A DNA stretch of 64,000 nt from an uncultured Desulfospira sp. (lineage in GTDB: Bacteria > Desulfobacterota > Desulfobacteria > Desulfobacterales > Desulfobacteraceae). The position numbers were made by a program, and so were the translations under genes. Positions within the stretch are counted from its first letter, which is position 1. Every line of letters starts with the position of its first letter. This document shows positions 1 through 64,000 of the stretch, in pieces. The notes below the pieces were generated by a model, which worked only from the letters and a program-made list of their open reading frames with translations, ran no database searches and was not told where the DNA came from. The stretch spans positions 3,680,001 through 3,744,000 of the forward strand of contig OY760175.1 in assembly GCA_963663165.1 (NCBI GenBank), given 5' to 3'.

Positions 1-1757
1 CCGGCATTGGCCGTGAAGGTTGAATTTTCAATCACGGCGCTGCTGGTGCTGCCCTGGCCGGCCAGCCCAAAACCGAGGTTCTCCTGAAACCGGGCGTTTT
101 CTATTGTCGGGGCTGCATTTCCCAGATAAATCCCCGCATTGGTTCCACAGCCTGCGTATTCAACGGTAAAATGCCTCAGGACCGTCTGATCATCCACGGT
201 CTTGTCATGAAAACTGATCCCCTGCCAGTCTCCGGGGGCCGGGTTCTCACTGGCCGAGGTGAACAATACCGGGGCATCTGCCGTGCCATTGACCTTTAAT
301 GTGCCCAAATCGTAGCCGTAACCGATCTGCAGCCGAATATTGTCTTTAAATTTTACAATTGATCCCGCCTCTATGGTTAAAACGGCCGGGGTGCTGCTGT
401 TTTTGCAGACAGTCACGTTTCCGGCCACCACATAGGGCAGGCCGTCATTGGCATGCCAGGTGGATTTCCAGTTGACCGTCCCGGCATCTATCCGGATCCC
501 GTTGGACCCTTCTCCCGCATTGCCCGTCATATTTTCCAGGTTCACACCCGGGTGAAACCGCAGGCCGTATTCATCATTGCCGATAAAGGTGTTGTCCCGG
601 ATTACCGGGGAGGCATTATCCTGAAAATAGATCCCGGACCCGGCATTGGCCGTGAAGGTTGAATTTTCAATCACGGCGCTGCTGGTGCTGCCGTAGCCGG
701 ACAGTCCAAAACCGCGGTTCATCTGAAACAGACCATTTTTCAGTGTCGGGGCCGCGTTTTCCAGGTAAATACCCGCCTTTGTTTCAAAACCGGCGTATTC
801 AACGGTGAAGTGGCTCAGGACCGTATCCGCATCTACCGTCTTGTTCTGGAAATAAATCCCCCGCCAGTCTCCGGGGGCTGGGGTGTCACCGGCCGAGGTG
901 AACAACACCGGCGCTGCTGCCGTGCCATTGACCTTTAATGTACCCAAATCGTAACCGTAACCGATCTGAAGCCGGGTATTGCCTTCAAATTTTACAATTG
1001 ATCCGGCCTCTATGGTTAACACGGCCGGGGTGCTGCTGTCTTTGCAGACCGTCACGTTTCCGGTCACCACATAGGGCAGGCCGTCATTGGCATGCCAGGT
1101 GGATTTCCAGTTGACCGTTCCGGCATCTATCCGGATCCCGTTGGACCCTTCTCCCGCATTGCCCGTCATATTTTCCAGGTTCACACCCGGGTGAAACCGC
1201 AGGCCGTATTCATCATTGCCGATAAAGGTGTTGTCCCGGATTACCGGGGAGGAATTATCCTGAAAATAGATCCCGGACCCGGCATTATTCGTGAAGGTTG
1301 AATTTTCAATCACGGCGCTGCTGTTGCTGCCGTAGCCGTACAACCCAACGCCGCTGTTCTCCTGAAACAGACCATTGTTCAGTGTCGGGGCGGCATTTTC
1401 CAGGTAAATACCGGCATTTGTCCCGGAACCTGCGTATTCAACGGTGAAATGGTTCAGGACCGTCTTGGCATCTACGGTCTTGTCCTGGAAATAGACCCCC
1501 CCCCAGTCACCGGGGGCCGGGCTCTCACCGGCCGAAGTGAACAATACCGGGGCGTCTGCCGTGCCGTTGACTATCAGTATTCCCAAATTGTAACCGTGGC
1601 CGATCTGCAGGCGGACATTGCTGTTGAATTTTACGGTTACACCGGCCTCTATGGTCAGGGTCGCCGCATTGGAACTGTCTTTGTAAACATATACATTACC
1701 GGTGACAACATAGGGACTGTTGGCCGCGGTCCAGGTAGTGTCTCCGGCGATGTTCCC
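1..1757. repeat. Intragenic tandem repeat, 639-bp period (~2.7 copies visible)
   Basis: 453-662 is nearly identical to 1092-1301, and 1-52 matches 640-691; offset is 639 bp. Confidence 0.9.
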
Positions 1758-1871
1758 GGAAACCAGGGTGTCGGCGGCCAGGAACCCTGCCGATGCGATC
1801 AAAATCGTGGAAATCAGCCAAATTTTTATAAACAGCTCATAGATCCTGCGCGGTCCGTATTGGTCGGTCAT
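1..1871 (-). CDS. Large secreted right-handed beta-helix (pectin-lyase/NosD-like) repeat protein, 5' part only; runs off the window start
   Basis: Not in the ORF track. Manual translation from ATG at 1871 gives MTDQYGPRRIYELFIKIWLISTILIASAGFLAA (signal-like), then DTLVSGNIAGDTTWTAANSPYVVTGNV..TLTIEAGVTVKF..GTADAPVLFTS..PGDWGGVYF..IENSTFTNNAGSGIYF; 213-aa repeat units. Confidence 0.85.
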   Translation of the reverse strand, partial: MTDQYGPRRIYELFIKIWLISTILIASAGFLAADTLVSGNIAGDTTWTAANSPYVVTGNVYVYKDSSNAATLTIEAGVTVKFNSNVRLQIGHGYNLGILIVNGTADAPVLFTSAGESPAPGDWGGVYFQDKTVDAKTVLNHFTVEYAGSGTNAGIYLENAAPTLNNGLFQENSGVGLYGYGSNSSAVIENSTFTNNAGSGIYFQDNSSPVIRDNTFIGNDEYGLRFHPGVNLENMTGNAGEGSNGIRIDAGTVNWKSTWHANDGLPYVVTGNVTVCKDSSTPAVLTIEAGSIVKFEGNTRLQIGYGYDLGTLKVNGTAAAPVLFTSAGDTPAPGDWRGIYFQNKTVDADTVLSHFTVEYAGFETKAGIYLENAAPTLKNGLFQMNRGFGLSGYGSTSSAVIENSTFTANAGSGIYFQDNASPVIRDNTFIGNDEYGLRFHPGVNLENMTGNAGEGSNGIRIDAGTVNWKSTWHANDGLPYVVAGNVTVCKNSSTPAVLTIEAGSIVKFKDNIRLQIGYGYDLGTLKVNGTADAPVLFTSASENPAPGDWQGISFHDKTVDDQTVLRHFTVEYAGCGTNAGIYLGNAAPTIENARFQENLGFGLAGQGSTSSAVIENSTFTANA

Positions 1872-1940
1872 GTCTGGTTAGCTCCCGTTGCTTTCATTTG
1901 CCCGGTTCCCGGAAGGGGCTTTTGTTGTTGTTTTGAGTTT

Positions 1941-2831
1941 TCAAATCATCTTGACCTTTAAACCTGGCGGATAAATTTCAAACCGGGGATGATCATCAGA
2001 ATTTCCCGCAATTATCCTGAACGTGACATAATGGTTCGTACTTTCTAAAAACACCTTGTTGGCGGGATCCGCAGTCTGCCAGGTTCCGTTAAGGTAAACT
2101 TCCGCCCAGTTGTGATATCCGGCCGGTTTGAGCAATGCATTGTTTTGGATGATATATCCGGCCATGCACCGGGCAGGAATCCCATCCGCCCGGCACAGGG
2201 CCGAGAACAGATACATAAATTCCGTACAGTCACCCTTCTTTTGATCCAGCGCATAGAGTGCGCCCTGTTCTTTGCCGTCATATCCATCGTACCTGAGGCT
2301 GCTGCTTACCCATTCATAGATTCTTTTGGCTGTCCCGGACCTGTTGTCTGCGACAAACTCTGCCGCCTTTCTTTGAATCCGGTCATTATCGGATTCAAGA
2401 TATTTTTGGGCAGATAAAAATGGTGCGGGATCGGGAAGGCGGCATGAATTGGGGATTTCGGCCAGCTTCATATGGACCGTAACCGTGATGATCCGGGTAT
2501 CGTAAGGGGCGATCACCCCAAGGGGGAACTCAAGGACCTGGTTGTGAAGGGAATCTTCTACAGAAACAAATTCATGGGATGATTCTATCAGGGTACAGCT
2601 TTGGGACGGGGTCCTTTTTACCGGGGCATGGGCCTTGAGGAGCGCACCGGTAACCACGGTCCCTCTTGGATTTTCAATGGAAAACCGGTACTGAATCTGC
2701 CTTGAGACAGGATAAACCGCCGTCCCTTCTCTATGGGAAACAGCGGCCGGGCCGCGGCTGAAATAAAAGAAAGCGGCACCCGCTACAACCATACCACATA
2801 TGATAAAGACAAGAACACGTTTAAGGTCCAT
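1941..2831 (-). CDS. Membrane-anchored transglutaminase-like superfamily protein
   Basis: N-terminal TM helix; Cys-His-Asp triad motifs GDCTEF, HNWAEV, ADP. Confidence 0.85.
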   Translation of the reverse strand: MDLKRVLVFIICGMVVAGAAFFYFSRGPAAVSHREGTAVYPVSRQIQYRFSIENPRGTVVTGALLKAHAPVKRTPSQSCTLIESSHEFVSVEDSLHNQVLEFPLGVIAPYDTRIITVTVHMKLAEIPNSCRLPDPAPFLSAQKYLESDNDRIQRKAAEFVADNRSGTAKRIYEWVSSSLRYDGYDGKEQGALYALDQKKGDCTEFMYLFSALCRADGIPARCMAGYIIQNNALLKPAGYHNWAEVYLNGTWQTADPANKVFLESTNHYVTFRIIAGNSDDHPRFEIYPPGLKVKMI

Positions 2832-3182
2832 AAACCGCTCAGTTCATCGCTCCGGCAGAGGCATCAGGGCACAATGGATCCGCTCCGGTCAAATTCAGCC
2901 GATTATGTTTAATTCACAAATGCTTTCGATTATTATGCATTTTTCAGACCGTTTTAAACGAACCAACAAATTTTATTAAAAAAATATTAAAACATATTGA
3001 ATTTCAAAACAATTATCATCTCTACGGCACATCCGGCTTTCAGGACAAAACGCATTCTTGATTCTGAATTGTGAAAAAAAATTTACAAATTAGGTAAAAC
3101 TTTTCACAAAATACAGAACCCGGGAGCCACGAAACGGCATATACGGTATTGCCGGCAAGGGCAACATTAATCAGGACCCCTG

Positions 3183-3386
3183 TTGGCGGTCCAGACGGTT
3201 CGAAAAATATCCAGCGGAAACAGCGATGATGATTTCCCTTTGCAGGCGTCTTCCCCATACATCGATGCCGGGGACAACAACGCTGTGCCGCTGGATGAAA
3301 ACGACATAGACGATAATGGCGATACGGATGAGCCCGTCCCCTTTGACCTGAGTGGCGGTGTCCGGTTCTTAAAGGAAATTGAAAAT
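3183..3386 (+). pseudogene. Fragment of a surface-protein C-terminal module (choice-of-anchor Q-like), cut by a MITE
   Basis: DDFPLQASSPYIDAGDNNAVP..DDNGDTDEPVPFDLSGGVRF resembles the DxxLxxxSPxIDAG..DLDGxPR motif; no N-terminus; similarity stops just before the element starting at 3387. Confidence 0.55.
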
Positions 3387-3776
3387 GTAACTGTTCAGCA
3401 GTGCCCCACCTTCGCTCATTCAGGCCTTCTCACATAGCAACAGTATGCTACGAAGCCCTGACTAACGGCCACGGGCCGATTGGATTGTTAATCCGATTCG
3501 GCCCACAACAAATAATGAAACTGAAGATACCGGCAACGGCAGGCTATAAATTGGGCGCCGCAGGTGCTTCGCCCTCTTGTCTCTTGTTTCTTGTCTCCAG
3601 TTTCTTATAAACAGCCACGGGCTGATTTGGTTATCCAACCAAGATCCGCCCACAACAAATATTGAAAGTCTTTACGGGTAGTTAGTCAGACTTTCATATA
3701 AAAACAAATATGAAGCACTGATGAACAGTTACGGACCCTGGTTTTGCTTAGTTTTCAGCATTAGCTGAAGAGTTAC
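3387..3776. mobile_element. Non-autonomous MITE with IS66-like (GTAA) ends, 390 bp
   Basis: Left end GTAACTGTTCAGC; right end 3764-3776 revcomp GTAACTCTTCAGC; perfect 8-bp TSD TTGAAAAT at 3379-3386 and 3777-3784; extra internal right end at 3715-3732. Confidence 0.8.
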
Positions 3777-3784
3777 TTGAAAAT

Positions 3785-4336
3785 TTAGTATTTCCCCTGG
3801 CTGAATGTTACCGTGGCTTTTTCCCCGTTTTCCAATTCAAAGGTAATGTCCGTGAAATACATATGGCCGCCGCCGGCGAAACAAGAGGAGGGCGCCAGAT
3901 AAGCCCCCCGGGAAAAGCTTTTAGCGGTATGCGTGCAGATGACTTTCACACCTTCAGGCAGATCCATGGTTTCACTTGGTATTTCCGGTGAAATGAAAAC
4001 TTCCTTTTCAGGATCAAACAGATATTTCCATTTGCCGTGATGCCCTGAAGGCCAGTCTACATCATAGGCTGACATTTTAATACCGACCACTTTGCTTTGA
4101 AAATGCCTGCCCAATCCGGCAAGATCAAAGGTAAATGAGGGGAAATGCGGATCTTTCCCCCCGCATTTTTTGCCCTGCTCCCCGTCAGGCACTTTTTTGC
4201 CGTCCCACCGGGCATCATTGACCTTCACAAGCGGACCTGCACTGTTCAAATCTGCCATTTCCACCTTTTTGGCCGATACGCATCCCATCGTAAAAACAAC
4301 CAGACAGGCAATGGCCGCAAATGTCATTTTTTTCAT
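3785..4336 (-). CDS. Lipoprotein, possibly distant YbhB/YbcL (PEBP-like) family
   Basis: Lipobox-like signal (..VFTMG-C); AYDVDWP..HG and YLAP..GGHMY loosely resemble PEBP motifs; GGAGG RBS. Confidence 0.6.
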   Translation of the reverse strand: MKKMTFAAIACLVVFTMGCVSAKKVEMADLNSAGPLVKVNDARWDGKKVPDGEQGKKCGGKDPHFPSFTFDLAGLGRHFQSKVVGIKMSAYDVDWPSGHHGKWKYLFDPEKEVFISPEIPSETMDLPEGVKVICTHTAKSFSRGAYLAPSSCFAGGGHMYFTDITFELENGEKATVTFSQGKY

Positions 4337-4544
4337 GATTCAATGCCTCCTTTTCATCAGATTAAAAATTTCATACCAGCAATTCCCGGCGAAAGACAAC
4401 ACGCTAATTTTTTACAGATATTACCCTGAAACACACTTTTATTTCAACGGCTCCCGTTGAATTTAAGCAGAATTTCCTATGAATACTTAATTTTATAAAT
4501 TCGTGTTAGATTACTGCATTCAAGCCGGGCTGACAACCGGACGA

Positions 4545-5261
4545 TTACCCCCAGGGCCGTTTCAGAATAGACCAGGCATAGCCCACAAGGGTGGTGATAT
4601 CAAACACGGGCAGGCCGCCGGCGGCACGTCTGACCGCATTGGCATAGGGGGGAAGGTTGGTACATTCCAGGACAATGGCCCCCACATCGGGATGGTCCTG
4701 CATCAGCCTGGCGGTCACCGCCGCCACTTCTTTTTTGCATTGCGCCTGGTCCAGGTGTTGTTTTCCATGGATAAATACTGAGCTAAATTCTCTGGAATCG
4801 TCCATACCGGCAATGGCCAGGGGATAATGTTCAATGCCCACGGCCGCCAGGTGATGGGCTGTCAGACTGGCTTTACGGGCCGTGATAATTCCCACCTTGC
4901 GGTCTTTGCCAATCACCGACGCGGCCATGGGAACCTGGAGCAGGCTTGATGAGAACACCGGCACATCAAGGGAGTGGGAAAGTTCTCTTTGGAACAGGGC
5001 CAGAAAGCCGCAGGAGGTTGAAATGGCCCCGGCCCCTTCCCTGACCAGTTCCTGGCCGGCCCGGATAAACGGCTTGATCAGGGTCCGGTCCGGGTTGAGA
5101 ACAATACGGTCCACACCGGCGCCCGCCACGGTTTTGTACCGAACCGGGAACCCAAAGGTGTCCGGGTTGCCCACGTCCCCGGGAATCCGGGGAAACACCG
5201 TGTCCAGCATGATAATCCCGACAAACGGTGAACCAGGGAGGGGGGCATCATTTTTCACCAT
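4545..5261 (-). CDS. Aspartate/glutamate/hydantoin racemase family protein
   Basis: FPRIPGDVGNPDTF; two catalytic-Cys motifs TSCGFL and LECTNLPPY. Confidence 0.85.
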   Translation of the reverse strand: MVKNDAPLPGSPFVGIIMLDTVFPRIPGDVGNPDTFGFPVRYKTVAGAGVDRIVLNPDRTLIKPFIRAGQELVREGAGAISTSCGFLALFQRELSHSLDVPVFSSSLLQVPMAASVIGKDRKVGIITARKASLTAHHLAAVGIEHYPLAIAGMDDSREFSSVFIHGKQHLDQAQCKKEVAAVTARLMQDHPDVGAIVLECTNLPPYANAVRRAAGGLPVFDITTLVGYAWSILKRPWG

Positions 5262-5264
5262 GTT

Positions 5265-6704
5265 CTACCCCCTGCCGTCACTTGCCTCAGGTTCCAGAAA
5301 AGCCGCTACACTCAAATTCTTCACCGGAATACGGCAACGGGCCATTCCTATATCTGCCGGCGCACGGCCGGTCAACGCGCAGACAATATCCTGAATGATC
5401 CGGCCGCAGGTTCTGCCCTGGCAGGCCCCCATACCGGCCCGGGTAAGCTTTTTAATGCCGTCCGGGGTGTTAAAGCCCTGGGCCACGGCCCGGCGGATCT
5501 CTCCCATGGAGATGTTTTCACAACGGCAGATCAGGACATCGTCCTCAATTTGTGTCCAGGCGGTTTCCGGCACCCGGCACAGCCGGTTGAAAAATACGGC
5601 ATACTCCCGTTGTGCCCGGATACCAGCCTGTAGCTGTTCTATCCTTTGTGTAAAGCCCTTGATCTTTAGTTTTGAGCCGGAAAGCCGCTGGAGAACCGCC
5701 AGGGCTGAAAGTTCCCCTTCAAGCAGAGATTTTTTGGCCCCGGCAATGCCGGTCAACTCCCCGGCAGCAAACACCGTGGCAAGGGAGGACTCGCACCGGT
5801 CGTCAACATCGACCTTCCAGCCGCCCTGTCCGGCATCATAGCAGATCCGGCAGCCGGCCTGGGCGGCCAGTTCCAGGTTGGGAACAAAGCCGTACCCGCA
5901 GGCCATGGCATCGGCAGCCACGGTTTTCGCTGTGCCCGGAATCACCCGGCCCGCCCGGTCGGTCCTGGCAATCACCGCGGTATCAACCCCCGTGCCGCCC
6001 CGGGCCTCTATTACCCGCCATCCCCGGTAAACCGGGACACCATGGCGAATCAGGCTGGCCAGATAGGCCCCGCCTTCAACCAGTTTGGGCCAATGTTTAA
6101 ACGCCAGGGGAAAAAATGCGGCCTGGTCTGCCAGCCGGTTTTCATCGGCCAGGCCGGCCACCTGTCCGCCATTTTTGAGAAGTCCCCAGGACAGGGCCAT
6201 CATCAAAGGGCTGGTTCCGGCAACAACGGTTCTGGCGCCGGGCAGCACACCATGGCTTTTCATGAGGATCTGGGCCGCCCCCAGGGACATGACACCGGGC
6301 AGGGTCCAGCCCCTGAAGGGCAGAAAGGTCTCCCGGGCACCGGTGGCCAGGATCAGGGCCTGGGCCCGGACTTCGGCCAGATGGGAAATCCCCGGACGGT
6401 CCGGGTCCGTTACATTGAGCAGGAGGCAGTTGTCCGGATAGATGCCCGCTACCTGGGTATGAAATGACCAGTCAATGTCCCGGTGACGGTCCAGGCTGTC
6501 CACCAAGCCAAACCCTGTTGATTTTAACAGGTCAGGTTCCCTTCCGGGTTTTTGCGCCGCGGGCATCCGCCGGAGCAGCTGCCCGCCCCGGTGCCTGTTT
6601 TCCTCGACCACAAGAATGGAAAGCCCCTGGCCGGCCAGGGTCCGGGCCGCAGAAAGGCCGGCCAGGCCGGCCCCCGCAATCACCACATGGTATGCCGGTT
6701 TCAT
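5265..6704 (-). CDS. FAD/NAD(P)-dependent oxidoreductase with C-terminal BFD-like [2Fe-2S] domain (HcnB/OoxA-like subunit)
   Basis: GAGLAG Rossmann motif, LATGARE, ICRCE...GMGACQGRTC; probable start MKPAYHV at 6704 overlapping the upstream stop (ATGA). Confidence 0.85.
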   Translation of the reverse strand: MKPAYHVVIAGAGLAGLSAARTLAGQGLSILVVEENRHRGGQLLRRMPAAQKPGREPDLLKSTGFGLVDSLDRHRDIDWSFHTQVAGIYPDNCLLLNVTDPDRPGISHLAEVRAQALILATGARETFLPFRGWTLPGVMSLGAAQILMKSHGVLPGARTVVAGTSPLMMALSWGLLKNGGQVAGLADENRLADQAAFFPLAFKHWPKLVEGGAYLASLIRHGVPVYRGWRVIEARGGTGVDTAVIARTDRAGRVIPGTAKTVAADAMACGYGFVPNLELAAQAGCRICYDAGQGGWKVDVDDRCESSLATVFAAGELTGIAGAKKSLLEGELSALAVLQRLSGSKLKIKGFTQRIEQLQAGIRAQREYAVFFNRLCRVPETAWTQIEDDVLICRCENISMGEIRRAVAQGFNTPDGIKKLTRAGMGACQGRTCGRIIQDIVCALTGRAPADIGMARCRIPVKNLSVAAFLEPEASDGRG

Positions 6705-7015
6705 GGGCGCGTCTCCTTTGGCCCTTTTGAAAATGAAACCGCCATACCGTCTTTGACACGGGTCATGCAGGCGCGCTGGTCCGGGACCCCGTCCACGGTG
6801 ACCAGGCACTCGTAGCAGACCCCCATGCCGCAAAAAATCCCCCGCCCGGGATTTTCGCCGTCCTGCCTGAATACCCGGATGCCTGCGGCGGTCAGGGCTG
6901 CATGGATGGTTTCGCCCTCAAAGGCATCCACGGGCTGTCCGTTAAACGTGATGGTGACCGGTTTTCCCCTGTGTACCCCCGGGATTCTCAAATCTGTTTT
7001 GCCCTGGTCTGTCAT
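6701..7015 (-). CDS. 2Fe-2S small subunit (HcnA/sarcosine oxidase alpha N-terminal-like)
   Basis: AFEGETIHAAL, RGIFCGMGVCYECLVTVDG..RAC. Confidence 0.9.
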   Translation of the reverse strand: MTDQGKTDLRIPGVHRGKPVTITFNGQPVDAFEGETIHAALTAAGIRVFRQDGENPGRGIFCGMGVCYECLVTVDGVPDQRACMTRVKDGMAVSFSKGPKETRP

Positions 7016-8223
7016 GCCTGGTTTTCTCCTGGTTCCATAGATGGTTCCATAGATGGTTCCATAAATGGTTCCATAAAACGGCCGGGTGAAAACGCCGACA
7101 GGTCCACATCCAGATCCCGGCCCAGAATCATGCGGGCCATCAGGTGGCCGGTGACCGGGGCCAGGGCAATGCCGTCACCTTCATGGCCGGCAGCCATATA
7201 AAAATTATTCAGTCCCCTGACAGGTCCCAGGATGGGCAGCCCGTCCGGGGTATAGGGCCTCAGTCCCGCAAAGGTCCGGATCACCTGGAACTGCCCAAGC
7301 ACCGGAACCAGGGCTGCGGTCTGCCGTAAAATTTTTTTCATCCCGTCCATGGTGGTGGTCTTGTCAAAGCCTGCAAACTCCCGGGTGGAGCCCAGCAGCA
7401 AATTGCCGTTTTCCGTCTGCTCCATGGAAATTCCCTGGCCTGCGGAAGCCGCCAGGGCCGGATCAAACTTGGCGGCGATATAGCTGGCTGACAGCAGGCA
7501 ATGGTTCAGCACCCGCCGGTCTGCCCGGGTCACCACAATCTGGCCCCGCCGGGGCGTGACGGGCATAGACACCCCGGCAAGTTCCCCTGTCCGGCCGGCC
7601 AGGGCGCCGCAGGCATTGACCGTTACATCCGCATAAACAGGCCCCTTATTGGTCTCAACCCCGGTCACGGTGGAATGTTTCCGGCAAAACCCGGTCACCC
7701 GGGTCTGGGTTAAAATGGTGGCACCAAGCTGTTTTGCCCCCAGGACAAGGCTCAAGGTCAGGCGGATGGGATTGACCTGGGCGTCCAGGGGGGAAAAGGC
7801 CGCCCCGGTGATACCAGGGGACAGAAACGGCTCTTTTTCCAGGGTCTGTTCCCGGTCCAGAAGACAGACATCCAGTCCGATCTGTTTCTGGGCCTTTACA
7901 TACTTTTCCATGGCCTGGTACTGGGCCTTAGTTTCAATAATCACCAGACCGCCGGTCTGTCTGAACTCTATGTCAATGGGCAGCTGTTCTTTAAGCGTCT
8001 TGTAAAGGGCCAGGCTTTTGAGCCCCAAAGACAGATGGACCCCCGGCTTTTTGGATTGCATGAACACCAGCCCGTCACAGGCGCCGGAGCTGCCTGAGGC
8101 CAGATCCCCCTGCTCAATTAAGGTGACCGCCGCCCCTTTTTGGGAAAGGTGAAAGGCAATGGACGCACCAATCACACCGCCGCCCACCACAGCGACACTG
8201 GGCATGGCGTTTGTCATGGTCAT
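7012..8223 (-). CDS. FAD-dependent D-amino-acid oxidase/dehydrogenase family subunit (HcnC/OoxB/DadA-like)
   Basis: VVGGGVIG, GLRPYTPDGLPILG, GHEGDGI; probable start at 8223 coupled to the TRAP gene stop. Confidence 0.85.
   Translation of the reverse strand: MTMTNAMPSVAVVGGGVIGASIAFHLSQKGAAVTLIEQGDLASGSSGACDGLVFMQSKKPGVHLSLGLKSLALYKTLKEQLPIDIEFRQTGGLVIIETKAQYQAMEKYVKAQKQIGLDVCLLDREQTLEKEPFLSPGITGAAFSPLDAQVNPIRLTLSLVLGAKQLGATILTQTRVTGFCRKHSTVTGVETNKGPVYADVTVNACGALAGRTGELAGVSMPVTPRRGQIVVTRADRRVLNHCLLSASYIAAKFDPALAASAGQGISMEQTENGNLLLGSTREFAGFDKTTTMDGMKKILRQTAALVPVLGQFQVIRTFAGLRPYTPDGLPILGPVRGLNNFYMAAGHEGDGIALAPVTGHLMARMILGRDLDVDLSAFSPGRFMEPFMEPSMEPSMEPGENQA
7031..7078. repeat. 12-bp tandem repeat x4 (GGTTCCATARAW) encoding MEP(F/S/G) repeats at the oxidase C-terminus
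   Basis: ggttccatagat ggttccatagat ggttccataaat ggttccataaaa. Confidence 0.9.
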
Positions 8224-10148
8224 CCCTTTTCCTCTGCCGGGATGGCACTGCCCCCGGATAAGGCCCTTTTTTTCTGCCGGACAGCCATGGCAGGGATGGC
8301 CACCAGGGTCGCCACCAGCAGTACCCGGGCCGGCAGGCTGTTGATCAGTTCCGGTTTTGCGCTCACCCAGGTGACGGCCAATGCAATGCCCAGCAGGCCC
8401 CATTTAGATATCAGTCCCAGCGGCTTTAAGAAATACCCGCTTAAGGCAGCGGCCAGCAGCGTGACCCCCAGGACCAGGGCAAGGAATACCGTTATAATTT
8501 CCGGAAGTGAGCCCTGCATCAAAAGGGCCGGGTTGAAAACAAACACATAGGGAATGATAAACCCGGCCATGGCCAGCTTAAAGGCTTCAAACCCGGTCTG
8601 AAGGGGCTTGGAACCGGCAATGGAGGCCGCGCAGAACGCCGGCACGCACACCGGCGGGGTCACCCCGGCCAGGACCGCGAAATAGTAGACAAACAGATGG
8701 GCCGGCAGCATGGCTGTGCCCATGGCCAGCAATGCGGGCCCCCCAATGGTGACGGCAATAATGTAGGCAGGGGTACAGGGAAGCCCCATGCCCATGACCA
8801 GGGAAGTGACCATGATCAACAGCAATGCCGGCAGCATCTGGCCGCCGGACCAGTTGGTGATGACCGTGGCAATGCCAAGGGCCAGGCCGGTATGTGTCAC
8901 AATAGCCACCACCATGCCGGCGCCGGCACAGGCCAGGGCAATCATGACCATGTTCTGGCCGGCCGCCTGAAGGGTCTGCCACACCCGTGCTGGTGTCATC
9001 CGGGTTTCCTTTTTCACAAAACTGACCAGAAAGGTGACAATAATGGCGGCGTTGGCGGCCAGAAAGGGCGAATACCCCTTAAGGAGCATGGCCACCAGAA
9101 GGATCATGGGCAGCAGCAGATAGGAATCCCTTAAAATCTGTTTAAACGGGACAAAGGTCTCCTCGCTGACCCCGGCAAGATTATGTTTTAAGGCCATAAA
9201 ATGAACCCGGACCACCATGCTCGCGTAAAGCAGCAAAGAGCCCAGTATGGCCGCAATGACAATCTTGATATAAGATACGCCCGTAATCTCCGCCATCACA
9301 AAGGCACCGGCCCCCATAACCGGCGGCATGAGCATGCCGCCGGTGGAGGCAGCCGCCTCAACCGCACCGGCAAACCGGGCCCGGTACCCGAGTTTTTTCA
9401 TCAAAGGAATGGTGAACACCCCTGTGGAATAAACATTGGCCGCAGCCACGCCGGAAATGGAACCGAACAGCCCGGAGGAGATCACCGCAATTTTGGCCGG
9501 CCCCCCATTGCTTTTTCCGGCAATCCGGCAGGCAAGATCCGTAAAGAACTGGCCGGTTTTGGTGGCCTCCATAAAGGCCCCGAAAATCACAAACAATGCC
9601 ACAAACGTGGCCGACACCCCGGTGATGGCCCCAAAAATACCGGCATCCGTAATCAGGTACTGCATTTCAATGATTTCGGCAAAACTGATGGGCTTGGCGT
9701 AAAATACCCCGGATAAATGGGGGGCCAGATAAAGGTAAACAAAAAACCCGGCGATCAGATATGCCATGGCCGGTACCACCGCCCGCCTTACCGCCTCTAA
9801 GAGCAGCACAATCATGATGCTGCCCAGAATCAGTTCCACGGTAGTGACCTCATCCACAAATTCCAGCCGCTCGGAAAGCCGGTCCTGGAACCAGACGACA
9901 TAAAGCGGCGGGATCACGGCTATCCCGGCCAGGATCCAGTCAATCCATCCCCAGAAGGAACGCTTTTTTCCCGCGAACGTGGGGAACAGTACAAAGGCGG
10001 CCGGCAAAAGGAACAGCAGATGGATTCCCCGCTGAATCCGGGGCATATAAATCCCCACAAATGCGGTATACAACTGAAAGGTCGCCGCCGCCACCAGCCA
10101 GCCGGCCATAAGTTTATCCAGCCAGGTATTTTTTTGTATCATTATCAT
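8220..10148 (-). CDS. TRAP transporter fused 4TM/12TM permease (TAXI type)
   Basis: 642-aa polytopic protein; GGPAKIAV, VEAAASTGGMLMPPVMGAGAF, GMGLP, TPPV. Confidence 0.9.
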   Translation of the reverse strand: MIMIQKNTWLDKLMAGWLVAAATFQLYTAFVGIYMPRIQRGIHLLFLLPAAFVLFPTFAGKKRSFWGWIDWILAGIAVIPPLYVVWFQDRLSERLEFVDEVTTVELILGSIMIVLLLEAVRRAVVPAMAYLIAGFFVYLYLAPHLSGVFYAKPISFAEIIEMQYLITDAGIFGAITGVSATFVALFVIFGAFMEATKTGQFFTDLACRIAGKSNGGPAKIAVISSGLFGSISGVAAANVYSTGVFTIPLMKKLGYRARFAGAVEAAASTGGMLMPPVMGAGAFVMAEITGVSYIKIVIAAILGSLLLYASMVVRVHFMALKHNLAGVSEETFVPFKQILRDSYLLLPMILLVAMLLKGYSPFLAANAAIIVTFLVSFVKKETRMTPARVWQTLQAAGQNMVMIALACAGAGMVVAIVTHTGLALGIATVITNWSGGQMLPALLLIMVTSLVMGMGLPCTPAYIIAVTIGGPALLAMGTAMLPAHLFVYYFAVLAGVTPPVCVPAFCAASIAGSKPLQTGFEAFKLAMAGFIIPYVFVFNPALLMQGSLPEIITVFLALVLGVTLLAAALSGYFLKPLGLISKWGLLGIALAVTWVSAKPELINSLPARVLLVATLVAIPAMAVRQKKRALSGGSAIPAEEKG

Positions 10149-10190
10149 GCCTTTGAAGGGGGCAAGGCCCGGCCTTTGCCCCTAGGGTCA

Positions 10191-11216
10191 TTAATTCATA
10201 AACCCTGCATCTTTATAATATTTTTCAGCACCGCTGTGCAGGGGAACCGCCACATTTTTCCAACCGGTTTCGGGAACAAACAGCTTGTTGGCCGGATTGA
10301 TCTTGTACAATTCATCTTTGTTTTCGCAGATGGTTTTGATGATGGTGTAGGCCACGTTTTCAGGCACGTCTTTGTTAACCAGCAGTTCGCCGGCGCTGAC
10401 CACGGTGGACACATCCGCCTCCTGCCCGCTGTAAGTGCCTTTGGGAATGACGGTTTTGCCCGTATCCTTTCCCAGGGTGCCCAGGTCGGTGTGCAGCTTT
10501 TCAATGCATTCATCGGACAGTGAGACCAGTGTGGAATCCCGGCTTACGGTCATTTCCGTAATGGCCGCCCCGGGAAGTGCCAGATGGGTAAAGACAAAGT
10601 CTACATGCGTGTCCTTGTAAAGGTTGACCATATCCGAGTAAACCGCATTAAACACCTTTCCGCCGGCATCCTTTATCTGATCAAAGGAAATGCCGTAAAA
10701 TCCCAGGATGGCTTCCATGAGCGGCAGGTCCGAGGTCCCTTTCATGGGAGCTGCCACCTTGATGGCCTTGCCGGCCTTGATCATATCGGCCAGCTGGCCC
10801 ATGGTGGAAACCCCCATTTTCTGTGAGGCCAGTACGTGAATGTGATAAATACCAAAAATCCCCCCTAAAGAGCGCACATCGGGATTGGGGCTTTTATAAA
10901 CCGGTGCCAGGCCTTTGAGCGCCATTTTATCCACAAAGGTGATGCCCCAGCCAATATCATCCTTGTGGCGGGACACCCGGACCGGGTTGACCACGCCGCC
11001 GCCGGGCACGACCTTGAGAATGACGTTGGGTTCAGCCTCGGCAATCATTCTGGCAATACCGCCGGCCTGGACATACCATCCGCCGCCGACCCCTCCGGCT
11101 GCCCAGGTCATGGTTACCGGTTCGGTAACCTTCAGATCTGAAGCGACGGAAATGCCTGTAAAAGTAAAAAGGCAGACCGCCAGAAGACACCGGATGTAAG
11201 TTAGTACGCTTTTCAT
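10191..11216 (-). CDS. TAXI-family TRAP solute-binding protein
   Basis: Signal peptide; GGVGGGWY, IPKGTY, VPLHSGAEKYY; GGAGG RBS before ATG 11216. Confidence 0.9.
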   Translation of the reverse strand: MKSVLTYIRCLLAVCLFTFTGISVASDLKVTEPVTMTWAAGGVGGGWYVQAGGIARMIAEAEPNVILKVVPGGGVVNPVRVSRHKDDIGWGITFVDKMALKGLAPVYKSPNPDVRSLGGIFGIYHIHVLASQKMGVSTMGQLADMIKAGKAIKVAAPMKGTSDLPLMEAILGFYGISFDQIKDAGGKVFNAVYSDMVNLYKDTHVDFVFTHLALPGAAITEMTVSRDSTLVSLSDECIEKLHTDLGTLGKDTGKTVIPKGTYSGQEADVSTVVSAGELLVNKDVPENVAYTIIKTICENKDELYKINPANKLFVPETGWKNVAVPLHSGAEKYYKDAGFMN

Positions 11217-11372
11217 AAAACCTCCTTTAATGATGTTATTTAATACTCGCATCACCGGCCGCACCGAAAAAAAATGCCCGGCCTGATAACCCTTAACTGA
11301 CTTGACAACCATCCGGGCACCGTTCATGATGTCTGACCCGTATGGAGGTGAAACAAAATTGTGCTGTATATT

Positions 11373-11406
11373 TGTTATTAATTATGTAATAACATTTTTA
11401 ATAACA
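11373..11406. promoter_or_regulatory. Candidate GntR operator (TGTTATTA-N6-TAATAACA plus a third half-site)
   Basis: Inverted repeat in the divergent intergenic region between the TAXI gene and the GntR gene. Confidence 0.4.
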
Positions 11407-11566
11407 AAACATTTCACACAAAATAACCGGATTGTCAAGGAAACGATGTTGTTTTATAGGAAAGCCTCCCCAACGACTTGAGATGACTTTCAATACTTGT
11501 TATGGGCGGTTCCCGCCTGGATAGCCGGGGCAGTCCATGGCGGTTATGTGTAATAAACGAGGGAAT

Positions 11567-12301
11567 ATGAAACCAAACACCAGGCGGCCGGACAGGCAGG
11601 ACCATTCGGATCTGACCAGCAAGGCATACCAGGCCATACGCCACATGCTTTTTTGCAATCAGATCATGCCCGGCCAGAAAATTAAATACAGGGATCTGGC
11701 CGCCTTAATCGGCGTGAGCATGACCCCGGTGATCCAGGCCCTCAAATGGCTTGAATTCCGCAACATTGTCCGCCATGAGCCCAATAAGGGATATTATGTC
11801 AATGAAGTCAGTTCGACGGAGATCAGGGAGATTTATGATACACGGCTTCTCATTGAGGTTTCCCTGGTGCCGGATATCATGACACATATGGATGAGAAAG
11901 GCATTGAAACCCTTAAACACGCCCACACATCCTATGCCCGGGCGGTAGACGAAAACAAGCACACCAGCCGCATGATCACGGACATGAATTTTCACATGGC
12001 CCTGGCATCCCTGTCCGGATGCCGGATACAGCTGAAGATGCTGGATGAGCTTTTTGACGTACTCTTGCTCAGGTACAACCGGGATCTGTTTTTTTTAAGC
12101 CTGATGGAAACGTCTTTGGAAGAGCATGCCACTATTTTAAAAGGATTAGAGGAAAAAGATGAGCAGCAGGTGACAAACACCCTTCACCATCACATCAAAG
12201 TGGTCCGGGACCACATCATTGAGGGCATGGAGCGACTGTCTGCGGATGAGACTGAGCGGCTTTCTGTAAGTATGGTAAACATGGGCTCATCGGTCAAATA
12301 G
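11567..12301 (+). CDS. GntR-family transcriptional regulator (FCD domain)
   Basis: wHTH (PGQKIKYRDLAALIGVSMTPVIQAL) followed by FCD (FHMAL, EEHATIL). Confidence 0.9.
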   Translation: MKPNTRRPDRQDHSDLTSKAYQAIRHMLFCNQIMPGQKIKYRDLAALIGVSMTPVIQALKWLEFRNIVRHEPNKGYYVNEVSSTEIREIYDTRLLIEVSLVPDIMTHMDEKGIETLKHAHTSYARAVDENKHTSRMITDMNFHMALASLSGCRIQLKMLDELFDVLLLRYNRDLFFLSLMETSLEEHATILKGLEEKDEQQVTNTLHHHIKVVRDHIIEGMERLSADETERLSVSMVNMGSSVK

Positions 12302-12435
12302 GAAAAGTACAAAAGGGCTGCTCTTGTTCCTGTTCCGCCCTGGCCTTTATATGATTATCAAATCTACTATTGACCCTTGCTACATAAATGGAGACAAAAT
12401 CACGATTAAGGGTCAAAGGCAGACCCCTTTTCAAA

Positions 12436-12831
12436 TCACTGCCATGGGATCAAGTCGGTTTTGGAAAAATCCTCCCCTTTATACAGCAGGGGCAGATTCC
12501 GAGCTTTGGCCAAAGCGTAGGAAAAAAGGTCGCCATAATTGAGCCTGGCAGGATGCCTGCCTTTTCCGAAACGCTCATAGGCCAGAGAAGCTATCATCAT
12601 CTGTTGTTTGTTAACCGGAACAACCTCGAATAATGGCAGGGCCAGCAACCGGTTCAGGCGAAGAATCCCCTCTGTTCCAAATTTTGCAGTAACAACGATA
12701 TGCAGCTCAACACCGGTAGCCGCGCTGATAAACACTTTACCGGCATTTATAAGGGCATTTTGAAACCAACCGGCATCCGGCTCCCTTAAAAATATAGCCA
12801 AAAACGCCGAGGTGTCTGCAACCATACTCAT
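12436..12831 (-). CDS. vapC: Type II TA toxin VapC (PIN domain)
   Basis: VADTSAFLAI, GKGRHPARLNYGDLFSYALA, LLYKGEDF. Confidence 0.9.
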   Translation of the reverse strand: MSMVADTSAFLAIFLREPDAGWFQNALINAGKVFISAATGVELHIVVTAKFGTEGILRLNRLLALPLFEVVPVNKQQMMIASLAYERFGKGRHPARLNYGDLFSYALAKARNLPLLYKGEDFSKTDLIPWQ

Positions 12832-13079
12832 GCCAGGCCATCCCCATCATAGCCGAGTATTTCGTCAGGTTCCCGTGTATCCAGTTCCGGAAGTTGTGAA
12901 AATTCATCAAACAGACGCAGGGCTTCTTGAATGGCGCCGTCACTGCTTTGGTCCGTGCCATGATTTTTAAGGTAATAATCCAGAGCCTTTTCAACGGCAG
13001 CGGTTTTATTGATTCCAAGAATACGGCCAGCCTGAATGGCTTTTTGTTCCACTCTTTGATTTGCAATATTAAGGGCCAT
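12828..13079 (-). CDS. vapB: Type II TA antitoxin VapB (Rv0623-like)
   Basis: MALNI..NKTAAVEKAL..DEILGYDGDGL; ATGA overlap with vapC. Confidence 0.85.
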   Translation of the reverse strand: MALNIANQRVEQKAIQAGRILGINKTAAVEKALDYYLKNHGTDQSSDGAIQEALRLFDEFSQLPELDTREPDEILGYDGDGLA

Positions 13080-13099
13080 AGGGTATCTCCATTTTTATG

Positions 13100-13117
13100 T
13101 ATGATATGTATATCATA
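13100..13117. promoter_or_regulatory. Probable vapBC autoregulatory operator palindrome
   Basis: TATGATAT-gt-ATATCATA ~20 bp upstream of vapB. Confidence 0.5.
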
Positions 13118-13183
13118 TACATACATTTTTTTCTGTCAAGATGCTTCGAATCTTTACAGTTAATTTTTTAATAAAGGCTGTTT

Positions 13184-13705
13184 CAATGTCATTAACTTAA
13201 GCGTTTTCATCACTATAAATTGGGACGGCTCCTATTAACGGCAGCCGCCTTGGTTATCCAACCAAGAGCCGCCCACAACAAATATTGAAAGTCTTCTCAG
13301 GCCGTTTATATGAAAGAATCTGCAAGCTGCTGTAATTCTTTCATGCTTTGTTGTGGGCCGAACCGGATTAACAATCCAATCGGCCCCGGTTTCTGCCCTT
13401 TAGGGTATGGCCGTTAGTGAAACTTTCTTATAAAAAACATCATGAAGAGCACACCTCCCAATGCCTGACCCTGTCCGTTGCTCTCTGTGAAGTTTGGCGC
13501 AGCCAAACCTCGGTGTCCTCTGTGGTTTAAAAACATGAAATCCCAAAGGGATTTCATGTTTTTCTTGAAATTCCTGGTTTGTGAAATCAGCGGGCTTCGC
13601 CCGCATTTTCTATTTAACCACAGAGAGAATAGAGGTTTGGCTTGCGCCAAACTACACAGAGGAGACCTGCAAATAACATACGCGATGCTTAAGTTAATGA
13701 CATTG
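13184..13705. mobile_element. Non-autonomous MITE with IS4-family-like ends, 522 bp
   Basis: Perfect 19-bp TIR CAATGTCATTAACTTAAGC (13184-13202 and 13687-13705); perfect 10-bp TSD AAGGCTGTTT (13174-13183 and 13706-13715); no transposase. Confidence 0.85.
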
Positions 13706-13795
13706 AAGGCTGTTTAATTGTGGCGTAAAACCGATTCCCGGCCAGGGCTATGTAAAGGGGTCAAAGGCAGACTTGACCTCTTTTCCTTTTCCTCA

Positions 13796-14656
13796 TCAGA
13801 TGGCAACAACCCCTTCAAAGACCAGGCGGGCCGGGCCGGTCTTATAAACATGACCGGTGTCTTTGTCCCAGGAAATATCAAGGTCCCCGCCGTCCAGATG
13901 GACCCGGGCATGATCATGGATTCTGCCCGTGAGAATGGCCGCCACAACACTTGCACAGGCCCCGGTGCCGCAGGCCAGTGTCACCCCGGCACCCCGCTCC
14001 CAGACCTTCATCCTTAATTCCTCTTTTCCCATGACCTCAATAAATTCCACGTTGGTTTTTTCGGGAAACCGGGGATGGGTTTCAATTTTCCGGCCAATGG
14101 TGCTGATATCCACCCCGGACAGATCGTCCACAAAAAGGACCGCGTGGGGGTTTCCCATGGACACGGCCGTGATCTGAACATGGTGGCCGCTGCCAAGGTC
14201 AAGGTTTTCTTCCAGGGCCGTTTCATGGCCACCGTCCCGTATAAACGGAATGTTTTCCGGTGTTAAAACGGGCTTTCCCATATCCACCTGAACGGAAACC
14301 ACCTGGTTGTTGTCATCGGCCAGGATTTTCGGGACAATGGTGCCGGCCTGTGTGGCCACCCGCATTTGAGTCTTTTGGATCACCTTTGTTTCATACAGGT
14401 GCTTTGCAAAGCAGCGCATGCCGTTGCCGCACATCTGGGCCTGGGAGCCGTCGCAGTTATAAATGATAAACTCAATGTCATGGTCCGGGCTGTCCCCGGC
14501 CAGAATAATGCCGTCGGCCCCGATGCCAAAATGCCGGTCGCACAATTTCAAAGCCAGGTCAGCACAGGATATCTGCTGCCGGATCTCACCGCTTCGATCG
14601 TCCATGATAACAAAATCGTTGCCAAGGCCTTCCATTTTTACAAAAGAGATATTCAC
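13796..14656 (-). CDS. dapF: Diaminopimelate epimerase
   Basis: KMEGLGNDF, MCGNGMRC, SMGNPH, ERGAGVTLACGTG. Confidence 0.97.
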   Translation of the reverse strand: MNISFVKMEGLGNDFVIMDDRSGEIRQQISCADLALKLCDRHFGIGADGIILAGDSPDHDIEFIIYNCDGSQAQMCGNGMRCFAKHLYETKVIQKTQMRVATQAGTIVPKILADDNNQVVSVQVDMGKPVLTPENIPFIRDGGHETALEENLDLGSGHHVQITAVSMGNPHAVLFVDDLSGVDISTIGRKIETHPRFPEKTNVEFIEVMGKEELRMKVWERGAGVTLACGTGACASVVAAILTGRIHDHARVHLDGGDLDISWDKDTGHVYKTGPARLVFEGVVAI

Positions 14657-14670
14657 GGGTTTATCTGCCT

Positions 14671-15792
14671 TTAATTAATTGCGTTTAGGATCTCCTGGCC
14701 CAGGGCATGCTTCTGCCAGTTCCTGAGACCGGATACGGCATCCAGGCTTTCCAGGCTGCCGGGCGGGTCAAAGGCCAGCCGGGTAATGAGTGCATTGTTA
14801 ATTAAAAACCCCGGCTCCATCCCCAAAGAGGTGCTCTGTTTTTCCCTCATGGTCTTCAACTTGCCAATGCGCTGCTGGACCGCCGGGGTTTTCCGCTTTG
14901 ACACGGTTTTGGGATAAGCGGGCAGTTCCCGGTGGGCTAGGGCCAACGCTCTGGATACGGCCTTGCGGCACTGGTCTCCGTACATGGATGCCTGTTTTTT
15001 GCTCAAGACTTTTTGGGCCACCATCTGTTCGACATTTTGGGGTTTTAAATGGGTCAATGCCAGAATAGACTGGTTGGACATGATTTTAAACGGGGGAACA
15101 TCTTTTTTTTCCGCCACTTTGAGCCTGAGTTCCAATAAATTTTCAAGGATGGCCAGGCTCCGGTTGTCCAGTTTTCCGGCCCCTTTAAATTTTTTAAAAA
15201 AGGGTGGCTGGTGGTTGCATTCATATCTGACCTGGGCCTGGAGTTCAAACTCTTCCCGGGCCCAGGAGAGCCGGCCGATCTTTTCTAATTTTGTTTTTAA
15301 TATATCATATAAGGCAATGAGATGGGCCACATCCCCCACGGAATAGGCAATCATCTCTGGGGACAGCGGCCGTCTGGACCAGTCCTGCCGCTGGAAGCGC
15401 TTGTCCACATGAATATTAAAATGGGCTTTTAACAAAGGGGCCAGCCCCCGTTCTTTCACATTCAAAAACCGGCAGGCAATTTCCGTGTCAAACAAATTTT
15501 TCATCTGAACCCCCAATTCCCGGTCCAGGCTTCTGACATCAAAATCCGACCCGTGAAAGACCTTGACCACCGAAGGGGATTCTAAAACTTTCACAAAAGG
15601 GTCCCACGCAGTTATGACAAAGGGATCAATCAGATAAGCCTGATCAAGAGAAGCGATCTGAACCAGGCAGATCTTTTCTTTGAAACTGTGGAGCGAATCC
15701 GCCTCAAGGTCCACAGCAATAATATTTTCCAGCGCCAAACCTGCACAGACCTGGGACAGTTCCTGATCAGACTCAATAAACTTAAAATTCAA
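14671..15792 (-). CDS. rnd: Ribonuclease D (3'-5' exonuclease + HRDC)
   Basis: AVDLEADS, FDTEIA, DWSRRPLS, YSVGDV; HRDC-like C-terminus; TTG start. Confidence 0.9.
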   Translation of the reverse strand: MNFKFIESDQELSQVCAGLALENIIAVDLEADSLHSFKEKICLVQIASLDQAYLIDPFVITAWDPFVKVLESPSVVKVFHGSDFDVRSLDRELGVQMKNLFDTEIACRFLNVKERGLAPLLKAHFNIHVDKRFQRQDWSRRPLSPEMIAYSVGDVAHLIALYDILKTKLEKIGRLSWAREEFELQAQVRYECNHQPPFFKKFKGAGKLDNRSLAILENLLELRLKVAEKKDVPPFKIMSNQSILALTHLKPQNVEQMVAQKVLSKKQASMYGDQCRKAVSRALALAHRELPAYPKTVSKRKTPAVQQRIGKLKTMREKQSTSLGMEPGFLINNALITRLAFDPPGSLESLDAVSGLRNWQKHALGQEILNAIN

Positions 15793-15956
15793 TCTTTTTA
15801 TTTTCCCTTGATTGTTTATACCACATCTTTTAGAATTTTCTTTTTTAAACCGTCAACCCCTAAAGAGAAGAAGCCGGACGGACCCGGGGATTATTACCCC
15901 CTTTTTTTTCCGCCCACAACATATATAAATATCACATCAAACAATGGAAGTTTAAG

Positions 15957-17867
15957 ATGATTAGCATAACATTTCCGGACAAGACGATAAAGGAATTTGA
16001 AAATATCCCCACCGGCATGGATGTGGCCAAAAGCATTTCCGAAGGATTTGCCAGAAACTGCGTGGCCATGAGAATTGACGGGAACCTTCTGGACCTGAGC
16101 CGGGAAATCCAACAGGATTCATCAATTGAATTTATAACTGTCAACGATGAGGAAGGTCTTGATATCCTGCGTCATTCCACAGCCCATGTCATGGCCGAGG
16201 CGGTTTTAAATATCTACCCGGATGCCAAACTGACCATCGGCCCGGTGGTGGAAGACGGATTCTACTACGACATTAAAATGGAACCGGTTTCCGAAGAGGC
16301 CTTTCCCGCCATTGAGTCGGAGATGCAAAAAATCATCAAGGCCAAGGCCGGCTTTGAACGGCAGGTGGTGTCTAAGGATCAGGCCCTTGAGATTTTCAAG
16401 GACAATCCGTTCAAACTCGAACTCATCAACGAGCTGGCCGACCAGGAGATTTCCCTTTACCAAAACGGCAAATTCATTGACCTTTGCCGGGGACCCCATA
16501 TCCCCCATACCGGTATGATCAAGGGCGTTAAGCTGCTGAAAATCTCCGGGGCATACTGGCGGGCGGACCAGGAAAGGGAACAGCTTCAGCGGCTTTACGG
16601 CATCTCCTTTTTTGACAAAAAAGAACTCAATAAGTACCTGCACATGATTGAAGAGGCCCAGAAACGGGACCACAGAAAACTGGGCACCAAACTGGACCTT
16701 TACTCCTTTCATGACGAGGCCGCCGGCATGCCCTTCTTCCACGCCAATGGCATTGAGATCTGGAATGCTCTTTTGGCATACTGGAGGGAAGAACATAAAA
16801 AAGACGGGTATGTGGAAACCAAAACCCCCATCATGCTCAACCGGAAATTGTGGGAACAATCCGGCCACTGGGAAAATTACCGGGAAAACATGTACACATC
16901 GGTCATTGATGATGAAGAGTACGCCATCAAACCCATGAACTGCCCCGGGGGCATGCTGCTCTACAAGACCAAAGCCTACTCTTACCGGGATCTGCCCCTG
17001 CGGGCCGGGGAGATCGGGCTGGTTCACCGGCATGAACTGTCCGGTGCCCTGTCCGGGCTGTTCAGGGTCAGGGCCTTTCACCAGGACGATGCCCATATTT
17101 TCATGACCGCAGACCATATCAGAAAAGAGGTTATGGGCGTTCTTAAACTGGCCAAACGGATTTACAGCCGGTTCGGCCTGACCTTTCATCTGGAACTGTC
17201 CACCCGGCCCAAAAAATCAATCGGCACGGACGAACAATGGGAAGAGGCCACCAACGGCCTTCGCGGTGCCCTGGACGAATACGGCCAGGAATACTTCATC
17301 AATGAAGGGGACGGTGCGTTTTACGGGCCCAAAATTGATGTCCACATCAAGGATGCCCTGGGCAGAACCTGGCAGTGCGGCACCATTCAGCTGGACATGG
17401 CGCTGCCCGAACGGTTTGACTTAACCTACAAGGGCCAGGACAATGAAAAGCACCGGCCCATCATGGTTCACCGGACCATATTCGGTTCTCTGGAGCGGTT
17501 TTTCGGTATTCTTGTGGAACATTTTGCCGGAAAGTTCCCCTTATGGATGGCCCCTGTCCAGGCGATTTTACTGCCCATCAACCAGGATCTGGCCGGGTAT
17601 GCCGAATCCGTAAGAGAAAAACTGGATGAGGCCGGGATCCGGTGTGAGGTGGATAAAAGAAGTGAAACCTTAAAGAAAAAAATCCGGGAAGCCCAGCTGA
17701 ACTATGTGCCCCTGATCATTACCATCGGGGACAAGGAAAAAGAAAGCGGGACCCTGTCTGTCCGGACCCTGGACGGCAAGGTCCGCATGGGGCTTTCCAT
17801 GGATGAATTCACCACCCCGGTTCTGAAACATATCAAGAACAGGACCCTGGATGAATCAATTTTTTAG
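15957..17867 (+). CDS. thrS: Threonine--tRNA ligase
   Basis: RHSTAH, DLCRGPH, RDHRKLG, KPMNCP, GAFYGPK, WQCGTIQLD. Confidence 0.99.
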   Translation: MISITFPDKTIKEFENIPTGMDVAKSISEGFARNCVAMRIDGNLLDLSREIQQDSSIEFITVNDEEGLDILRHSTAHVMAEAVLNIYPDAKLTIGPVVEDGFYYDIKMEPVSEEAFPAIESEMQKIIKAKAGFERQVVSKDQALEIFKDNPFKLELINELADQEISLYQNGKFIDLCRGPHIPHTGMIKGVKLLKISGAYWRADQEREQLQRLYGISFFDKKELNKYLHMIEEAQKRDHRKLGTKLDLYSFHDEAAGMPFFHANGIEIWNALLAYWREEHKKDGYVETKTPIMLNRKLWEQSGHWENYRENMYTSVIDDEEYAIKPMNCPGGMLLYKTKAYSYRDLPLRAGEIGLVHRHELSGALSGLFRVRAFHQDDAHIFMTADHIRKEVMGVLKLAKRIYSRFGLTFHLELSTRPKKSIGTDEQWEEATNGLRGALDEYGQEYFINEGDGAFYGPKIDVHIKDALGRTWQCGTIQLDMALPERFDLTYKGQDNEKHRPIMVHRTIFGSLERFFGILVEHFAGKFPLWMAPVQAILLPINQDLAGYAESVREKLDEAGIRCEVDKRSETLKKKIREAQLNYVPLIITIGDKEKESGTLSVRTLDGKVRMGLSMDEFTTPVLKHIKNRTLDESIF

Positions 17868-17949
17868 ACGGTGCGGCCGGGCAGCTCGTTAGAGAAGCTT
17901 CAGCTCACAAATTCACCCATCTGCTGCCTTACGTCTCCAGGTATTTTAA

Positions 17950-18384
17950 ATGAAGCTATTGTCTAAAACAGACATTATCGGGCCGGCCAAAAGGGGCGGC
18001 CCGGTTGACCCTTTCCGGCTCAACCTGTATTACAGGCTTCCTGTAATTCTGCTGTGCGGGTTTATCTTTTTGCAGTCCTGTTTCTCTTTTTCTTATACCC
18101 CGCCCCTGTTTGAACATGAAGACAAGGTCAAGCATTTCCTGGCCTATGGGGTGCTGGCCTTTCTGGCGGCCCGCTGGATCATGCAGGGAAAAATAAAATT
18201 AACCCTTTTAAAAATCCAGGTTCTGGCCTTTGCCTTCACTGTGCTTTACGGCCTGTCCGATGAATTCCACCAGTCTTTTGTTCCCGGCCGGTATGCGTCA
18301 GGCCTGGACCTTGTGGCCGATGCCGTTGGTGCCCTATTCGGGGCATGGATTTTCGGATGGCTGCGAAGAAAATTGAACCCATAA
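17950..18384 (+). CDS. VanZ-like membrane protein
   Basis: DKVKHFLAYG, DEFHQSFVPGR, DLVAD. Confidence 0.85.
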   Translation: MKLLSKTDIIGPAKRGGPVDPFRLNLYYRLPVILLCGFIFLQSCFSFSYTPPLFEHEDKVKHFLAYGVLAFLAARWIMQGKIKLTLLKIQVLAFAFTVLYGLSDEFHQSFVPGRYASGLDLVADAVGALFGAWIFGWLRRKLNP

Positions 18385-18511
18385 CGAAACAGAAAACAAA
18401 TTATACAATCACCCCAAAAAAATGTATGATGACCTATTTTAGACTTTAGACTTGGGACTTTAGAAAAGTGATCCTAGGGCTGTCTCAAGTTTTTAAAAAA
18501 GGAGGGAAAAA

Positions 18512-19300
18512 ATGAGATGCCATGAAGTCGATTATGAAATTTTCGGAGACGACATGCAGACCGTAGAGGTCGAGCTGGATCCCGGAGAGACTGTTATCGC
18601 CGAAGCCGGTGCCATGAACTGGATGGAAGACGGCATTGCCTTTGAAGCCAAAATGGGAGACGGGTCCGAACCGGACAAAGGGTTCATGGGCAAACTGTTT
18701 GACGCCGGGAAAAGGGCAGTCACCGGAGAATCTCTCTTCCTTACCCATTTTACCAACCAGGGTGCCGGCAAAAAGCGGGTGGCCTTTTCCGCCCCGTATC
18801 CGGGCAAAATCATCCCCGTGGACATGAACATCATGGGCGGGGAACTGATCTGCCAGAAAGACGCTTTTCTGTGTGCGGCGTTAGGGACAAAGGTCAGCAT
18901 TGCATTTAACCGGAAACTCGGGGCCGGATTTTTCGGCGGCGAGGGGTTTATCCTCCAGAAACTGCAAGGGGACGGCATGGCCTTTATCCATGCCGGCGGC
19001 ACCATCGTTAAAAAAGAACTCAACCATGAAACCATCCGGGTAGATACCGGCTGTATTGTGGGGTTCAGCCCGGGCATTGATTATGATATCCAGCGGGCCG
19101 GCAGCCTCAAATCCATGTTTTTCGGCGGAGAAGGCCTGTTCCTGGCCACCCTGTCCGGCCATGGATCGGTTTACCTGCAAAGCCTGCCCTTTTCCCGGCT
19201 GGCCGACCGGGTCATTGCCCATGCGCCCTCTGCCGGCGGATCGGCCAAAGGGGAGGGGTCTCTTCTCGGCGGTATCGGAAGGATGCTGGACGGAGACTAG
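18512..19300 (+). CDS. TIGR00266/AIM24 family protein
   Basis: [33 protein letters not shown]. Confidence 0.9.
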
Positions 19301-19305
19301 CCCGT

Positions 19306-19454
19306 TGTTTGAACGGAAAGCCGCCCATCTGCTGCGTGACAGAAAAATTTGCAACCCTCACAACCTTTCAGGTTGCTCCGGTTGCAAATTTTTCTGCACC
19401 TTGCGTATGGGCAACTTTGTGAGCTAAAGCTCCTCTGGCGAGCCGCCCAAACAC
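19306..19454. repeat. Palindromic extragenic repeat (MITE-like), longest copy of a family also at 17879-17930, 28331-28391 and 54433-54506
   Basis: Shared ends GTGTTTGAACGAAA..CCCATCTGCTGCG and GGGCAACTTT..CAAACAC; internal CAGAAAAATTTGCAACC...GGTTGCAAATTTTTCTG stem. Confidence 0.75.
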
Positions 19455-19489
19455 GGAATCCATCACCACCAAATCAAAGGTTATACGAC

Positions 19490-19978
19490 ATGTGCAATTT
19501 TAAACGCGGGGCGACGGCTCTTTTAACTATAAAACCGGCCATTATCGCGATACTGATTTTTGGATTTCTGGCCGCCCCGGCCTCAGGGGAGCAGATCAAC
19601 TGGAAAAGCTATGCGGCCGGCATCCAGCAGGCCAGGACCCAGCACAAAAAAATATTTCTCCACTTCACGGCAGACTGGTGCGGGTATTGTAGAAAAATGG
19701 ATGCCCTCACGTTTAAAGATGCCGCCGTGATTGATTATTTAAACAAAAACTTTATCAGCATCAAGGTGAACGGGGATAAGGAAAAACAAGTTACCCAAAA
19801 TCATAAAGTCTCCGGGTTCCCGGACAACCGTTTTTATGATGCCAAACTGAACCAGGCCTTCCGTGTGCCCGGTTTTGTGGATCCCATGGCATTTAAATTC
19901 TATATGGAATATGTCAGCACGGACAGTTATAAGGATATGAGCCCCCAGGAATATTACCGGACCAAAACCGGGAAATAA
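19490..19978 (+). CDS. Exported thioredoxin-like protein (SoxW/DUF255-like)
   Basis: Signal peptide; FTADWCGYCRKM; YLNKNFISIKVN. Confidence 0.8.
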   Translation: MCNFKRGATALLTIKPAIIAILIFGFLAAPASGEQINWKSYAAGIQQARTQHKKIFLHFTADWCGYCRKMDALTFKDAAVIDYLNKNFISIKVNGDKEKQVTQNHKVSGFPDNRFYDAKLNQAFRVPGFVDPMAFKFYMEYVSTDSYKDMSPQEYYRTKTGK

Positions 19979-20019
19979 GGATGGGGGGGGTTTTTTCGGA
20001 TTCTATCCCTTGTATCGTA

Positions 20020-20535
20020 CATGAGGATTAGCCCAAGCGCTTCCACCCGTTTCGGTTTTTTCAGAAAGATGGCATTCACAATGGCCGGATCTTTCAGGAA
20101 CCCAAAATTTTTTTCGATTCCATCCTGTTCTTTATAGAGCCTGAGGAGTTCGCCCCCCGACCACTCATGCTCGTTAGCCTGGGCCGGAACGTTGGTTATG
20201 AGTACAAAACAGCCCGCTTCAAGTCTGATCTTTTCTGTTTTTTCAGGATTTTCTTCGACAGTTGCCTTCAGTTCATATTCAATGGCTTTCGGCTTCCTGG
20301 CCTCCCCTTTTTTGGGACGTCCTTTACCGTATTTTGGCACGTCAATGATCTCTGTCCGCACGTTGTAAAGACTTTTTTCTGCTGCTTTGACCAAAATGCC
20401 AGCTGCCACCTCAGCATCCGGGCAACATTTGAAGGGGTTATGAGTCGCCTCTTTGATTTTCTTTTCCAGCTGGCCTTTGTTGGTTTTTAATATTGTTTCT
20501 GACGCCTTTTATCATGGGCACTGGAGTGATATACG
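20020..20535 (-). pseudogene. IS1634-family transposase internal fragment
   Basis: HSSAHDKRRQK (separated by a stop/frame break), GCFVLITN, YKEQDGIEKNFGFLKDP..FLKKPKRVEAL; both termini missing. Confidence 0.8.
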
Positions 20536-20539
20536 GTTC

Positions 20540-20885
20540 ATTTCTCAGGGTATTCGAACAATATAGTACGGTATCTGTCACCGCCCAGGAAACCTATGGG
20601 GACCACTATTTTGAAAGGTGGGCCGGTCCCTCTGGAAATGATCTGGAAGATCCGCCGGTTACATGGCCGCAAAGATCCCTTAACGTTGAGGATGACCGGA
20701 CCATATGCCCGGTTTTCCGCGCTTTTTACAAAGGCGACTTTGACCGGGACAAAGATGTGGATGCCAAAGATTTAAATACGTTTATTCTGCATTATGAAAC
20801 CGTGCGCGCGGACCTTGACGCAAACGGCATCATAGACGATATGGACATAAAAAAACTTGCTGAGAGCTTTGGGAGTGTGCCGTAA
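20540..20885 (+). pseudogene. C-terminal remnant of a surface protein with dockerin/EF-hand-like repeats
   Basis: GDFDRDKDVDAKDL..ADLDANGIIDDMDIKKLAESFG; 5' end abuts the IS1634 fragment. Confidence 0.55.
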
Positions 20886-20982
20886 ATTTTTAAGCATCTG
20901 TCATGACAAAAGAAGCTTTATCCATTGAAAACAAAGGATATATGATGAAAACGCGATATTTTTCAAGACCCCCTTATGGCAC

Positions 20983-21597
20983 TTATTGGCGGGCCATGGC
21001 AAGCCTTGCGCCAAGCAAGGCAAATACGGCGGCAAATGAGCGCTGCATCCGCTGAACCATTTTCGGGGAGCCTGCGATAAACCGGCGGGCATAGTTGGCC
21101 AGCAGACCGTAAAGGATAAACACCACCAGGGTCATTCCCATGAACACTGCGCTCAGGCTGACAAACTGAAACATGGGGGCACCATTGCCGGGGACCACAA
21201 AATGGGGCAGAAAGGCCAGAAAAAAGATAGACAGTTTGGGGTTAAGGATGTTGATTAAAAATCCCCTGACCACTATTTTCCTCAGCCCGCTTGTCTTTCC
21301 AGGAGATTCAAGACGGATCAGGCCCGTATCCTTCCACATGCACCAGGCCAGATAAAACAGGTAAACCGCTCCCGCATATTTAACCGCCTGAAACATGAGA
21401 GCGCTGGTGTGAAGAATGGCGGACAACCCCAAAATGGAGGCCGTCAGGTGGGGAATAATGCCGGTGGTGCAGCCAAAGGCTGCGGCAATGCCGGCCCGCC
21501 GTCCCACAAAGAGTCCGTTTGAAACCGTGTAGATCACACCCGTACCCGGCACCAGAACAACAACCAGTGAAGTGATTAAAAATTCAAGGTTGATCAT
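20983..21597 (-). CDS. LysE/RhtB family translocator
   Basis: VPGTGV, KYAGAVYL, GFLINILNPK. Confidence 0.9.
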   Translation of the reverse strand: MINLEFLITSLVVVLVPGTGVIYTVSNGLFVGRRAGIAAAFGCTTGIIPHLTASILGLSAILHTSALMFQAVKYAGAVYLFYLAWCMWKDTGLIRLESPGKTSGLRKIVVRGFLINILNPKLSIFFLAFLPHFVVPGNGAPMFQFVSLSAVFMGMTLVVFILYGLLANYARRFIAGSPKMVQRMQRSFAAVFALLGARLAMARQ

Positions 21598-21717
21598 AAA
21601 TTTTCCTATATCAATAAGGGCAACAAGGTTTATAATAATCTTAAGAGCAAAATATTATCACAGCAGCTAAAAGAATGATATCCCCCACCGAATTTTGATA
21701 CCGAAAGGAAGAACCCC

Positions 21718-22734
21718 ATGAAAAGCCATTTGAAATTAAAGATAAAAACAAACGGCCTCATTGTTCTATGCCTGTTTTCTGCTTTTCTTTTTCCGGCGGC
21801 CGGTTTGGCCGGCAGCGATCCCCTGCCATCCTGGAATGGCGGGGCGGCAAAGCAGCGTATTCTTGGCTTTGTCAAAAATGTTACGGATAAACAAAGTAAA
21901 TCCTATGTTGTACCTGAAGAACGAATCGCCACTTTTGACAATGACGGAACCCTATGGTCAGAGCAGCCCCTTTATTTTCAATTTGCCTTTGCCCTTGACC
22001 GGGTAAAAGAAATGGCACCGGAACACCCGGAATGGAATGCGCAGCCGCCGTTCAAAACCGTACTTGAAGGTGATATGAAATCCGTTCTGGCCGGAGGAGA
22101 AAAAGGTATCTTTGAAATTTTGACCGCCACCCATACCGGCATGACCACCGCCGAATTTGACCAGCAGGTCAAAACCTGGATCGCCGTGGCAAAACATCCC
22201 CGCTTCAATAAGCTTTATACAGACTGTATCTTTGTTCCCATGCTGGAGTTGATCAACTACCTTAAGGCCAGCGGGTTTAAAACCTGGATCGTTTCCGGGG
22301 GCAGTATCGGGTTTATGAGGCCATGGACCGAAGATGTATACGGCATTCCCCCGGAGCAGGTGGTGGGCAGCCGGTTTGAAACCAAGCTTGAAACGAAGGG
22401 CCAGACCCCGGTACTGATGCGCCAGCCCAAACTGGAGTTTATCGACGACAAAGAAGGGAAACCGGTTGGGATCCATCAGCACATCGGCCGCCGGCCCATT
22501 GCCGCCTTCGGTAATTCCGACGGAGACCTGCAGATGCTGCAATGGGCGGCCGCAGGGGGCGGGGACCGGCTGATGCTCTATGTTCACCACACCGATGAAA
22601 TCCGGGAATGGGCCTATGACCGAAACTCTTCCATCGGCAGGCTGGATAAAGGCCTGGATGAAGCCGCCGCCAATGGGTGGGTGGTCGTGGACATGAAAAA
22701 AGACTGGAACCGGATATATAAGTTTGAACCGTAA
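21718..22734 (+). CDS. Exported HAD-superfamily hydrolase (acid phosphatase-like)
   Basis: Signal peptide; FDNDGTLW, IVSGG, GNSDGD. Confidence 0.85.
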   Translation: MKSHLKLKIKTNGLIVLCLFSAFLFPAAGLAGSDPLPSWNGGAAKQRILGFVKNVTDKQSKSYVVPEERIATFDNDGTLWSEQPLYFQFAFALDRVKEMAPEHPEWNAQPPFKTVLEGDMKSVLAGGEKGIFEILTATHTGMTTAEFDQQVKTWIAVAKHPRFNKLYTDCIFVPMLELINYLKASGFKTWIVSGGSIGFMRPWTEDVYGIPPEQVVGSRFETKLETKGQTPVLMRQPKLEFIDDKEGKPVGIHQHIGRRPIAAFGNSDGDLQMLQWAAAGGGDRLMLYVHHTDEIREWAYDRNSSIGRLDKGLDEAAANGWVVVDMKKDWNRIYKFEP

Positions 22735-22794
22735 CCGTGTTTTGCCGCCGGCCGGCTGCAGCCGGTATAGAAAGCCTGCTGCCGGCTCATAGCA

Positions 22795-23565
22795 TCAGGG
22801 AAAAATCAGCAGCTTCAGCGCAAAGGCCAGCACCGTCACATTCACCACTTTCTTAATCCAGTCATGGCCCTTGTCAATGGCCAGTTTGGGTCCGATCATT
22901 CCGCCGATGGAATTGCCCGCCGCAAGGCTGATCCCTAAAGAATAGTTGACCTCGCCGTGAAAGATAAACACGCACAGGGCAACAAAGGTATACACAAACA
23001 CCACAAACACCTTCACTGCGTTAATCCGGACCAGGTCCATCCCATGGGCCAGCAGCGCGGCAATGATAATAAAGCCGACACCAGCCTGGACAAAACCGCC
23101 GTATACACCCACAAAAAAGAAGGAAACCGAAAGGACCACTTTGCGCCAGACCCCGAATTGGACATTCTCCTGCCGCATCCGTTTCATGGGATCAACGGCC
23201 GTAAAAATCAGCACGCAGATCATGATACCGGCCAGGACCCGGTTGAACACCGCATCCTCAATACTGATGGCAAGGCTGGCCCCAACCCAGGAGCCCAACA
23301 GCGCCGTAGGGGTGCATAATATCACCAGATCCCCGGGGAAAACCCCGTGTTTGCGGAACCCCCTGATGGCAAACAGGTTCTGAAAGAAAATGGCAATCCG
23401 GTTGGTGCCGTTGGCAACCGCACTGGGCAGCCCCATAAAAATAAGCAGCGGCAGCGTCAGCAATGACCCGCCCCCGGCCAGGACATTCAAAACCCCGGCA
23501 ATGATTCCAACAAAAAAAAGAAGCGGCAGCTGCCAGTACAGCAGCAGGGTTGAGGTTTCCAGCAT
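22795..23565 (-). CDS. TauE/SafE (TSUP) family exporter
   Basis: AGGGSLLTLP, ANGTN, GVYGGFVQAGVG. Confidence 0.85.
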   Translation of the reverse strand: MLETSTLLLYWQLPLLFFVGIIAGVLNVLAGGGSLLTLPLLIFMGLPSAVANGTNRIAIFFQNLFAIRGFRKHGVFPGDLVILCTPTALLGSWVGASLAISIEDAVFNRVLAGIMICVLIFTAVDPMKRMRQENVQFGVWRKVVLSVSFFFVGVYGGFVQAGVGFIIIAALLAHGMDLVRINAVKVFVVFVYTFVALCVFIFHGEVNYSLGISLAAGNSIGGMIGPKLAIDKGHDWIKKVVNVTVLAFALKLLIFP

Positions 23566-23849
23566 GATTCTTTTCTCCAAATTCTTAAGGGGGCCCGGCC
23601 CCAATGGCTACAGCAGCCAGGCATTCTATTATCCAATGCAGGCGCCAGCATACTTGAATTTACGGAAGAGCTCAATATTCAGCGGTAGATTTGGGCTGGA
23701 CAGCTGCGGTAAAACCCTTTAAACAGAAAGGCCGAAGGTGTTTAGGCTGAAGGCTGTTAGGGTGGCCTTAACGGCTTTCATGGTTTGCTGCGGGCGTTTG
23801 GCCCGGCTGTGTTATGAGAATCAAAGGGATACAATAGGAAGAAACATAT

Positions 23850-24392
23850 ATGGCAGAAGAAATTTTTGATGTGGTTGATGAAGATGACCGGATTATCGGC
23901 GAGGCCGCCCGGGAGCAGGTCCACGGCAACCCTGAGCTGATTCACAGGGTGGTCCATGTCCTTGTTTTTAACTCAAATAAAGAACTCTACCTTCAAAAAC
24001 GGGACATGAACAAAGATGTCCAGCCGGGGAAATGGGATACCTCCGTGGGCGGCCATGTGGACAAAGGGGAGTCTTACCAGGATGCGGCCGTCCGTGAAAT
24101 GGAAGAAGAGCTTGGAATCAAAGGGGCACAGCTGAACTACCTGTACAAGTACCGGATGTGCAATGATTATGAATCCGAATTTGTGTCAAGTTACCATTGT
24201 CTATGGGACGGGGCCATTGAAACCAACCCGGAAGAAATTGAAGCAGGGCGCTTCTGGTGCCTTAGTGATATTGCCGCGCAAACGGACTCCGGGATATTTA
24301 CACCCAATTTTTTAGATGAGATTGCCCGTTACCGGGAATGTTCCGGGATGATTGACTTTGGGCAGCCCCTCGGGGTATTAGGGGAGACATGA
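23850..24392 (+). CDS. Nudix hydrolase (IDI/YfcD-like)
   Basis: HRVVHV, LQKR, GGHVDKGESYQDAAVREMEEELG (Nudix box). Confidence 0.9.
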   Translation: MAEEIFDVVDEDDRIIGEAAREQVHGNPELIHRVVHVLVFNSNKELYLQKRDMNKDVQPGKWDTSVGGHVDKGESYQDAAVREMEEELGIKGAQLNYLYKYRMCNDYESEFVSSYHCLWDGAIETNPEEIEAGRFWCLSDIAAQTDSGIFTPNFLDEIARYRECSGMIDFGQPLGVLGET

Positions 24393-26524
24393 ATATTGAA
24401 CCCATCATCAGCCGGGAGACCGGCTTGGCAGAACCCCGCATCTCAGCTGTTTTAAGTCTGCTGGAGGAGGGGGGAACGGTTCCCTTTATTGCCCGGTACA
24501 GAAAAGAGCTCACCGGTGCCATGGACGAAGTGGCCATCTCCGGGATCCGGGACAGGGCCAAAGCCTTAAAAGAACTGGACGCCAGAAAACAGGCCATTGT
24601 CAAATCCCTTGAGCAAAGAGAGCTTTATACCCGGGACTTAAGCCTTCAGATTGAAGGGGCCCTTTCCATGGCCGAGCTGGAAGATATTTACGAAAAATAC
24701 CGGCCCAAGAAACGGACCCGGGCCGCAATAGCCCGGGAAAAGGGGCTGGAGCCCCTGGCCCGGATGCTTTTAGACCCCAAAGGCATCCCGGACTCTCAAA
24801 AAGCGGTCAAAAAATTCATTACTTCTGAAGTTCCCACAGAAACAGACGCATGGGCCGGGGCCCGGGATATCATTGCCGAACAGATCAATGAAGATGCCGG
24901 CATCCGGTCAGGGATAAGGGATGTTTTCATTAAAACCGCCATGTTTCAGTCCAAGGTGATCAAGGCAAACCAGGAACAGGGGGCCAAATTCAAGGATTAT
25001 TTTGACTGGGAAGAATTGGCATTCAAAGCCCCGTCCCACAGGGTTCTGGCCATGCTCCGGGGCGCGGGCGAAAAAATCCTGCGAATTCACGTCCTGCCCG
25101 ATGAGCAACGGGCCCTGGGCCTGATTTATGCGGTTTACCCGGGCAGAAAAAACCAATGCCGGTTCAGTTCGGACCAGGTTCGCCTGGCTGCTGAAGACGC
25201 CTACAAACGGCTGCTGTCCAAATCCATTGAAAATGAGGCCATAGGACTTCTCAAGCAGAAAGCCGATGAAACCGCCGTGGCGGTTTTCAGCGAGAACTTA
25301 AGGCAGGTGCTGCTGTCTCCGCCATTGGGAGGCCAACCGGTTCTGGCCGTTGACCCGGGGTTCAGAACCGGCTGCAAACTGGCCTGCCTGGACGCGACGG
25401 GACGGCTGGTCCACCATGATGTGATCTATCCCCATACTGAAAAAGGAAAGGCTGCTGCCGGAAAACTGATCCCCGGCCTGATCAGCCGTTACCATATCAT
25501 CGCCGTGGCGGTGGGAAACGGCACGGCAGGAAGGGAAACCGAGGCCTTTTTCAGAGGACTTGGCCTGCCAAAGCATGTGGATGTGATCATGGTGGATGAA
25601 AGCGGGGCCTCGATATATTCAGCCTCTGAAACGGCCAGAGAGGAATTCCCGGACCATGACATCACCGTAAGGGGAGCGGTCTCCATCGGCCGGCGGCTCA
25701 TGGACCCCCTGGCCGAACTGGTCAAAGTGGAGCCCAAATCCATTGGCGTGGGGCAGTACCAGCACGATGTGGATCAGACCCTTCTTAAAACCGCCCTGGA
25801 TGATGTGGTGGTCTCCTGTGTCAACCAGGTCGGGGTGGAGGCCAACACGGCCTCAAAACAGCTTCTGGCCCGGGTATCCGGCCTGAACACTGCCATTGCC
25901 GCCAACATGGTCACATACAGGGATGAAAACGGCCCCTTCAAAACCCGGAAAGAATTCTTAAAGGTGCCCCGCCTAGGCCCCAAAGCCTTTGAGCAGGCCG
26001 CCGGATTCTTAAGAATTCAAGACGGGGAAAACCCTTTGGACAAAAGCGGGATCCATCCCGAGTCCTATTCAATCGTCAGCCGGATGGCCAAGACGGTGAA
26101 CGCCAGCGTGGCCCAGGTCATGAAAAACCCGGAAATGATCCGGCATATCGACCTTAAGCCTTTTATTACAGAGACCACCGGCCTGCCCACTCTCAAAGAC
26201 ATCCTCTCAGAGCTGGCCAATCCGGGCCGGGACCCCAGACAACCCTTCCAGGCATTTTCCTTTGATAAAACCATCCATGCCATCCAGGACCTGGTTCCGG
26301 GCATGGAAGTCCCGGGGCTGGTGACCAATGTTACCGCCTTTGGCGCCTTTGTGGATATCGGGGTTCACCAGGACGGCCTGGTCCACATCAGCCAGCTGGC
26401 AGACCGGTTTGTCAAAGATCCCAATGAAATCGTGAAGGTCCGCCAGCATGTCAAGGTCCGCATCCTTGAGGTGGATATCGCTCGAAAACGGATCTCCCTT
26501 TCCATGAAAGGATTGGGAACCTGA
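24389..26524 (+). CDS. tex: Tex-family RNA-binding transcriptional accessory protein
   Basis: TVPFIARYRKE, DPGFRTGCK, SIGVGQYQHD, C-terminal S1 domain. Confidence 0.95.
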   Translation: MNIEPIISRETGLAEPRISAVLSLLEEGGTVPFIARYRKELTGAMDEVAISGIRDRAKALKELDARKQAIVKSLEQRELYTRDLSLQIEGALSMAELEDIYEKYRPKKRTRAAIAREKGLEPLARMLLDPKGIPDSQKAVKKFITSEVPTETDAWAGARDIIAEQINEDAGIRSGIRDVFIKTAMFQSKVIKANQEQGAKFKDYFDWEELAFKAPSHRVLAMLRGAGEKILRIHVLPDEQRALGLIYAVYPGRKNQCRFSSDQVRLAAEDAYKRLLSKSIENEAIGLLKQKADETAVAVFSENLRQVLLSPPLGGQPVLAVDPGFRTGCKLACLDATGRLVHHDVIYPHTEKGKAAAGKLIPGLISRYHIIAVAVGNGTAGRETEAFFRGLGLPKHVDVIMVDESGASIYSASETAREEFPDHDITVRGAVSIGRRLMDPLAELVKVEPKSIGVGQYQHDVDQTLLKTALDDVVVSCVNQVGVEANTASKQLLARVSGLNTAIAANMVTYRDENGPFKTRKEFLKVPRLGPKAFEQAAGFLRIQDGENPLDKSGIHPESYSIVSRMAKTVNASVAQVMKNPEMIRHIDLKPFITETTGLPTLKDILSELANPGRDPRQPFQAFSFDKTIHAIQDLVPGMEVPGLVTNVTAFGAFVDIGVHQDGLVHISQLADRFVKDPNEIVKVRQHVKVRILEVDIARKRISLSMKGLGT

Positions 26525-26628
26525 CGATCGGGTGTCCCCTTCTTTAACCCCGGGGGGTTTTTGGCGTTGACGCGCAGGCAGGACTTCACTACTATAGCGT
26601 CATGAACATAACTTAAACAGGAGGCTGA

Positions 26629-27084
26629 ATGTCTATATTTCTCGTGCAGCATGGACTCAGTCTGCCCAAAACGGAAGATCCTGAAAAAGGCCTGTCTGAC
26701 AGGGGGCGGGAGGAGACCTTGAAAATTGCCGGGGTGGCAGCCGGTTATGGCGTTAAAATTTCCAAAATTTTTCACTCCGGGAAAAACCGCTCAGAACAGA
26801 CCGCCCTGATCATGGCAGAAACCCTTAGCCCCGGCCTTGATATAGAGTTTCTATCGGGAATATCGCCCATGGATGATGTAAAGATTCTCGGCAACCGGCT
26901 TGACCCTGGTTCCGGCCATATGGTGGTAGGCCATCTCCCCTATATGGAAAAGCTGGTCACATATTTGACTTCAGGCCGGGAGGAACCCAAGGTGTTAAAA
27001 TTCCAGAATTCCGGAATTGTCTGCCTGGACCGGGATGAATCCGGCTGGTTCATCCGCTGGACCCTGAATCCGAACATTTCCTAG
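26629..27084 (+). CDS. sixA: Phosphohistidine phosphatase SixA-like
   Basis: LVQHG, HSGKNRSEQTA, VVGHLP. Confidence 0.8.
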   Translation: MSIFLVQHGLSLPKTEDPEKGLSDRGREETLKIAGVAAGYGVKISKIFHSGKNRSEQTALIMAETLSPGLDIEFLSGISPMDDVKILGNRLDPGSGHMVVGHLPYMEKLVTYLTSGREEPKVLKFQNSGIVCLDRDESGWFIRWTLNPNIS

Positions 27085-27088
27085 TAGA

Positions 27089-27162
27089 ACAAAAAAGCCC
27101 TGGCCAAAAATAATTTGATCAGGATTTTTAGAAAAACAACCCGGCAGGGTTCTACTCTCCCA
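27089..27162 (-). repeat. Degenerate copy of the 5S rRNA 3' end plus the rrn terminator
   Basis: Direct repeat of 37527-37598 (aaaagccctg..aataatttgatcagg..ttttagaaaaa.aacccggcag.gttctactctccca). Confidence 0.85.
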
Positions 27163-27181
27163 AGTGAGACACCCTTATAGC

Positions 27182-27324
27182 CCACACCAGCCAATTGGTC
27201 GACCGGTTTGTCACAGATATCCCAATCAAATCGTGCAGGTTCGCCGGCAAGTAAAAGTCCGCGTCCTTGAGCTAAAGGTCTTACAAAAACGGATCTCACT
27301 TTTTATTAAAGCGTTGGGATACTG
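27182..27324 (+). pseudogene. Degenerate duplicate of the tex 3' end (S1 domain)
   Basis: Aligns with 26383-26523, with substitutions and a 2-nt insertion; encodes PNQIVQVRRQVKVRVLE..KRISL. Confidence 0.8.
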
Positions 27325-27561
27325 GTGCTTAAATTATTGGGGATATACACGCTAAACAAGTGATGGCGTATTTGCCTGCCTAAATATTTTTCCATATAAT
27401 CTTTTTCTATACAAACCCTAGTCCTTCTCTCATAAATTCTCCCTATACTCTGTTCCCGTTGGCCAACAAGCCTGTAGGATGGACAGGCTGTAAGGGTCTT
27501 CAAACGGTTGATCGATTTTTAGGGAAATTTTTTGCTGAATTTTTAATAAAAGGACAAGACA

Positions 27562-28305
27562 TTGAAAACCATAAAGTTTGTATTAACACCTCTGTTAGGC
27601 CTGTTCTTTGTGTTTCTAACAGCCTCTTTCACATTTGCTTCATCCAGTTATTTGTATGGAGAGGCTGCCGCTGGAATTGATTATGATTACATTTCCATCT
27701 CTTATACCGGCAGCTACGACCTGACCAACACGTCTCTTTTGGCTACAGCCGGGATTACCGGGCAGGATGAAATCCAGGATTCCGAGAACGCTGAACTGGA
27801 ATCCGCTGCCGGCACCTATTATGCCTGGGGGGATGCGGATATCAATGACGATACCATGGATTACCAGGATATTTACACTTTTGTCCAGGTTTCCGGAGAT
27901 GACGTTTATGGGTACAGCCAGGCCAGTGCCGGTTATTTTGGAACCTTTAAGGCCCTGACCGATGGGACACTGAAGATTTCCATTGATTATTATCTTTACT
28001 ATAATGTTCAGGCCGGTACGGCTCAGACAGTCACCTCCACAGCATCCGTTATTATCAGCATTAATGGGGAGCAGTCCGTTGAGTCCCTGTCCTTTACGGC
28101 AGTTGACGGTGATTCAGGTGCATGGGAAACCGAATGGGAAACTTTAAGTTTCTCTTATGACCTGACTAAAGGACAGATCGTTGATTTTTACATCATGAGT
28201 CTTTCTGAAACAACCGCAAGCCCGGTACCGGTTCCTAATGCCGCCCTGCTCATGGGCGCCGGCCTTGCCGGTCTCCTGGGGATCAGGAGAGCTACCAGGG
28301 CTTAA
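27562..28305 (+). CDS. Exported protein with VPLPA/PEP-CTERM-type sorting signal
   Basis: Signal peptide; C-terminus PVPVPNAALLMGAGLAGLLGIRRATRA. Confidence 0.85.
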   Translation: MKTIKFVLTPLLGLFFVFLTASFTFASSSYLYGEAAAGIDYDYISISYTGSYDLTNTSLLATAGITGQDEIQDSENAELESAAGTYYAWGDADINDDTMDYQDIYTFVQVSGDDVYGYSQASAGYFGTFKALTDGTLKISIDYYLYYNVQAGTAQTVTSTASVIISINGEQSVESLSFTAVDGDSGAWETEWETLSFSYDLTKGQIVDFYIMSLSETTASPVPVPNAALLMGAGLAGLLGIRRATRA

Positions 28306-28644
28306 CTCTTTTAATTCATCCGTATAATTAGTGTTTGAACGAAAAGTTACCCATCTGTGCCTCGCATCCGGGCAACTTTTCGTCCAGACACGAGTTTTCA
28401 GTCAGACACGAGTTATGGGGCAGGCTTTGGGCCGCCCCTGTTTTTGCTAACATTTCAACTGAATTTATCAAAAAACTAACCTTATTTTTATGAGAAAATA
28501 GAACTTTTCATCCAATTTTCTTTATAAGCTAACATAATAGATTATTATCATAGAACTATTTTTTATACCAACCAAAATTTTGCTTGTCTGGACAAATCTC
28601 ATTGTGCGCTAATTCCTTACTAATAAGCTAGTGATAAAAGCACA

Positions 28645-28732
28645 AATAAGCAAGAAAAAGCCACACCCGGGGAAACCCGGGGTCGGAAAGCCAGGGGCCC
28701 TGCTCTTGTCAGATAGTCAGAACTGCCCGCGA
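28645..28732 (+). ncRNA. GEMM-I (cyclic di-GMP-I class) riboswitch-like element
   Basis: GCCACACCCGGG-GAAA-CCCGGGGTCGGAAAGCC...GATAG...TGCC; P2 and junction fit the consensus, P3 pairing is weak. Confidence 0.55.
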
Positions 28733-28917
28733 ACCATGGACCTGGACGTTTATAACGTATCCATCCCCAGGGACCGGTGTTGCGGTGTTCTGTGCATCTG
28801 ACAGACATGGCCGCCGGCTGCCTGCTTTGTCCGGCCCACCGGATAAAGATCGTTCCACCTTTGAAATCATCAAGCTAACTATTTTAAATTAAAGGAAAAG
28901 AGAGAAGGATTAAGATT

Positions 28918-31900
28918 ATGTTGACTCAGTGTATGTTGTCTGGAAAATTTCGGCGGACAGCCGTTTTTTTCTTCATGGCGCTGGTTGCTCTGTGTTCAGG
29001 ATTCTGTTCTTTGCCGGTCCAGGCTCAAATCGACCTGGGCTGGGAGCAGCTGGACACACCGGAACTGCCCCCCTCTATTAAAGCCTATAAAAGCACCGCA
29101 ACCCTTCCGGACGGATCAGCGGTTCAAGCCTGGTATACCATTATCGATCTCAACGACCCCAATGTCGAGATTGATGTGGCATATCCGGGACTGGAAAACA
29201 CAAACCTCACACCGGTCGAGGAGATGAACAACTCCGAAGAACCCGTATATGTGGCCACCAACGGTACCTTTTATAATACCACCACCTATGCATCTGTATG
29301 CCCGATTGTGGATGACGGCAAGATCCTGATACTGCCTCTTCAGACCGCCACTTCCGATGGGGTTACCTACTACCCCACAAGAGGGCTATGGGGGATGAAC
29401 TCGGACCGGGAAAGTCAGGTGGTCTGGGCATTTGGATCCACCGATGACAATCAGATCTTCGCATATGAGGAACCATACCCCAACAGCCTGCTGGAAGATC
29501 CCCTTCCCATGCCGACCCTGGATCCGGCCCAGGATTATGCCCCTGACGGACGGGCCATTCCCACCGGTTATGTTTATGAGCCTGCCGAAGCCATGGGAAG
29601 CTACGGCGTCCTGATCAAAAACGGTGAGGTCCTGGACTATGATTCAACCGATACGGATAATTGTGCACAGGATCTTAACTGCCACTACTGCAACGAACTG
29701 CTGGGCACCAATTTGTCATTTACCCGCCATCCCCGTACGGCCATTGGAACAACCATGGACCGCAAACATATCATCCTCCTGGTGGTTGATGGCCGGTCTG
29801 TGAATTCCGTGGGTGCAACACTGGAAGAACTGGCTGAAATCATGGAAGGAATCGGCGCCTATGACGCACTGAACCTTGACGGCGGCGGCTCCACATCCAT
29901 TACTGTGAACAACTTTGACGGGGTTCTTGAAGCGCCTTCCACCGGTAACGGGGACAACAGCTCCGACGTTCTGAACACGCCCAGCGACGGGTATATGAGA
30001 TCGGTTTCCAATTCCATTTTGATCAAACGCCGGCCCCTATATTTTGATGCCGACACAGACCAGTCCTACTATACGGAAGAAGGAGACGGCTGGTTCCCCA
30101 CCGGGAATTCCGGATCTTATCCCGATGATGACAGCCCCACGCGGCTTGTTGCTACCGTGGGTACAGATGCTCAAGGAACTGCCACGGCGTCCTTTGCCCT
30201 TGAAGGAATCGTGCCTGCTGAATACGAATTGAGCGCATATTGGGTCGGCGCGCCTAACCGGGCCGACAACGCCCCCTTTACCATTGAAAGAAACGGGTTT
30301 GATTCGACGATAGTCCGCATGGACCAGACCGATGCCGATACCCAGTTCAACAAGATCGGTACGTACCACTTAAGCGCCGATGACATCGTGAAGATCACCA
30401 ACAACGCAGACAACGATTATGTTGCCATCGACGCCTTGCGCCTGCGTTATGTTGGGGAAAGTACCCCAACGGTTACGTTAGGGTCTTCTTCCACCATGGC
30501 TGCCATTCAGAGCCAGAAGATTCAGCAGAGCGTCACTATCAGCTCGCCCAACAGCGCGGTTTTTCCCACAAAGATCAATGTGTATAAATCTGTCGATGAA
30601 GGGGAAGAAACACTTTTTGACAGCGTTGATTTTTCCGGTACCAGCCTGACCGAAACCTACACCCTTGACTATGAGGTGACCGAAACCCAGAATTCAACGG
30701 TGACATTCCGGTTTGAGGTAAAGGACAACCATCGCCATACGGTGATGACCAGCATGGATATCAATGTCATGGCCTTCAGCCTGACCTTTGATCCTGAGGA
30801 TCTGGATTCAAGCATGGAATCCGGGGATTCCCTGGCGTTCAACATCAACCTGGATACCGGCAGCCCTGAGGTCACCATGACCCGTCTTACGGTCTATGTA
30901 TCCAGAAACGGCGGGGATCAAGAAATTTATCAGTCCTATGACCTTTCCGCTTCCAGTGAAACCATTGCCTTCAGCTATCTTGCAGAAGACGAGGCCGGAA
31001 ATGAACTGACCTTTACCTTTGTGGGAACCTCCTCGGACGGCAGCCAGTCTGAAACCACCTACACGGTTGCCATTGAGCCGGCAAAGGGGGATTTTACCAT
31101 CGGGTTTATCTCAGACATGAACGGATCCTTTGGCTCCACCACCTATGATTCCTACGTACAGGAAGCCGTGGCCCTGTTTGTCAGCCAGGGTGTGGATCTG
31201 GTGATCAGTGCCGGTGACATGGTGGCAGGGCAATGCTCGACTGCTTCAACCTGTGATGAAGCCGCCATGTGGGAAGGGTTTGACACCGCGATTTACAGTC
31301 AACTCAAGGATGCCGGCATTCCCTTTTTGTTCACCCTGCAGAACCATGATGCCGGGAACAGCTGGGACCTTTCCGCAGCCATTGAATTCTGGACCGATAC
31401 GGACAATGTCCCCCAGGGCACGACCCTGACCATGGTAGATGATACGGATTACCCGAAAAACTACTCTGCTGTGCTGGATTTTGACGGAGACGGAACATAT
31501 GACATCTTTTTTGTTTCCGTATTCAACCCGGGAGACGACCTTGATGAGGATGAGCTGGCCTTCCTGGATGCTACGCTGCAATCAGAAGAAGCCAAGTCCG
31601 CCCGCCTGCGGATCGTGGATACCGGGCAGCCCCTGTACGCTGTAAGCAACCCTAGAAACTCAGCAGGCTATGTCACCGGCCCCAGGGATGAAATTACCCA
31701 AATCCTGCGCGACCGTAACGTGGACCTGTTTGTTTCAGGGGACAGTGCCGCATATTTTCCGGGCAAACGGTTTGATATCAAGATGCTGAGCCTGGCTGAA
31801 ATGGGCGGAACGGGCAAGGCATACATCGGCGAAGACCAGGTGCCGCCCACGGCTGTTACCTGTGCGAACATCTTTAAAAATGACGACTATTACGGTGAAA

Positions 31901-34900
31901 ATGCCATTGTTTTAACCACCTACGACATCTTAAATGATTTTGACATTGTCAGAAAAGAGACCCTGCCCAAAACCCTGATCGGTTTTGATGATGAATTTAT
32001 CATCCGGGATGATACCCCCATCACCAACAGCGGGGCCACCGAGCTTTCCTCCATGAACCTGACCGAGCCCTTTGCCTCAACTGCTGCGGGCAGTGCCACC
32101 ATGATTGTGGGAGACGATACGGTCACCATCCAGGGCTCTTTTTCAGGCCTTGGCGCTTCGCTTCTTTCAAGCTTTGACGCCATCGGCCTTTACCGGGGAC
32201 GAAACGGCGAAGACGGAGAACTGGTCCAGACCCTGGATGTAAAAACCACAAACGCCCTTTCCGGAACCTTTTCGGCAAGCTATGCCAGAACCACGGAAAC
32301 CCTTGATGCTCTGGCCGCAGGACTCTATTACATCCAGATCAATACAGCTGATCTGCCGACAGGTGCCTTAAGAGGCCAGCTTTACAACACTGAAACCAGC
32401 AATGCGCCGGAATCCATCACTTTTACAAACACGGATTCAGGAGATACAGTCAGCGTGCGGAATGTGTCTGCCCTCCTGATTGTTGAATGGACCACAGCGG
32501 AAGATAAAGAAAAATCCCCGGTCACTTATACGTATCAGCTTTCCACATCGGCTGACTTCAGCGAGGGGAGTCTGCTGGTCAACGCCTATGTGGGAACAAA
32601 CAACTATTACCAGGGAATGACCGAAGCCCAATGGCTGGCTCTTCTGGATGGAAGCAGCGAAAAAGTGCTTTACCAGAGAATCATTGCCAGTGACGGACAG
32701 ACCATTGTTATCGGCCAGGCTCAGGAAATCAAATTGACGGAGAACTCAAATCCCGTTGAAGGTGAGGTCACGGTAGAAGCGCCCAACTTCCAATACCAGG
32801 GGATCTTTGCCACCCTGGGTACCGGGTTCACCGTGTATGACATTGCCATTGACGAAACCACCGGCCGTATCTGGGCCAACAACTATTACCATGGTCCTTA
32901 CTGTTTTAATACGGATGGAACCATTCACAAATTCTCTGATTCCGGCATCGGATACGGAACCGATGCCAACGGCAACGATTTCATCAACGCCATAGACTTT
33001 AACGGCAATACCTTTTCCGACGGATATTGCTATGGTGTGGAGTATGACCCGGACGGATATATTCTCGTGGTAACAGACGGCAACCTGTTCAAGCTGGATG
33101 CCTATACCGGCAAGCCGGTTGCCTTCTGGGATTCTCCCACCAGCATAGGCTCCAACCCGTCCATGGCCGATGACAAATCGGTTTTCATGAGTAATGTTTA
33201 CCCGGGCAATGCCGCCTATATTGTTAAACCCAGCAGCACTGTGCAGGGAGAATACGACATTGTTACGGATTTTGGAACAAGCCTTGCTGTATCCGGCAGT
33301 GTAACCAGAACCTCAGCATACTCTCCTGAAGGCGACCGCATTTATCTTGTTCCCACCTCATCCTCCCCTTATGTTTCCGTGTATGCCAGGGTCGACGGCG
33401 AGTGGGTCAGACAGGACAACTTTGAAATGCCCGCATCCACAGGTTCCGACGCCGTGTATGCCGGTGAAAACCAGACCATGTGGGTGATCAACGAAAAAAG
33501 CACCAACCCGCCCAATCTAATATATGTGGATTTTACCAATCAGGAAACCTGGAATCTCTATCTTGAAGATATAGAAGAATCCGATATCCGGGCCATGACT
33601 GTAAGCCGTGACGGTAAAACCGTTTATGTCGGCGGCAGCACGGCCATTTATAAATACCAGGTGGTCGAAGAAGGCACTCAAGAAGATCCAAGCCTGATTT
33701 CCCTGAGCCAGGCCACTGCCCTGGATGATGATGATTCTGCACAGCTTCTGGGCGAAACCGTCAGGGTTCAGGCTGTGGTCACCACATCCAACCTGGCGGC
33801 AGACGGCCTGGAATTCTACGGCGAAGATGCCGGCGACCAGGTAAAATTCTTTGCGGGCACTGTAGTTGACGGGTATACCCCCAAAGCCGGAGACCTTGTT
33901 GAGGTCAAGGGACAGGTCCTTGAAACCCTGGGACAGGTGTACATCCAGCCCGAAAGCATTGAGCTGGTATCCCAAGACCAGCCCCTTGCCCGTCGCCCCC
34001 TGGTGACTGAAATCGGGGAGGATCAGGAGTCCCAGGTGGTTATTATCCCGGGGATTTCTTTGACCGATGCGGATCAGTGGACCAACGATGGATTCTTTGG
34101 TTTTGAGGTGACTGCGGCCAAAGAAGACGGATATTCCTTTAACCTGTTCATTTCCAAAGGCACGGATATTTTTGGAAACGAAGCCCCTGAAGGAACGTTT
34201 ACCGTAACCGGCGTGGTTCAGCAAAAAGGAGATGAGTACATTGTAACCCCTCTGTCCACCATGGATATCGGGCTCGAAGGCCAGGTGAGTACCGCCATGA
34301 TGACCAAATACCTGCCCGCCACCAGCAACCGGGTCACCTTCAGGGCCACTGCCGCCAGATCCCTTGGCCGGGTGAAAACCAGTGCCTATTCCTGGTACCG
34401 AAACGGTTTTCAGGTGGATTCCGACAATGACTGGGAAACGGTAACCGGACGGTTCTATGCCTGCCGGAACCTGAATTACGGCGACGTGCTGGTTGCTCAT
34501 GTAACCACCGCGGACTCTGTTTACCCATACGCATCCATTCCTTTTGCGCTTGGCATGGCTCCGGAACTTTCGGCAGATATAACGGACAACGCCCCTGGCG
34601 AAACCATCACCATCACCTTTGATGAAAACCAGAAATGGGCAGCTGCCATTGAAAAGATCGTCCTGGTTTCAGGAGATCAGGAAATCCTCATCTCCCAGAT
34701 GGGCGGTGAAGGCGAACTCCAGGGCCAGGAAGCGGAAAATCTTGCCCAAAAAAGTGTTGAAGTTGATTCAGCGCAGTATACAGTAAACACCACCGGTATT
34801 GTATTCAGCGCTGAGACTTTTGACCAGGTCGGGACTTACACCGTAATGGTGTATGCGGACGGTTACCGCCTGAATACAGTGGATCAGGAGATCCTTACAG

Positions 34901-37377
34901 CCTCTCCAACTGTTGAAACCGACAATGAGGACAATGACCTGCTCAATGATATCGTCATTACCTTTGAGCCGGATGAGGACTGGGCAGCAGCCGTGACCGG
35001 GGTATTCATCAATGGAACCGCCCTTGAAGCCGGTGACTACACCATAGAAAACGGGCAGCTGATCATCTATGCCGGTGTTTTCCCAGGCGCAGGAACCCTG
35101 ACGGTAACAGTTGAGGCTGACGGCTACACCGACAGGACCTTTGAACAGACCATTGTTCTGTCTACGCCGCCTGCCCTGACCGCTGACACCACCGATAATG
35201 TGGTGGGCCAGGCCATTGAAATTGAATTTGAGGCCAATGCCATCTGGCAGGGCTATATCACTGAAGTCCTGGTGAACGAATCGCCCCTGTCTTCAGATGA
35301 CTATACCATCGACAACGGTGTTCTCACCCTTGTCCCAGGCGTGCTGGGCCAGGTCCGGGAGTACGTCATCACCGTATCGGCGGACAACTTTGACGACACC
35401 GAAGTGGCCCAGCCGGTACTGGCCGCTACCGTGCCTGAGCTGATCCCAGCAGAAGATGTCTCCATCTTTGATGATGTGGTTATTACCTTTGAGGATAATG
35501 CGGCCTGGCGGTCGACTGTCCTCTCCGTAATCGTGGACGGGGAAGCACTGGATTCCAGCGCATGGACCCTTAACCAGGGAAATCTTGTCATTGCAGCCGG
35601 AACGTTTTCAGAAGCTGGCGATTATGAGATTCAGGTAACCGCTGGTGTTGCCTACCAAGTGGCTACGGTCACCCAGACCATTAACGCCCCTGAATATACC
35701 GTTTCCGGAACCGTGACCATGGATGGTTCAGCTCTGGCTTCCGTGGATATTATCCTGGACCAGCTGCTGGAGATGGATTTTGAAGGGAATCTTAACGATA
35801 CCAGCGGCAACGGCAATGAGGCAAATTCAGCCAATGTCCCGGTATATGATGACGATGCAGACCAGGGCCAGATTCTGGATTTTGACGGGTCTTCGGATCT
35901 GGTGAACCTGCCTGACTTTGTCCTTGAAGGAGACTACAGCATCAGCCTCTGGCTCAACCCGGATGTTATTGAAGGGACACAGGGCACAGGGTCTTACAGC
36001 CGCTCTTTCATGGCCTATTATGAGGACAGTGACAATGCCTTCAGGTTTACCATTGAGAACGGATATATCATCGCCTCCATCATCTCAGGCGGCGAAGAGG
36101 TCGGCGTGGGAACCCCTTCGGGCTCGCTTACAGCAGACCAGTGGGTCCATGTCACCATTGTTGTCAAAAAAGGAAAACAGGCGCGGGTTTACCTTGGCGG
36201 CCAAGATCAGACCGATTCTTCCTACGCCTGGAGCCGGGGCACGGATGCAGGGCTTACCCTGGGAGCCAGAAACAGTGGAGGCGGCCATTTCGACGGCCAG
36301 ATGGACAGCCTGATGATCTGGAACCGGGCCCTGACGGCAGAGGAGGTTTCTGATCTTGCCTCTACCGGAAAAGGCCCCAGGGTGGTAACTGGTACCGATG
36401 GGACCTACACCGCCCAGGTCTACTACGGCAAGGACCTGATCCTGAAACCTGAGTTCTCAGGTGTTACGTTTACGCCTGAAATGGCAGGTTTCACCAATAT
36501 CCAGGCCGATATCACCCAGAATTTTACCGGTGAGGGAGAAGTTTCCCTGGCCGTCCCCAACCCAATTGCCAACATGTCGGTGGACACCTCATCCGATCTG
36601 GTGATTGATCTTTCCGCCATGATGGCAGATCCTTCAGATCCACAAGCCCAGGTGTCATACACCCTGGTTTCCAACAGTGATTCTGATTTCATAAATGCCG
36701 TTATTTCCGGTACTGAACTGACACTGTCCTTTAAAGAAGTGTACGGAAAGGCATCCATTGAAATCAAGGGCACGGCCAACGGGAAAGAAGGGTCTGACAG
36801 TTTTATTGTAGAGCTCAATCCCTATTGTGAAGCTGGGGGCGGAGGCGACTGGGAGTATATCTTTGAGGTGAACCTGATCGGCTCTGACGATACCGACCTG
36901 ATGACCAATGAATCCGGCCAGACTCAGTACAGCAATTACCGTTACAGTTCAATCACCCAGGTAACTGCCGGAGAAACCATTACCCTGCGTGTTTCCAGCA
37001 AAGACTGGTCTAGCGACGAGGTTTTGGCCTGGATCGACTGGAACCAGGACGGAGACTTTGAGGATGACGGGGAGACCTACACAGTTGGTACAGGATGGGG
37101 AACCGAGACCCTTGGCACCTACCTGCACGCCTGGTCTTATGACATAACCGTACCCGAAACGGCCAAGACCGGTAAAACCATGCTCAGAATCCGCCACCAT
37201 GACGCCAGCGCAAGCGGTGCCAACACCACCCCCTGCGGCAGTTCAAGTTATGGGGAAGTGGAAGACTACGGTCTGGATATTCAGGCGGCTGCCGGCACGG
37301 ATGACACACAGGTTGAAGCGGCTTCTTCTGCCAGTACCACAAAAAGCCGCGCCAAGGCAGTAAAAAAGAAAAGATAA
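28918..37377 (+). CDS. 2819-aa secreted multidomain protein: NAGPA-like phosphodiester glycosidase, golvesin-like, Ig-like, calcineurin-like phosphoesterase, CHRD, SusE-like, beta-propeller, OB-like, DUF1533-like repeats, LamG, GEVED
   Basis: Signal peptide; HPRTAIG/LNLDGGGST; SDMNG/AGDMV/NHD; GLYYIQINT..GALRGQL; PPALTADTTDN..YTIDNG repeats; QWVHV..FDGQMD..IWNRALT; AWIDWNQDGDFED..GEVEDY. Confidence 0.85.
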   Translation: MLTQCMLSGKFRRTAVFFFMALVALCSGFCSLPVQAQIDLGWEQLDTPELPPSIKAYKSTATLPDGSAVQAWYTIIDLNDPNVEIDVAYPGLENTNLTPVEEMNNSEEPVYVATNGTFYNTTTYASVCPIVDDGKILILPLQTATSDGVTYYPTRGLWGMNSDRESQVVWAFGSTDDNQIFAYEEPYPNSLLEDPLPMPTLDPAQDYAPDGRAIPTGYVYEPAEAMGSYGVLIKNGEVLDYDSTDTDNCAQDLNCHYCNELLGTNLSFTRHPRTAIGTTMDRKHIILLVVDGRSVNSVGATLEELAEIMEGIGAYDALNLDGGGSTSITVNNFDGVLEAPSTGNGDNSSDVLNTPSDGYMRSVSNSILIKRRPLYFDADTDQSYYTEEGDGWFPTGNSGSYPDDDSPTRLVATVGTDAQGTATASFALEGIVPAEYELSAYWVGAPNRADNAPFTIERNGFDSTIVRMDQTDADTQFNKIGTYHLSADDIVKITNNADNDYVAIDALRLRYVGESTPTVTLGSSSTMAAIQSQKIQQSVTISSPNSAVFPTKINVYKSVDEGEETLFDSVDFSGTSLTETYTLDYEVTETQNSTVTFRFEVKDNHRHTVMTSMDINVMAFSLTFDPEDLDSSMESGDSLAFNINLDTGSPEVTMTRLTVYVSRNGGDQEIYQSYDLSASSETIAFSYLAEDEAGNELTFTFVGTSSDGSQSETTYTVAIEPAKGDFTIGFISDMNGSFGSTTYDSYVQEAVALFVSQGVDLVISAGDMVAGQCSTASTCDEAAMWEGFDTAIYSQLKDAGIPFLFTLQNHDAGNSWDLSAAIEFWTDTDNVPQGTTLTMVDDTDYPKNYSAVLDFDGDGTYDIFFVSVFNPGDDLDEDELAFLDATLQSEEAKSARLRIVDTGQPLYAVSNPRNSAGYVTGPRDEITQILRDRNVDLFVSGDSAAYFPGKRFDIKMLSLAEMGGTGKAYIGEDQVPPTAVTCANIFKNDDYYGENAIVLTTYDILNDFDIVRKETLPKTLIGFDDEFIIRDDTPITNSGATELSSMNLTEPFASTAAGSATMIVGDDTVTIQGSFSGLGASLLSSFDAIGLYRGRNGEDGELVQTLDVKTTNALSGTFSASYARTTETLDALAAGLYYIQINTADLPTGALRGQLYNTETSNAPESITFTNTDSGDTVSVRNVSALLIVEWTTAEDKEKSPVTYTYQLSTSADFSEGSLLVNAYVGTNNYYQGMTEAQWLALLDGSSEKVLYQRIIASDGQTIVIGQAQEIKLTENSNPVEGEVTVEAPNFQYQGIFATLGTGFTVYDIAIDETTGRIWANNYYHGPYCFNTDGTIHKFSDSGIGYGTDANGNDFINAIDFNGNTFSDGYCYGVEYDPDGYILVVTDGNLFKLDAYTGKPVAFWDSPTSIGSNPSMADDKSVFMSNVYPGNAAYIVKPSSTVQGEYDIVTDFGTSLAVSGSVTRTSAYSPEGDRIYLVPTSSSPYVSVYARVDGEWVRQDNFEMPASTGSDAVYAGENQTMWVINEKSTNPPNLIYVDFTNQETWNLYLEDIEESDIRAMTVSRDGKTVYVGGSTAIYKYQVVEEGTQEDPSLISLSQATALDDDDSAQLLGETVRVQAVVTTSNLAADGLEFYGEDAGDQVKFFAGTVVDGYTPKAGDLVEVKGQVLETLGQVYIQPESIELVSQDQPLARRPLVTEIGEDQESQVVIIPGISLTDADQWTNDGFFGFEVTAAKEDGYSFNLFISKGTDIFGNEAPEGTFTVTGVVQQKGDEYIVTPLSTMDIGLEGQVSTAMMTKYLPATSNRVTFRATAARSLGRVKTSAYSWYRNGFQVDSDNDWETVTGRFYACRNLNYGDVLVAHVTTADSVYPYASIPFALGMAPELSADITDNAPGETITITFDENQKWAAAIEKIVLVSGDQEILISQMGGEGELQGQEAENLAQKSVEVDSAQYTVNTTGIVFSAETFDQVGTYTVMVYADGYRLNTVDQEILTASPTVETDNEDNDLLNDIVITFEPDEDWAAAVTGVFINGTALEAGDYTIENGQLIIYAGVFPGAGTLTVTVEADGYTDRTFEQTIVLSTPPALTADTTDNVVGQAIEIEFEANAIWQGYITEVLVNESPLSSDDYTIDNGVLTLVPGVLGQVREYVITVSADNFDDTEVAQPVLAATVPELIPAEDVSIFDDVVITFEDNAAWRSTVLSVIVDGEALDSSAWTLNQGNLVIAAGTFSEAGDYEIQVTAGVAYQVATVTQTINAPEYTVSGTVTMDGSALASVDIILDQLLEMDFEGNLNDTSGNGNEANSANVPVYDDDADQGQILDFDGSSDLVNLPDFVLEGDYSISLWLNPDVIEGTQGTGSYSRSFMAYYEDSDNAFRFTIENGYIIASIISGGEEVGVGTPSGSLTADQWVHVTIVVKKGKQARVYLGGQDQTDSSYAWSRGTDAGLTLGARNSGGGHFDGQMDSLMIWNRALTAEEVSDLASTGKGPRVVTGTDGTYTAQVYYGKDLILKPEFSGVTFTPEMAGFTNIQADITQNFTGEGEVSLAVPNPIANMSVDTSSDLVIDLSAMMADPSDPQAQVSYTLVSNSDSDFINAVISGTELTLSFKEVYGKASIEIKGTANGKEGSDSFIVELNPYCEAGGGGDWEYIFEVNLIGSDDTDLMTNESGQTQYSNYRYSSITQVTAGETITLRVSSKDWSSDEVLAWIDWNQDGDFEDDGETYTVGTGWGTETLGTYLHAWSYDITVPETAKTGKTMLRIRHHDASASGANTTPCGSSSYGEVEDYGLDIQAAAGTDDTQVEAASSASTTKSRAKAVKKKR

Positions 37378-37431
37378 GGACTGGATATCCAGCCTTTGAA
37401 TATCCTCTAAATTTATAACCTTTAAACAGCC

Positions 37432-37478
37432 CCCACCCTGCCATCGGGCTATCCCGGTGGCAGGGTGGGCACAAAAAA
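37432..37478 (+). terminator. GC-rich hairpin downstream of the giant gene
   Basis: CCACCCTGCCATCGGG-ctat-CCCGGTGGCAGGGTGG. Confidence 0.55.
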
Positions 37479-37528
37479 CAATTTTCCGGGGCAGGGGGCT
37501 TCCTGCCGGAAGCGTCTCCCCAAAAGAC

Positions 37529-37565
37529 AAAAAGCCCTGACCAAAATAATTTGATCAGGGCTTTT
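37529..37565 (-). terminator. Intrinsic terminator of the rRNA operon
   Basis: AAAAGCCCTGA..TCAGGGCTTTT immediately after the 5S 3' end. Confidence 0.8.
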
Positions 37566-37574
37566 AGAAAAATA

Positions 37575-37692
37575 ACCCGGCAGCGTTCTACTCTCCCACA
37601 CAGTCTCCCATGCAGTACCATCGACGCTAAGGCGCTTAACTACCGTGTTCGAGATGGGTACGGGTGTGGCCGCCTCGCCATTGCCACCGGGT
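37575..37692 (-). rRNA. rrf: 5S rRNA
   Basis: Revcomp contains CCCGTACCCATCTCGAACACGGTAGTTAAG..GATGGTACTGCA..GGGAGAGTAG. Confidence 0.97.
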
Positions 37693-38074
37693 TAAACCGG
37701 CCAGGACCTGAAACTTCTGATTAATGTACTGTTACCGCGTTCCCGGAATCCTGTAATTTGTTGTAGTAAATAATCAGCTATGTTGATTGGCATGTCAAAG
37801 TAAATTTTAGTGAAATTCAAGGCGCAAGCGAAAGTTTTAAATAAGCTGTAGTGAACTACTGCGTTTTAAAACTTTTGTGCAGCAACGCTGAATTTCGCAA
37901 AATTTACGCCGACATCAAAGAATTTAAGTTTATCTGTGGAAAAAAGTGGCTAAGCCTCACGACCTATTAGTACCGGTAAGCTCAACATGTTACCATGCTT
38001 ACACACCCGGCCTATCAACCTTGTCGTCTTCAAGGGGTCTTCAGTCCGAAGATGGGATATCTTATCTTGAAGTT

Positions 38075-38107
<33 letters not shown>

Positions 38108-38296
38108 GTACCCAACTTGGCTACCCAGCAATGCCCCTGGCGGAACAACTGGAACACCATTGGTTGGTCCAATCCGGTCCTCTCGTACTAGGATCAGATC
38201 TCCTCAAATATCCTGCGCCCACGAAAGATAGGGACCAAACTGTCTCACGACGTTTTAAACCCAGCTCACGTACCACTTTAATTGGCGAACAGCCAA

Positions 38297-38354
<58 letters not shown>

Positions 38355-38385
38355 GCCCCGTCGATGTGAACTCTTGGGGGCGATA

Positions 38386-38424
<39 letters not shown>

Positions 38425-38863
38425 CGGCCCTTCCATTCAGAACCGCCGGATCACTAAGACCTACTTTCGTACCTGCTCGAAATGTCTCTCTCGCAGTCAA
38501 GCTCCCTTATGCCTTTGCACTCTATGGCTGGTTTCCAATCAGCCTGAGGGAACCTTCGCGCGCCTCCGTTACTCTTTGGGAGGCGACCGCCCCAGTCAAA
38601 CTACCCACCAGACACTGTCCCAAGTCCGGGTTACGGACCATGGTTAGAACACTGAAATATGAAGGGTGGTATTTCAAGGGTGACTCCACCTGTACTGGCG
38701 TACCGGTTTCCTAGTCTCCCACCTATCCTGCACATCATATCCCAAAATCCAATGTCAAGCTGTAGTAAAGGTGCCGGGGTCTTTCCGTCTTTTCGCGGGT
38801 AGACGGTATCTTCACCGCCATTCCAATTTCGCTGAGTCCCTGGTTGAGACAGTGTGGAAGTCG

Positions 38864-38945
<82 letters not shown>

Positions 38946-39658
38946 TGGGGCTTCGGTTCAGTGCTTCGCTTACGCTAACAAATCCCCTTAACCTTCCAGC
39001 ACCGGGCAGGCGTCAGACCCTATACCTCGTCTTGCGACTTTGCAGAGTCCTATGTTTTTAGTAAACAGTCGCTACCACCAATTCTCTGCGGCCCCCAACA
39101 GCTTATTGTGTATACAAATCACCATCAGGGGCATACCTTCTCCCGAAGTTACGGTATCATTTTGCCGAGTTCCTTAACCAGGGTTCTCTCAAGCGCCTCG
39201 GGATACTCTCCCTGCCTACCTGTGTCGGTTTGCGGTACGATCACCTGTTATCTCGATAGAGGCTTTTCTTGGCAGCATGGGTGCAGTCAGTTTATGGGGT
39301 AAACCCCTCCTCATCACTTCTCGGCCTTAGAGTTCCGGATTTGCCTAAAACTCCAGCCTACTAGCTTGAACCGCCTATTCCAGCAGACGGATGACCTGCC
39401 CTCCTGCGTCCCCCCGTCTCTCAAACGATAACAAGGTGGTACAGAAATATTAATCTGTTTTCCATCGACTACGCCTTTCGGCCTCGCCTTAGGGATCGAC
39501 TAACCCTGAGAAGATTAGCTTTACTCAGGAAACCTTGGGCTTACGGCGAGCGGGCCTCTCACCCGCTTTATCGCTACTCATGTCAGCATGGTCACTTGTG
39601 CAACCTCCACACAACCTCACGGTTGCGATTCTTCGGCGGCACAACGCTCTTCTACCAC

Positions 39659-40086
39659 CAAGAAACTAGATACTGGAAACAAGAAACAAGACCTTAACTG
39701 TATCGGTTGATTAAGCCTCGCAGCATTCTTCCGATCTCCTGATATCTTTGATCAAAAAAAGTTTGGTCTTGTTTGCTCAAATACTCAAGGTCTCTTGAAA
39801 ACTCCAGCCATACCCGGCTTTCGTCACATGATCCCATGGCTATTTGAACGAATCTTCTTACATCAGCTTTACTGGATTGCTTGCCCATCCCTTCTGCAAT
39901 ATTTGCCGGGATAGATTTGCTTGACTTCCTTAGTTGTTGAGCCAGTTCATACTGCTCATGCTGGGGAAATCTTAGACTTACTTTGTGCACTTCCAACGCT
40001 AACTGATAAGACTTTTTAAAAACTTCAAGTCTATGGTAAGGCATCATCGCCCTCCTTGTTTCTTGTCTCTAGTATCTAGTTTCTTG
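39659..40086 (-). other. 23S rRNA intervening sequence 1 (helix 45 position), ~428 nt, ORF-bearing
   Basis: Between ACGCTCTTCTACC and CCGCAGCTTCGG; 32-nt inverted arms (30/32 match) built of 7-mers. Confidence 0.92.
39694..40047 (-). CDS. Four-helix-bundle protein (23S rRNA IVP family, Avd-like fold)
   Basis: LEVFKKS..FPQHEQYELAQQLRKSSKSIPANIAEG..IAMGSCDE; AAGGAGG RBS; same strand as the rRNA. Confidence 0.93.
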   Translation of the reverse strand: MMPYHRLEVFKKSYQLALEVHKVSLRFPQHEQYELAQQLRKSSKSIPANIAEGMGKQSSKADVRRFVQIAMGSCDESRVWLEFSRDLEYLSKQDQTFFDQRYQEIGRMLRGLINRYS

Positions 40087-40170
40087 ATCCGCAGCTTCGG
40101 TACTATGCTTTAGCCCCGATACATTTTCGGCGCAGATCCACTCGACCAGTGAGCTGTTACGCTTTCTTTA

Positions 40171-40201
<31 letters not shown>

Positions 40202-40245
40202 TTGTCTGGGCATTCCCACATCCTTCTCCACTTAGCATAGATTTG

Positions 40246-40278
<33 letters not shown>

Positions 40279-40698
40279 CTCGTCCGCGGAACTTAGCTCC
40301 CGCGGGCTGACTCCTGCACTCTAACTTATCGGTATTCGGAGTTTGGTTAGGTTTGGTAATCTGGTGAGACCCCTAGCCCATCCAGTGCTCTACCTCCGAC
40401 AAGAAACGTGCAAGGCTATACCTAAATATATTTCGAAGAGAACCAGCTATCTCCAGGTTTGTTTGGCCTTTCACCCCTATCCACACCTCATCCGAACAGT
40501 TTTTAACCTGTGACGGTTCGGGCCTCCACGAGATTTTACTCCCGCTTCACCCTGGACATGGATAGATCACCTGGTTTCGGGTCTACTCAATACAACTTTC
40601 GCCCTGTTCAGACTCGCTTTCGCTTCGGCTACACCTATCGGCTTAACCTTGCTATATTAAGTAACTCGCTGACTCATTATGCAAAAGGCACGCGGTAA

Positions 40699-40835
40699 CC
40701 AAGAGACTAGAAACAAGAAACTGGAAACAAGATTTCGAACACTCGGTAACTTCCGGTGCCTGTTCAGCCCATTTAAATTGGGCGCCGAAGGCGCTTCGCC
40801 CTCTTGTATCTTGTTTCTTGACTCTAATCTCTTGG
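40699..40835 (-). other. 23S rRNA intervening sequence 2 (helix 25 position), ~137 nt, no ORF
   Basis: Between AAAAGGCACGCGGTAA and CTCCCACAGCTTGTA; 34-nt inverted arms (28/34 match) of the same 7-mer family. Confidence 0.88.
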
Positions 40836-40866
40836 CTCCCACAGCTTGTAAGCAAACGGTTTCAGG

Positions 40867-40918
<52 letters not shown>

Positions 40919-41706
40919 GGTTCGCTATCGGTTGCCAAGTCGTATTTAGCCTTATGTGATGGTCCACACTAATTCCCACAGAATTCCTCGTGTTCCGCAG
41001 TACTTGGGAGTACAATCAGGAGATCGATTATTTTCGCTTACAGGACTGTCACCTTCTTTGGTTAAGCTTTCCAGCTCATTCAACTAATAATCAATTTTTT
41101 TACTCCTGGAATCATCCGAAACTGATTCGCATGCATCCCGCGACCCCGATAACGCAACGCTTTCGGGCTTACACGTTACCGGTTTGGGCTGGTCCCCGTT
41201 CGCTCGCCGCTACTTGGAGAATCGTTTTTACTTTCTGTTCCTGGGGGTACTAAGATGTTTCAGTTCTCCCCGTTACCCTCCTTAACCTATGGATTCAGTC
41301 AAGGATGACACAGTATTGACCGTGTCGGGTTGCCCCATTCAGAAATCTCCGGATCAATGGGTGTTTAGCCCCTCCCCGAAGCTTATCGCAGCTTTCCACG
41401 TCTTTCTTCTTCACTTGGCACCAAGGCATCCGCCGTTTGCTCTTAGTAGCTTAGCCACTATTCCACAAATAAACTTAAACGCTTTGATGTTTTTGAAAAA
41501 ATTGCGATCTTCGGCGTTGCTTCACAAAATTTTTAAAACGACATAGCCTACTATGCCTTATTTAAAAATTTTGTTCGCGCCTTGAAGCTCATCAATTTTT
41601 TCTTCAACATAGCTCGCAAAAGTCTGATCAACATCAAACTCTCACGATTTATGATTAATTCAGTTGCCTTTACGGCAACTGCGCAATTGATATTTACTAC
41701 AACAAA

Positions 41707-41719
41707 TTTTCAAAGAACA
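41707..41719 (-). promoter_or_regulatory. Spacer boxA antitermination site
   Basis: Revcomp TGTTCTTTGAAAA; leader boxA TGATCTTTGAAAA at 43450-43462. Confidence 0.75.
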
Positions 41720-41805
41720 TGACAGATCCGGCTACTCTTGTTCACCGTTTTGATCTCTCAAAATTGGCCAGTGATAGCCTTAAAGCTTTTTTTATCTTTC
41801 CTTTG

Positions 41806-43365
<1,560 letters not shown>

Positions 43366-43516
43366 TAATCCTTTTTCCTAAAAACTCTTGGTCTTGACTT
43401 GCTAATTAAAACAAATCAACTTGACCCGCTTCAAAACTTCACTGACCAATTTTCAAAGATCAAATGTCTTTGGAGGAAAAATTTCTTGTTTACTGCTGCC
43501 CCCGAAAGACCGGCGT

Positions 43517-43545
43517 AATATGCATGAAAACAAAACGCATGTCAA
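43517..43545 (-). promoter_or_regulatory. Sigma70 rRNA promoter
   Basis: TTGACA-17nt-CATATT, GC-rich discriminator, AT-rich upstream region. Confidence 0.7.
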
Positions 43546-43737
43546 ACAATTTTTTAACAATTCTTGAGAATTTTTTTATCTCTTTAATTTTATTGGCATT
43601 AATTTTTAATATAGTTGAGGCCATTTCAAATAAACAGTTAACATTCATAAAAATGAAAATTTTTAATGCCGGCAATTGTGGTATGTATTTAAATATTTTT
43701 TTCTGGTTCAAGTTAATTTTTTTTAGGATAAACATTT

Positions 43738-44268
43738 ATGACCTCCCGGGTATATACGGACGCATCTTCCGCCATCCTGCTATACAAAGCCGGTTTGTTC
43801 GGCATGACCGCATCCCATTTTCAAATGGTTCTCACCCCTGGCGTCTTTGTTGAAATTACCCGGCAGGGGCATGACGGGGCAGAATATTTTTCCCGTTTTC
43901 AAAACCTTTCCATAGAGCCCCCGGACCCGTCCATTGGGACTGTCGGCCTTGAAAACGCCCTGTCCCTGGACTTAGGGGAAAAAGAAACCCTTTTACTCTT
44001 TTTACAGCAGAACAAGCTCCAAACAGCCGGTTTAAACCGGTTTATTCTGGTGGATGACGGGCCGGCCGCAAAATTCTGCAAGGCCCGGGGCCTTCCTTTT
44101 ATCAATGCCCTTCTCGTCCCCAAAATTTTAAGGCTCTCCGGCCATATGAGCCTGTCCGGCTGCGATGAAAAAATGGACCTTTTATCGAAAATAGGGCGGT
44201 ATTCTTCAACCATCCTTAAAAAAGCCCGCGAGCTAACGGCACAGGATCTGGATTATTTTATAGATTAA
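43738..44268 (+). CDS. PIN-like (DUF3368-type) protein
   Basis: VYTDASSAILL, LDLGEKETL, ILVDDGPA. Confidence 0.6.
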   Translation: MTSRVYTDASSAILLYKAGLFGMTASHFQMVLTPGVFVEITRQGHDGAEYFSRFQNLSIEPPDPSIGTVGLENALSLDLGEKETLLLFLQQNKLQTAGLNRFILVDDGPAAKFCKARGLPFINALLVPKILRLSGHMSLSGCDEKMDLLSKIGRYSSTILKKARELTAQDLDYFID

Positions 44269-44288
44269 AACTTCGTGAAATCTCCGGG

Positions 44289-45188
44289 CTAAAAGCGGCC
44301 AGGCTTTTTTCTTTTTTTGACATTCACTACCGTAATCCCGGCAACAATAAAAATGACAGACCCCAGAAGATACCGGGTAACCGGCTCCCCTAAAAGCCAG
44401 ACACCGAAAAACACCCCGGCCAGGGGCACTATAAAAAGAAAGGAATACTGGGCCGTGGCCCCATATCGCCGCATCATGGCGTTCCATGCCACAAAACCGA
44501 CACAGGTGGTGACAAGGGCTTGGAAAAGGAGGGCATTGACCACCAGGGGAGTTACCGATGTCACCATGGGGTCATCCCAGATGACTGCCCCGACAAAAAA
44601 AAACGGCACCCCGATAACCATGGGATACAAGGTCACCTGGATGGTATTGAACCCGTCAATGATCCGTTTGAGAAACACAATGGAAACCGACCAGCACATC
44701 ACCGCACCCAAAACCATCAGGTCTCCGGAATGGATATCGGCATCCAGGTCTGGCCGGTCAAAAAAAAGCAGCACCACCCCGGTAAACCCCAGGGCGATAC
44801 CAAAAACCTTTTTAAGGGTTATCCGGTCTGCCGGGATGAAAAAATGAGATAAAATCATCACCATGAACGGGACCACATTGACGATCAGGGTTCCATGGGA
44901 CGCCGTGGTCCGGCTCAGTCCCACATGGAAACAGGAAAGCTGAAAACTGAACAGGCAGCCCTGAATAAAAATCAAGGCGGTCTGTTTAGGGGTCAGGCCC
45001 AGGGGGATCTTTTTATATGTTGCCCATAAAAACAGGCAAAAGCCGGCCACACAGAACCGGGTCCCGGCGGTGGTAAACGGGCCTAAGCCGGTCAGGGCGT
45101 ATTTAATGGCCACGGTGTTGCCCCCGAAAATGATGCATAAAACAACCATGCACAGGGCCGCCCCAACGGTCATGTCCTCATTTTTCAT
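44289..45188 (-). CDS. DMT/EamA family transporter
   Basis: ~10 TM; GTRF, LSHFF..DRITLKK, WLLGEPVT; probable start MKNEDM at 45188. Confidence 0.9.
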   Translation of the reverse strand: MKNEDMTVGAALCMVVLCIIFGGNTVAIKYALTGLGPFTTAGTRFCVAGFCLFLWATYKKIPLGLTPKQTALIFIQGCLFSFQLSCFHVGLSRTTASHGTLIVNVVPFMVMILSHFFIPADRITLKKVFGIALGFTGVVLLFFDRPDLDADIHSGDLMVLGAVMCWSVSIVFLKRIIDGFNTIQVTLYPMVIGVPFFFVGAVIWDDPMVTSVTPLVVNALLFQALVTTCVGFVAWNAMMRRYGATAQYSFLFIVPLAGVFFGVWLLGEPVTRYLLGSVIFIVAGITVVNVKKRKKPGRF

Positions 45189-45363
45189 TGCGGGTTGTTC
45201 TCCGGGAAAATAACCAGGCGCACCGCCTGAATCTTTAAAAAGGATACAAAAACCCGAAAGTTTGGTAAAGGGTTTTGTTTCCGGTTTGACACCTTGACTT
45301 TGAGCCATATATTTCATACTGGTTTTAGGCATATCTAACAAAACAAAGGTGCCCGGCATTTTC

Positions 45364-45744
45364 ATGAAGCGACCATTAACTCATTCCTTGCTGATTTTCA
45401 CGACCGCACTGGCAATCAGTCTTAATCTGACGCTGAGTGAAACGGCCCGCTCTCTTCATATCCGCCATGAGCACAGCTGTATCTGCCGCCATATCGGGAT
45501 AAAGGACCTTGGCATTCACACCTGTCCTGTCCGGCACGGGCATACATGGACCCGGCCTCACCATGACTGTTTAATATGCAAGGCCTTTGAACTGTTCCAT
45601 ACGGTTTTCACCTCCAGACACCTTTATGTTTCCCCGCTTTTCCTGCCGGCAGCGGGGGCTGTTCCATCCAATGTCCCCCGGATCACACAAACAGCCGGCT
45701 TTGTGAAACAGGCCAGGGCGCCGCCTATAGAGGGACTCGGCTGA
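45364..45744 (+). CDS. DUF2946/CruR-like leader protein with CxxC and RAPP arrest motif
   Basis: N-terminal hydrophobic segment, His/Cys-rich middle, HHDCLIC, C-terminal QARAPPIEGLG; directly upstream of znuA. Confidence 0.75.
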   Translation: MKRPLTHSLLIFTTALAISLNLTLSETARSLHIRHEHSCICRHIGIKDLGIHTCPVRHGHTWTRPHHDCLICKAFELFHTVFTSRHLYVSPLFLPAAGAVPSNVPRITQTAGFVKQARAPPIEGLG

Positions 45745-45825
45745 AGACCGATGGCGGATCATCAGCCTGAACACCATACATTTCCATATCCGGACAAATT
45801 TCAAAATTTTAATAAAGGAGAACCC

Positions 45826-46761
45826 ATGAACACTGTGATTCGTTTGACGGTTGGATTGTTCCTGATGCTTGCCCTGCCGGGAGCCGTGTTTGCCAAGGCC
45901 CCTTTGCAGGTCCAGGTCAGTATCCTGCCCCAGAAATATTTTGTTGAAAGAGTGGCCAAAGATCTTGCAACGGTCGATGTCCTGGTCAAACCCGGCAAAA
46001 GCCCGGCCACCTATTCCCCGTCCCCGGACCAGATCAAAACCCTGGCCGGCGCGGATGTCTATTTTAGAATCGGTGTCCCCTTTGAAAACGGGTTCATGCA
46101 TAAGATAGAAGATATTGCCAAAAACATCCTTGTGGTCGACACCCGGAAGGGCATCACCCTCAGGGACATGAAAGCCCATCATCATGATGAAGAGGGAGAT
46201 GAGCACCACGAACATCACGGGGATGCCGACCACAAGGAACACGGGCACGAAGGCCATGAAGGCGACCATCACGCCGGCAAAGATCCCCATATCTGGATGA
46301 GCCCGATGCTGGTAAAACAGCAGGCCCTGACCATTTGCCAGACCCTGATCAGCCTTGATCCTGACCATAAGACCGATTTTGAAGCCAATTATAAAGCGTT
46401 TGCTCAGGATCTGGACAATCTTAACCAGGAACTGTCCGCGGCCCTGGCCCCTGTAAAAGGTGAAAATCTTTTTGTATTTCACCCGGCTTTTGGGTATTTT
46501 ACGGATGCCTACGGCCTGGAGCAGGTAGCCATAGAACAAATGGGAAAGGCGCCCAAGGGAAAGGAGCTGTCCCAGATTATTAAACAGGCCAAGGAACAAA
46601 AGACCCATGTCATTTTTGTCCAGCCCCAGTTTGACCAGACAGCGGCCCAGAAAATTGCATCGGCCATCAACGGGGCCGTGGTGCCCATTAACCCCCTTGC
46701 CGAGGATTACCTGGCCAATATGAAAACCATTGGTGACACGGTTGCGGCAGGATTAAAATAG
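45826..46761 (+). CDS. znuA: Zn/Mn ABC transporter substrate-binding protein with His-rich loop
   Basis: Signal peptide; long His/acidic loop; DPHIWMSP; FHPAFGYF; AAAGGAG RBS. Confidence 0.9.
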   Translation: MNTVIRLTVGLFLMLALPGAVFAKAPLQVQVSILPQKYFVERVAKDLATVDVLVKPGKSPATYSPSPDQIKTLAGADVYFRIGVPFENGFMHKIEDIAKNILVVDTRKGITLRDMKAHHHDEEGDEHHEHHGDADHKEHGHEGHEGDHHAGKDPHIWMSPMLVKQQALTICQTLISLDPDHKTDFEANYKAFAQDLDNLNQELSAALAPVKGENLFVFHPAFGYFTDAYGLEQVAIEQMGKAPKGKELSQIIKQAKEQKTHVIFVQPQFDQTAAQKIASAINGAVVPINPLAEDYLANMKTIGDTVAAGLK

Positions 46762-46866
46762 CGTATTAGGCTGAAGGCTGAAGGGATTTAGGCTGAAGGT
46801 AGAACAACCATAAGCCCCCCCTTCAGCCTAACCCCCTTCTACCTAAACCCCTAATTTAAGGACCCC

Positions 46867-47622
46867 ATGGACCAAGAAACCGATATCCAGATAGACCAGG
46901 TATCTTTTGCTTATACCCAGCGGACCATTCTTGAGAATGTCAGTCTTGCTGTGGGCAGGCATGATTTTGCAAGCATTGTCGGCCCCAACGGCGGCGGAAA
47001 AACCACTCTTTTAAAGCTCATTTTAGGGTTGATCGCCCCGGATTCAGGAAACATCCGGGTATTTGGGAAATCGCCGGAACAGGCCCGGCACAAAATCGGG
47101 TACATGCCCCAGTATGCCCATCTGGACATGGACTTTCCAGCCACGGTGCTGGACGTGGTTCTCATGGGAAGGCTGAACAGGGCCCGGTTCTGGTTTTCCA
47201 AAAAAGACAAAACCCAGGCCGAACAGGCCATTGAAAGGGTGGATCTCAAGGCATTTTCAAAAACCGGATTTAACGAACTGTCCGGAGGCCAGAAACAGCG
47301 GGCCCTCATTGCCCGGGCCCTGTGCAGCGACCCTGCCATCCTTCTGTTAGACGAACCCACAGCCAATGTAGACAATAAAACCGAGCAGACCCTGTTTAAG
47401 CTGTTAAAGGAACTGAATCAGGACATGACCATTCTTCTAGTTTCCCATGATTTGGGATTTGTTTCCAAGTACGTGAAAAGCGTGATCTGCGTTAACAAGC
47501 AGGTGGTCATCCACCCCACCACCGACCTGGAAGGCACCATGATCAAGGATATCTACCACGGGGACCTGAAAATGGTCCGTCATGACCACCGGTGTTCCGA
47601 AGGGGGCCACATCCATGATTGA
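46867..47622 (+). CDS. znuC: Metal ABC transporter ATPase
   Basis: GPNGGGKT, LSGGQKQR, LLLDEPT, VSHD. Confidence 0.9.
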   Translation: MDQETDIQIDQVSFAYTQRTILENVSLAVGRHDFASIVGPNGGGKTTLLKLILGLIAPDSGNIRVFGKSPEQARHKIGYMPQYAHLDMDFPATVLDVVLMGRLNRARFWFSKKDKTQAEQAIERVDLKAFSKTGFNELSGGQKQRALIARALCSDPAILLLDEPTANVDNKTEQTLFKLLKELNQDMTILLVSHDLGFVSKYVKSVICVNKQVVIHPTTDLEGTMIKDIYHGDLKMVRHDHRCSEGGHIHD

Positions 47623-48463
47623 GTTCCTTAAAGCCGTCATGGACCCGGACAACACGTTTTTACTTTATGCCGTGATCATGGGAGGGCTTGCGTCCATATC
47701 CTTCGGCATCATCGGCACCTTTGTCACCATCAAGCGCATCGGCTACCTGGCCGGGGCCATCTCCCATTCCGTGTTTGGCGGCATCGGCCTTGCCATCTAT
47801 CTTCAGGTCAACATGGGCCTTGCCTGGTTTGACCCGGTTTTAGGGGCGGTTCTGGCTGCGGTTGTTTCGGCACTGATCGTGGGGGTTGTCTCCATAAAGG
47901 CCAAGGCAAGGGAGGACACCATTATCGGAACCCTCTGGGCCGTGGGCATGGCCGCCGGCATCCTGTTTATCGATAAAACCCAGGGGTATTTCAACCTTTC
48001 GTCTTACCTGTTTGGGGATATTCTGCTGATTTCACAAAAAGACCTTGTGTTTGTTCTGGGGATGGATCTGCTGGTGATCGCTGTTGTTACGGTGTTTTTC
48101 AACCGTTTTTTTGCCGTCTGTTTTGACGCTGAATTCACCCTGCTCAGGGGGATCAACACCACGTTTTTCTATCTGTCCCTTCTGGTTCTGACCGCCCTGA
48201 CCGTTGTTCTTCTGGTCAGAATCGTGGGAATCGTTCTGGTCATTGCCCTGTTAACCATCCCGTCGGCCATTGCCTCTTTTTACGCCCGCCGTCTCTGGCA
48301 GATGGCCGCCATCTCCATTTTCCTGTGCGCCCTGTTTACCTGGACCGGCCTTGGGATCAGCTATACCTTGAGCCTGTCCTCGGGCCCCTGCATTATTGTT
48401 TTTGCAGGAACCGTTTATTTTGGACTTCTTGCCATTCATAAACTGATTTTAAAAAACAAATGA
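47615..48463 (+). CDS. znuB: Metal ABC transporter permease (ABC-3)
   Basis: AISHSVFGG, YLFGDIL, VGIVLVIALL. Confidence 0.9.
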   Translation: MIEFLKAVMDPDNTFLLYAVIMGGLASISFGIIGTFVTIKRIGYLAGAISHSVFGGIGLAIYLQVNMGLAWFDPVLGAVLAAVVSALIVGVVSIKAKAREDTIIGTLWAVGMAAGILFIDKTQGYFNLSSYLFGDILLISQKDLVFVLGMDLLVIAVVTVFFNRFFAVCFDAEFTLLRGINTTFFYLSLLVLTALTVVLLVRIVGIVLVIALLTIPSAIASFYARRLWQMAAISIFLCALFTWTGLGISYTLSLSSGPCIIVFAGTVYFGLLAIHKLILKNK

Positions 48464-49539
48464 ACGCCTTTAAACAACCGCCTGATCCCACTCCCTTTCC
48501 CATGGACCCTTCCCATGGCAACGGCTGCAGCTGTGCCCATGAGAAAGCCGCCCCAGGCATTCTGGATTCAGCGGGCAGGTCCATTCAGATTTTTATCCTG
48601 GTGTCGGCCATTATCATGGCCGTGTTTCAAGCCAGGTCCGAAGCCTTTATCTCTTTTTGCATCATCTTTTCATCCATTGTGCTGGAGGCCTTTCCCTTCA
48701 TGCTGCTCGGAACCCTTTTGGGCGGATTTGTAGAGGTCTTTTTATCCAGGGAGCAGTTCATCTCCATTCTCCCGAAAAATAAGACGGTGGCCATTGTCTG
48801 TGCGGCTTTTTTAGGCATTTTTTTCCCGGTATGTGAATGCGCCATTGTACCGGTGGTCAGAAAATTCCTTCAAAAGGGCATGCCCTTGGGATCGGCCGTA
48901 ACCTTTCTTCTGGCCGGCCCCATTGTCAATCCCCTGGTCTTTGCCTCTACCCTGGTGGCCTATACATTTGACTTTAAAGTCGCTTTTCTAAGGACCGCTG
49001 CAGGGCTTGTCATTGCCATTGCCGCAGGGCTTTTCATCAATGCCGTTATCCGGGAAAAAGACGCGGTAATCCCGGGGTCCTCCCATTCCTGCGCCCATTG
49101 CGGCCATGATCACCCCGCCCGCTTTGCCGGAAAAATAAAAGCCGCCCTGTTTCACGGAGCGGCCGATTTTTACGACATCGGCCGTTTTCTGATCATGGGG
49201 GCGTTGATTGCCGCCACCTTGCAGACCATGGTGGACCGGCAGGTTTTTCTTTCTCCGGGGACTGTTCCCCTGGTTTCCATCGGGGCCATGATGGTTCTGG
49301 CCTTTGTGCTGAACCTGTGTTCCGAGGCCGACGCCTTTATCTGTGCATCCTTCAGGCCCATGGGGATTCCCCTGTCGGCCCAGCTGGCCTTCATGGTTCT
49401 TGGCCCCATGCTGGATATCAAACTCATCCTCATGTACCTGGGCCTGTTTACCCGGAAAATGATTCTTCTGCTCTGCTTTTTTGTGGTGATGGCTGTTTTT
49501 GCGGCTTCGGTTGTTATGGAGGTGCTGCCATGGATATGA
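48460..49539 (+). CDS. DUF318/ArsP-like permease (YcgR-like)
   Basis: EAFPF, PVCECAIVP, LCSEADAF, GPMLDIK. Confidence 0.85.
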   Translation: MNAFKQPPDPTPFPMDPSHGNGCSCAHEKAAPGILDSAGRSIQIFILVSAIIMAVFQARSEAFISFCIIFSSIVLEAFPFMLLGTLLGGFVEVFLSREQFISILPKNKTVAIVCAAFLGIFFPVCECAIVPVVRKFLQKGMPLGSAVTFLLAGPIVNPLVFASTLVAYTFDFKVAFLRTAAGLVIAIAAGLFINAVIREKDAVIPGSSHSCAHCGHDHPARFAGKIKAALFHGAADFYDIGRFLIMGALIAATLQTMVDRQVFLSPGTVPLVSIGAMMVLAFVLNLCSEADAFICASFRPMGIPLSAQLAFMVLGPMLDIKLILMYLGLFTRKMILLLCFFVVMAVFAASVVMEVLPWI

Positions 49540-50258
49540 ACACCAGAGAAACCCACAGCCGGATTCTTCCCCCGGCCATCATGGCGGCCTGGGCCGGGGT
49601 CTTTGTCTACTTATTGATAAACGACCAGTACCTGCTGTTTCTCAAGCCCGATTTTTTGTTTCTCATCCTTGGGGGACTTTTGCTTTCCAGTCTCTATTTC
49701 TGGGGGTTTTTAGGAAAAATGCTTCCGGCAGACAGCGACCATACCGTAAAGGGGCTGTTTCTTTTGCTGCCCATTTTATTTATTTTTTCAGCCGGCGAAA
49801 ACAGCCTGGGCAGCTATACCCTGTCCAAACGGCCCATGGTTCTCCCTGAAACCGGCCAGGACCAGCCTTTTTCACCGAAGCCGGAAATAATCAGGCCCGC
49901 GGCCCCTAGCCAATCGGAATCCGGCCTTATCCCCATTACCCGGCTTATCCGGGAATGGGACGCCTTTGAAGGAAAAACCGTTACCATAGAAGGGCTGTTC
50001 ACGGGGAACGTGGCCGGACAGGAAGAATTAGGTGCCGTGTTCCGTTATTATGTGACCTGCTGCGCGGCTGATGCTCAGCCCGTGGGCGTATTCTTGAAAA
50101 AAACACCGGACATCAACTTTGAGGACAATGCCTGGGTCAGGGCCACCGGAACCGTCAATATCATGGAACGGGAAGGATTTCAGGTGATTTTCATGGCCCT
50201 CAAAAACATCGAGCCCAGGGAAAAACCCTCCAAAAACGCAGCCTATCTTTACAATTAG
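49530..50258 (+). CDS. DUF1980/TIGR03943 membrane protein (YcgQ-like)
   Basis: FRYYVTCCAADAQPVG; 3 N-terminal TM; GGAGG RBS. Confidence 0.85.
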   Translation: MDMNTRETHSRILPPAIMAAWAGVFVYLLINDQYLLFLKPDFLFLILGGLLLSSLYFWGFLGKMLPADSDHTVKGLFLLLPILFIFSAGENSLGSYTLSKRPMVLPETGQDQPFSPKPEIIRPAAPSQSESGLIPITRLIREWDAFEGKTVTIEGLFTGNVAGQEELGAVFRYYVTCCAADAQPVGVFLKKTPDINFEDNAWVRATGTVNIMEREGFQVIFMALKNIEPREKPSKNAAYLYN

Positions 50259-50268
50259 GGACTCGGGC

Positions 50269-51705
50269 CTAGGCGCCCGGAAACCGGACTTCAAAGGCCA
50301 GGCCGTCAGATGAGTTGAACGCCCGGATGCGGCCGCTGCAGTGTTCGACTTGTTTTTGGGCAATGGCAAGCCCCAGGCCGGACCCGCAGGGGCTGCCGGT
50401 ATCCCCCAAGCGGTAAAACGGCTCAAACAGCTTTTTAAGCTCCCGGGGCTCAAGCCTTCGAAAGGTATTGGCAAGGGTCAGTACAACCTGCTGCCCTTTG
50501 TCTGCTTTTTCAGCATCCCTCTTTTCTAAACTAATTTTGATCCGGCCTTTTTCCCTGGTGTATTTCACGGCATTGTCCACAAGATTTGAAATGGCTGTGG
50601 ATACCATGGTTTTATCCGCCCAGATCGCGGCCGGGGCCTCAATCACGGTTTCAAGTGCCAGCTGTTTTTGGTCCATCTGAGGGCCAAACCGGTCTATAAG
50701 TTCCGGGACCAGTTGATTAAGACTGACCGGTTCCATATCCGGCACCTGGGTTTGCAATTCCATTCTGGAAAGGGTTAGAATACGGTCGATAAGGCCGTCC
50801 AGAATATGGATATCCTCATCCACCTGATCCATGTATCGCAAGATTTTGTTCCGGTCCGGGATCTCCACCTGGTTCAGATCCTCCCAGGCCCGGTCCAGAC
50901 GGTCCCGGATAAGCTGAATGGAAACCGTTATCCGGGCCAGAGGGCTTCGAAGCTCATGGGAAATATTGGCGGTCAGTTCCCGGCTGTCCCGGATCATTTT
51001 TTCCAATTTGGCGGCCATGAAATTAAAGGATTGGGCCAGGCCGGCAATTTCATCATTTCCCTTTACCTGGGTTCTTTGGGAAAGATCCCCCCGGGCAAAG
51101 TCCAGGGCTGCCTGGTTAAGCCGGTTGATCCGCCGGGTAACGGTTTTGGCCAGGGGGATCAGGGAAACGGCAATGACAAGACCGATGACCAGAAGCCCGA
51201 TCAAGAAAATCCGGCGCGGCTTTTCAGGATAGGCTTTTTTAAAATGAAGGTGGAGAAGCCATTCGTTTTCACCCTGGGTAAGCCGCACGGTTGCCCCATA
51301 TTCAAGCCGCCGTTTGGACAGAAAGTACAGGTCAATGCCATGTTCGGATAAGGATTCGTGTTGATTCGGCTCCAGCTTTGATTCCAGGTCCGGCGACGGG
51401 CGGCCAAAGACCGGACGCCCGTGGGTATCCGTGATCCAGATATCTGCCTTGAAAAGGGCGGCGTATTGTGAAATGAGTTGGGCTAGGGCTTTATTGCCGG
51501 CCAGTGCCGTATCAGGGGCTGAATCAATCCGGTCCTGGACCATCTGTCTGAAAAACACCAGCTTTGCCCGGGACTGTTCTTTGAAGTAATCCCGGAATGA
51601 ATGGCCGGCCGTGGCCATAAACAGGATCAGGATCAGGACCTCCGTAACCAGGAGAACCCCGATAAAGGTGAACAACAGCCGGGTGTAGAACCGTTTGACT
51701 TTCAT
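50269..51705 (-). CDS. HAMP sensor histidine kinase (CpxA-like)
   Basis: 2 TM, HAMP, ISHELRSPLAR, NLVDNAVKY, GSGLGLAI. Confidence 0.9.
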   Translation of the reverse strand: MKVKRFYTRLLFTFIGVLLVTEVLILILFMATAGHSFRDYFKEQSRAKLVFFRQMVQDRIDSAPDTALAGNKALAQLISQYAALFKADIWITDTHGRPVFGRPSPDLESKLEPNQHESLSEHGIDLYFLSKRRLEYGATVRLTQGENEWLLHLHFKKAYPEKPRRIFLIGLLVIGLVIAVSLIPLAKTVTRRINRLNQAALDFARGDLSQRTQVKGNDEIAGLAQSFNFMAAKLEKMIRDSRELTANISHELRSPLARITVSIQLIRDRLDRAWEDLNQVEIPDRNKILRYMDQVDEDIHILDGLIDRILTLSRMELQTQVPDMEPVSLNQLVPELIDRFGPQMDQKQLALETVIEAPAAIWADKTMVSTAISNLVDNAVKYTREKGRIKISLEKRDAEKADKGQQVVLTLANTFRRLEPRELKKLFEPFYRLGDTGSPCGSGLGLAIAQKQVEHCSGRIRAFNSSDGLAFEVRFPGA

Positions 51706-52415
51706 TGATCCCCGGCAAACATATACCCGGTTCCCCATACGGTCTTAATCCGCTTTGGGGAGGCCGGGTCTTTTTCTATCTTGGCCCGCAGTTTGCTGAT
51801 GTGGATGTCCACACTCCGGTCAAACGCCATAAAATCCCGGCCCTGGGCCATGGTCATGATCTGGTCCCGGCTGAGCACCTGGCTGGGGTGCTTCATCAAT
51901 GCCTTTAGAATCTTGAATTCCGTGGTGGACAGGTCCATGGTCCGGCCGTCCGCCTCTATGGTAAATGCGGCCGTGTTCAGCACCAGGGCGCCTGCTTTGA
52001 TCAGATGGCCGGAAACCGTCTCCTGCCCATCTCTCTTAAGGGGTTCTTTATGGGGCTGCCGCCGGAGTACGGCCTTGATCCGGGCCAGCAGCTCCCGGGG
52101 ATTAAAGGGTTTGGGCAGATAATCATCGGCGCCCAGCTCCAGTCCCACGATCCGGTCGGTTTCATCTCCTTTTGCCGTGAGCATGATGACCGGCAGGTCA
52201 TGGCCGACCCGGATCTCCCTTAATACTTCTAAACCGTCTTTGCCGGGCAGCATATAGTCCAGAATGATCAGGTCACAGGAAAGCTGTCCGATCTTTTCGG
52301 CCGCATTGAGGCCGTCGGGCAGGGATGAAACCTCAAACCCGTTTCCCGCCAGATAGTCGGACAACAATTCGATTAACTTTGCGTCATCGTCTATGATCAG
52401 AATCCTTGCACTCAT
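51702..52415 (-). CDS. OmpR-family response regulator (CpxR-like)
   Basis: IIDDD, LDYMLPG, GADDYLPKPFNPREL, DRSVDIHISKLR. Confidence 0.92.
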   Translation of the reverse strand: MSARILIIDDDAKLIELLSDYLAGNGFEVSSLPDGLNAAEKIGQLSCDLIILDYMLPGKDGLEVLREIRVGHDLPVIMLTAKGDETDRIVGLELGADDYLPKPFNPRELLARIKAVLRRQPHKEPLKRDGQETVSGHLIKAGALVLNTAAFTIEADGRTMDLSTTEFKILKALMKHPSQVLSRDQIMTMAQGRDFMAFDRSVDIHISKLRAKIEKDPASPKRIKTVWGTGYMFAGDQ

Positions 52416-52444
52416 GAAATGACCATATCGCGTTTTAAAATGCT

Positions 52445-52492
52445 TTTACAGCGGATTTACATTTTTTTACATTTTCACAAAACCTGATTTAC
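52445..52492. promoter_or_regulatory. CpxR-type direct-repeat boxes
   Basis: TTTAC at 52445, 52456, 52466 and 52488; 52456-52470 is TTTAC-N5-TTTAC (revcomp GTAAA-N5-GTAAA). Confidence 0.6.
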
Positions 52493-52571
52493 ATTTGCCC
52501 CTTATCCTGACCCCGTCCTGGAAAAAAATCTTTTATCAGGGCCTTAACCGTTAAAAAAAAGGAGACCGACA

Positions 52572-53102
52572 ATGTTCAAAAAAAAGAGAAAAGGATTGAT
52601 TGGGGTAGGCGTGATCGTTCTGATGATCGCCGGCATGGGCTGGTTCATGGCAGCCGGTGCCTTCGGGCCTGACTGCGACCGTAGCTTTGGCAGGCGCGGC
52701 ATGCCCGATTTTGTACAAGGGGAAATCGGCGAATTCATGCTCTGGCGGCTTGACAAAAAAATGGCCCGTCTGGATCTTTCAGACGACCAGCAGGCACAGT
52801 ACGACACATTAAGGAAACATCTGCAGGAAACCATTGAAACCGGCATGGACAGCAGGGCAGCCCTTCGCGAGCAGGTCATGGGCGAATTTGAAAAACCGGA
52901 GCCCGACCTGTCTTCGCTCATCACCGGCATTCAGTTTCACCTGGACCGGATGTCCGGCCTGGCCACCGAAAGCTTAAGCCTGATGGACCAATTCTATGCC
53001 GGCCTTGACCCGGAACAGCAGACCAGAATCGCCACGGGCATCAAAGAAAAGATAGCGGCCCGTCAAAACGGCTGTTACCGCCAGGCAAAGAAGGCCAACT
53101 GA
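52572..53102 (+). CDS. Spy/CpxP-family periplasmic protein
   Basis: Signal/anchor; LDLSDDQQ and LDPEQQ (LTxxQ-like) motifs; divergent from the RR-HK pair. Confidence 0.75.
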   Translation: MFKKKRKGLIGVGVIVLMIAGMGWFMAAGAFGPDCDRSFGRRGMPDFVQGEIGEFMLWRLDKKMARLDLSDDQQAQYDTLRKHLQETIETGMDSRAALREQVMGEFEKPEPDLSSLITGIQFHLDRMSGLATESLSLMDQFYAGLDPEQQTRIATGIKEKIAARQNGCYRQAKKAN

Positions 53103-53226
53103 TGGGACCCCATGACCCGCAGAACCTTTGCCGTCACCACGGCCAAAACCGGCCGGGACCGGCCCCTTTGATCAGGGCCGAACAACGCCCGGCCGGTCCT
53201 GCAACACGGTATATAGACAGATTTTT

Positions 53227-54087
53227 TTAATTTCTGATGTTAAACGTAAATGAATGGGTCCCCTCAATCTTCTTTTTGGGATTAAAGAGGAACACCTCTT
53301 TGGTTGTGCGGCTCTTCAGCACCCGGCGAATTTGGACAGTGGGGGCCTGGCAGGCTTTTGTTCCGGTTTTGGCAATCAGAATCTCAACGGTATTGTCACC
53401 TTTAAATAGACCGCCGGACAGCACCCCGGCCCGGCAGGCTTGAACCGGCGCACCCTGCTGAACACCATTAACAATTACTTTGGTTTCATATCCATAACTG
53501 GTCACATCAAGCAATGCCGATGCATAGGGTGCCTGAACCGGGGCCGGGGCCGGTTTGACCTGGCCGTCAATAGCACCGTCCAGGGGAATCTCGGCCAGGG
53601 GAAACAATGATTTTTTGCCGTTTTCATCGTATTTGGGCTTGTCCATGTTCATGGCAAGGGCCACTTTCCATCCGGACGGTTCATTTACGAATTTGATAAA
53701 GCTGAAGACAATCCGGGGATTTCCGCCCCCGTCGGTCTCGCCCGAATCCGTTACATATACAAGTCCTGCGGTATCCCCGTTCTCCAGGAGGGTCAGAAAC
53801 CGGGCATTGAAAATGTCAGGGCCGTATTGGGCCATGCTTTTAATGATCTCCGGCGTTAAGGACCGGTTGGCAGATATCAGCCTGTTCTTCATGGACCCCA
53901 GACTGTAGGCCGACATGGTCTTTTCAAGTTCTGACACTTGACCGGTTCTGCTGGCCTCAAGATGGGCCATCCACGATTGTTCAAGGGTGTCGCGCAAAGA
54001 TGGGGATTCCGCCCGGGCGCCTTCACCAACCGGCAGTGTCAGCGCCAGGAATAATATGAGAATAACCGTTTTTATTTTTATCATCAT
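53227..54087 (-). CDS. Exported hypothetical protein
   Basis: Signal peptide; 286 aa; CAGGAG RBS. Confidence 0.7.
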   Translation of the reverse strand: MMIKIKTVILILFLALTLPVGEGARAESPSLRDTLEQSWMAHLEASRTGQVSELEKTMSAYSLGSMKNRLISANRSLTPEIIKSMAQYGPDIFNARFLTLLENGDTAGLVYVTDSGETDGGGNPRIVFSFIKFVNEPSGWKVALAMNMDKPKYDENGKKSLFPLAEIPLDGAIDGQVKPAPAPVQAPYASALLDVTSYGYETKVIVNGVQQGAPVQACRAGVLSGGLFKGDNTVEILIAKTGTKACQAPTVQIRRVLKSRTTKEVFLFNPKKKIEGTHSFTFNIRN

Positions 54088-54099
54088 GCTGTTGTCTCC

Positions 54100-54275
54100 T
54101 GTTTCTTTTTATTCTTTTTCCACAAACCGGTGATCTCACGCAGACAGAGCCCTTCTGACTTGTTGCCAACCATCCCGATCTCGTCAACTCTTTTGACACC
54201 AAACCCCGGCACATAGGATTTGATATCAATGAGAGGCGTATTATTCAACACATCGATCCCTTTGACAAACACTTT
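54100..54275 (-). pseudogene. C-terminal fragment of TsaA/TrmO-like tRNA methyltransferase
   Basis: VKGIDVLNNTPLIDIKSYVPGF resembles the GxDxLDGTPLLDIKPY motif; rest of the gene is absent. Confidence 0.6.
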
Positions 54276-54509
54276 ATTTTCTTCCCGCCATAAATAACAT
54301 CAAGGCAGGGCCCATACCAGGCCCTGCCTTTTTTTTGAAAATCGGTATATGATTTTGACCGTACAGGAAAAATTCAAGGTCATTTGCACATTTTAATTTT
54401 TTTCCTGCTGCCCAGTGCCTGAACGAAAACCCGTGTTTGGGCGAAAAGTTGCCCAGATGCAAATTTTTCTGCAACGCAGCAGATGGGTGACGTTTCGTTC
54501 AAACACTAC

Positions 54510-57500
54510 CTAAAGGGTAATGTTCAGTGCCGGGATCAGTTCACCCAGGGTGGCTTTGGCTTCCTCAAATTCATACCCGCTGATCTGGCCGGACAGCTTT
54601 TCCAGCAGGGTTTGGGCGGATTGTTCCCGGACTGTTCCGGCCAGCTGTTTGACAACAGAAACGGCATCGGTGTCATCATCATTGAGTCGTTCCTGCAACT
54701 TCAGGATCAGGGCTTTTACGGTTTCAGGATCAGCCGGGCTGCCGGCTGTCGGGGTTTCCCGGTCCGGTCCCAGGGTCTGAATTCCCTGGATGACCGTCTC
54801 CAGGTTTTGGAAAAAATCAGGCAGGATCTGTTCTGCCCCCTGAATGTCTTCTTTTTTTAAGGCTGCATCCAGAAGGGTTGCCGTTTCAAACAAAGATTCG
54901 GCACCGATGTTGCCGGCCACGCCTTTGGCGGTGTGGGCAAGCATTTGAGCGGTCTCCATATCCCGGTCTGCTATGGCCTGGCGGATGCGTTCCCCGGCCC
55001 GGGCCTGGTTGTGGGCAAATTTATGCAATAACTCCCGGTAAAGGGCCGTATCCCCGGCAAGCCGTTCAAGCCCCTCCCGGACATTGATACCCGGCAGTGG
55101 TCCGAAATCTTCTTCAAACCTCCGGGATTGGCCGGCCCCGGCCGGAAAAGCCCCGGGAAATGCCCGCCCCTTGCCGGTGGGTTTGATCCATCTGCGCAAG
55201 ACATTGAACAGTTCCTTGACGTCAATGGGTTTGGCCACATGGTCGTTCATCCCTGCGGCCAGTGCCTTTTCCCGGTCCCCGGCCATGGCGTTGGCGGTCA
55301 TGGCAATGACAGGCAGGTCCTTGAACGCATCGTCTTCCCTGATCTTCCGGCCGGCGGTGTAACCATCCATTTCAGGCATATTGACATCCATAAGCACGGC
55401 ATCATAATCGGCCTTTTGAAGCGCTTCCAAACCCAGAAGGCCGTTATCCGCCGTTTCAACCACAAGCCCTTTATTTTCAAGGATTCCCCGGGCCACCTGC
55501 TGATTGATTTCATTATCTTCCACCACCAGTATCCGGGCCCCCTGAATGGCGCCGACACCGGGCAGCCGCTCCCGTTGCCGCCGGGACACCCCGCTGGAAA
55601 GACCCTTTCCCCCCAGTGCCGCCATAATCGTGTCCAGCAGAAGGGAGGGGCTGACCGGCTTCACCAGGTACCCGTCAAGCCCTATGGTGTCGGCCTGCTG
55701 CATCAACTCTTCCCTGGCATAGGCCGACACCATGATAATGGAGGGGACATTCATCTCAAGGGATTGTTTTATCTTCCGGGATGCGTGTAGCCCGTCCATT
55801 CCCGGCATTTTCCAGTCCATGAGAACCAGATCAAAGGGCACATTGTCCTTTCCGGCCTGCACAAGTTCTGAAAATCCGGCTTCAGCACTGTCAGCCTGGG
55901 TTACCTGAAAGGTCATGGCCTCAAGCATTTTGCTTAAAACCGCACGGCAGACCGGGTTATCGTCCACCACCAGGACTTTTTTCCCAAGGAATTCGGCATC
56001 GGGCAGCAGCTGTCCGGCCGCCGGGGAGTCCGCCTTTTTCAAACGGACCGTGAAAAAAAAGGTGGTGCCCTGCCCAAAGGTGCTTTCCACCCAGATCCGG
56101 CCCTTCATCATTTCCGTAAGGCTCTTGCAGATAAAAAGCCCGAGACCGGTGCCCCCGTATTTTCGGGTAGTGGAAGAATCCGCCTGGGTAAAGGCCTCAA
56201 ATAATCCGGCCTGCTGCTCCCCGGTCAGCCCGATACCGCTGTCCTGGACAAAAAATTCCAGTTCGACTTCCTGATCGTCCTCGGCTGCCACGGAACAGCC
56301 CAGCACGATCTCCCCTTTCCGGGTAAACTTGACCGCATTACCGGTAAGATTGGTCAGAATCTGTCCCAGCCTTAAGGGGTCCCCGATCAAGGCAGGGGGC
56401 AGGCCCGGCGCAATGTTAAAAATCACCTCCAGCCCTTTTTCCTGGGCTTTGATGCCCACAATATTCGTTACGGTATCCAGGACTTCTTCAATACAAAATT
56501 CAATGGCTTCCATATTCAATTTGCCGGCCTCAATCTTGCTGAAGTCAAGGATATCGTTGATAACGCCCAACAGGGCTTTGGAGCTTGTTTGAATTTTCCA
56601 GATATAGTCAAACTGCTGCTCATTGAGATCTGTTTGCAGGGCCAGGTGGGAAAATCCAATAACGGCATTCAGGGGGGTCCTGATCTCATGGCTCATGTTG
56701 GCCAGGAAATCGCTTTTGGCCCGGGTGGCCTCTTCGGCCACCCGCATGGCCTTTTCCAGTTCAGCGGTCCGTTCCTCCACCAGAACCTCAAGATGGTCCT
56801 GGTAATCCTTGAGTTCCTGTTCGGCCTGTTTTTGCCGGGTGATGTCCTTTGCGGCCCCGGCAATGCCCATGACCTGCCCGTCGGCATCCAAAATAGGTTT
56901 ATGGGAAACAAAGATCCAGATGCTGCTGCCGTCCTTTTTCCGGGCCCTCAGCAGGGCCTCCTGCCGTCCCCTTCCCTGGAGCGCCAGATCCGTATGGGTT
57001 TTAAGCTGGGGCCAATCCCGTTCGTCAATTATGGGCCGGGGATAGTCTGCCATTGCCATGCATTCCTTCACCGAATAACCGGTAATCCGTTCCACGGCCT
57101 GGTTCACCCAGACCAGTCTGCCATCAATGTCCTGCCAGGACTGCCAGTCATAGGTGTATTCGGAAATAATCCGCAACTGTTCCTGGGACTTTTGGACCCG
57201 GTCAAGGAGGCGTACCCGTTCTGTGATGTCAAGGATGAGGCCGGCCGCACGCACAGGGCTGCCCTGCCCGTCCCATTCGATGGCCCGGCCCACATGGTTG
57301 ACCCAGATCCATTGGCCACCCTTTCCAACAAAACGAAAATCCACATTGACCAGGGGAACTTGCCCTGTCTCATATCGTTCTGCAGTTTGTTTAAACCGGA
57401 CCAGATCATCGGGATGAATGAGTTCAAAATAGGCTTCTAAGGTGCGGGGGATGGTATGTTCCAAAAGGCCAAGCCGCTGGAAAAGAATCAATGAATCAAA

Positions 57501-58997
57501 GGTCATATCCCCTGTTTTCAGATCTATATGAAAGTAACCGGCCCCGGCTGTTTCCAGGGCAAAGTGGAGCTGCTCCTGGGTTTGTTTTACCTGCTCATGA
57601 AGTTCCTGGCGTTCTGTGATATCCATGCTCAGGCCGGCAATCTCGGTTATGTTTCCCCGGTCATCCCGTTTAATGGGGCGTCCCACGGAATGACGCCAGG
57701 CCCAGTCCAGCTTCCCTTGGCGCCGGACCCGGTAATCGATATCAAATACCTGAGCCTCACCGTCCTGTATCTGTTTAAATTTTTCTGTGAAAAGCGGCTG
57801 GTCGTCGGGATGGGCCGTGGAGATGAGCCGGGAGAAGGCCTGGCTCTCTTTTTGCGGCCCATGCCCCTCAATGACGGCCTCATCGGGCATACCATAGGAG
57901 ACAACTTGGTTTACCATATCAAATTGCCAGTAATAGGCACCGGCCACTTCCAGGGAAAAATACAGCCGCTCCTCGCTTTTCCGGAAGGCATCTTCCACCT
58001 GGGCGCGCTTTGCAATTTCCCGTTTTAACTTCCGGTTGGCCATCAGGATCACCAAGATGATCAACAGGACCGCAATGACGACAGGGGAACCGATTTTAAG
58101 GAGCCTTCCCCAGTCGATCTCCTTCTGGGTGTTTACCAGAATCCACCGGGTGTGAACCGTATCATGCTCCCTGGGGGTCAGGGAAAGGATGGCCTTGTTC
58201 AGAACGGCCATAAGCTCCGGCCAGTCCTTGCGCACCCCCATGTGAAGCCTGTGGCCATACTGTTCGGGAATGGTGACCACCTCCAGTTGTCTTAAATTAT
58301 GCTGCTTGATGATATAGGCGGTCACGGCGGCATTTTCGATAAATGCGTCGGCCCTGCCGTGGGCCACGGCCAACACCCCGTCTTCCGGTGTCCGGACCGG
58401 GACCAGATTTAATCGCGGATACAGGACAGGAAGCGCTTCATAAATGGAACGGGCCGCCACCACAGCCACCTTTTTGCCGTAAAGCCCCCGGATCCCGTTG
58501 GATCTATTCTGGTTAAACCGGACCGCCATGGCCCATGGATAATGCAGATATTTCCGGGTGAACAAAAAATTTTCTTCCCGGCTTTTTAAATGGGCCAGGA
58601 CCGTAACGAGATCCAGCTCCTTATTCTGGCCCGCTGCCAGGATCTCCTCCCTTGAAAGGGGGGAACCGTCCTCTTTCTTGATCCGTTCAAAGGTGACATG
58701 AAGCCGGTTGCCGATAATATCCAGATAATCCATCACCATCCCCTGGGCCTGTCCCTTGGAATCAATAAATTCAAAGGGAGGCCGGTCAGGGCTGAATCCG
58801 ATGCGAATCACCGGGTGAGCTTCAAGCCACTGGCGCTCTTTTGCGGTAAGGGTCTGATTCCAGAATGCGTCAACACCGCTGCCTGCGACAGCGGAAGGTC
58901 TGCCCGACCGGGGATGGCTGTCAGCCCGGCAAAGGCCGGAAGGGATACAGAGCAAACAGATATGGATCACCAAAACCGGGACCATAAATATGCGCAT
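54510..58997 (-). CDS. Hybrid sensor kinase (periplasmic binding domain, 3 PAS, HisKA, HATPase, 2 REC, Hpt; BvgS/EvgS-like architecture)
   Basis: PPFEF..VRKDWPEL; FLANMSHEIRTP; GGTGLGL; two LMD receiver motifs; AHTAKGVAG. Confidence 0.93.
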   Translation of the reverse strand: MRIFMVPVLVIHICLLCIPSGLCRADSHPRSGRPSAVAGSGVDAFWNQTLTAKERQWLEAHPVIRIGFSPDRPPFEFIDSKGQAQGMVMDYLDIIGNRLHVTFERIKKEDGSPLSREEILAAGQNKELDLVTVLAHLKSREENFLFTRKYLHYPWAMAVRFNQNRSNGIRGLYGKKVAVVAARSIYEALPVLYPRLNLVPVRTPEDGVLAVAHGRADAFIENAAVTAYIIKQHNLRQLEVVTIPEQYGHRLHMGVRKDWPELMAVLNKAILSLTPREHDTVHTRWILVNTQKEIDWGRLLKIGSPVVIAVLLIILVILMANRKLKREIAKRAQVEDAFRKSEERLYFSLEVAGAYYWQFDMVNQVVSYGMPDEAVIEGHGPQKESQAFSRLISTAHPDDQPLFTEKFKQIQDGEAQVFDIDYRVRRQGKLDWAWRHSVGRPIKRDDRGNITEIAGLSMDITERQELHEQVKQTQEQLHFALETAGAGYFHIDLKTGDMTFDSLILFQRLGLLEHTIPRTLEAYFELIHPDDLVRFKQTAERYETGQVPLVNVDFRFVGKGGQWIWVNHVGRAIEWDGQGSPVRAAGLILDITERVRLLDRVQKSQEQLRIISEYTYDWQSWQDIDGRLVWVNQAVERITGYSVKECMAMADYPRPIIDERDWPQLKTHTDLALQGRGRQEALLRARKKDGSSIWIFVSHKPILDADGQVMGIAGAAKDITRQKQAEQELKDYQDHLEVLVEERTAELEKAMRVAEEATRAKSDFLANMSHEIRTPLNAVIGFSHLALQTDLNEQQFDYIWKIQTSSKALLGVINDILDFSKIEAGKLNMEAIEFCIEEVLDTVTNIVGIKAQEKGLEVIFNIAPGLPPALIGDPLRLGQILTNLTGNAVKFTRKGEIVLGCSVAAEDDQEVELEFFVQDSGIGLTGEQQAGLFEAFTQADSSTTRKYGGTGLGLFICKSLTEMMKGRIWVESTFGQGTTFFFTVRLKKADSPAAGQLLPDAEFLGKKVLVVDDNPVCRAVLSKMLEAMTFQVTQADSAEAGFSELVQAGKDNVPFDLVLMDWKMPGMDGLHASRKIKQSLEMNVPSIIMVSAYAREELMQQADTIGLDGYLVKPVSPSLLLDTIMAALGGKGLSSGVSRRQRERLPGVGAIQGARILVVEDNEINQQVARGILENKGLVVETADNGLLGLEALQKADYDAVLMDVNMPEMDGYTAGRKIREDDAFKDLPVIAMTANAMAGDREKALAAGMNDHVAKPIDVKELFNVLRRWIKPTGKGRAFPGAFPAGAGQSRRFEEDFGPLPGINVREGLERLAGDTALYRELLHKFAHNQARAGERIRQAIADRDMETAQMLAHTAKGVAGNIGAESLFETATLLDAALKKEDIQGAEQILPDFFQNLETVIQGIQTLGPDRETPTAGSPADPETVKALILKLQERLNDDDTDAVSVVKQLAGTVREQSAQTLLEKLSGQISGYEFEEAKATLGELIPALNITL

Positions 58998-59341
58998 GGC
59001 ATTCTCCTGAATGTAACTCATCGCAGAGCAACTTAATTGTATACGATTACAATATGTTAACCGGAAACCCATTGGCCAGTGACCCTTGAGAACGCGCGAA
59101 AAAATCAAACCGGTTAAGGGTTTTTGAAAGCCCCGTAAAATCGTCAGCCCCTGACGGATTTCAGACCTTTATCGACCGGAACAACACGTCAACCCGGATA
59201 TTTCATGAAAGGATTACAAAAAAAACTATACGTCTTTCATTCATACCTGTCAATTGCGGCTCGAACCGGTTCCGGGGTGATCGCATGCGGATAGCCCGCT
59301 GATGACGGCAATTTTGACGATAAGGATAATAATGTATATTG

Positions 59342-59420
59342 TTGAGACTTGGGATATGGGACTTGGGGAGGCCGTGGATGCCGCAATCCCCAAGTCCCAT
59401 ATCCCAAGTCCCAAGTCCAA
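59342..59420. repeat. Heptamer (TGGGAYW) inverted-repeat hairpin; sister copy at 62640-62714
   Basis: gacttgggatatgggacttgggga ... tccccaagtcccatatcccaagtc. Confidence 0.85.
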
Positions 59421-59467
59421 TTTTTTGGAGATTCTCCTTATTTCCCATTCCAGGGTGGATTGTTTTT

Positions 59468-60592
59468 TTACATGCGATGGCCCTGTGAAACGATCCCGCT
59501 GCCCCGGGCCGAATCATATGCCGGGCGGCCCTCAAAATCAAAGATAACCACCCGGAAAACAATCCGGTCCCCTGAAAAGGTTCTGGTGGTTTCCAGAATA
59601 TTGGTGCCCACATGGGAAAGGATGGACGGATAGTTCGGATAAATATAGGTGAAGGCGTGCCGGGCCGTGTTGGCGGCCTTTATGTTCTCAGCCAGTGGCC
59701 CGTTCCCGGTTAGGTTTTGGGCCCATTGGGCCAGCCGTTCCATGGTCAGCTCGGATTTGGCCGCATGGGTGTGTTCAAACCCCAGGGCCATTTTAACCGC
59801 CTTTCCAAAAAAAACCGTATAGGTAATCTGTTTTATGGTCTTCTTAACGGCCTCGTCTATGGCGGCTTTAAAAAAATCCCCGGTCTGGATAAAGGCCTCC
59901 TCACTGAGGTCTGGGAGAAGGTCCATGGCCAGCCGCTCGCTTCGCCTTCCCGTGGTAAACACCAGGTGGTCAATCCCCCTGGCCGCTGCCACGGATATGG
60001 ATGAGCCGATGGTGGCAATATAAGCCTCATGGGACAGGGGGCGCACAATACCGGTGGTCCCGAGAATGGAGATTCCGCCCAGGATGCCCAGCCGGGCATT
60101 CAGGGTCTTTTTGGCCAGTTCCTCCCCTTTGGGCACAAAAATTTCAATGGTTACGTGAAATGAAGATTGAACGGAAAACTGCCTGAACACGGAATCCACA
60201 GCCCGGCGAATCATTTTCCGGGGGCCGGAATTGATGGCCGGCTGGCCCACTTCAACCTCCAGGCCCGGCTTGGTCACGGTTCCGACACCCTGTCCCCCCT
60301 GGATATCAATGCCCATCTGCTTTGCAGGGGAAAGGGTGATTCTGGCCCCGATCTGGGCCTTGTGGGTAACGTCGGGATCATCCCCGGCATCCTTGATGAT
60401 AACGGCCTCACAGCAGCGTTCTGAAATTCGGGTAACCCTTTCTACCGGAACAGTCCGGGTTTCTCCGGTTAAAAATTCAATCTCAACCGCATCCGGGATA
60501 TTCCCTGACACCAGGTTGACCAGTGCGGCCTTGACCGCAGCAGATGCCGCCGCCCCCGTGGTAAAGCCTTTCCTTAGCCGTTCAGTTCCCAA
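59468..60592 (-). CDS. cbiD: Cobalt-precorrin-5B C1-methyltransferase
   Basis: LRKGFTTG, KDAGDDPDVTH, GVGTVTKPGL, GGISILGTTGIV; probable TTG start. Confidence 0.95.
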   Translation of the reverse strand: MGTERLRKGFTTGAAASAAVKAALVNLVSGNIPDAVEIEFLTGETRTVPVERVTRISERCCEAVIIKDAGDDPDVTHKAQIGARITLSPAKQMGIDIQGGQGVGTVTKPGLEVEVGQPAINSGPRKMIRRAVDSVFRQFSVQSSFHVTIEIFVPKGEELAKKTLNARLGILGGISILGTTGIVRPLSHEAYIATIGSSISVAAARGIDHLVFTTGRRSERLAMDLLPDLSEEAFIQTGDFFKAAIDEAVKKTIKQITYTVFFGKAVKMALGFEHTHAAKSELTMERLAQWAQNLTGNGPLAENIKAANTARHAFTYIYPNYPSILSHVGTNILETTRTFSGDRIVFRVVIFDFEGRPAYDSARGSGIVSQGHRM

Positions 60593-61985
60593 TGGTATCC
60601 CTGTAAGCCCGGCATGAAGCAACAAACCGGCGGGCGCAGCCCGGGTTGGAGCCAAAATGAACGTGCATATATGATCCCAGGGTCTGAGCGGTCTGGTACC
60701 CTTTCAAGGCAAGTTCCTGACCGGACCTGGACCTGACCTGATAGACATTTTTAGTGCAAACCGGTGTTTTTGTATCCTGGATGGCGGAATAGTGGAATTC
60801 ATGGCCCCGGATCACATCCCCTTTCCGGCCGATCAGGGTATCTTCCTGAAGCACAATTTCACGGTACCCCAGAGCCCTGAGCCGTTTGGACATCTGAATG
60901 GAAAAATCAAAGCAGCCGGCCATGGGAAAAACCATATCCCCGTCCATGACCTGGCGGCATAAAAACATAAACCCGCCGCACTCCCCGTATATGGGCAGGC
61001 CGGCCAGACTGAGATTTTTGATTTCGGCCAGCAGCTCTTTTTTTCTGGAAAGGATTCCGGCATGAACCTCGGGATATCCCCCGCCAAAATAGATACCGTC
61101 AATGCCCCGGGGCAGATGGTCCTGCCTTAAGGGGGAAAACTCAACGATCCGGGCGCCCTGCGCCTTGAGCTGATCAATGTTATCCTGATAATAAAAACAA
61201 AAGGCCTCGTCCCGGGCCAGGGCAATGAGGGGGCCGTCCCCGGAACCAGCGACCGATGCCGGCAAAGGGGGGGGCGCCTGATCCGAAACAGGTTCCGGTG
61301 ATACCGGTTTCAGGTCTTTGATAAACCGGTCCATGTCAAGATTTTCATCAACCATGGAGACCAGGGTGTCCAGCACTTTGGGAGAAATTTCCCGCTCATC
61401 AGCCGTGACCAGCCCCAAATGGCGCTCGGGCATGACAATTTCATCGTTCCGGGGCATGTGCCCCAAAACCCTTGTGGTGCAGTGCTGCTCTACGGCGGTT
61501 TTCAAATATTCGTAGTGAACCTTGCTGCCGGTCCGGCTGAAGATCACCCCGGCCAGCTCAAGGTCCGGATCAAAGGATTCAAACCCCTTGACCATGGCAG
61601 CGGCACTTCTGGCCATGCCCTTGGCATCCAGGATCAACACCACGGGAAGCCCCAGCCATTTGGCCATCTGGGCCGTTGACCCGGTCTCGGACACCCCGTC
61701 ATATCCGTCAAAAAGCCCCATCACCCCTTCTGCCAGGGCAATGTCCGCCCCTTTGGACCCCGTGTCAAACAGATACCGGTTATACGCCCTGGTCAGCATC
61801 CAGGAATCCAGATTCACACTGACCCGGCCGGCAATCTTAGTATGATGCCCCGGGTCAATAAAATCCGGCCCCACCTTAAACGGCGCAACTTTTATCCCCC
61901 GGGAATTTAACCAGGCCAGAAGGGCCATGGTAATGGTGGTTTTTCCCGATCCCGAACCCGTAGCGGCAACAACAAACCCTTTCAT
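60582..61985 (-). CDS. cbiA: Cobyrinate a,c-diamide synthase
   Basis: SGSGKTT, FKVGPDFIDP, EGVMGLFDG, ERHLGL, GECGG, GHEFHYS. Confidence 0.95.
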   Translation of the reverse strand: MKGFVVAATGSGSGKTTITMALLAWLNSRGIKVAPFKVGPDFIDPGHHTKIAGRVSVNLDSWMLTRAYNRYLFDTGSKGADIALAEGVMGLFDGYDGVSETGSTAQMAKWLGLPVVLILDAKGMARSAAAMVKGFESFDPDLELAGVIFSRTGSKVHYEYLKTAVEQHCTTRVLGHMPRNDEIVMPERHLGLVTADEREISPKVLDTLVSMVDENLDMDRFIKDLKPVSPEPVSDQAPPPLPASVAGSGDGPLIALARDEAFCFYYQDNIDQLKAQGARIVEFSPLRQDHLPRGIDGIYFGGGYPEVHAGILSRKKELLAEIKNLSLAGLPIYGECGGFMFLCRQVMDGDMVFPMAGCFDFSIQMSKRLRALGYREIVLQEDTLIGRKGDVIRGHEFHYSAIQDTKTPVCTKNVYQVRSRSGQELALKGYQTAQTLGSYMHVHFGSNPGCARRFVASCRAYRDTIGN

Positions 61986-61995
61986 CCTTCAGCCT

Positions 61996-62619
61996 TCATC
62001 CTTCATCCTTTCCAACCGCCATCATAGCCAACGCATTGACCACCGCCGCAGCCACATTAGAGCCCCCTTTCCGGCCTTTGTTGGTAATATAGGGGATATC
62101 CAGTTTCATGAGTTCATCTTTGGATTCAGCGGCATTGACAAACCCCACCGGAAACCCGATGACCAGAGCAGGGGAGGCTTTGCCTTCCCGGATCAGCTCA
62201 ATCAGGCGCAACAGGGCCGTGGGGGCATTTCCCACCACGTAAATCCCCTGGGACAGCTCTTGGGCTGCCGCATCCACGGCTGCCAGTGCCCGGGTGGTGC
62301 CGGCGGCTTTGGCCTTAGCGGCAATGTCGGGCTCGGCAATGAGGCACTGAACCTGTCCGCCGAACTGACTGATCTCTTTTTTCCGGATCCCCACCCGGGC
62401 CATGTTGGTATCCGTAAAAATCTGATTTCCCCCGCGGATGGCCGCTATCCCTTGTTCAACAGCATCCTTGTTAAACCGGATGGTGTTAATGTACTCAAAA
62501 TCCGCACTGGTATGGATAATCCGCCGGACGATGGGCCATTTTTCCCCGTCAAAGCCATGATCTGCCGCTTCCTGATCGATGATTTGAAAACTTAATGTTT
62601 CAATTTCCTGTGGTTTCAT
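61996..62619 (-). CDS. cbiC: Precorrin-8X/cobalt-precorrin-8 methylmutase
   Basis: RRIIHTSADF, GNAPTAL, PVGFVNAAESK, GRKGGS. Confidence 0.95.
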   Translation of the reverse strand: MKPQEIETLSFQIIDQEAADHGFDGEKWPIVRRIIHTSADFEYINTIRFNKDAVEQGIAAIRGGNQIFTDTNMARVGIRKKEISQFGGQVQCLIAEPDIAAKAKAAGTTRALAAVDAAAQELSQGIYVVGNAPTALLRLIELIREGKASPALVIGFPVGFVNAAESKDELMKLDIPYITNKGRKGGSNVAAAVVNALAMMAVGKDEG

Positions 62620-62892
62620 CAATATTCCTTTTTTTTAAAGGATATGGGATATGGGACATGGGGTTGCCTTGCGGCTTTTCCCGCATGTCCCAAGTCCCAT
62701 ATCCCATATCCCAACCCGGACTTATTCGTTGTGGCCGTTTCTGATCAAAATCCTGTCGGCCCGCCGCCGTTATTGATGTTGATATTTTTTAGCCAAACTA
62801 CCACCTTTAGGTTGTTTTTGGCAACTATCCTGCTAAAATACCGTTCAAATGCTGGTTTGGATAAAAACCTTTTTAAGGAGTAAATTTAGACA

Positions 62893-63732
62893 ATGGACTT
62901 TAAAAATTTTGGCGTAAATATAGAAAAAGTTATTGATACCATCACGGTATGGGCCACCACCTATTCGGTTAAAATTGTAGCGGCCCTTCTGGTTTTCATC
63001 ATTGGAAAATGGCTGGCCAGAAAAATTTCCATCCTGGTCAAAAAAATCCTGGAAAGAAACAAAGTGGATGTCACCCTGGTTAATTTTCTTGAGGGGATTA
63101 TCTACTATGCCCTTCTGATTCTGGTCCTGATTGCGGCCGCCGGACAGCTGGGCATTAACACCACCTCCTTTTTGACCATTGTGGGCGCTGCCGGCTTAGC
63201 CGTTGGCCTTGCTTTGAAAGATTCCCTTTCCAACTTTGCTTCCGGTGTGATGCTCATCCTTTTCCGGCCGTTCAAAGTAGGGGATTATGTCACCATCGCC
63301 GGCGTGAGCGGCACGGTTCAGCGCATTGATATTTTCAACACCATTTTGCATACTGTGGACAACCAGAAGCTCATCGTTCCCAATTCCGGCGTGACCGGTG
63401 ACATCATCACCAATGTAACGGCCAATAATACCCGGCGGATTGATCTGGTCATCGGTATCAGTTACAGCGACGACATTCCAAAGGCCAAACAGGTGCTGGA
63501 AGACATTATAAAATCGGAGGAACGGGTCCTGGAAATTCCCAAACCCACCATTGCCGTATCCGAACTGGCAGACTCCAGCGTAAACCTGGTGGTCAGGCCC
63601 TGGGTTAAAACCAGCGACTACTGGGATGTATATTTTGCCCTGACGGAAAAAATTAAATTGACATTTGATGAAAAAGGGGTCAGTTTTCCCTTTCCCCAGC
63701 AGGACGTTCACCTGTTCAAAGCCGAGTCCTAG
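62893..63732 (+). CDS. mscS: Small-conductance mechanosensitive channel
   Basis: GAAGLAVGLALKDSLSNFASG, FRPFKVGD, PFPQQDVHL. Confidence 0.93.
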   Translation: MDFKNFGVNIEKVIDTITVWATTYSVKIVAALLVFIIGKWLARKISILVKKILERNKVDVTLVNFLEGIIYYALLILVLIAAAGQLGINTTSFLTIVGAAGLAVGLALKDSLSNFASGVMLILFRPFKVGDYVTIAGVSGTVQRIDIFNTILHTVDNQKLIVPNSGVTGDIITNVTANNTRRIDLVIGISYSDDIPKAKQVLEDIIKSEERVLEIPKPTIAVSELADSSVNLVVRPWVKTSDYWDVYFALTEKIKLTFDEKGVSFPFPQQDVHLFKAES

Positions 63733-63838
63733 CCGAACCTGTTTGGATTTTTAAAGGTGCTATCAGCAAAGGCTTTCCGTCAATTGTGAGAGGCAGACTC
63801 TCAATGAAAAGCGGCAAGCCGCTAAAGGAGACTTTATT

Positions 63839-64000
63839 TTGGAAGACAAGAATATCATCCGCTTTGCCAGCCGCATGGACCAGCTGCCGCCTTATCTTTT
63901 CGGCATGATTAATAAAATGAAAATGGAAAAGCGGCGCAAAGGGGATGATGTCATCGACCTTGGCATGGGAAACCCCATGGACCCCACGCCGGACGCCGTA
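63839..64000 (+). CDS. Class I/II PLP aminotransferase (DapL/AlaC-like), 5' part only
   Basis: TTG start after [39 protein letters not shown]. Confidence 0.8.

What the first reader, a model, noticed from the sequence alone, without database searches (positions are those of the whole stretch)
3547..3606. Half of a 23S rRNA intervening sequence sits inside an intergenic MITE 37 kb away
Seen: 3547-3606 matches 40774-40833 at 53/60 nt. The match includes the non-repetitive part TAAATTGGGCGCCG.AGG.GCTTCGCCCTC plus one heptamer arm, so it is not just low complexity. IVSs are usually thought to spread between rrn operons by recombination. Inference: this IVS belongs to a dispersed chromosomal repeat family that has entered the rRNA gene, or was captured from it.
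Basis: partly seen in the sequence, partly recalled or inferred. Interest (0 to 1): 0.8.

Follow-up and report, generated by a model that had tools for sequence, protein, structure and literature searches.

The report
rRNA intervening sequence shares mobile hairpin
A short spacer that interrupts two of this bacterium's three large ribosomal RNA genes is built from the same hairpin module that about 65 small jumping elements carry around the chromosome, which ties a long-unexplained kind of rRNA insert directly to mobile DNA.

Summary
In detail: 3547-3606 matches 40774-40833 at 53/60. The organism is a Desulfospira-genus sulfate reducer with three rrn operons. Two carry a 138-nt helix-25 IVS and a 430-nt helix-45 IVS; the third has neither.

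The 60-mer is the best-conserved part of a hairpin module: an apical GC hairpin plus one arm of 7-base repeats. The module occurs in four settings:
- as the helix-25 IVS here, and in all three 23S genes of a Desulfotignum MAG;
- as the second hairpin of about 45-50 copies of a site-specific mini-element whose head resembles the left end of an IS110-family element;
- as cargo of a 124-bp TIR MITE with 10-bp target duplications;
- in Desulfobacter genomes and metagenomes.

The window copy (3436-3610) is nested in another MITE. Thirty-nine uninterrupted copies of that MITE serve as empty sites.

The IVS carries none of the carriers' ends. I therefore read the IVS and the dispersed copies as sister derivatives of one IVS-type hairpin that transposons spread. 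The direction of transfer is open. Excision by RNase III is inferred, not shown.

The helix-45 IVS encodes an S23p (PF05635) protein under strong purifying selection, and its arms are identical in three genera.

This scan has noted heptamer-armed hairpin cassettes on other DNA before. I found no paper that links a classical IVS to MITE cargo.

The parts
3547..3606 (+). The reported 60-mer: conserved core (apical GC hairpin GCRCC-NNN-GGYGC within ..TGGGC..GCCC..) plus the right heptamer-repeat arm of the dispersed hairpin module
   Evidence: 53/60 to 40774-40833. 44 full-length copies in the genome. 27 of 39 core columns are invariant across 20 copies from three genera and four contexts.
3436..3610 (+). 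Family A mini-element: head 'H' (hairpin + CACAACAAATAATGAAAC, about 3436-3521), then the IVS-like hairpin, ending in TTATAA. It is one of about 45-50 copies.
   Evidence: Copy listing. 223 H tails in the genome, 45 followed by this hairpin. Left boundary after CTGACTAA defined by 39 uninterrupted copies of the host MITE. Folds as a modest hairpin, z -2.6 / -2.3.
3611..3701 (+). Second mini-element in tandem: the same kind of head followed by the commoner 'B' hairpin (GAAAGTCT...AGACTTTC), ending in CATATAA
   Evidence: about 150 of 223 heads are followed by B-type hairpins. Its right boundary is fixed by the resumption of the host MITE at 3702.
3387..3776 (+). Host MITE 'R' (ends GTAACTG...AGTTAC) interrupted at 3435/3436 by the two mini-elements. 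8-bp target duplication TTGAAAAT at 3379-3386 and 3777-3784.
   Evidence: Uninterrupted copies with their own 8-bp duplications in the congener G001 (L102-L104). 39 uninterrupted junctions and 4 copies interrupted at the same point in this genome.
40697..40834 (-). Helix-25 intervening sequence (IVS25) of 23S rRNA: 138 nt in place of a 15-nt helix tip. Long stem of heptamer-repeat arms, apical module, and a 39-nt segment not found elsewhere.
   Evidence: Insert in the cmscan alignment after model position 583. Present in 2 of 3 operons. Fold -74.1 kcal/mol, z -7.5. Homologous 94-nt IVS at the same site in three 23S genes of a Desulfotignum MAG.
40774..40833 (+). The part of IVS25 that matches the dispersed module. 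In rRNA sense it is the 5' arm plus the apical hairpin.
   Evidence: A contig loose end switches to family A sequence exactly at 40774.
39658..40087 (-). Helix-45 intervening sequence (IVS45): 430 nt in place of 16 nt. Its arms use the same heptamer vocabulary as IVS25 and family A, and its 5' junction ..AAGAAACAAGGAGGGCGA.. resembles the module's ..ACAAGAGGGCGA..
   Evidence: Same IVS in the Desulfotignum MAG (3 of 3 copies) and in a Desulfobacter-genus genome (2 of 5). Arms identical in the three genera.
39694..40047 (-). ORF of 117 aa inside IVS45: 23S rRNA-intervening-sequence protein / four-helix-bundle protein (S23p)
   Evidence: PF05635 E 1e-33 and weak bAvd hit. TIGR02436 E 2e-33. dN/dS 0.05-0.09 between three genera.

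Best explanation
The 60-mer is the conserved unit of an IVS-type hairpin module: a stem built from 7-base repeats (CTTGTTT / CTTGTCT / CCAGTTT on one strand), capped by a small GC hairpin.

In the rRNA gene the module has replaced the tip of helix 25. The roughly 40-bp stem that it forms in the precursor should be cut by RNase III, as for classical IVSs. Ribosomes made from operons A and B would then carry a 23S rRNA in pieces, while operon C gives an intact one.

Outside the rRNA the same module is passive cargo in two carriers:
- It forms the second hairpin of a subfamily of site-specific mini-elements. Their head resembles the left end of an IS110-family element, and they insert next to ..TAA/TATAA with an AA on each side. 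There are about 45-50 copies.
- A half-module sits inside a 124-bp TIR MITE with 10-bp target duplications. There are 17 copies.

These carriers, mobilised in trans by their transposases, account for the dispersal. The IVS and the dispersed copies are sister derivatives of one hairpin. That hairpin is probably a gene-less relative of the S23p-bearing helix-45 IVS, whose arm vocabulary and 5' junction it shares.

Shown: the homology, the copy numbers, the carrier termini, filled and empty sites, operon polymorphism, and presence in other genera. Inferred: RNase III excision, mobilisation by the IS110-type enzyme, and descent from the ORF-bearing IVS. The direction of transfer is open.
For: Homology: 53/60 ungapped, and 47 nt at 93.6%, E 1e-12. 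The Desulfotignum IVS25 aligns with the whole family A hairpin at 81 identical of 110 columns. 27 of 39 core columns are invariant in 20 copies from four contexts.

IVS nature: the inserts lie at the helix-25 and helix-45 positions. They are present in 2 of 3 operons, with short native tips in the third. Fold z is -7.5. One RNase III gene is present.

Distribution, decoupled:
- Among 39 family genomes with the helix-25 region, only G000 and G100 carry this IVS.
- G100 has no dispersed copy.
- G001, G004 and G078 have about 7-10 near-full dispersed copies and no IVS25.
- G002 has neither.

Contexts of the exact core elsewhere: 3 of 19 genome loci are in 23S, all in one MAG. 0 of 11 metagenome loci are in 23S, and 9 of those 11 show head + module + TATAA.

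Carrier 1:
- 223 heads in the genome, 45 followed by the module and about 150 by another hairpin.
- Head-to-tail tandems 146 nt apart.
- The window copy interrupts MITE R at a point where 39 other R copies are uninterrupted and 3 others are also interrupted.
- Three identical 1549-bp IS110-family elements begin right after TATAA with a hairpin plus CACAACGAAGCATGAAAC (16/18 to the head's tail) and end in TATATAA.
- A Desulfobacter latus copy (L015) has an intermediate head.

Carrier 2: 24 TIR-paired elements, 18 of them 124 bp long, 21 with a perfect 10-bp TSD, 17 with the core.

Link to IVS45: shared heptamers and the GAGGGCGA junction. The ORF is PF05635.
Against: No RNA data for this organism were found, so excision and fragmentation are untested.

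The IS110 link is thin. blastn-short with the first and last 70 nt of the IS finds only the IS copies, not the heads. The similarity rests on an 18-nt tail, a hairpin at the same place, the shared TATAA ends and one intermediate copy.

The left arm of family A differs much from the reverse complement of its right arm, yet is conserved between Desulfospira and Desulfobacter copies. The dispersed form is therefore old and is not simply a decayed IVS.

Covariation in the apical hairpin is weak. One pair changes (G-C to A-T, with G-T and A-C intermediates), and 22 of 500 shuffles reach the score.

The very high conservation of core plus right arm in every context suggests a function of its own, which 'passive cargo' does not explain.

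Orientation relative to neighbouring ORFs shows no clear bias. The downstream ORF is co-oriented in 28 of 46 copies, judged on crude ORF calls.
Confidence: 0.68

Rival explanations
1. Carrier to rRNA. A module-bearing mobile element inserted into the loop of helix 25. The carrier parts were then lost and the arms were extended and made symmetric by selection for a clean RNase III stem.
For: The dispersed form is far more widespread than the IVS. It is found in 4 named species plus 11 metagenome loci, against 2 genomes with IVS25. The congeners G001 and G002 lack IVS25, so the IVS looks recent in this lineage. IS-type inserts in 23S genes with dispersed copies are in print for Nostoc PCC 7120 and Deinococcus (PMC2672173, passages read).
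Against: Neither IVS25 (G000, G100) keeps any head, TATAA end, TIR or TSD. The helix tip is replaced, not simply split. The IVS arms are longer and nearly perfectly palindromic, whereas family A lacks the outer roughly 10 bp of the stem and has a divergent left arm.
Confidence: 0.15
2. rRNA to genome by retro-capture. The IVS RNA excised by RNase III is very abundant. It was reverse-transcribed and its cDNA was incorporated into a mini-element and a MITE, which then amplified it.
For: The family A hairpin starts inside the stem and lacks the outer roughly 10 bp that would stay with the rRNA after an in-stem RNase III cut. In-stem cuts were mapped for the Coxiella IVS (PMC4990558, passages read). 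The genome holds at least 8 intact reverse-transcriptase frames. The IVS45 protein is Avd-like (PF22296, weak, below cut-off; NF033474 E 7e-9, below cut-off).
Against: There is no direct sign of retroposition. Capture into two different carriers, each with a different part of the module, is as easily explained by DNA recombination at the repeats. The Avd-like hits are below the curated cut-offs. The dispersed form occurs in genomes without any IVS25.
Confidence: 0.1
3. No common descent. The match reflects low-complexity heptamer repeats or independent recruitment of a similar functional motif, for example a terminator-like GC hairpin.
For: The genome is full of heptamer arrays of two kinds. 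The arm part of the match is repetitive.
Against: The 33-nt non-repetitive core is nearly identical in all contexts. E is 1e-12 for 47 nt. The reversed-pattern control gave 0 hits in 41 genomes. The simple terminator scan does not call the core. No Rfam family matches.
Confidence: 0.02

Closest known systems
Classical helix-25 / helix-45 intervening sequences of 23S rRNA (Salmonella, Proteus, Helicobacter and others), excised by RNase III
   Same: Same two sites. The helix tip is replaced by an extended stem-loop. Presence is sporadic among operons and among related genomes. Sizes are about 100-140 nt for helix 25. The sites and RNase III processing are as summarised in PMC4990558 (introduction passages read). 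Salmonella sizes are in PMC2672173.
   Different: Here the IVS shares a specific 47-60-nt module with about 65 dispersed copies carried by mobile elements in the same genome, and with elements in other genera. I found no such link in print. Excision is not tested here.
ORF-bearing helix-45 IVS of Coxiella burnetii and Leptospira (S23p, PF05635)
   Same: IVS45 here is 430 nt (Coxiella: 428 nt), lies in helix 45 and carries a PF05635 ORF in rRNA sense. Tandem heptamers lie in the stem next to the start codon. Coxiella has GACAGAT repeats, variable in number between strains (PMC4990558, passages read).
   Different: In Coxiella the ORF is reported as decaying and probably untranslated. Here dN/dS is 0.05-0.09 at dS 0.9-1.7, there is a good AAGGAGG before the ATG, and the arms are identical in three genera. 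Here there is also a gene-less relative in helix 25 and in mobile carriers.
Insertion sequences inside 23S genes (Nostoc PCC 7120, 1471 nt, COG3547 transposase, 11 other genomic copies; Deinococcus radiodurans)
   Same: An insert in one rrl copy that has homologous copies elsewhere in the genome (PMC2672173, passages read). COG3547 is the IS110-type transposase group, the same kind of enzyme as I propose for carrier 1.
   Different: Those are whole ISs with their own transposase and terminal repeats. Here the rRNA insert is a small hairpin without any transposon end, at a classical IVS site.
Mini-elements and modular units of IS110-family elements (ISPpu9 / ssr9 module of Pseudomonas putida)
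   Same: Gene-less units related to the ends of an IS110-family element. Insertion is into specific repeated sequences (PMC12288879, search listing and abstract only).
   Different: The subfamily here has swapped its second hairpin for an IVS-type hairpin. Membership rests on limited end similarity (one search was negative).
Correia / nemis elements of Neisseria (recalled, not read here)
   Same: Small dispersed hairpin-forming repeats that are co-transcribed with genes and cut by RNase III. This is a precedent for a MITE-like hairpin and an IVS being the same kind of RNase III substrate.
   Different: There is no sequence relation. Correia elements are not known from rRNA genes. This comparison comes from memory only.

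Membership tests
23S rRNA intervening sequence (IVS) | Extra stem-loop replacing the tip of helix 25 or helix 45 of the 23S gene | tested here: met
   cmscan insert after model position 583. 138 nt in place of 15 nt and 430 nt in place of 16 nt, compared with operon C. The helix numbers are assigned from position and from recalled E. coli numbering.
23S rRNA intervening sequence (IVS) | Sporadic presence among operons and among related genomes | tested here: met
   2 of 3 operons. IVS25 in 2 of 39 family genomes that have the region, IVS45 in 3 of 39.
23S rRNA intervening sequence (IVS) | Excised from the precursor by RNase III, leaving a fragmented but functional 23S rRNA | not testable with these tools
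   No RNA run of this organism was found. A long stem is predicted (z -7.5) and one RNase III gene is present.
MITE in the strict sense (TIRs + target-site duplication, no transposase) | Terminal inverted repeats and a fixed-length TSD, tested for the family A element that holds the 60-mer | tested here: not met
   There are no long TIRs. The ends are an IS110-like head and ..TTTCTTATAA. Only an AA is present on both sides of the insertion in R.
MITE in the strict sense (TIRs + target-site duplication, no transposase) | The same features, tested for the 124-bp family that also carries the module and for the host element R | tested here: met
   For the 124-bp family: 18-bp TIRs, with a perfect 10-bp TSD in 21 of 24 elements. 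For R: 8-bp TSDs in the window copy and in the 3 G001 copies inspected.
IS110-family mini-element | Ends derived from an IS110-family element present in the genome | tested here: inconclusive
   The tail matches at 16/18, there is a hairpin at the same place, the start follows TATAA and the end is TATAA. An intermediate head occurs in L015. However, blastn-short with the IS ends finds no head.
IS110-family mini-element | Site-specific insertion without TIRs, with a short shared core at both junctions | tested here: met
   4 insertions at the same point of R against 39 uninterrupted junctions. AA flanks the insert on both sides. Head-to-tail tandems are seen.
IS110-family mini-element | DEDD transposase available in trans | tested here: met
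   PF01548: 4 matches over the cut-off, 3 of them in identical 1549-bp elements.
S23p / PF05635 ORF-bearing IVS | PF05635 / TIGR02436 ORF in rRNA sense inside a helix-45 stem-loop | tested here: met
   PF05635 116 bits against a cut-off of 33.8. TIGR02436 114.8 bits against a cut-off of 24. Position.
DGR accessory protein Avd | Scores over the curated cut-off of the Avd models | tested here: not met
   PF22296 scores 26.9 bits against a cut-off of 40. NF033474 scores 36 bits against a cut-off of 80. It is a relative, not a member.

The most novel reading that the evidence does not exclude
The heptamer-armed hairpin is not mere cargo. It is a self-propagating unit that grafts onto the tips of pre-existing hairpins: helix 25, helix 45, and the second hairpin of a mini-IS. 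Its conserved 5' arm plus apical GC hairpin is the cis site, read by the S23p four-helix-bundle protein encoded by the helix-45 copy.

This would explain three things:
- the same 60 nt are nearly invariant in four unrelated contexts and three genera;
- the IVS45 arms show no change at all while the ORF's synonymous sites are saturated;
- S23p is under strong purifying selection.

It would give IVSs a mechanism of spread and S23p a function.
Probability: 0.2. Interest if true: 0.85.

Novelty: new variant of a known kind. Interest (0 to 1): 0.62.

Why it matters
The origin and spread of rRNA intervening sequences have been open since 1990. Both the 'transposon remnant' and the 'mobile element with its own ORF' ideas are still cited as untested (PMC4990558, discussion passage).

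This genome holds, side by side:
- an ORF-bearing IVS, with its protein under strong purifying selection;
- a gene-less IVS;
- about 65 copies of the same module on two kinds of demonstrably mobile carriers, with filled and empty sites;
- an IVS-free operon as an internal control.

That makes the question testable in one culturable lineage. Does RNase III cut the dispersed copies? Does S23p bind the conserved arm? Does the module move on its own or only with its carriers?

It also warns that 23S length heterogeneity and repeats shared between rRNA and intergenic DNA can confuse assembly and rRNA-based typing.

Tried and rejected
- Lateral transfer with flank. I first read the 100% identity of the 163 nt 5' of IVS45 between G000 and G100 as transfer of the IVS with its flank. 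I rejected this: that flank is conserved in all genomes, and the divergence of the others lies in the 3' half.
- Terminator or promoter role of the module. The simple scan calls neither at the core. There is no clear orientation bias to neighbouring ORFs (crude ORF calls of 120 aa or more).
- Known RNA family. None at gathering score in the window. Only a chance-level hit at E 0.15 in 3400-3720.
- Covariation in the apical hairpin. Only one pair varies, so this is weak.
- IS ends against heads by blastn-short. No hit.
- Orthologous empty site in congeners. The flanking genes lie 9 kb apart in G001 and G002 has no match. I used paralogous uninterrupted R copies instead.
- RNA evidence. No RNA run holds more than the conserved rRNA flanks. 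The runs laid are contigs of mixed communities. They show presence of the IVS junctions only and say nothing on excision.
- Viral contigs. 0 matches to the core pattern.
- Literature. Searches found no paper linking a classical IVS to MITE-borne copies, or four-helix-bundle genes to flanking heptamer arrays. The library lacks most subscription journals, so the older IVS papers (Burgin 1990; Ralph and McClelland 1993; Skurnik and Toivanen 1991) were not read. One search failed on a term that was too long and was replaced.

Full report
**Observation**

Window 3547-3606 and 40774-40833 agree at 53 of 60 positions without gaps. The left edge of the similarity is sharp and the right edge fades in the repeat arm. 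Against the whole 6.74-Mb genome the first 47 nt score 93.6% identity, E 1e-12. The second site lies in a 23S rRNA gene on the minus strand (37946-41456). That gene is 3511 nt long against a 2925-position model.

**The rRNA side**

The genome has three rrn operons.
- Operon A (the window) and operon B carry a 138-nt insert (window 40697-40834) in place of a 15-nt tip.
- Both also carry a 430-nt insert (39658-40087) in place of a 16-nt tip.
- Operon C has both short tips.

By position these are the helix-25 and helix-45 sites. The helix numbers are from recalled E. coli numbering. The two sites are named as the usual IVS sites in PMC4990558 (passages read).

IVS25 folds into a stem of about 40 bp (-74.1 kcal/mol, z -7.5, 0 of 200 shuffles as good).

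IVS45 holds a 117-aa ORF that is PF05635 (E 1e-33) and TIGR02436 (E 2e-33). Its Avd-model hits are below cut-off. One RNase III gene is present, in a 551-aa open frame. No RNA data for the organism were found, so excision is inferred from the family's known behaviour.

**The dispersed side**

The 60-mer has 44 full-length hits at 95% identity or more, itself included. A looser core pattern finds 52 sites. Two are the rRNA copies. Of the other 50, 46 lie outside my crude ORF calls (120 aa or more) and 4 lie inside such calls, which I did not check.

Each copy is the second hairpin of a unit of about 146 nt. The unit has three parts:
- a head ('H': a small hairpin followed by CACAACRAATAATGAAAC);
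- the IVS-like hairpin;
- an end ..TTTCTTATAA.

The genome has 223 such heads. 45 are followed by the IVS-like hairpin, about 150 by a different 'B' hairpin and about 16 by a third kind.

I tested this.
- For: there are three identical 1549-bp elements with a DEDD IS110 transposase. Each begins right after TATAA with a hairpin and CACAACGAAGCATGAAAC (16 of 18 with the head's tail) and ends in TATATAA. Two of the three sit directly behind a ..TTTCATATAA or ..TTCCATATAA end.
- For: a Desulfobacter latus copy (L015) has a head intermediate between the IS end and H.
- Against: blastn-short with the IS ends does not reach the heads.

I hold the IS110 link at about two in three.

**Proof of insertion**

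The window copy is nested. A TIR MITE, 'R' (3387-3776, 8-bp duplication TTGAAAAT on both sides), is interrupted after CTGACTAA by two mini-elements in tandem: 3436-3610 with the module and 3611-3701 with a B hairpin. AA is present on both sides.

In the congener G001 the two halves of R are contiguous in the copies I inspected (L102-L104). In this genome 39 R junctions are uninterrupted and 4 are interrupted at exactly this point. That is recurrent, site-specific insertion.

**A second carrier**

The core plus one arm, with loop AAC instead of GCA/GAA, also lies inside a 124-bp MITE with 18-bp TIRs. There are 24 TIR-paired elements. 18 are 124 bp long, 21 have a perfect 10-bp duplication and 17 carry the core.

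**Other genomes**

The exact core pattern was found in 3 of 41 relatives and in 19 loci of the species collection. By record title these are a Desulfospira MAG, Desulfobacter curvatus, D. latus, D. postgatei and a Desulfotignum MAG. Sixteen of these loci are outside rRNA.

The three Desulfotignum loci are three 23S genes with a 94-nt helix-25 IVS. It is a nearly perfect palindrome of heptamer arms around the same core, at the same site. This IVS aligns with the whole family A hairpin (81 identical of 110 columns) and with the G000 IVS25 apart from a 39-nt extra segment.

Eleven metagenome loci hold the pattern. None is in 23S, and 9 show head + module + TATAA. Viral contigs gave none.

I surveyed 121 genomes of the family. 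Thirty-nine have the helix-25 region.
- Only G000 (2 of 3 copies) and G100 (the Desulfotignum MAG, 3 of 3) carry this IVS.
- One G091 copy has an unrelated short extension.
- A longer copy in G129 was not examined.
- The helix-45 IVS occurs in G000, in G100 and in 2 of 5 copies of G078. G092 has an unrelated insert.

BLAST with the window unit shows the two states decoupled:

| Genome | Near-full dispersed copies | IVS25 |
|---|---|---|
| G001 | about 7 | no |
| G078 | about 8 | no |
| G004 | about 10 | no |
| G100 | none | yes (3 copies) |
| G002 | none | no |

**What is conserved**

Across 20 copies from the four contexts, 27 of 39 core columns are invariant. To the left of the core the sequence differs by context. 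The conserved unit is core plus right arm, which in rRNA sense is the 5' arm plus the apical hairpin.

The 5-bp apical stem shows one compensated pair. The evidence is weak: 22 of 500 shuffles reach the score.

The junction ..ACAAGAGGGCGA.. of the module resembles ..ACAAGGAGGGCGATG.. of IVS45, where it is the ribosome-binding site and start of S23p. IVS25 and family A use the same heptamer words as the IVS45 arms. I therefore take the module to be a gene-less relative of the ORF-bearing IVS. This is an inference.

**IVS45**

Between the three genera the ORF has dS 0.9-1.7 and dN/dS 0.05-0.09. The two arms are identical apart from the boundary bases. One of the two G078 copies is frameshifted. 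The protein is therefore under selection here, unlike the decaying Coxiella ORF (PMC4990558). The arms are constrained in sequence, not only in pairing.

**Related cassettes**

I examined 18 non-rRNA loci with S23p relatives in the family. Six further loci gave no hit in my script and were dropped.
- 13 have an upstream array with 7-nt period.
- 3 more have arrays of 6- or 8-10-nt units.
- 8 show the reverse-complement array downstream.
- The paralogue in this genome does too.

Earlier notes of this scan describe the same packaging on much other DNA. They are unverified notes and I use them as leads only. One of them (e1-2372739) is marked as having partly failed a later check.

**Mechanism**

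*Shown.* One module occurs in an IVS, in a site-specific mini-element and in a TIR MITE. The carriers are mobile, with filled and empty sites and TSDs. The IVS lacks carrier ends and is operon-polymorphic.

*Inferred.*
- RNase III excises the IVS.
- The IS110-type enzyme moves family A.
- The dispersed hairpins, where transcribed, are RNase III substrates like the IVS.
- The module descends from an S23p-type IVS.

*Open.* The direction of transfer, and why core plus arm stays nearly invariant.

**Rivals**

- Direct insertion of a carrier into helix 25: 0.15.
- Retro-capture of the excised IVS RNA: 0.10. At least 8 RT frames are present, and the family A hairpin lacks the outer stem.
- Chance or convergence: 0.02.
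- Assembly artefact: excluded.

**Novelty**

IVSs, MITEs and IS insertions in rrl genes (PMC2672173) are all known. A classical small IVS sharing its conserved module with cargo of two mobile-element families, in one genome and across genera, was not found in my searches. The library lacks most of the older IVS literature. I class it as a new variant of a known kind.

Noticed in passing
window 3387-3776: A TIR MITE 'R' (ends GTAACTG...AGTTAC) with an 8-bp target duplication (TTGAAAAT). There are 39 uninterrupted and 4 interrupted copies in this genome, and many copies in the congener G001. Its internal site CTGACTAA/AC is a recurrent landing site for the mini-elements.
   Followed up: partly
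window 13184-13705: A 522-bp element with the same 18-bp TIRs as the 124-bp MITE and a 10-bp duplication (AAGGCTGTTT). It is filled with nested copies of other repeats, including an H head. The parent transposase of this TIR family was not sought.
   Followed up: no
window 59345-59418 and 62640-62711: Two hairpins built from a second heptamer vocabulary (CAAGTCC / CATATCC). This family has many copies genome-wide, each with a roughly 28-bp repeat stem and a roughly 25-nt loop.
   Followed up: partly
genome C1:1448345-1448674 (L097): A distant S23p paralogue (36% identity) outside any rRNA gene. It is enclosed by inverted arrays of the CAAGTCC-type heptamer, the same design as IVS45.
   Followed up: partly
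loci L068-L094 (relatives): Most S23p relatives outside rRNA in Desulfobacteraceae are preceded by tandem short repeats (13 of 18 with 7-nt period, a different unit per gene). They are often followed by the reverse-complement array (8 of 18).
   Followed up: partly
window 41097-41325 (23S positions 132-358 in rRNA sense): Operon A differs from operons B and C at 7 positions in the first 360 nt of 23S, while A and B share both IVSs. This is a mosaic that suggests gene conversion between operons.
   Followed up: no
genome C1:5256670-5257044: The only RNase III domain lies in a 551-aa open frame, far longer than usual. If so, it is the enzyme that would process these IVSs.
   Followed up: no
genome C1:5843290-5843500 and C1:1543226-1543295: Long one-stranded arrays of the CTTGTTT-type heptamer (up to 27 units) without a partner arm.
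   Followed up: no
window 28650-28710: c-di-GMP-I riboswitch match just over the gathering score (39.1 against 35 bits).
   Followed up: no
window 41120-41190 (cmscan alignment): Two further small expansions of 23S relative to the Rfam model (about 15 and 25 nt near model positions 283 and 327). They are present in all three operons.
   Followed up: no

Follow-up and report, generated by a model that had tools for sequence, protein, structure and literature searches.

The tandem heptamer arrays found across the genome of this uncultured Desulfospira sp. (G000) are, on balance, probably the arms of a single type of cassette, in which a left arm and a complementary right arm would enclose a four-helix-bundle gene. 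Hairpins without a gene, and arms that stand alone, are likely remnants of such cassettes and sites for their re-entry, and the prediction is that a pentamer of the encoded protein binds an arm by its five heptads. We analyzed a 64,000-nucleotide window of the genome, in which a preliminary description had recorded nine heptamer sites; all nine are found at the coordinates it gave. Two are inserts in 23S rRNA:

39658..40087, minus strand: gene-bearing 23S intervening sequence of 430 nt, in place of a 16-nt stem-loop of helix 45; no target duplication
40052..40086, minus strand: left arm of the gene-bearing insert, five CAAGA-type heptads with a ribosome-binding site at their end
39694..40047, minus strand: four-helix-bundle gene, 117 aa (PF05635/TIGR02436), under purifying selection
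39659..39693, minus strand: right arm of the gene-bearing insert, five complementary heptads
40700..40834, minus strand: 23S intervening sequence of 135 nt without a gene, in place of a 12-nt stem-loop of helix 25 (folding z −6.3)
40799-40833 and 40700-40734, minus strand: arms of the gene-less insert, five heptads each

Both inserts are intervening sequences. Each replaces a short stem-loop, has complementary termini that form a stem (about 33 bp, closed by the arms, in the gene-bearing insert) and occurs sporadically among operons and relatives. Two of the three rRNA operons of G000 have the inserts, operon C1:2123855-2129071 being without them, and they are absent from 17/17 operons of five relatives. 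A shorter homolog of the gene-less insert is found in G203, and helix 25 holds gene-bearing versions at three further loci (L143, L151, L153). Among the 25 nearest relatives of the window protein, 21 lie within the 23S rRNA of many phyla, 18 in helix 45 and three in helix 25. In sequencing runs, the best shared at most 0.54 of words, and the inserts were not covered in one piece by any of three RNA/metagenome runs. Reads of four runs yielded one 490-nt contig, from run X1 at low depth, that is identical to the gene-bearing insert, and no RNA ends. Helix 45 is described as an intervening-sequence site (PMC4990558), and the inserts of Coxiella burnetii and Leptospira resemble ours in helix 45, terminal stem, protein family (S23p/PF05635) and sporadic occurrence. 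Tandem heptamers (GACAGAT) lie upstream of the Coxiella ORF, whose protein is reported as probably not made in vivo, and the available text does not treat the heptamers as an element family (PMC4990558). In contrast to those systems, there is here a gene-less sister in helix 25, the same design outside rRNA and ~700 orphan arms in five flavors, and the ORF looks conserved, not decaying.

The heptamer system had been thought to be window-wide; the arrays are real, but their extent is genome-wide. A scan of G000 gave 431 runs of period 7 versus 1 after block shuffling of the genome, together with 264 runs of period 14, 89 of period 15 and 0-46 for the other periods within 4-13. With unit patterns built by hand from the observed flavors, 713 register-defined arms were counted, versus 5 in shuffled sequence. 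They fall into five flavors, which have an RG dinucleotide in a common register and are mixed in register within 67 arms; in the heptads immediately outside the matched units, 58% have G at register position 5. Arm polarity is left-then-right, with 345 arms converging and 18 diverging, and the converging partner is of the same flavor in 308/345. Most arms (653/713) are intergenic; lone left arms lie a median of 26 nt after a stop and right arms a median of 47 nt before a start. The modal arm has five heptads, close to the number first proposed (313/713 arms; 151/452 after dereplication), a mode biased as it is by a three-unit threshold and by the 23S clade. At 61 gene-bearing loci, arm counts fall between five and six heptads from 13 to 2 upstream and from 17 to 1 downstream.

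Dispersed heptamer repeats are known from other bacteria, the cyanobacterial STRR among them. Published examples include GGGAATC in Xanthomonas and GGGGA(C/T)T in Nostoc (PMC4692102), and TAACTGA in Beggiatoaceae (PMC4679880). They resemble the arrays here in having a period of 7, intergenic positions, convergent pairs and few units per array, with a purine arm after stops and a pyrimidine arm before starts. The G000 arrays, with their period-7 excess, intergenic location and purine/pyrimidine arm placement, match dispersed heptamer simple sequence repeats of the Xanthomonas/Nostoc type. The published studies deal with one flavor per genome, explained by G-quadruplexes or translational control (PMC4692102, PMC4679880), whereas several flavors here are incapable of forming G-quadruplexes. 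The available portions of these two papers mention no helix bundle, S23 or intervening sequence.

The only window arm pair that encloses a gene, as the preliminary description had stated, encloses the four-helix-bundle ORF. The window protein scores 116.2 bits against PF05635 (E 1e-33; cut-off 33.8) and 114.8 bits against TIGR02436 (cut-off 24), and a four-helix fold is clearly predicted. Structural relatives 2GSC (E 1e-13) and 2RLD have five chains each, and by analogy the window protein would form a homopentameric ring. Avd of diversity-generating retroelements shares the fold family and the pentamer (10.1101/2023.10.23.563531; PMC10053308), and all five of its protomers are reported to contact an RNA stem-loop (10.1101/2023.10.23.563531). 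The window protein differs from Avd in that it scores 36 bits against NF033474 (Avd), under the cut-off of 80, and in that no reverse transcriptase or template/variable repeat lies beside the gene, both sides of which are 23S rRNA. The protein core, whose net charge is in the range −3 to +8, is close to neutral and not strongly basic, whereas Avd is described as positively charged.

The genome has two PF05635 genes over the cut-off, in 3 copies, all within inverted arms of two different flavors. The ORF is under purifying selection: in a genome-pair comparison it differs at 70/351 positions, with differences at 43/117 third positions and 27/234 first and second positions. The arms, compared in this one genome pair, differ at 0/70 positions, and an A-C mismatch and a G-U pair in them are identical although the ORFs are 20% apart. 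The period had been said to be conserved rather than the sequence; period 7 is indeed dominant, but sequence is partly kept (the RG register and the identical arms), and periods 8, 9 and 15 occur as well. These observations bear on whether, given the same cassette ancestry, the arms serve only as a stem and the protein ignores the heptads, being a passenger or active elsewhere. A stem of about 35 bp is enough for folding out and for cleavage by RNase III, any complementary arms would suffice in helix 25 or 45, the gene-less insert has different arms in G203 than in G000 with pairing retained, the protein core is near neutral, and the Coxiella insert is cut by RNase III (PMC4990558). A stem, however, needs neither period 7 nor an RG register nor fixed polarity, and both the unchanged mismatch and G-U pair and the selection on the ORF argue against this explanation, which we consider unlikely.

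Outside rRNA, the clearest site is the junction of cbiC and cobB:

61978..62011, minus strand: lone left arm, AGGMTGA flavor, where G121 has a full four-helix-bundle cassette

Here the arm provides the cbiC stop and the cobB start. Among 30 loci with this junction, 26 have no array, three have a lone left arm and one, in the sister species G121, has the full cassette. The closest relative of this cassette (72%) is in G182, with the same arm flavor at another locus. Elsewhere in G121, a gene sits inside the left arm, of period 8, of a hairpin whose G000 counterpart has no gene. Read by eye, neither of the two rRNA sites has a target duplication, and none of three filled/empty pairs outside rRNA has one. 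Orthologous sites occur in filled, gene-less, lone-arm and empty states, with the 23S inserts absent in relatives, a presence/absence polymorphism as proposed; the 23S inserts, the cbiC-cobB cassette and lone arm, and the G121 gene in its otherwise gene-less hairpin support the reading of gene-bearing and empty members of one class. Since the intergenic heptamer runs match the arms that enclose the gene in rRNA and in relatives, they are likely gene-less remnants and landing sites.

The association of arms with four-helix-bundle genes, part of the original proposal, holds across genomes. A period-7 score of at least 14/21 was reached upstream at 16/30 gene loci and downstream at 22/30, versus 3/54 control windows; the score is reached on the two sides together at only 13/30 loci, and at several the arms are direct or built of 8-mers or 9-mers. 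Over 35 loci, arm similarity is 0.36 in the 38 protein pairs of at least 55% identity and 0.055 in pairs below 45% (Mantel test of protein versus arm similarity, 27/2000; a tblastx control was also run), while flanking genes are common to 0/38 of the former pairs. Arm flavor thus follows protein clade while the neighbors change. Such coupling is expected from linkage alone. A terminal-repeat reading of an end motif shared by one cassette clade (L009, L012, L014, L017) was rejected, with no target duplication there. Among 120 genomes, the number of PF05635 genes and the hairpin excess are correlated (rho 0.42, versus −0.002 for a control with reversed patterns). By presence/absence alone the enrichment is weak (31/85 versus 7/35, p 0.09, with kin not independent). 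The most pattern matches of 121 genomes, 772 and 709, are in G030 and G012, in whose fragmented assemblies (91% and 89% complete) no PF05635/TIGR02436 gene scores over the cut-off.

Such hairpin-rich genomes without the gene, the ~700 arms against 3 gene copies, a native cobB start that resembles the heptad, and arm placement after stops and before starts, as published for the heptamers of Xanthomonas and Nostoc (PMC4692102), would suit simple sequence repeats that arose by independent slippage and inversion and persist as signals for translation or stability, with the four-helix gene no more than a frequent lodger. We regard this as improbable; it does not predict the flavor match of the lone arm at 61978 with the cassette clade (G121 there, G182 elsewhere), the register and polarity common to five flavors, or the cross-genome correlation.

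Within G000, three of the five flavors have no cognate gene, among them the commonest, AGCT (264 arms). In a search for other enclosed genes, which used our own rough gene calls and missed the gene at C1:1448354, we covered 24 left-right pairs with a spacing of 150-1500 nt and 48 genes with arms close on either side; the two insert copies were the only same-flavor tight cassettes, the remainder being ordinary genes with arms at both junctions. Over 800 kb, 27/31 and 28/36 orphan sites are common to G000 and G121, and most orphan sites are old and eroding in place. It is quite improbable that the protein is a host regulator whose ring recognizes the heptamer arms of numerous mRNA leaders and trailers, thereby adjusting translation or decay, with the arms of its own gene autoregulatory. 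TRAP is a ring-shaped protein that offers a comparison. The bias of arms toward stops and starts and the purifying selection on the ORF would fit, and a repeat-binding regulator has been suggested for the TAACTGA repeats (PMC4679880). Against it, the genes are patchy and at unrelated loci, three flavors have no cognate gene, and the flanked genes share no function.

The remaining window sites, and the MITEs that carry two of them, are:

3574..3606, minus strand: lone left arm, CAAGA flavor, a half-element related to the gene-less 23S insert
3387..3776, no strand assigned: carrier, a 153-bp MITE with GTAAC ends and an 8-bp duplication; 243-bp insert at 3461-3704
18438..18465, plus strand: left arm, TTTAGAC and TGGGA units mixed in register; an eroded hairpin whose right arm is kept in G121
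23728..23762, plus strand: left arm, AGGMTGA flavor, 7+8 alternation; also present in G121
46766..46854, plus strand: closed gene-less hairpin, AGGMTGA flavor, between znuA-like and ABC ATPase genes (z −6.2)
59273..59485, plus strand: carrier MITE with CAGGG-type terminal inverted repeats; holds hairpin 59342..59420
59342..59420, plus strand: closed gene-less hairpin, TGGGA flavor, MITE cargo (z −9.9)
62640..62714, no strand assigned: closed gene-less hairpin, TGGGA flavor, upstream of cbiC (z −9.3)

Closed hairpins make up 5/9 of the window sites and lone arms 4/9. The lone arms have z-scores, from mononucleotide shuffles like the other z-scores given here, of −0.5 (3575-3606), −1.1 (18438-18465), −3.0 (23728-23762) and +0.5 (61978-62011). 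With four lone arms, the description of the arrays as usually inverted holds for only 5/9 in the window and for 345/713 arms genome-wide. At 23728 and 46766, 7- and 8-nt units alternate (period 15). The 46766..46854 hairpin is present in G121 and was not seen in G122, and 62640..62714 is missing from both; the flanks of 3575 and 59342 are rearranged in G121. Positions 3547-3606 and the left half of the gene-less insert in 23S rRNA share 88% identity, and 74 such half-elements are in the genome, the right arm being found only in the 2 rRNA copies.

Both carriers have terminal inverted repeats and a target duplication and qualify as MITEs, and ordinary MITEs carry and multiply gene-less hairpins. 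The CAGGG MITE has 35 other closed copies, 14 with exact 9-11 bp duplications (lost from the 59273 copy), and its one slot is taken by three hairpin flavors. No transposase is within the closed copies, loose end-motif matches lie near DDE genes, and the longest copy has a reverse-transcriptase-like ORF that reads by eye as a group II intron. The 3461-3704 insert consists of two tandem dispersed repeat units. The preliminary description overlooked this MITE carriage of two of the nine window sites. That the arrays are merely the internal sequence of ordinary MITEs, which would account for these two sites and for the 39/167 TGGGA arms within 250 nt of a CAGGG end, is very improbable; only 65/713 arms overall, and 2/264 of the AGCT flavor, are as near to such ends, 452 arms are left after dereplication, and the rRNA inserts and gene cassettes have no target duplication. 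It is largely refuted as a general account and holds for a minority of sites. Like MITEs and REP/REPIN palindromes, the elements are short, dispersed, intergenic, hairpin-forming and non-autonomous, and some hairpins ride in MITEs; the cassette differs in its long internal tandem arms, four-helix-bundle gene and lack of target duplication and transposase.

Returning to the cassette, gene and arm flavor move together to unrelated loci. The inserts are in transcribed places, 23S helices 25 and 45 and gene junctions, and the arms are able to provide a stop, a ribosome-binding site and a start. The stem would fold the insert out of the transcript and, by analogy with Coxiella, RNase III would cut it from the pre-23S RNA. 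There is an even chance, in our judgment, that the ring binds one RG-bearing heptad per subunit. The cassette encodes neither a recombinase nor a reverse transcriptase; at slightly less than even odds, it enters new sites by recombination at heptad-like seeds or same-flavor resident arms, and spreads among rRNA operons by recombination of the conserved flanks. Gene loss, slippage and erosion would have left the ~700 orphan arms. More speculatively, and with some doubt, the pentamer could be a sequence-reading ring on five RG heptads that drives homing, the gene re-entering arrays of its own flavor and leaving arms behind.

The observation in the preliminary description is confirmed and its interpretation partly supported. 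The component parts are already published; searches of the openly accessible literature turned up no link between dispersed heptamers and this gene. The cassette joins three separate questions, namely what a large protein family of solved ring structure does, where 23S intervening sequences come from and why bacterial genomes have a heptamer excess. It names a candidate ligand, five heptads with RG in register, for which filled, gene-less, lone-arm and empty alleles exist naturally. Among "regulatory" heptamer arrays, some may be scars of elements, which took over stop and start signals. If the pentamer does drive homing, both the bacterial heptamer-repeat excess and the rRNA intervening sequences with heptamer arms would stem from it, and it would plausibly be ancestral to the Avd of diversity-generating retroelements.

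Period-7 arrays are abundant across the source genome (G000), with 431 runs against 1 after shuffling, and all nine arrays placed in the window (G000:C1:3680001-3744000) by the preliminary description were recovered at their positions. At the other periods from 4 to 13, run counts were 0-46; 264 runs were found at period 14 and 89 at period 15. The period-7 excess is far above chance, and the heptamer arrays are real. The window features considered here are as follows.

3575-3606: arm in a composite within a 153-bp MITE
3610-3704: dispersed unit without terminal inverted repeats, ~200 near-full genome copies, often tandem
7030-7075: tandem 12-bp repeat, 3.8 copies, within a coding region
18438: array whose right arm is present in the sister species (G121) and eroded in G000
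19306-19418: multicopy repeat, >20 matches in G121
28650-37377: c-di-GMP-I riboswitch, then a 2819-aa protein with NAGPA, metallophosphatase, four Shr-like and LamG domains
39658-40087 (-): gene-bearing 23S rRNA insert, 430 nt
40700-40834 (-): gene-less 23S rRNA insert, 135 nt
41457-41805: 16S-23S spacer without tRNA (the C1:1022968 operon has two tRNA-like genes)
59342-59420: hairpin inside a MITE with CAGGG ends
61978-62011: lone arm providing the cbiC stop and the cobB start
62640: hairpin found in neither G121 nor the related genome G122

Hand-built unit patterns gave 713 arms in G000 versus 5 in shuffled sequence, and 653 of the 713 are intergenic. The arms are polar. A partner within 150 nt faces inward for 345 arms and outward for 18, and both members have the same flavour (unit sequence type) in 308 of the 345 inward-facing cases. 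By our own gene calls, lone left arms lie a median of 26 nt downstream of a stop and lone right arms a median of 47 nt upstream of a start. The arrays were described as usually inverted arms; this holds for the five window sites that are closed hairpins, but the other four are lone arms. Arms most often have five heptads, in agreement with the length first proposed, a peak biased by the three-unit threshold and by the 23S clade. A rival, less likely reading is that the arrays are independent simple repeats. Five flavours dominate, 67 arms mix flavours, and arms that switch flavour mid-run reveal a shared register that places RG at positions 4-5. The heptads just beyond the matched units lay outside the pattern selection, and 58% of them have G at register position 5.

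Across the order, PF05635 scored over the cut-off in 86 of 121 genomes. Heptamer arms had been predicted to accompany these genes, and they do: at the 30 best gene loci, period-7 runs lie upstream at 16, downstream at 22 and on both sides at 13, versus 3 of 54 control windows. The cassette consists of a left arm, a four-helix-bundle gene (PF05635/TIGR02436) and a right arm. Other loci have arms of period 8, 9 or 15, or direct arms. The suggestion that the period is kept rather than the sequence stands only in part, since the RG register is kept across flavours, arms are identical in one genome pair and other periods occur. Flavour is linked to the gene: across 35 loci, arm similarity is 0.36 for proteins of at least 55% identity versus 0.055 below 45% (Mantel 27/2000). 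The protein could alternatively be a host regulator; flanking genes are common to 0 of 38 close protein pairs. Hairpin excess and the number of genes are correlated (rho 0.42, control -0.002) in 120 genomes in which kin are not independent; the association is weak for mere presence or absence of the gene (p 0.09), and the two hairpin-richest genomes (G030 and G012) gave no four-helix gene over the cut-off. Near-invariant polar residues in the 35-locus protein alignment (Q, R, S, N, E, G, R, S, E) may mark a site of binding or catalysis. Two divergent four-helix genes, each extended at the C-terminus, lie at G000:C1:4153705 and 2501870, beside 9-mer or 10-mer repeats and no heptamers; the latter has a premature stop.

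The 430-nt 23S insert takes the place of a 16-nt stem-loop in helix 45 and the 135-nt insert that of a 12-nt stem-loop in helix 25. Each arm of both inserts has five heptads. Both are absent from the third rRNA operon of G000 and from 17/17 operons in five relatives. The ORF in the larger insert matches the PF05635/TIGR02436 profiles, scores under the cut-off for the Avd profile, and its product is related to 2GSC and 2RLD, structures with five chains. Among its 25 nearest relatives, several of which are operon copies from one genome, 21 sit in 23S rRNA across many phyla with related arms (18 in helix 45, 3 in helix 25); thus helix 25 also hosts gene-bearing forms elsewhere. The insert search matched 44 of 151 family genomes, and only in G203, which carries the gene-bearing insert too, was the match to the 135-nt gene-less insert contiguous. 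A comparison of the gene-bearing inserts of G000 and G203 gives 0/70 differing sites in the two arms and 70/351 in the ORF (43/117 third positions, 27/234 others). This one genome pair shows a conserved ORF. The arms might act as a stem only; in the same pair they seem to be kept tighter than pairing alone needs.

Presence/absence polymorphism, which had been anticipated, was found as filled, gene-less, lone-arm and empty states among G000, G121, G122 and relatives. The preliminary description also placed gene-bearing and empty members in one class, and this is supported at the cbiC-cobB junction, where the lone arm of G000 faces a G121 cassette. The left arm of that cassette is the same, its four-helix-bundle gene scores 79.5 bits against TIGR02436, and its right arm is degenerate. 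Among the best 30 of 109 matched genomes, 26 junctions have no array, three a lone arm and one the cassette. The closest relative of the G121 gene (72%) is in G182, with the same flavour at another locus. Because G000 is more closely related to G121 than to G122, and G000, G122 and G259 keep an outgroup-like cobB start, parsimony favours insertion of the cassette into an arm already present over several independent exact losses; another possible source is allele exchange. At these junctions (L181-L207) the cobB start is apparently ATT or ATC in most relatives, and in array-bearing genomes the last heptad provides ATG. A second G121 four-helix gene interrupts the left arm, of period 8, of a hairpin whose G000 counterpart has no gene; period-8 arms of this family lie at G000:C1:5777060-5777300 and 5785612-5785765. 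A TGGGA-armed cassette of G000 (C1:1448354) is absent from four relatives, and one G122 cassette is absent from G000 with no residual arm. In a comparison covering 800 kb of G121's 6.6 Mb, 27/31 resolved G121 sites and 28/36 resolved G000 sites are common to both, so most orphan sites (arms without a gene) are old.

Some hairpins are carried by MITEs. The CAGGG-ended, ISAs1-like MITE has 35 further closed copies, 14 of them with exact 9-11 bp duplications. One slot of its backbone holds three hairpin flavours, which suggests that flavours are interchangeable. Among 26 copies in G000:C1, the slot has TGGGA (11), CCGG (8), AGGMTGA (4) or none/remnant (3); each of two backbone subtypes is combined with every one of the three flavours, and the hairpin loops have in common a short GCGCATCC-like motif. 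The copies at G000:C1:2421228-2423515 and 3194680-3196232 contain a 469-aa reverse-transcriptase-like ORF and a RelE/HigA-like gene pair (labelled by eye). The 3575-3606 arm matches the left half of the 135-nt 23S insert; 74 such left-half elements occur in the genome, closed only in the 2 rRNA copies. It is unlikely that the arrays are pure MITE cargo, as just 65/713 arms lie near CAGGG ends; MITEs therefore multiply some hairpins yet leave the class as a whole unexplained.

By analogy with Coxiella, whose insert is cut by RNase III (PMC4990558), the insert would fold out of the transcript before cleavage by this enzyme. Avd touches its RNA through all five protomers (10.1101/2023.10.23.563531), and each subunit of a predicted ring may likewise take one heptad; the protein core charge of -3 to +8 (35 loci) counts against such binding. 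Cassettes may enter new sites through recombination, by an enzyme acting in trans, at resident arms or at seeds that resemble a heptad.

Inserts with and without an ORF (PMC4990558; 10.1101/2024.02.27.582315), heptamers at the Coxiella insert (PMC4990558) and the likeness of PF05635 to Avd (PMC10053308) have been published, as have convergent heptamers, dispersed and following the same positional rule, described without a four-helix gene (PMC4692102; PMC4679880). In the openly accessible literature, we found no paper joining rRNA inserts, dispersed heptamers and the PF05635-Avd likeness. Specific to the present analysis are the observations that several flavours share one register, that a flavour-matched cassette lies opposite a lone arm at an orthologous site, that filled, gene-less and empty rRNA alleles occur within a single genome, that arms are conserved above the level of the ORF (one genome pair), and that flavours are exchanged within one MITE slot.

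Follow-up and report, generated by a model that had tools for sequence, protein, structure and literature searches.

A gene-carrying intervening sequence with heptamer arms in helix 45 of a Desulfobacteraceae 23S rRNA gene, a likely selfish cassette

The helix-45 insert and its host operons

The window, the whole 64,000-nt stretch of DNA analysed here (G000:C1:3680001-3744000), contains a 23S rRNA gene with two inserts. The features are listed in Table 1. The larger insert is an intervening sequence (IVS) that interrupts the loop of a 23S hairpin (Rfam LSU model positions 1206-1226) that we take to be helix 45. Two of the three rRNA operons in the genome are filled with this IVS and the two copies are identical (428/428). 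The third operon has an 18-nt hairpin instead, and its 23S gene is 2974 nt long. Comparison with this empty operon (432 nt against 18 nt) revealed no target duplication. Apart from the inserts, the sequence of one filled operon equals that of the empty operon, which fits gene conversion between operons.

Table 1. Positions of the described features, in window coordinates.
Feature	Position	Strand	Remarks
Host 23S rRNA gene	37946..41456	(-)	3511 nt including two inserts
Helix-45 intervening sequence (IVS)	39657..40088	(-)	432 nt in place of an 18-nt hairpin
5' arm, left stem strand	40055..40088	(-)	four and a half 7-nt units, type C[AT][AG]GA[AGT]A
Shine-Dalgarno AAGGAGG	40051..40057	(-)	7-nt match to the 16S 3' end of the same operon
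ORF, 116 aa, 13.8 kDa, pI 9.5	39694..40044	(-)	four-helix-bundle, PF05635, TIGR02436
3' arm, right stem strand	39657..39690	(-)	A.C mismatch at pair 19, G.U at pair 22
Second insert, helix 25	40697..40835	(-)	139 nt, no ORF, same heptamer arm type as the helix-45 IVS

A first-pass annotation of this locus described a 23S insert with an ORF between heptamer arms. The insert is real, as the fold, the ORF, the identical second copy and public contigs all attest. These contigs, from four runs that represent at most three samples (X19 and X22 being one) and two studies, with one possibly the source of the assembly, bridge both IVS junctions with 0 differences. They cover 39628-40117 (X19 and X22, with 31 flanking letters on each side) and 39562-40116 (X20, with 97 and 30), and support the placement of the insert in the rrn locus. 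In X19 and X22 the IVS is identical to that of the window and present at low depth (21.5 and 8.5). The dominant 23S contigs of these runs differ; they have an empty helix with a loop equal to that of the congener G012. The population is probably mixed.

The arms at 40055-40086 and 39659-39690 are 32 nt long, 94% complementary and built of 7-nt units. Their predicted pairing gives an RNA stem of 34 bp. The IVS folds with a z-score of -6.6, and 0 of 100 shuffled sequences folded as well. Among 11 aligned IVSs, 8 terminal-stem pairs are changed on both sides. For 25 distinct in-register stems the figure is 10 of 34 columns, a count that omits the out-of-register stems L093 and L099 (29 columns with both included); the covarying columns are not independent events because they are partly in 7-nt register. 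On the rRNA strand of the in-register stems, G.U cells outnumber A.C cells by 50 to 19, with pair 22, a G.U in 24 of 27 stems, alone providing about half of all G.U cells. This excess favours selection on an RNA helix, among sequences that are related. The genome encodes RNase III (242 bits). No promoter-like or terminator-like site was found in 39500-40300, and no intron family reached its gathering score in the window. A group I intron with a homing endonuclease was rejected: no intron core was detected, and the ORF matches only PF05635 and, weakly, bAvd.

The second insert, missed by the first-pass annotation, lies in a hairpin near Rfam model positions 573-600, presumably helix 25. Its 5' half resembles a genome-dispersed repeat. 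This repeat, of ~110 nt, gives 56 BLAST hits (window positions 3547-3606 and ~50 other places in the genome), and has an arm and an adjacent GC hairpin in common with the insert. A rule that helix-25 and helix-45 inserts occur together did not hold; helix 45 is filled and helix 25 is short in a second carrier genome (G062) and at three metagenome loci.

Other features of the operons and the window were recorded. The 16S genes of the three operons are identical and the three 16S-23S spacers are 349, 559 (with tRNA-Ile and tRNA-Ala) and 411 nt long; the spacer in the window (41457-41805) has no tRNA. A 176-aa ORF with no Pfam match (43738-44268) lies upstream of the 16S gene and is encoded on the other strand. 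A c-di-GMP-I riboswitch (28650-28710) precedes a 2819-aa mosaic protein (28918-37377) with phosphodiester glycosidase, metallophosphoesterase, CHRD, Shr-like, LamG and GEVED domains.

The encoded protein and its translation signals

The ORF matches PF05635 with 116 bits (cut-off 33.8) and TIGR02436 with 115 bits. An upstream ATG at 40047 gives an ORF of 117 aa (40047-39694), the length first reported. The second ATG, at 40044, is the start common to relatives. The first ATG is separated from the Shine-Dalgarno (SD) sequence by 3 nt and the second by 6 nt. This points to a likely product of 116 aa, one residue shorter than the protein first proposed. As previously described, the stop codon lies 3 nt before the 3' arm, and the ribosome binding site overlaps the end of the 5' arm. 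The SD starts 32 nt into the insert, and just its first 3 nt take part in this overlap. All three carriers in the family retain a 7-nt SD match. The GGAGG core is predicted to form a local hairpin with codons 2-4 (unpaired probability at most 0.05), and its predicted pairing is equal with and without the 3' arm. Hence, the suggestion that the stem limits translation finds no backing in these predictions.

Solved relatives of the protein are PDB entries 2gsc (Xcc0516; E=1e-13) and 2rld (BT_0352), with five chains per entry. Both are four-helix bundles, as is Avd (4dwl), and they are the best sequence and fold matches. The predicted structure has four helices (pLDDT 79.6). A fold search with this model, made from a 5-sequence alignment, gave no match at E <= 0.001; 2gsc and 2rld ranked top with large rmsd. 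The protein is likely to be a five-subunit ring that binds nucleic acid. The pentamer is suggested by 2gsc, 2rld and the available text of a Coxiella study (PMC4990558), and nucleic-acid binding by homology. Assignment as a diversity-generating retroelement (DGR) accessory protein Avd was rejected, with scores below the cut-offs for NF033474 (36 of 80 bits) and PF22296 (26.9 of 40 bits). No reverse transcriptase was found within 130 kb of either IVS copy, among 11 such matches in the genome.

The ORF has evolved under strong constraint. For the three pairs of family carriers, dN/dS is 0.070, 0.051 and 0.095. The dS of the IVS ORF is 0.9-1.7, compared to 1.5-2.0 for host gyrB in the same pairs; for recA, the dS between G000 and G062 is 1.29. 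Since the IVS dS is near that of gyrB, the insert has either long been present in the family or was transferred in the distant past, and recent transfer within the family is not supported. GC3 is 0.40 for the IVS ORF and 0.64 for host gyrB. The ORF decays in places: one of the two IVS copies in G062 is frameshifted and the ORF of locus L072 has three stops. Taken together, the low dN/dS (0.05-0.10) and the position of the SD inside the stem suggest that the protein is likely made here, unlike that of Coxiella. In RNA runs X1-X4, only the rRNA flanks of relatives were found. Joints across the insert site in these runs were considered as religation and rejected; they have other short loops and are empty alleles of other organisms.

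Relatives, arm units and dispersed arrays

An IVS-type ORF is present in 3 of 161 family genomes, belonging to three genera. Among family genomes with the 23S region assembled (flank match E < 1e-100), carriers number 3 of 40. The proteins in the two other genera are 84-88% identical and encoded at the same site. In G062, 2 operons are filled and 3 are empty; in the congener G012 none of the three operons is filled. Two further genomes, G021 (4/4 matches) and G016 (1), have a helix 45 of 25-26 nt with a stem equivalent to the outer arms of the IVS. These short helices look like deletion scars, or may represent the pre-insertion form. The G016 helix is at C319:2111-2150; at the four places in G021 the loop is the ordinary empty-helix loop. 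In a sample of the phylum, 4 of 401 genomes were matched at 1e-30.

The genome scan contributed 8 loci and the metagenome scan its best 80 of 118. After removal of 11 repeat fetches or same-genome copies, 110 loci were left, with near-copies among the metagenome rows. Within this set, all 41 loci at >= 60% identity are in 23S genes (38 in helix 45, 3 in helix 25). At 40-60% identity, 34 of 53 loci are at helix 45. Below 40% identity, none of 16 is in rRNA. The closest loci (>= 60%) span several phyla. Named hosts include beta- and gammaproteobacterial MAGs; a Planctomycetaceae MAG has the same arm unit as the window IVS and a protein of 46% identity. A tree of 96 proteins groups the close relatives in one clade of 32 rows, each from rRNA, with 98% SH-aLRT support; this is a quick tree of 121 columns supported by SH-aLRT values only. 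No relative was found among 85 pattern matches in a scan of viral contigs. One other 23S insert was encountered, at helix 25 of genome G135 (L061:893-1188). It is a 296-nt IVS with non-heptamer arms and encodes an 82-aa GIY-YIG protein (PF01541, 48.7 bits).

Inverted short-repeat arms are the rule for PF05635-type genes. An arm score of at least 30 was obtained for 66/70 rRNA loci, 25/33 non-rRNA loci and 14/19 non-rRNA family loci. Conversely, the swapped-pair control reached this score in 12 of 342 cases. The exact fit of the ORF between heptamer arms, stressed by the first-pass annotation, is thus present but not special, since 14 of the 19 homologues of the family outside rRNA are likewise armed. 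The type of arm unit tracks the protein clade. The unit of the window IVS, in at least 2 tandem copies, occurs at 37 of 38 scorable loci at >= 60% identity, at 3 of 32 more distant rRNA loci and at 0 of 33 non-rRNA loci; non-rRNA locus L157 has a near-match.

One gammaproteobacterial 23S gene, L071, contains two different four-helix-bundle cassettes (1412-1927 and 2533-3044), each with its own arm type. The helix-25 cassette belongs to the window clade. The helix-45 cassette has other arms, and its protein is 49% identical to that of the window. With two arm types in one gene, L071 offers a ready specificity control. Its helix-25 cassette is nested in an older hairpin insert.

The G000 genome has other four-helix-bundle-type genes outside rRNA, at C1:1448345-1448674, 4153705-4153974 and 2501870-2502082. 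The repeats beside these three genes are 7-nt inverted arms, 9-nt arms and a 7-nt array that is upstream only. An origin of the IVS from the gene at 1448345-1448674 was rejected, given 36% identity, another arm unit and a distant branch.

Arrays of the heptamer also occur away from the gene. G000 has 117 arrays of at least 3 units, compared to 0 in a 2-Mb Markov simulation. Of its inverted array pairs, 6/8 are outside rRNA, and the loops are 9-152 nt long. Of 112 family genomes, 25 have the array pattern. In a set of 36 family genomes that are near-complete and have the 23S region assembled, arrays are present in 3/3 carriers and there are none in 26/33 non-carriers, where the counts for carriers include their own IVS arms and kin genomes are not independent. 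Non-carriers with many array matches include G012 (58) and G002 (27).

Likely fate and role of the cassette

The locus is an ORF-bearing IVS of the kind known from Leptospira and Coxiella, as was first suggested: the helix-45 hairpin is replaced, and there is a terminal stem, a sense PF05635 ORF and a sporadic presence. The closest likeness is to the helix-45 IVS with an S23p ORF of Coxiella burnetii, described in the available text of Warrier et al. 2016 (PMC4990558). Both lie in helix 45, measure ~430-440 nt and have a terminal stem of ~30 bp with a mismatch, a sense S23p/PF05635 ORF and tandem heptamers ahead of the start codon. Heptamers in front of an IVS ORF were thus already known. The two elements differ in several respects (PMC4990558, available text). 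The heptamer units are not the same, going by the published description rather than an alignment. The Coxiella SD precedes the repeats whereas that of the window IVS is at the inner end of the arm. The Coxiella ORF is decaying; conversely, the window ORF is under strong purifying selection. The window IVS also differs in filling 2/3 operons of a free-living sulfate reducer and in having a companion helix-25 insert.

The Leptospira 23S IVS is likewise in helix 45, sporadic and equipped with a conserved family ORF (Ralph and McClelland 1993, 1994, cited in PMC4990558). Horizontal transfer between species was shown there, whereas the family studied here has no sign of recent transfer. In CPR bacteria, 23S_rRNA_IVP and GIY-YIG ORFs are reported in rRNA insertions, with IVP ORFs at several rRNA sites and with ORF-bearing and ORF-less forms at the same sites (PMC11270868). 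The available text of that report mentions neither heptamer arms nor clade-matched units. Similarly, the available part of a paper on heptamer repeats (PMC4679880) makes no mention of the PF05635-type family. Our literature search, with most subscription journals outside its reach, found no such IVS described in Desulfobacteraceae and no paper that connects heptamer arms outside rRNA with four-helix-bundle genes.

We consider it likely, with a probability of roughly 0.6, that the gene-carrying helix-45 IVS is a selfish cassette with a stem cut by RNase III and a protein that serves the cassette. On our best reading of the sequence comparisons, it would be a selfish, rRNA-resident branch of a larger set of four-helix-bundle/inverted-heptamer cassettes. 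Going by work on Coxiella and Salmonella, the IVS would be co-transcribed with the rRNA operon, RNase III would cut the stem without religation, and the freed RNA would decay fast. The 23S rRNA would then be split yet working, and a short RNA released. In Coxiella, RNase III cuts in the stem ~9 and 15 nt from the ends with no religation, and the freed IVS RNA decays in minutes (PMC4990558, available text). Since the SD of the window IVS begins 32 nt into the insert, a cut of this kind would spare it, and the freed RNA is likely to be translated briefly and at a low level into the four-helix-bundle protein. The filled operons should yield pieces of ~0.62, 0.61 and 1.71 kb and the third operon an intact 2.97-kb 23S. 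The first-pass annotation had named intact 23S retaining the insert as a refutation of the IVS reading. Intact 23S as such would not refute it, because the third operon is empty and intact 23S is expected from there. A mixture of intact and split 23S in total RNA can mislead RNA quality scores.

In its available text, a preprint reports that the pentameric DGR Avd binds an RNA stem-loop (bioRxiv 10.1101/2023.10.23.563531); by analogy, the protein pentamer likely binds RNA. It would work for the cassette, not for the ribosome, and binding to its own heptamer stem is the most likely means. Service to the cassette rather than to the host is suggested by the patchy distribution. The cassette may be kept by recombination and gene conversion through conserved rRNA flanks, and lost by empty-allele replacement or internal deletion. 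Several points count against this reading: the Coxiella protein was not detected in vivo (PMC4990558, available text), the SD core is predicted to be occluded, the ORF decays in places, and the IVS dS gives no sign of recent transfer within the family.

Most of these points bear on an improbable, though not negligible, alternative, in which the IVS is an inert passenger, excised by RNase III, with its RNA degraded, its protein no longer made and just the stem kept. The paired SD core, the frameshifted G062 copy, the stops in L072 and the arm-only helices in G021 and G016 all point this way, and the available text of PMC4990558 argues it for Coxiella. However, dN/dS is 0.05-0.10 over a dS of 0.9-1.7, the three family carriers retain the 7-nt SD match, and the SD here is inside the arm whereas the Coxiella SD precedes the repeats and is cut off. 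The constraint on the ORF would also suit a host-beneficial protein made in step with rRNA synthesis, for instance an RNA chaperone that acts when ribosomes are assembled or rRNA is turned over, as would the basic protein, the sense orientation within a highly transcribed RNA and the confinement of the whole clade to 23S. The first-pass annotation leaned towards such a link to ribosome synthesis. We regard a host purpose as distinctly unlikely, because the gene occurs in 3/161 family genomes (3/40 with matched flanks) and in 0/3 G012 operons; moreover, 19 scored homologues of the family are outside rRNA and most have the same arm packaging.

The IVS might also remain unexcised, as a large external expansion of the mature 23S with an ORF that is read rarely or from precursor RNA. 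The available text of a review notes an unprocessed IVS in an rnc mutant with no detected effect on ribosome function (PMC8708148). Against this, the 34-bp stem is near perfect, the RNase III gene is intact, and described IVSs of this kind are excised (PMC4990558, available text), so we give persistence in mature 23S very little weight. Finally, rRNA operons are hard to assemble, but an assembly artefact or chance repeat is already refuted by the identical second-operon copy, the bridging contigs and the occurrence of related proteins at this site in two further genera; its likelihood is practically nil.

A more speculative extension of the selfish-cassette reading can be put forward tentatively. 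The IVS may be the helper form of a self-recognising mobile cassette, with an Avd-like ring protein that is produced from an RNA among the most abundant of the cell, binds its own 7-base unit and promotes copying. Such copying would, equally tentatively, extend from full cassettes, at helix 45 or 25 in several phyla, to derivatives that lack the gene, among them the helix-25 insert and the 117 G000 arrays. The tracking of protein clade by unit type and the distribution of arrays between carriers and non-carriers favour this proposal. Conversely, it is disfavoured by the matches in G012 and G002, and by the fact that no mobility enzyme was found.

The window IVS extends a 30-year-old kind of element to a family of sulfate reducers. 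It is also a test case for what S23p/PF05635 proteins do: a single genome has both filled and empty operons and, unlike in Coxiella, purifying selection acts on the ORF and the SD is intact. If true, the helper proposal would assign a function to S23p proteins and account for a class of bacterial heptamer repeats.

Follow-up and report, generated by a model that had tools for sequence, protein, structure and literature searches.

The operon for a ZnuA-type metal importer in an uncultured Desulfospira species begins with a 126-residue open reading frame that probably acts in cis as a ribosome-arrest leader of the CruR or CutF kind and gates the metal-uptake genes behind it (rough probability 0.6, judged from sequence comparison). 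The reading frame is real and under purifying selection. We are confident that it is a functional arrest leader, and consider it probable that the leader senses metal. What is new is the operon class behind the leader and, probably, the metal, while the mechanism class has already been published for CruR and CutF. The leader lies in a 64,000-nucleotide stretch of one contig, which is referred to as the window (Table 1).

Table 1. Features of the leader and the downstream operon in the window (positions count from the first nucleotide of the window).
Feature	Position	Strand	Basis
Sigma-70-type promoter TTGACA-16-TATATT, ~50 nt before the leader ATG	45286..45313	+	11/12 consensus matches
Leader ORF, 126 aa, divergent DUF2946/CruR-like putative arrest peptide	45364..45744	+	Profile match, motifs, conservation, purifying selection, ESM Atlas
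Hydrophobic N-terminal segment, residues 9-24	45388..45435	+	Kyte-Doolittle; AlphaFold helix 4-32
His-rich stretch, residues 32-68, 10 His, variable in detail	45457..45567	+	
CxxC, C69-C72, 45 residues before RAPP	45568..45579	+	Invariant in 19-sequence alignment A4
RAPP arrest motif, R118-P121, codons AGG GCG CCG CCT	45715..45726	+	R and both P invariant in A4
RNA hairpin GGCUGA...UCAGCC over the leader stop codon	45739..45767	+	Predicted; just 3' of a RAPP-stalled ribosome
znuA Shine-Dalgarno AGGAG	45816..45820	+	Sequence; kept in G001 and G002
ZnuA-type binding protein, His-rich loop, first canonical His ligand replaced by Ala	45826..46761	+	Pfam ZnuA 1e-67
ABC ATPase, ZnuC-like	46867..47622	+	
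ABC-3 permease, ZnuB-like	47612..48463	+	Pfam ABC-3 1e-60
ArsP_1/PF03773 permease (DUF318 of the original prediction)	48460..49539	+	Pfam 6e-58
DUF1980/TIGR03943 permease subunit	49533..50258	+	TIGR03943 90.8 bits, cut-off 88.8; DUF1980_C

The leader stands between a divergent EamA gene, which starts at 45188 on the opposite strand, and znuA, from which it is separated by 81 nt. Its promoter is the sole promoter-like site in positions 45150-45900 (shuffled sequences contain 0.9 on average), and TTGAC and TATATT are conserved in the other two members of the genus, G001 and G002. One contig of an independent DNA run, X3, spans the whole leader with 0 differences. RNA data sets containing the sequence were not listed, a result that is uninformative about its expression. 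Both genus members carry an ORF before znuA with 70% (G001) and 38% (G002) protein identity to the leader, in which CxxC, ARAPP, and the spacer of 45 residues are intact. The dN/dS of the leader is 0.26 against G001 and 0.35 against G002, which indicates purifying selection, and the other two sense frames of the region contain 2-10 stops in all three genomes. C-terminal RAPP occurs in 19 six-frame ORFs of the genome, and CxxC is found 35-55 residues upstream in one of them, the leader, compared with 2/109 for control motifs. The motif by itself is therefore only suggestive, and its conservation is decisive.

The translation agrees with the original prediction of a 126-residue ORF in which RAPP precedes the stop codon, TGA, by five codons. 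The His/Cys stretches listed in that prediction, HIRHEHSCICRH, HTCPVRHGH, and HHDCLIC, are all present in the leader, but they are mostly variable: besides CxxC, all three genus members keep only H32, H35, H37, C54, and H60. The start of the leader is basic, and its hydropathy maximum of 1.87 (Kyte-Doolittle, 15-residue) is the lowest among 22 leaders. In the AlphaFold model, confidence is high only for helix 4-32; the model is otherwise largely unstructured and too poor for a fold search (mean pLDDT 62.5, pTM 0.34).

The leader resembles CruR (Bp2923) of Bordetella pertussis in being the first gene of a metal-import operon and in its putative export-type N-terminus, CxxC, distance of 45 residues, and C-terminal RAPP, as well as in a C-rich coding strand, a 5' leader of ~45-50 nt, and a match to DUF2946, which is weak here (PMC9426467). 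DUF2946 (PF11162), the family for which a search had been proposed, is the only Pfam match of the leader, but its 18.6 bits (E 0.0034, model positions 45-117) fall short of the gathering threshold of 23.7 bits. A "DUF2946 domain-containing" cluster is among the top ESM Atlas matches at 0.97, and 36% of the cluster members carry the family. DUF2946 is also matched by 17 of the 19 members of alignment A4, described below, at E<=0.05 (best 1.2e-7), which is partly circular, as 14/19 came from the DUF2946 genome search. The spacer between CxxC and RAPP equals the CruR value and lies within the range of 45 +/- 2 for CruR-type leaders; in CruR, the spacer is functionally required, and it is conserved within 1-2 residues in >2000 DUF2946 proteins (PMC9426467). 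RAPP is under-represented in bacterial proteomes, and arrest was seen in CruR and in 7/7 Streptomyces RAPP/RGPP proteins tested; the two prolines occupy the P- and A-sites in the CruR arrest, and the RAPP motif alone is insufficient for arrest (PMC12992588). CruR-type uORFs are further defined by a copper-related operon, whereas the leader is the first gene of a ZnuA/ABC-3 operon. The leader thus matches CruR in the tested sequence features, but misses the Pfam threshold and the copper-operon context. The weak DUF2946 match, the 45-residue spacing, the conserved CxxC and RAPP, and the purifying selection support, at the level of sequence, the earlier proposal of a CruR-analogous arrest leader.

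Only one or two proteins were recovered by sequence searches that used A1, the alignment of the three genus members; relatives were obtained through genome searches with DUF2946 and A4. Of the 401 phylum genomes searched with DUF2946, 67 had a match at E<=0.05, and inspection of 40 of the 72 listed places yielded clean leaders in 15 genomes. Alignment A4 contains 19 sequences, taken from the leaders of these 15 genomes and those of the window's genus, G146, and G029, with G300 left out. Its mean column identity is 23%, and one His, CxxC, R, and PP are its only invariant columns. Searching with A4 gave matches in 10 of 401 genomes of the order and in 12 of 161 genomes of the family, 10 of which hold real leaders. 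Eight of these precede ZnuA. The other two, in G931 and G131, are leaders of the same kind that stand before ZrgA and its ABC partners, which form an unrelated zinc importer. A protein search with A4 returned 125 matches, for which the DNA context is absent, and a scan of 38 loci with the PF03773 permease found a leader before znuA in only one.

The 28 counted leaders precede ZnuA (11), a porin-like gene followed by ZnuA (8), a TonB receptor (5), ZrgA (2), a porin-like gene alone (1), and an unidentified gene (1); none precedes a copper chaperone or oxidase gene. RAPP is positioned within 1-11 codons of the stop, and the spacer measures 44-48 in 28/28, a range that is partly circular because the leaders were identified with a profile and only spacers of 25-60 were retained. 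The counts exclude G445 (RAPP, CCT CCC), G300 (RGPP, CCG CCG), and G806 (CGPP, CCT CCT), as well as profile matches with internal stops or without the motif (G041, G069, G595, and most of the DUF2946 places). The leader of G445 (L136, 970-2115), with His, CxxC, RAPP, and a spacer of 46, is located before a DUF882/peptidase M15 gene and not a transporter gene. That of G806 (L157, 1432-1875) is closely related to the G561 leader and is followed by a TonB receptor of the same type; the replacement of RGPP by CGPP is possibly a natural loss of arrest. G585 (L179, 936-3552), whose genome has Zur, carries a leader 360 nt before a truncated znuA, which is followed by a transposase-like gene.

The downstream genes had been named from the letters of the window as a znuACB-DUF318-DUF1980 operon, and profiles confirmed ZnuA, the ABC ATPase, ABC-3, ArsP_1/PF03773, and DUF1980_C/TIGR03943. 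The closest solved chain to the binding protein is 1PQ4, a zinc uptake binding protein (9e-64). An alternative znuA start at an in-frame ATG at 45751 is absent from G001 and was dropped. In most of the surveyed Desulfobacterales ZnuA-like proteins (L001-L030), the first His ligand is replaced by Ala or another residue (SPATY for DPHTY) and the fourth position is Gln; two canonical His and the His-rich loop remain.

We hypothesize that one promoter would transcribe the leader and the operon together, because the promoter is conserved and a second promoter-like site was not found. By analogy with CruR, ApdA, and ApdP, the translating ribosome would stall with Pro120 in the P-site and Pro121 in the A-site. 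CxxC would then be 48-51 residues and the His cluster 52-88 residues away from the P-site proline, just outside the exit tunnel, where the geometry suggests that both could bind metal. If metal is scarce, the ribosome would stay stalled and the operon would be on, whereas metal binding would release the stall and turn the operon off. This polarity is that of CruR and was assigned because the operon encodes an importer. The sensed metal would most likely be Zn(II). More tentatively, and at somewhat less than even odds, the leaders may in general be zinc-sensing arrest peptides that substitute for Zur before unrelated zinc importers and have two outputs, anti-Shine-Dalgarno or Rho. In sulfate reducers and other Desulfobacterota, this zinc-sensor reading would cover ZnuABC, ZrgABCD, and operons of a porin with ZnuA.

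Part of the case for zinc comes from comparison with operons that Zur is predicted to control. Rodionov et al. predicted the deltaproteobacterial Zur box, ATGCAACnnnGTTGCAT, and noted in 2004 znuABC operons without Zur, for which "another regulatory mechanism" was proposed (PMC545781). The operon class is the same as here, and the box precedes znuA in leaderless relatives; Zur, however, is a DNA-binding repressor, and the window is without the box and the genome without that protein. The best match to the box has 4 mismatches of 14, in agreement with the earlier failure to recognize a Zur-like palindrome upstream. In the first survey, the box was present at <=3 mismatches before znuA in 11/26 leaderless loci versus 0/4 leader loci. 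When all 28 leader loci are considered, a match with 3 mismatches is found only in G931, where it lies inside the leader. Zur-type boxes also precede znuA/PF03773 operons in L056, L059, L060, and L062. The genome has only two Fur-family genes, one PerR-like and one a Fur fusion; a Zur of the order's type was not found in it, as the Zur-type profile gives nothing better than E 1e-7. The operon-linked Fur-family proteins (alignment A2) are called Zur by linkage only, because the one member scanned has no classification in NCBIfam. This Zur type is present in 34/161 genomes of the family, 0/8 leader-znuA genomes, and 2/2 leader-zrgA genomes; its absence from the eight carries little weight, because it is found in only 34/161 (chance ~0.15, reckoned by hand). 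Strict exclusivity of leader and Zur was rejected, since G585, G722, G931, and G131 carry both.

A quick tree was built from 38 ZnuA rows and omits G030 (another ORF had been picked), G416, G217, and a partial duplicate of G029. In it, the protein from the window belongs to a 17-row clade (SH-aLRT 100). Leaders occur in six rows of the clade and boxes in none; the other 11 rows, among them G020 with its PF03773-DUF1980 genes, lack both. One origin of the leader with repeated loss would fit these sequences. The same-family znuA operons of G014 (L051), G018 (L052), and G020 (L178) have neither a leader nor a Zur-type box. The divergent eamA arrangement is retained in G014 and G018, where the two genes are just ~200 nt apart. 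A 23-nt sequence with TGCAA-N5-TTGCA has nine copies in G000:C1 (566928, 1244450, 1889982, 1891834, 1914065, 4921821, 4944755, 4947112, and 4953810), which are probably not Zur boxes but the terminus of a repeated element.

In related bacteria, Zur appears to do the shut-off job that we propose for the leader. The regulator swap, the zinc-type binding protein, and the leader before ZrgA therefore make zinc the likeliest signal, and, provided that the leader senses metal, we favor zinc with some reserve. Counting against the favored explanation are the five TonB receptors of unspecified cargo behind counted leaders and the missing first His ligand of the binding protein. The original prediction had allowed for Zn, Co, or Ni, and the comparative evidence of the box swap, ZrgA, and the solved relatives narrows the choice towards zinc. 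It is unlikely that the same arrest switch responds instead to Co, Ni, or Cu(I). In favor of such a metal, the binding protein is without its first His ligand, and cobalamin-like genes are located ~10 kb downstream of the operon (59468-62622, - strand), which we take from their sequences to be the pathway genes cbiD, cbiA/cobB, and cbiC. Moreover, CxxC is the copper site in CruR (PMC9426467), and His-only CutF-like proteins precede Ni/Co HupE/UreJ genes (PMC9973294). However, the same His-to-Ala variant of the binding protein is found behind Zur-type boxes in G023, G035, G040, and G034, the leader also precedes ZrgA, and a copper chaperone or oxidase gene follows 0/28 counted leaders.

Pairing of CCGCC with GGCGG, which had been suggested as a hairpin, was rejected: both sequences exist (45721-45725 and 45753-45757), but they are unpaired in the minimum-energy and centroid structures (z 0.14), and the pairing is lost in G001 and G002. 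The C-rich, G-poor tract claimed to follow it is present in the window (10 C/2 G in 45770-45809), but has 7 C/5 G in G001 and 9 C/10 G in G002, and was discarded as a Rho site since it is not conserved. The hairpin predicted over the leader stop codon has an identical outer stem in G001 and is absent in G002. There is no intrinsic terminator on the + strand between the leader and znuA, and the search for known riboswitches and RNA families gave one chance-level match only (17.6 bits versus a gathering threshold of 49.5). The genome has a rho gene, and C exceeds G along the leader, as in cruR. The skew before RAPP, 0.19, is in the top 3.7% of 3007 long-ORF ends; it matches the amino-acid expectation of 0.17 +/- 0.06, so that the codons themselves give no hint of a Rho site. 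The znuA ribosome-binding site (RBS) of this genome is predicted to be open either way, with an opening energy of 2.78 free and 2.72 stalled, and recoding of the first Pro changes nothing. By elimination, Rho termination on the C-rich leader mRNA would be a likelier shut-off here than RBS occlusion, and we give it an even chance.

The output could also be translational, with the stalled ribosome covering an anti-Shine-Dalgarno and freeing the znuA RBS in the style of SecM or CutF. CCUCC is complementary to GGAGG, so that the Pro-Pro codons of many relatives spell an anti-Shine-Dalgarno, which these relatives would use instead of Rho. The first Pro codon is CCT in 17/22 leaders, versus 4.6 expected from local usage and 36/145 for the other Pro codons, and then in 20/28 leaders, never being CCC. 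Slow decoding of CCU could be an alternative cause of this bias. When 30 nt over the Pro-Pro codons are blocked, the predicted opening of the RBS costs at least 1 kcal/mol less in 12/25 leaders (control blocks: 3-4/25 upstream and 9/25 downstream), and a simulated stall in G002 gives a 3.5 kcal/mol RBS switch. By analogy with the known arrest peptides, the stalled ribosome probably acts by exposing the RBS in relatives that have CCUCC codons. In this genome, however, the codons are CCG CCT, the opening energy hardly changes, and no stem opened by the stall is predicted; the block has little or no effect in G001, G160, G098, G927, and G088, and kin are not independent. A translational output therefore seems doubtful here.

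Two further readings dispense with the arrest leader as a working switch. The ORF might encode a free exported His/Cys metal chaperone that acts in trans, its RAPP being incidental or a relic. The hydrophobic N-terminus, the 10 His before CxxC, and a length normal for a small periplasmic protein are compatible with this, but a chaperone is very unlikely, given that invariance in A4 is limited to H, CxxC, R, and PP, that the model is largely unstructured, and that RAPP keeps close to the stop and has a constant spacing from CxxC. Alternatively, the leader could be a decaying relic or constitutive spacer with no present regulatory role here, since the family anti-Shine-Dalgarno is degenerate in this genome, many relatives are leaderless, and the leader diverges faster than its neighbors. 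The leader and intergenic region (45189-45825) have 76% nucleotide identity to the closest relative, L055, versus 85-94% for the flanking genes as a whole and 90-94% for eamA, znuA, znuC, znuB, and the PF03773 gene, and the leader dS of 0.77 is threefold the znuA dS of 0.26. Against this, the frame, CxxC, spacer, and RAPP are intact at both 70% and 38% identity, and the dN/dS of 0.26-0.35 leaves decay hardly credible. It is possible that the leader was recently replaced or is subject to local hypermutation. A second, deeper strain in run X3 diverges across the same leader and intergenic stretch.

The arrest leader favored here can be placed among known systems. The target of CruR is a copper TonB receptor with PepSY_TM, whereas the leader precedes a ZnuA-type ABC operon, and the metal is Cu in CruR and probably Zn here. 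The leader also differs in its origin from Desulfobacterota, which section 10 of PMC9426467 does not list, in the added His-rich stretch, and in an intergenic distance of 81 nt as opposed to 162 in CruR. CutF of Rhodobacter capsulatus (PMC9973294, 10.1101/2025.02.05.636593) is likewise a small exported leader with a Cys/His site, a C-terminal Pro motif, and action in cis; it has CxxxC and PPP, stalls upon copper induction, and targets a detoxifying oxidase, in contrast to RAPP and an importer here. CutF-like proteins number 5,334, some members are probably not copper-specific, and Ozturk et al. already predicted non-copper members before Ni/Co transporters (PMC9973294). The words "ZnuA", "zinc", and "ABC" are absent from the main text of that paper, the supplementary neighbor table of which may list ZnuA neighbors. 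The RAPP/RGPP uORFs of Fujiwara et al. 2025 are similar in being small secretory ORFs with C-terminal RAPP and metal-related genes downstream (PMC12992588). Nine RAPP ORFs before "zinc-regulated" receptors appear in its supplement and receive no comment in the text; ABC-transporter or ZnuA rows were not found among the listed rows of its file 8, and the main text does not mention zinc. SecM, ApdA, and ApdP share the RAP/P arrest chemistry and the exposure of a downstream RBS by the stalled ribosome, but they monitor Sec or YidC pulling and precede secretion genes, and no His/CxxC metal site is described for them in the accessible text (PMC10951233).

Literature searches found no zinc-sensing arrest peptide and no such leader on ZnuABC or ZrgABCD, with the supplements of PMC9426467, PMC9973294, and PMC12992588 possibly listing ZnuA neighbors; the first half of a 2024 metallostasis review mentions neither CruR nor CutF. 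The surprise is limited, since this class of mechanism has been published and members that do not sense copper had been predicted. The tested metal-sensing arrest peptides, CruR and CutF, respond to copper (PMC9426467, PMC9973294). If the leader responds to zinc, a nascent-chain sensor is retunable to another metal and could replace a DNA-binding repressor. It would then supply the "other regulatory mechanism" of 2004 for Zur-less deltaproteobacterial znuABC operons (PMC545781). The three genus members form a natural series of no, weak, and clear predicted anti-Shine-Dalgarno pairing, with which transcriptional and translational outputs could be separated.

Two minor observations concern other genes. 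A second, shorter rho-like gene is located beside the canonical rho at G000:C1 3460221-3461276 (391 bits, below the cut-off) and is also present in G001, G002, and G146. Inside the rRNA region of the window, a 117-residue ORF (39694-40047) resembles what we take to be the four-helix-bundle intervening-sequence protein of 23S rRNA.
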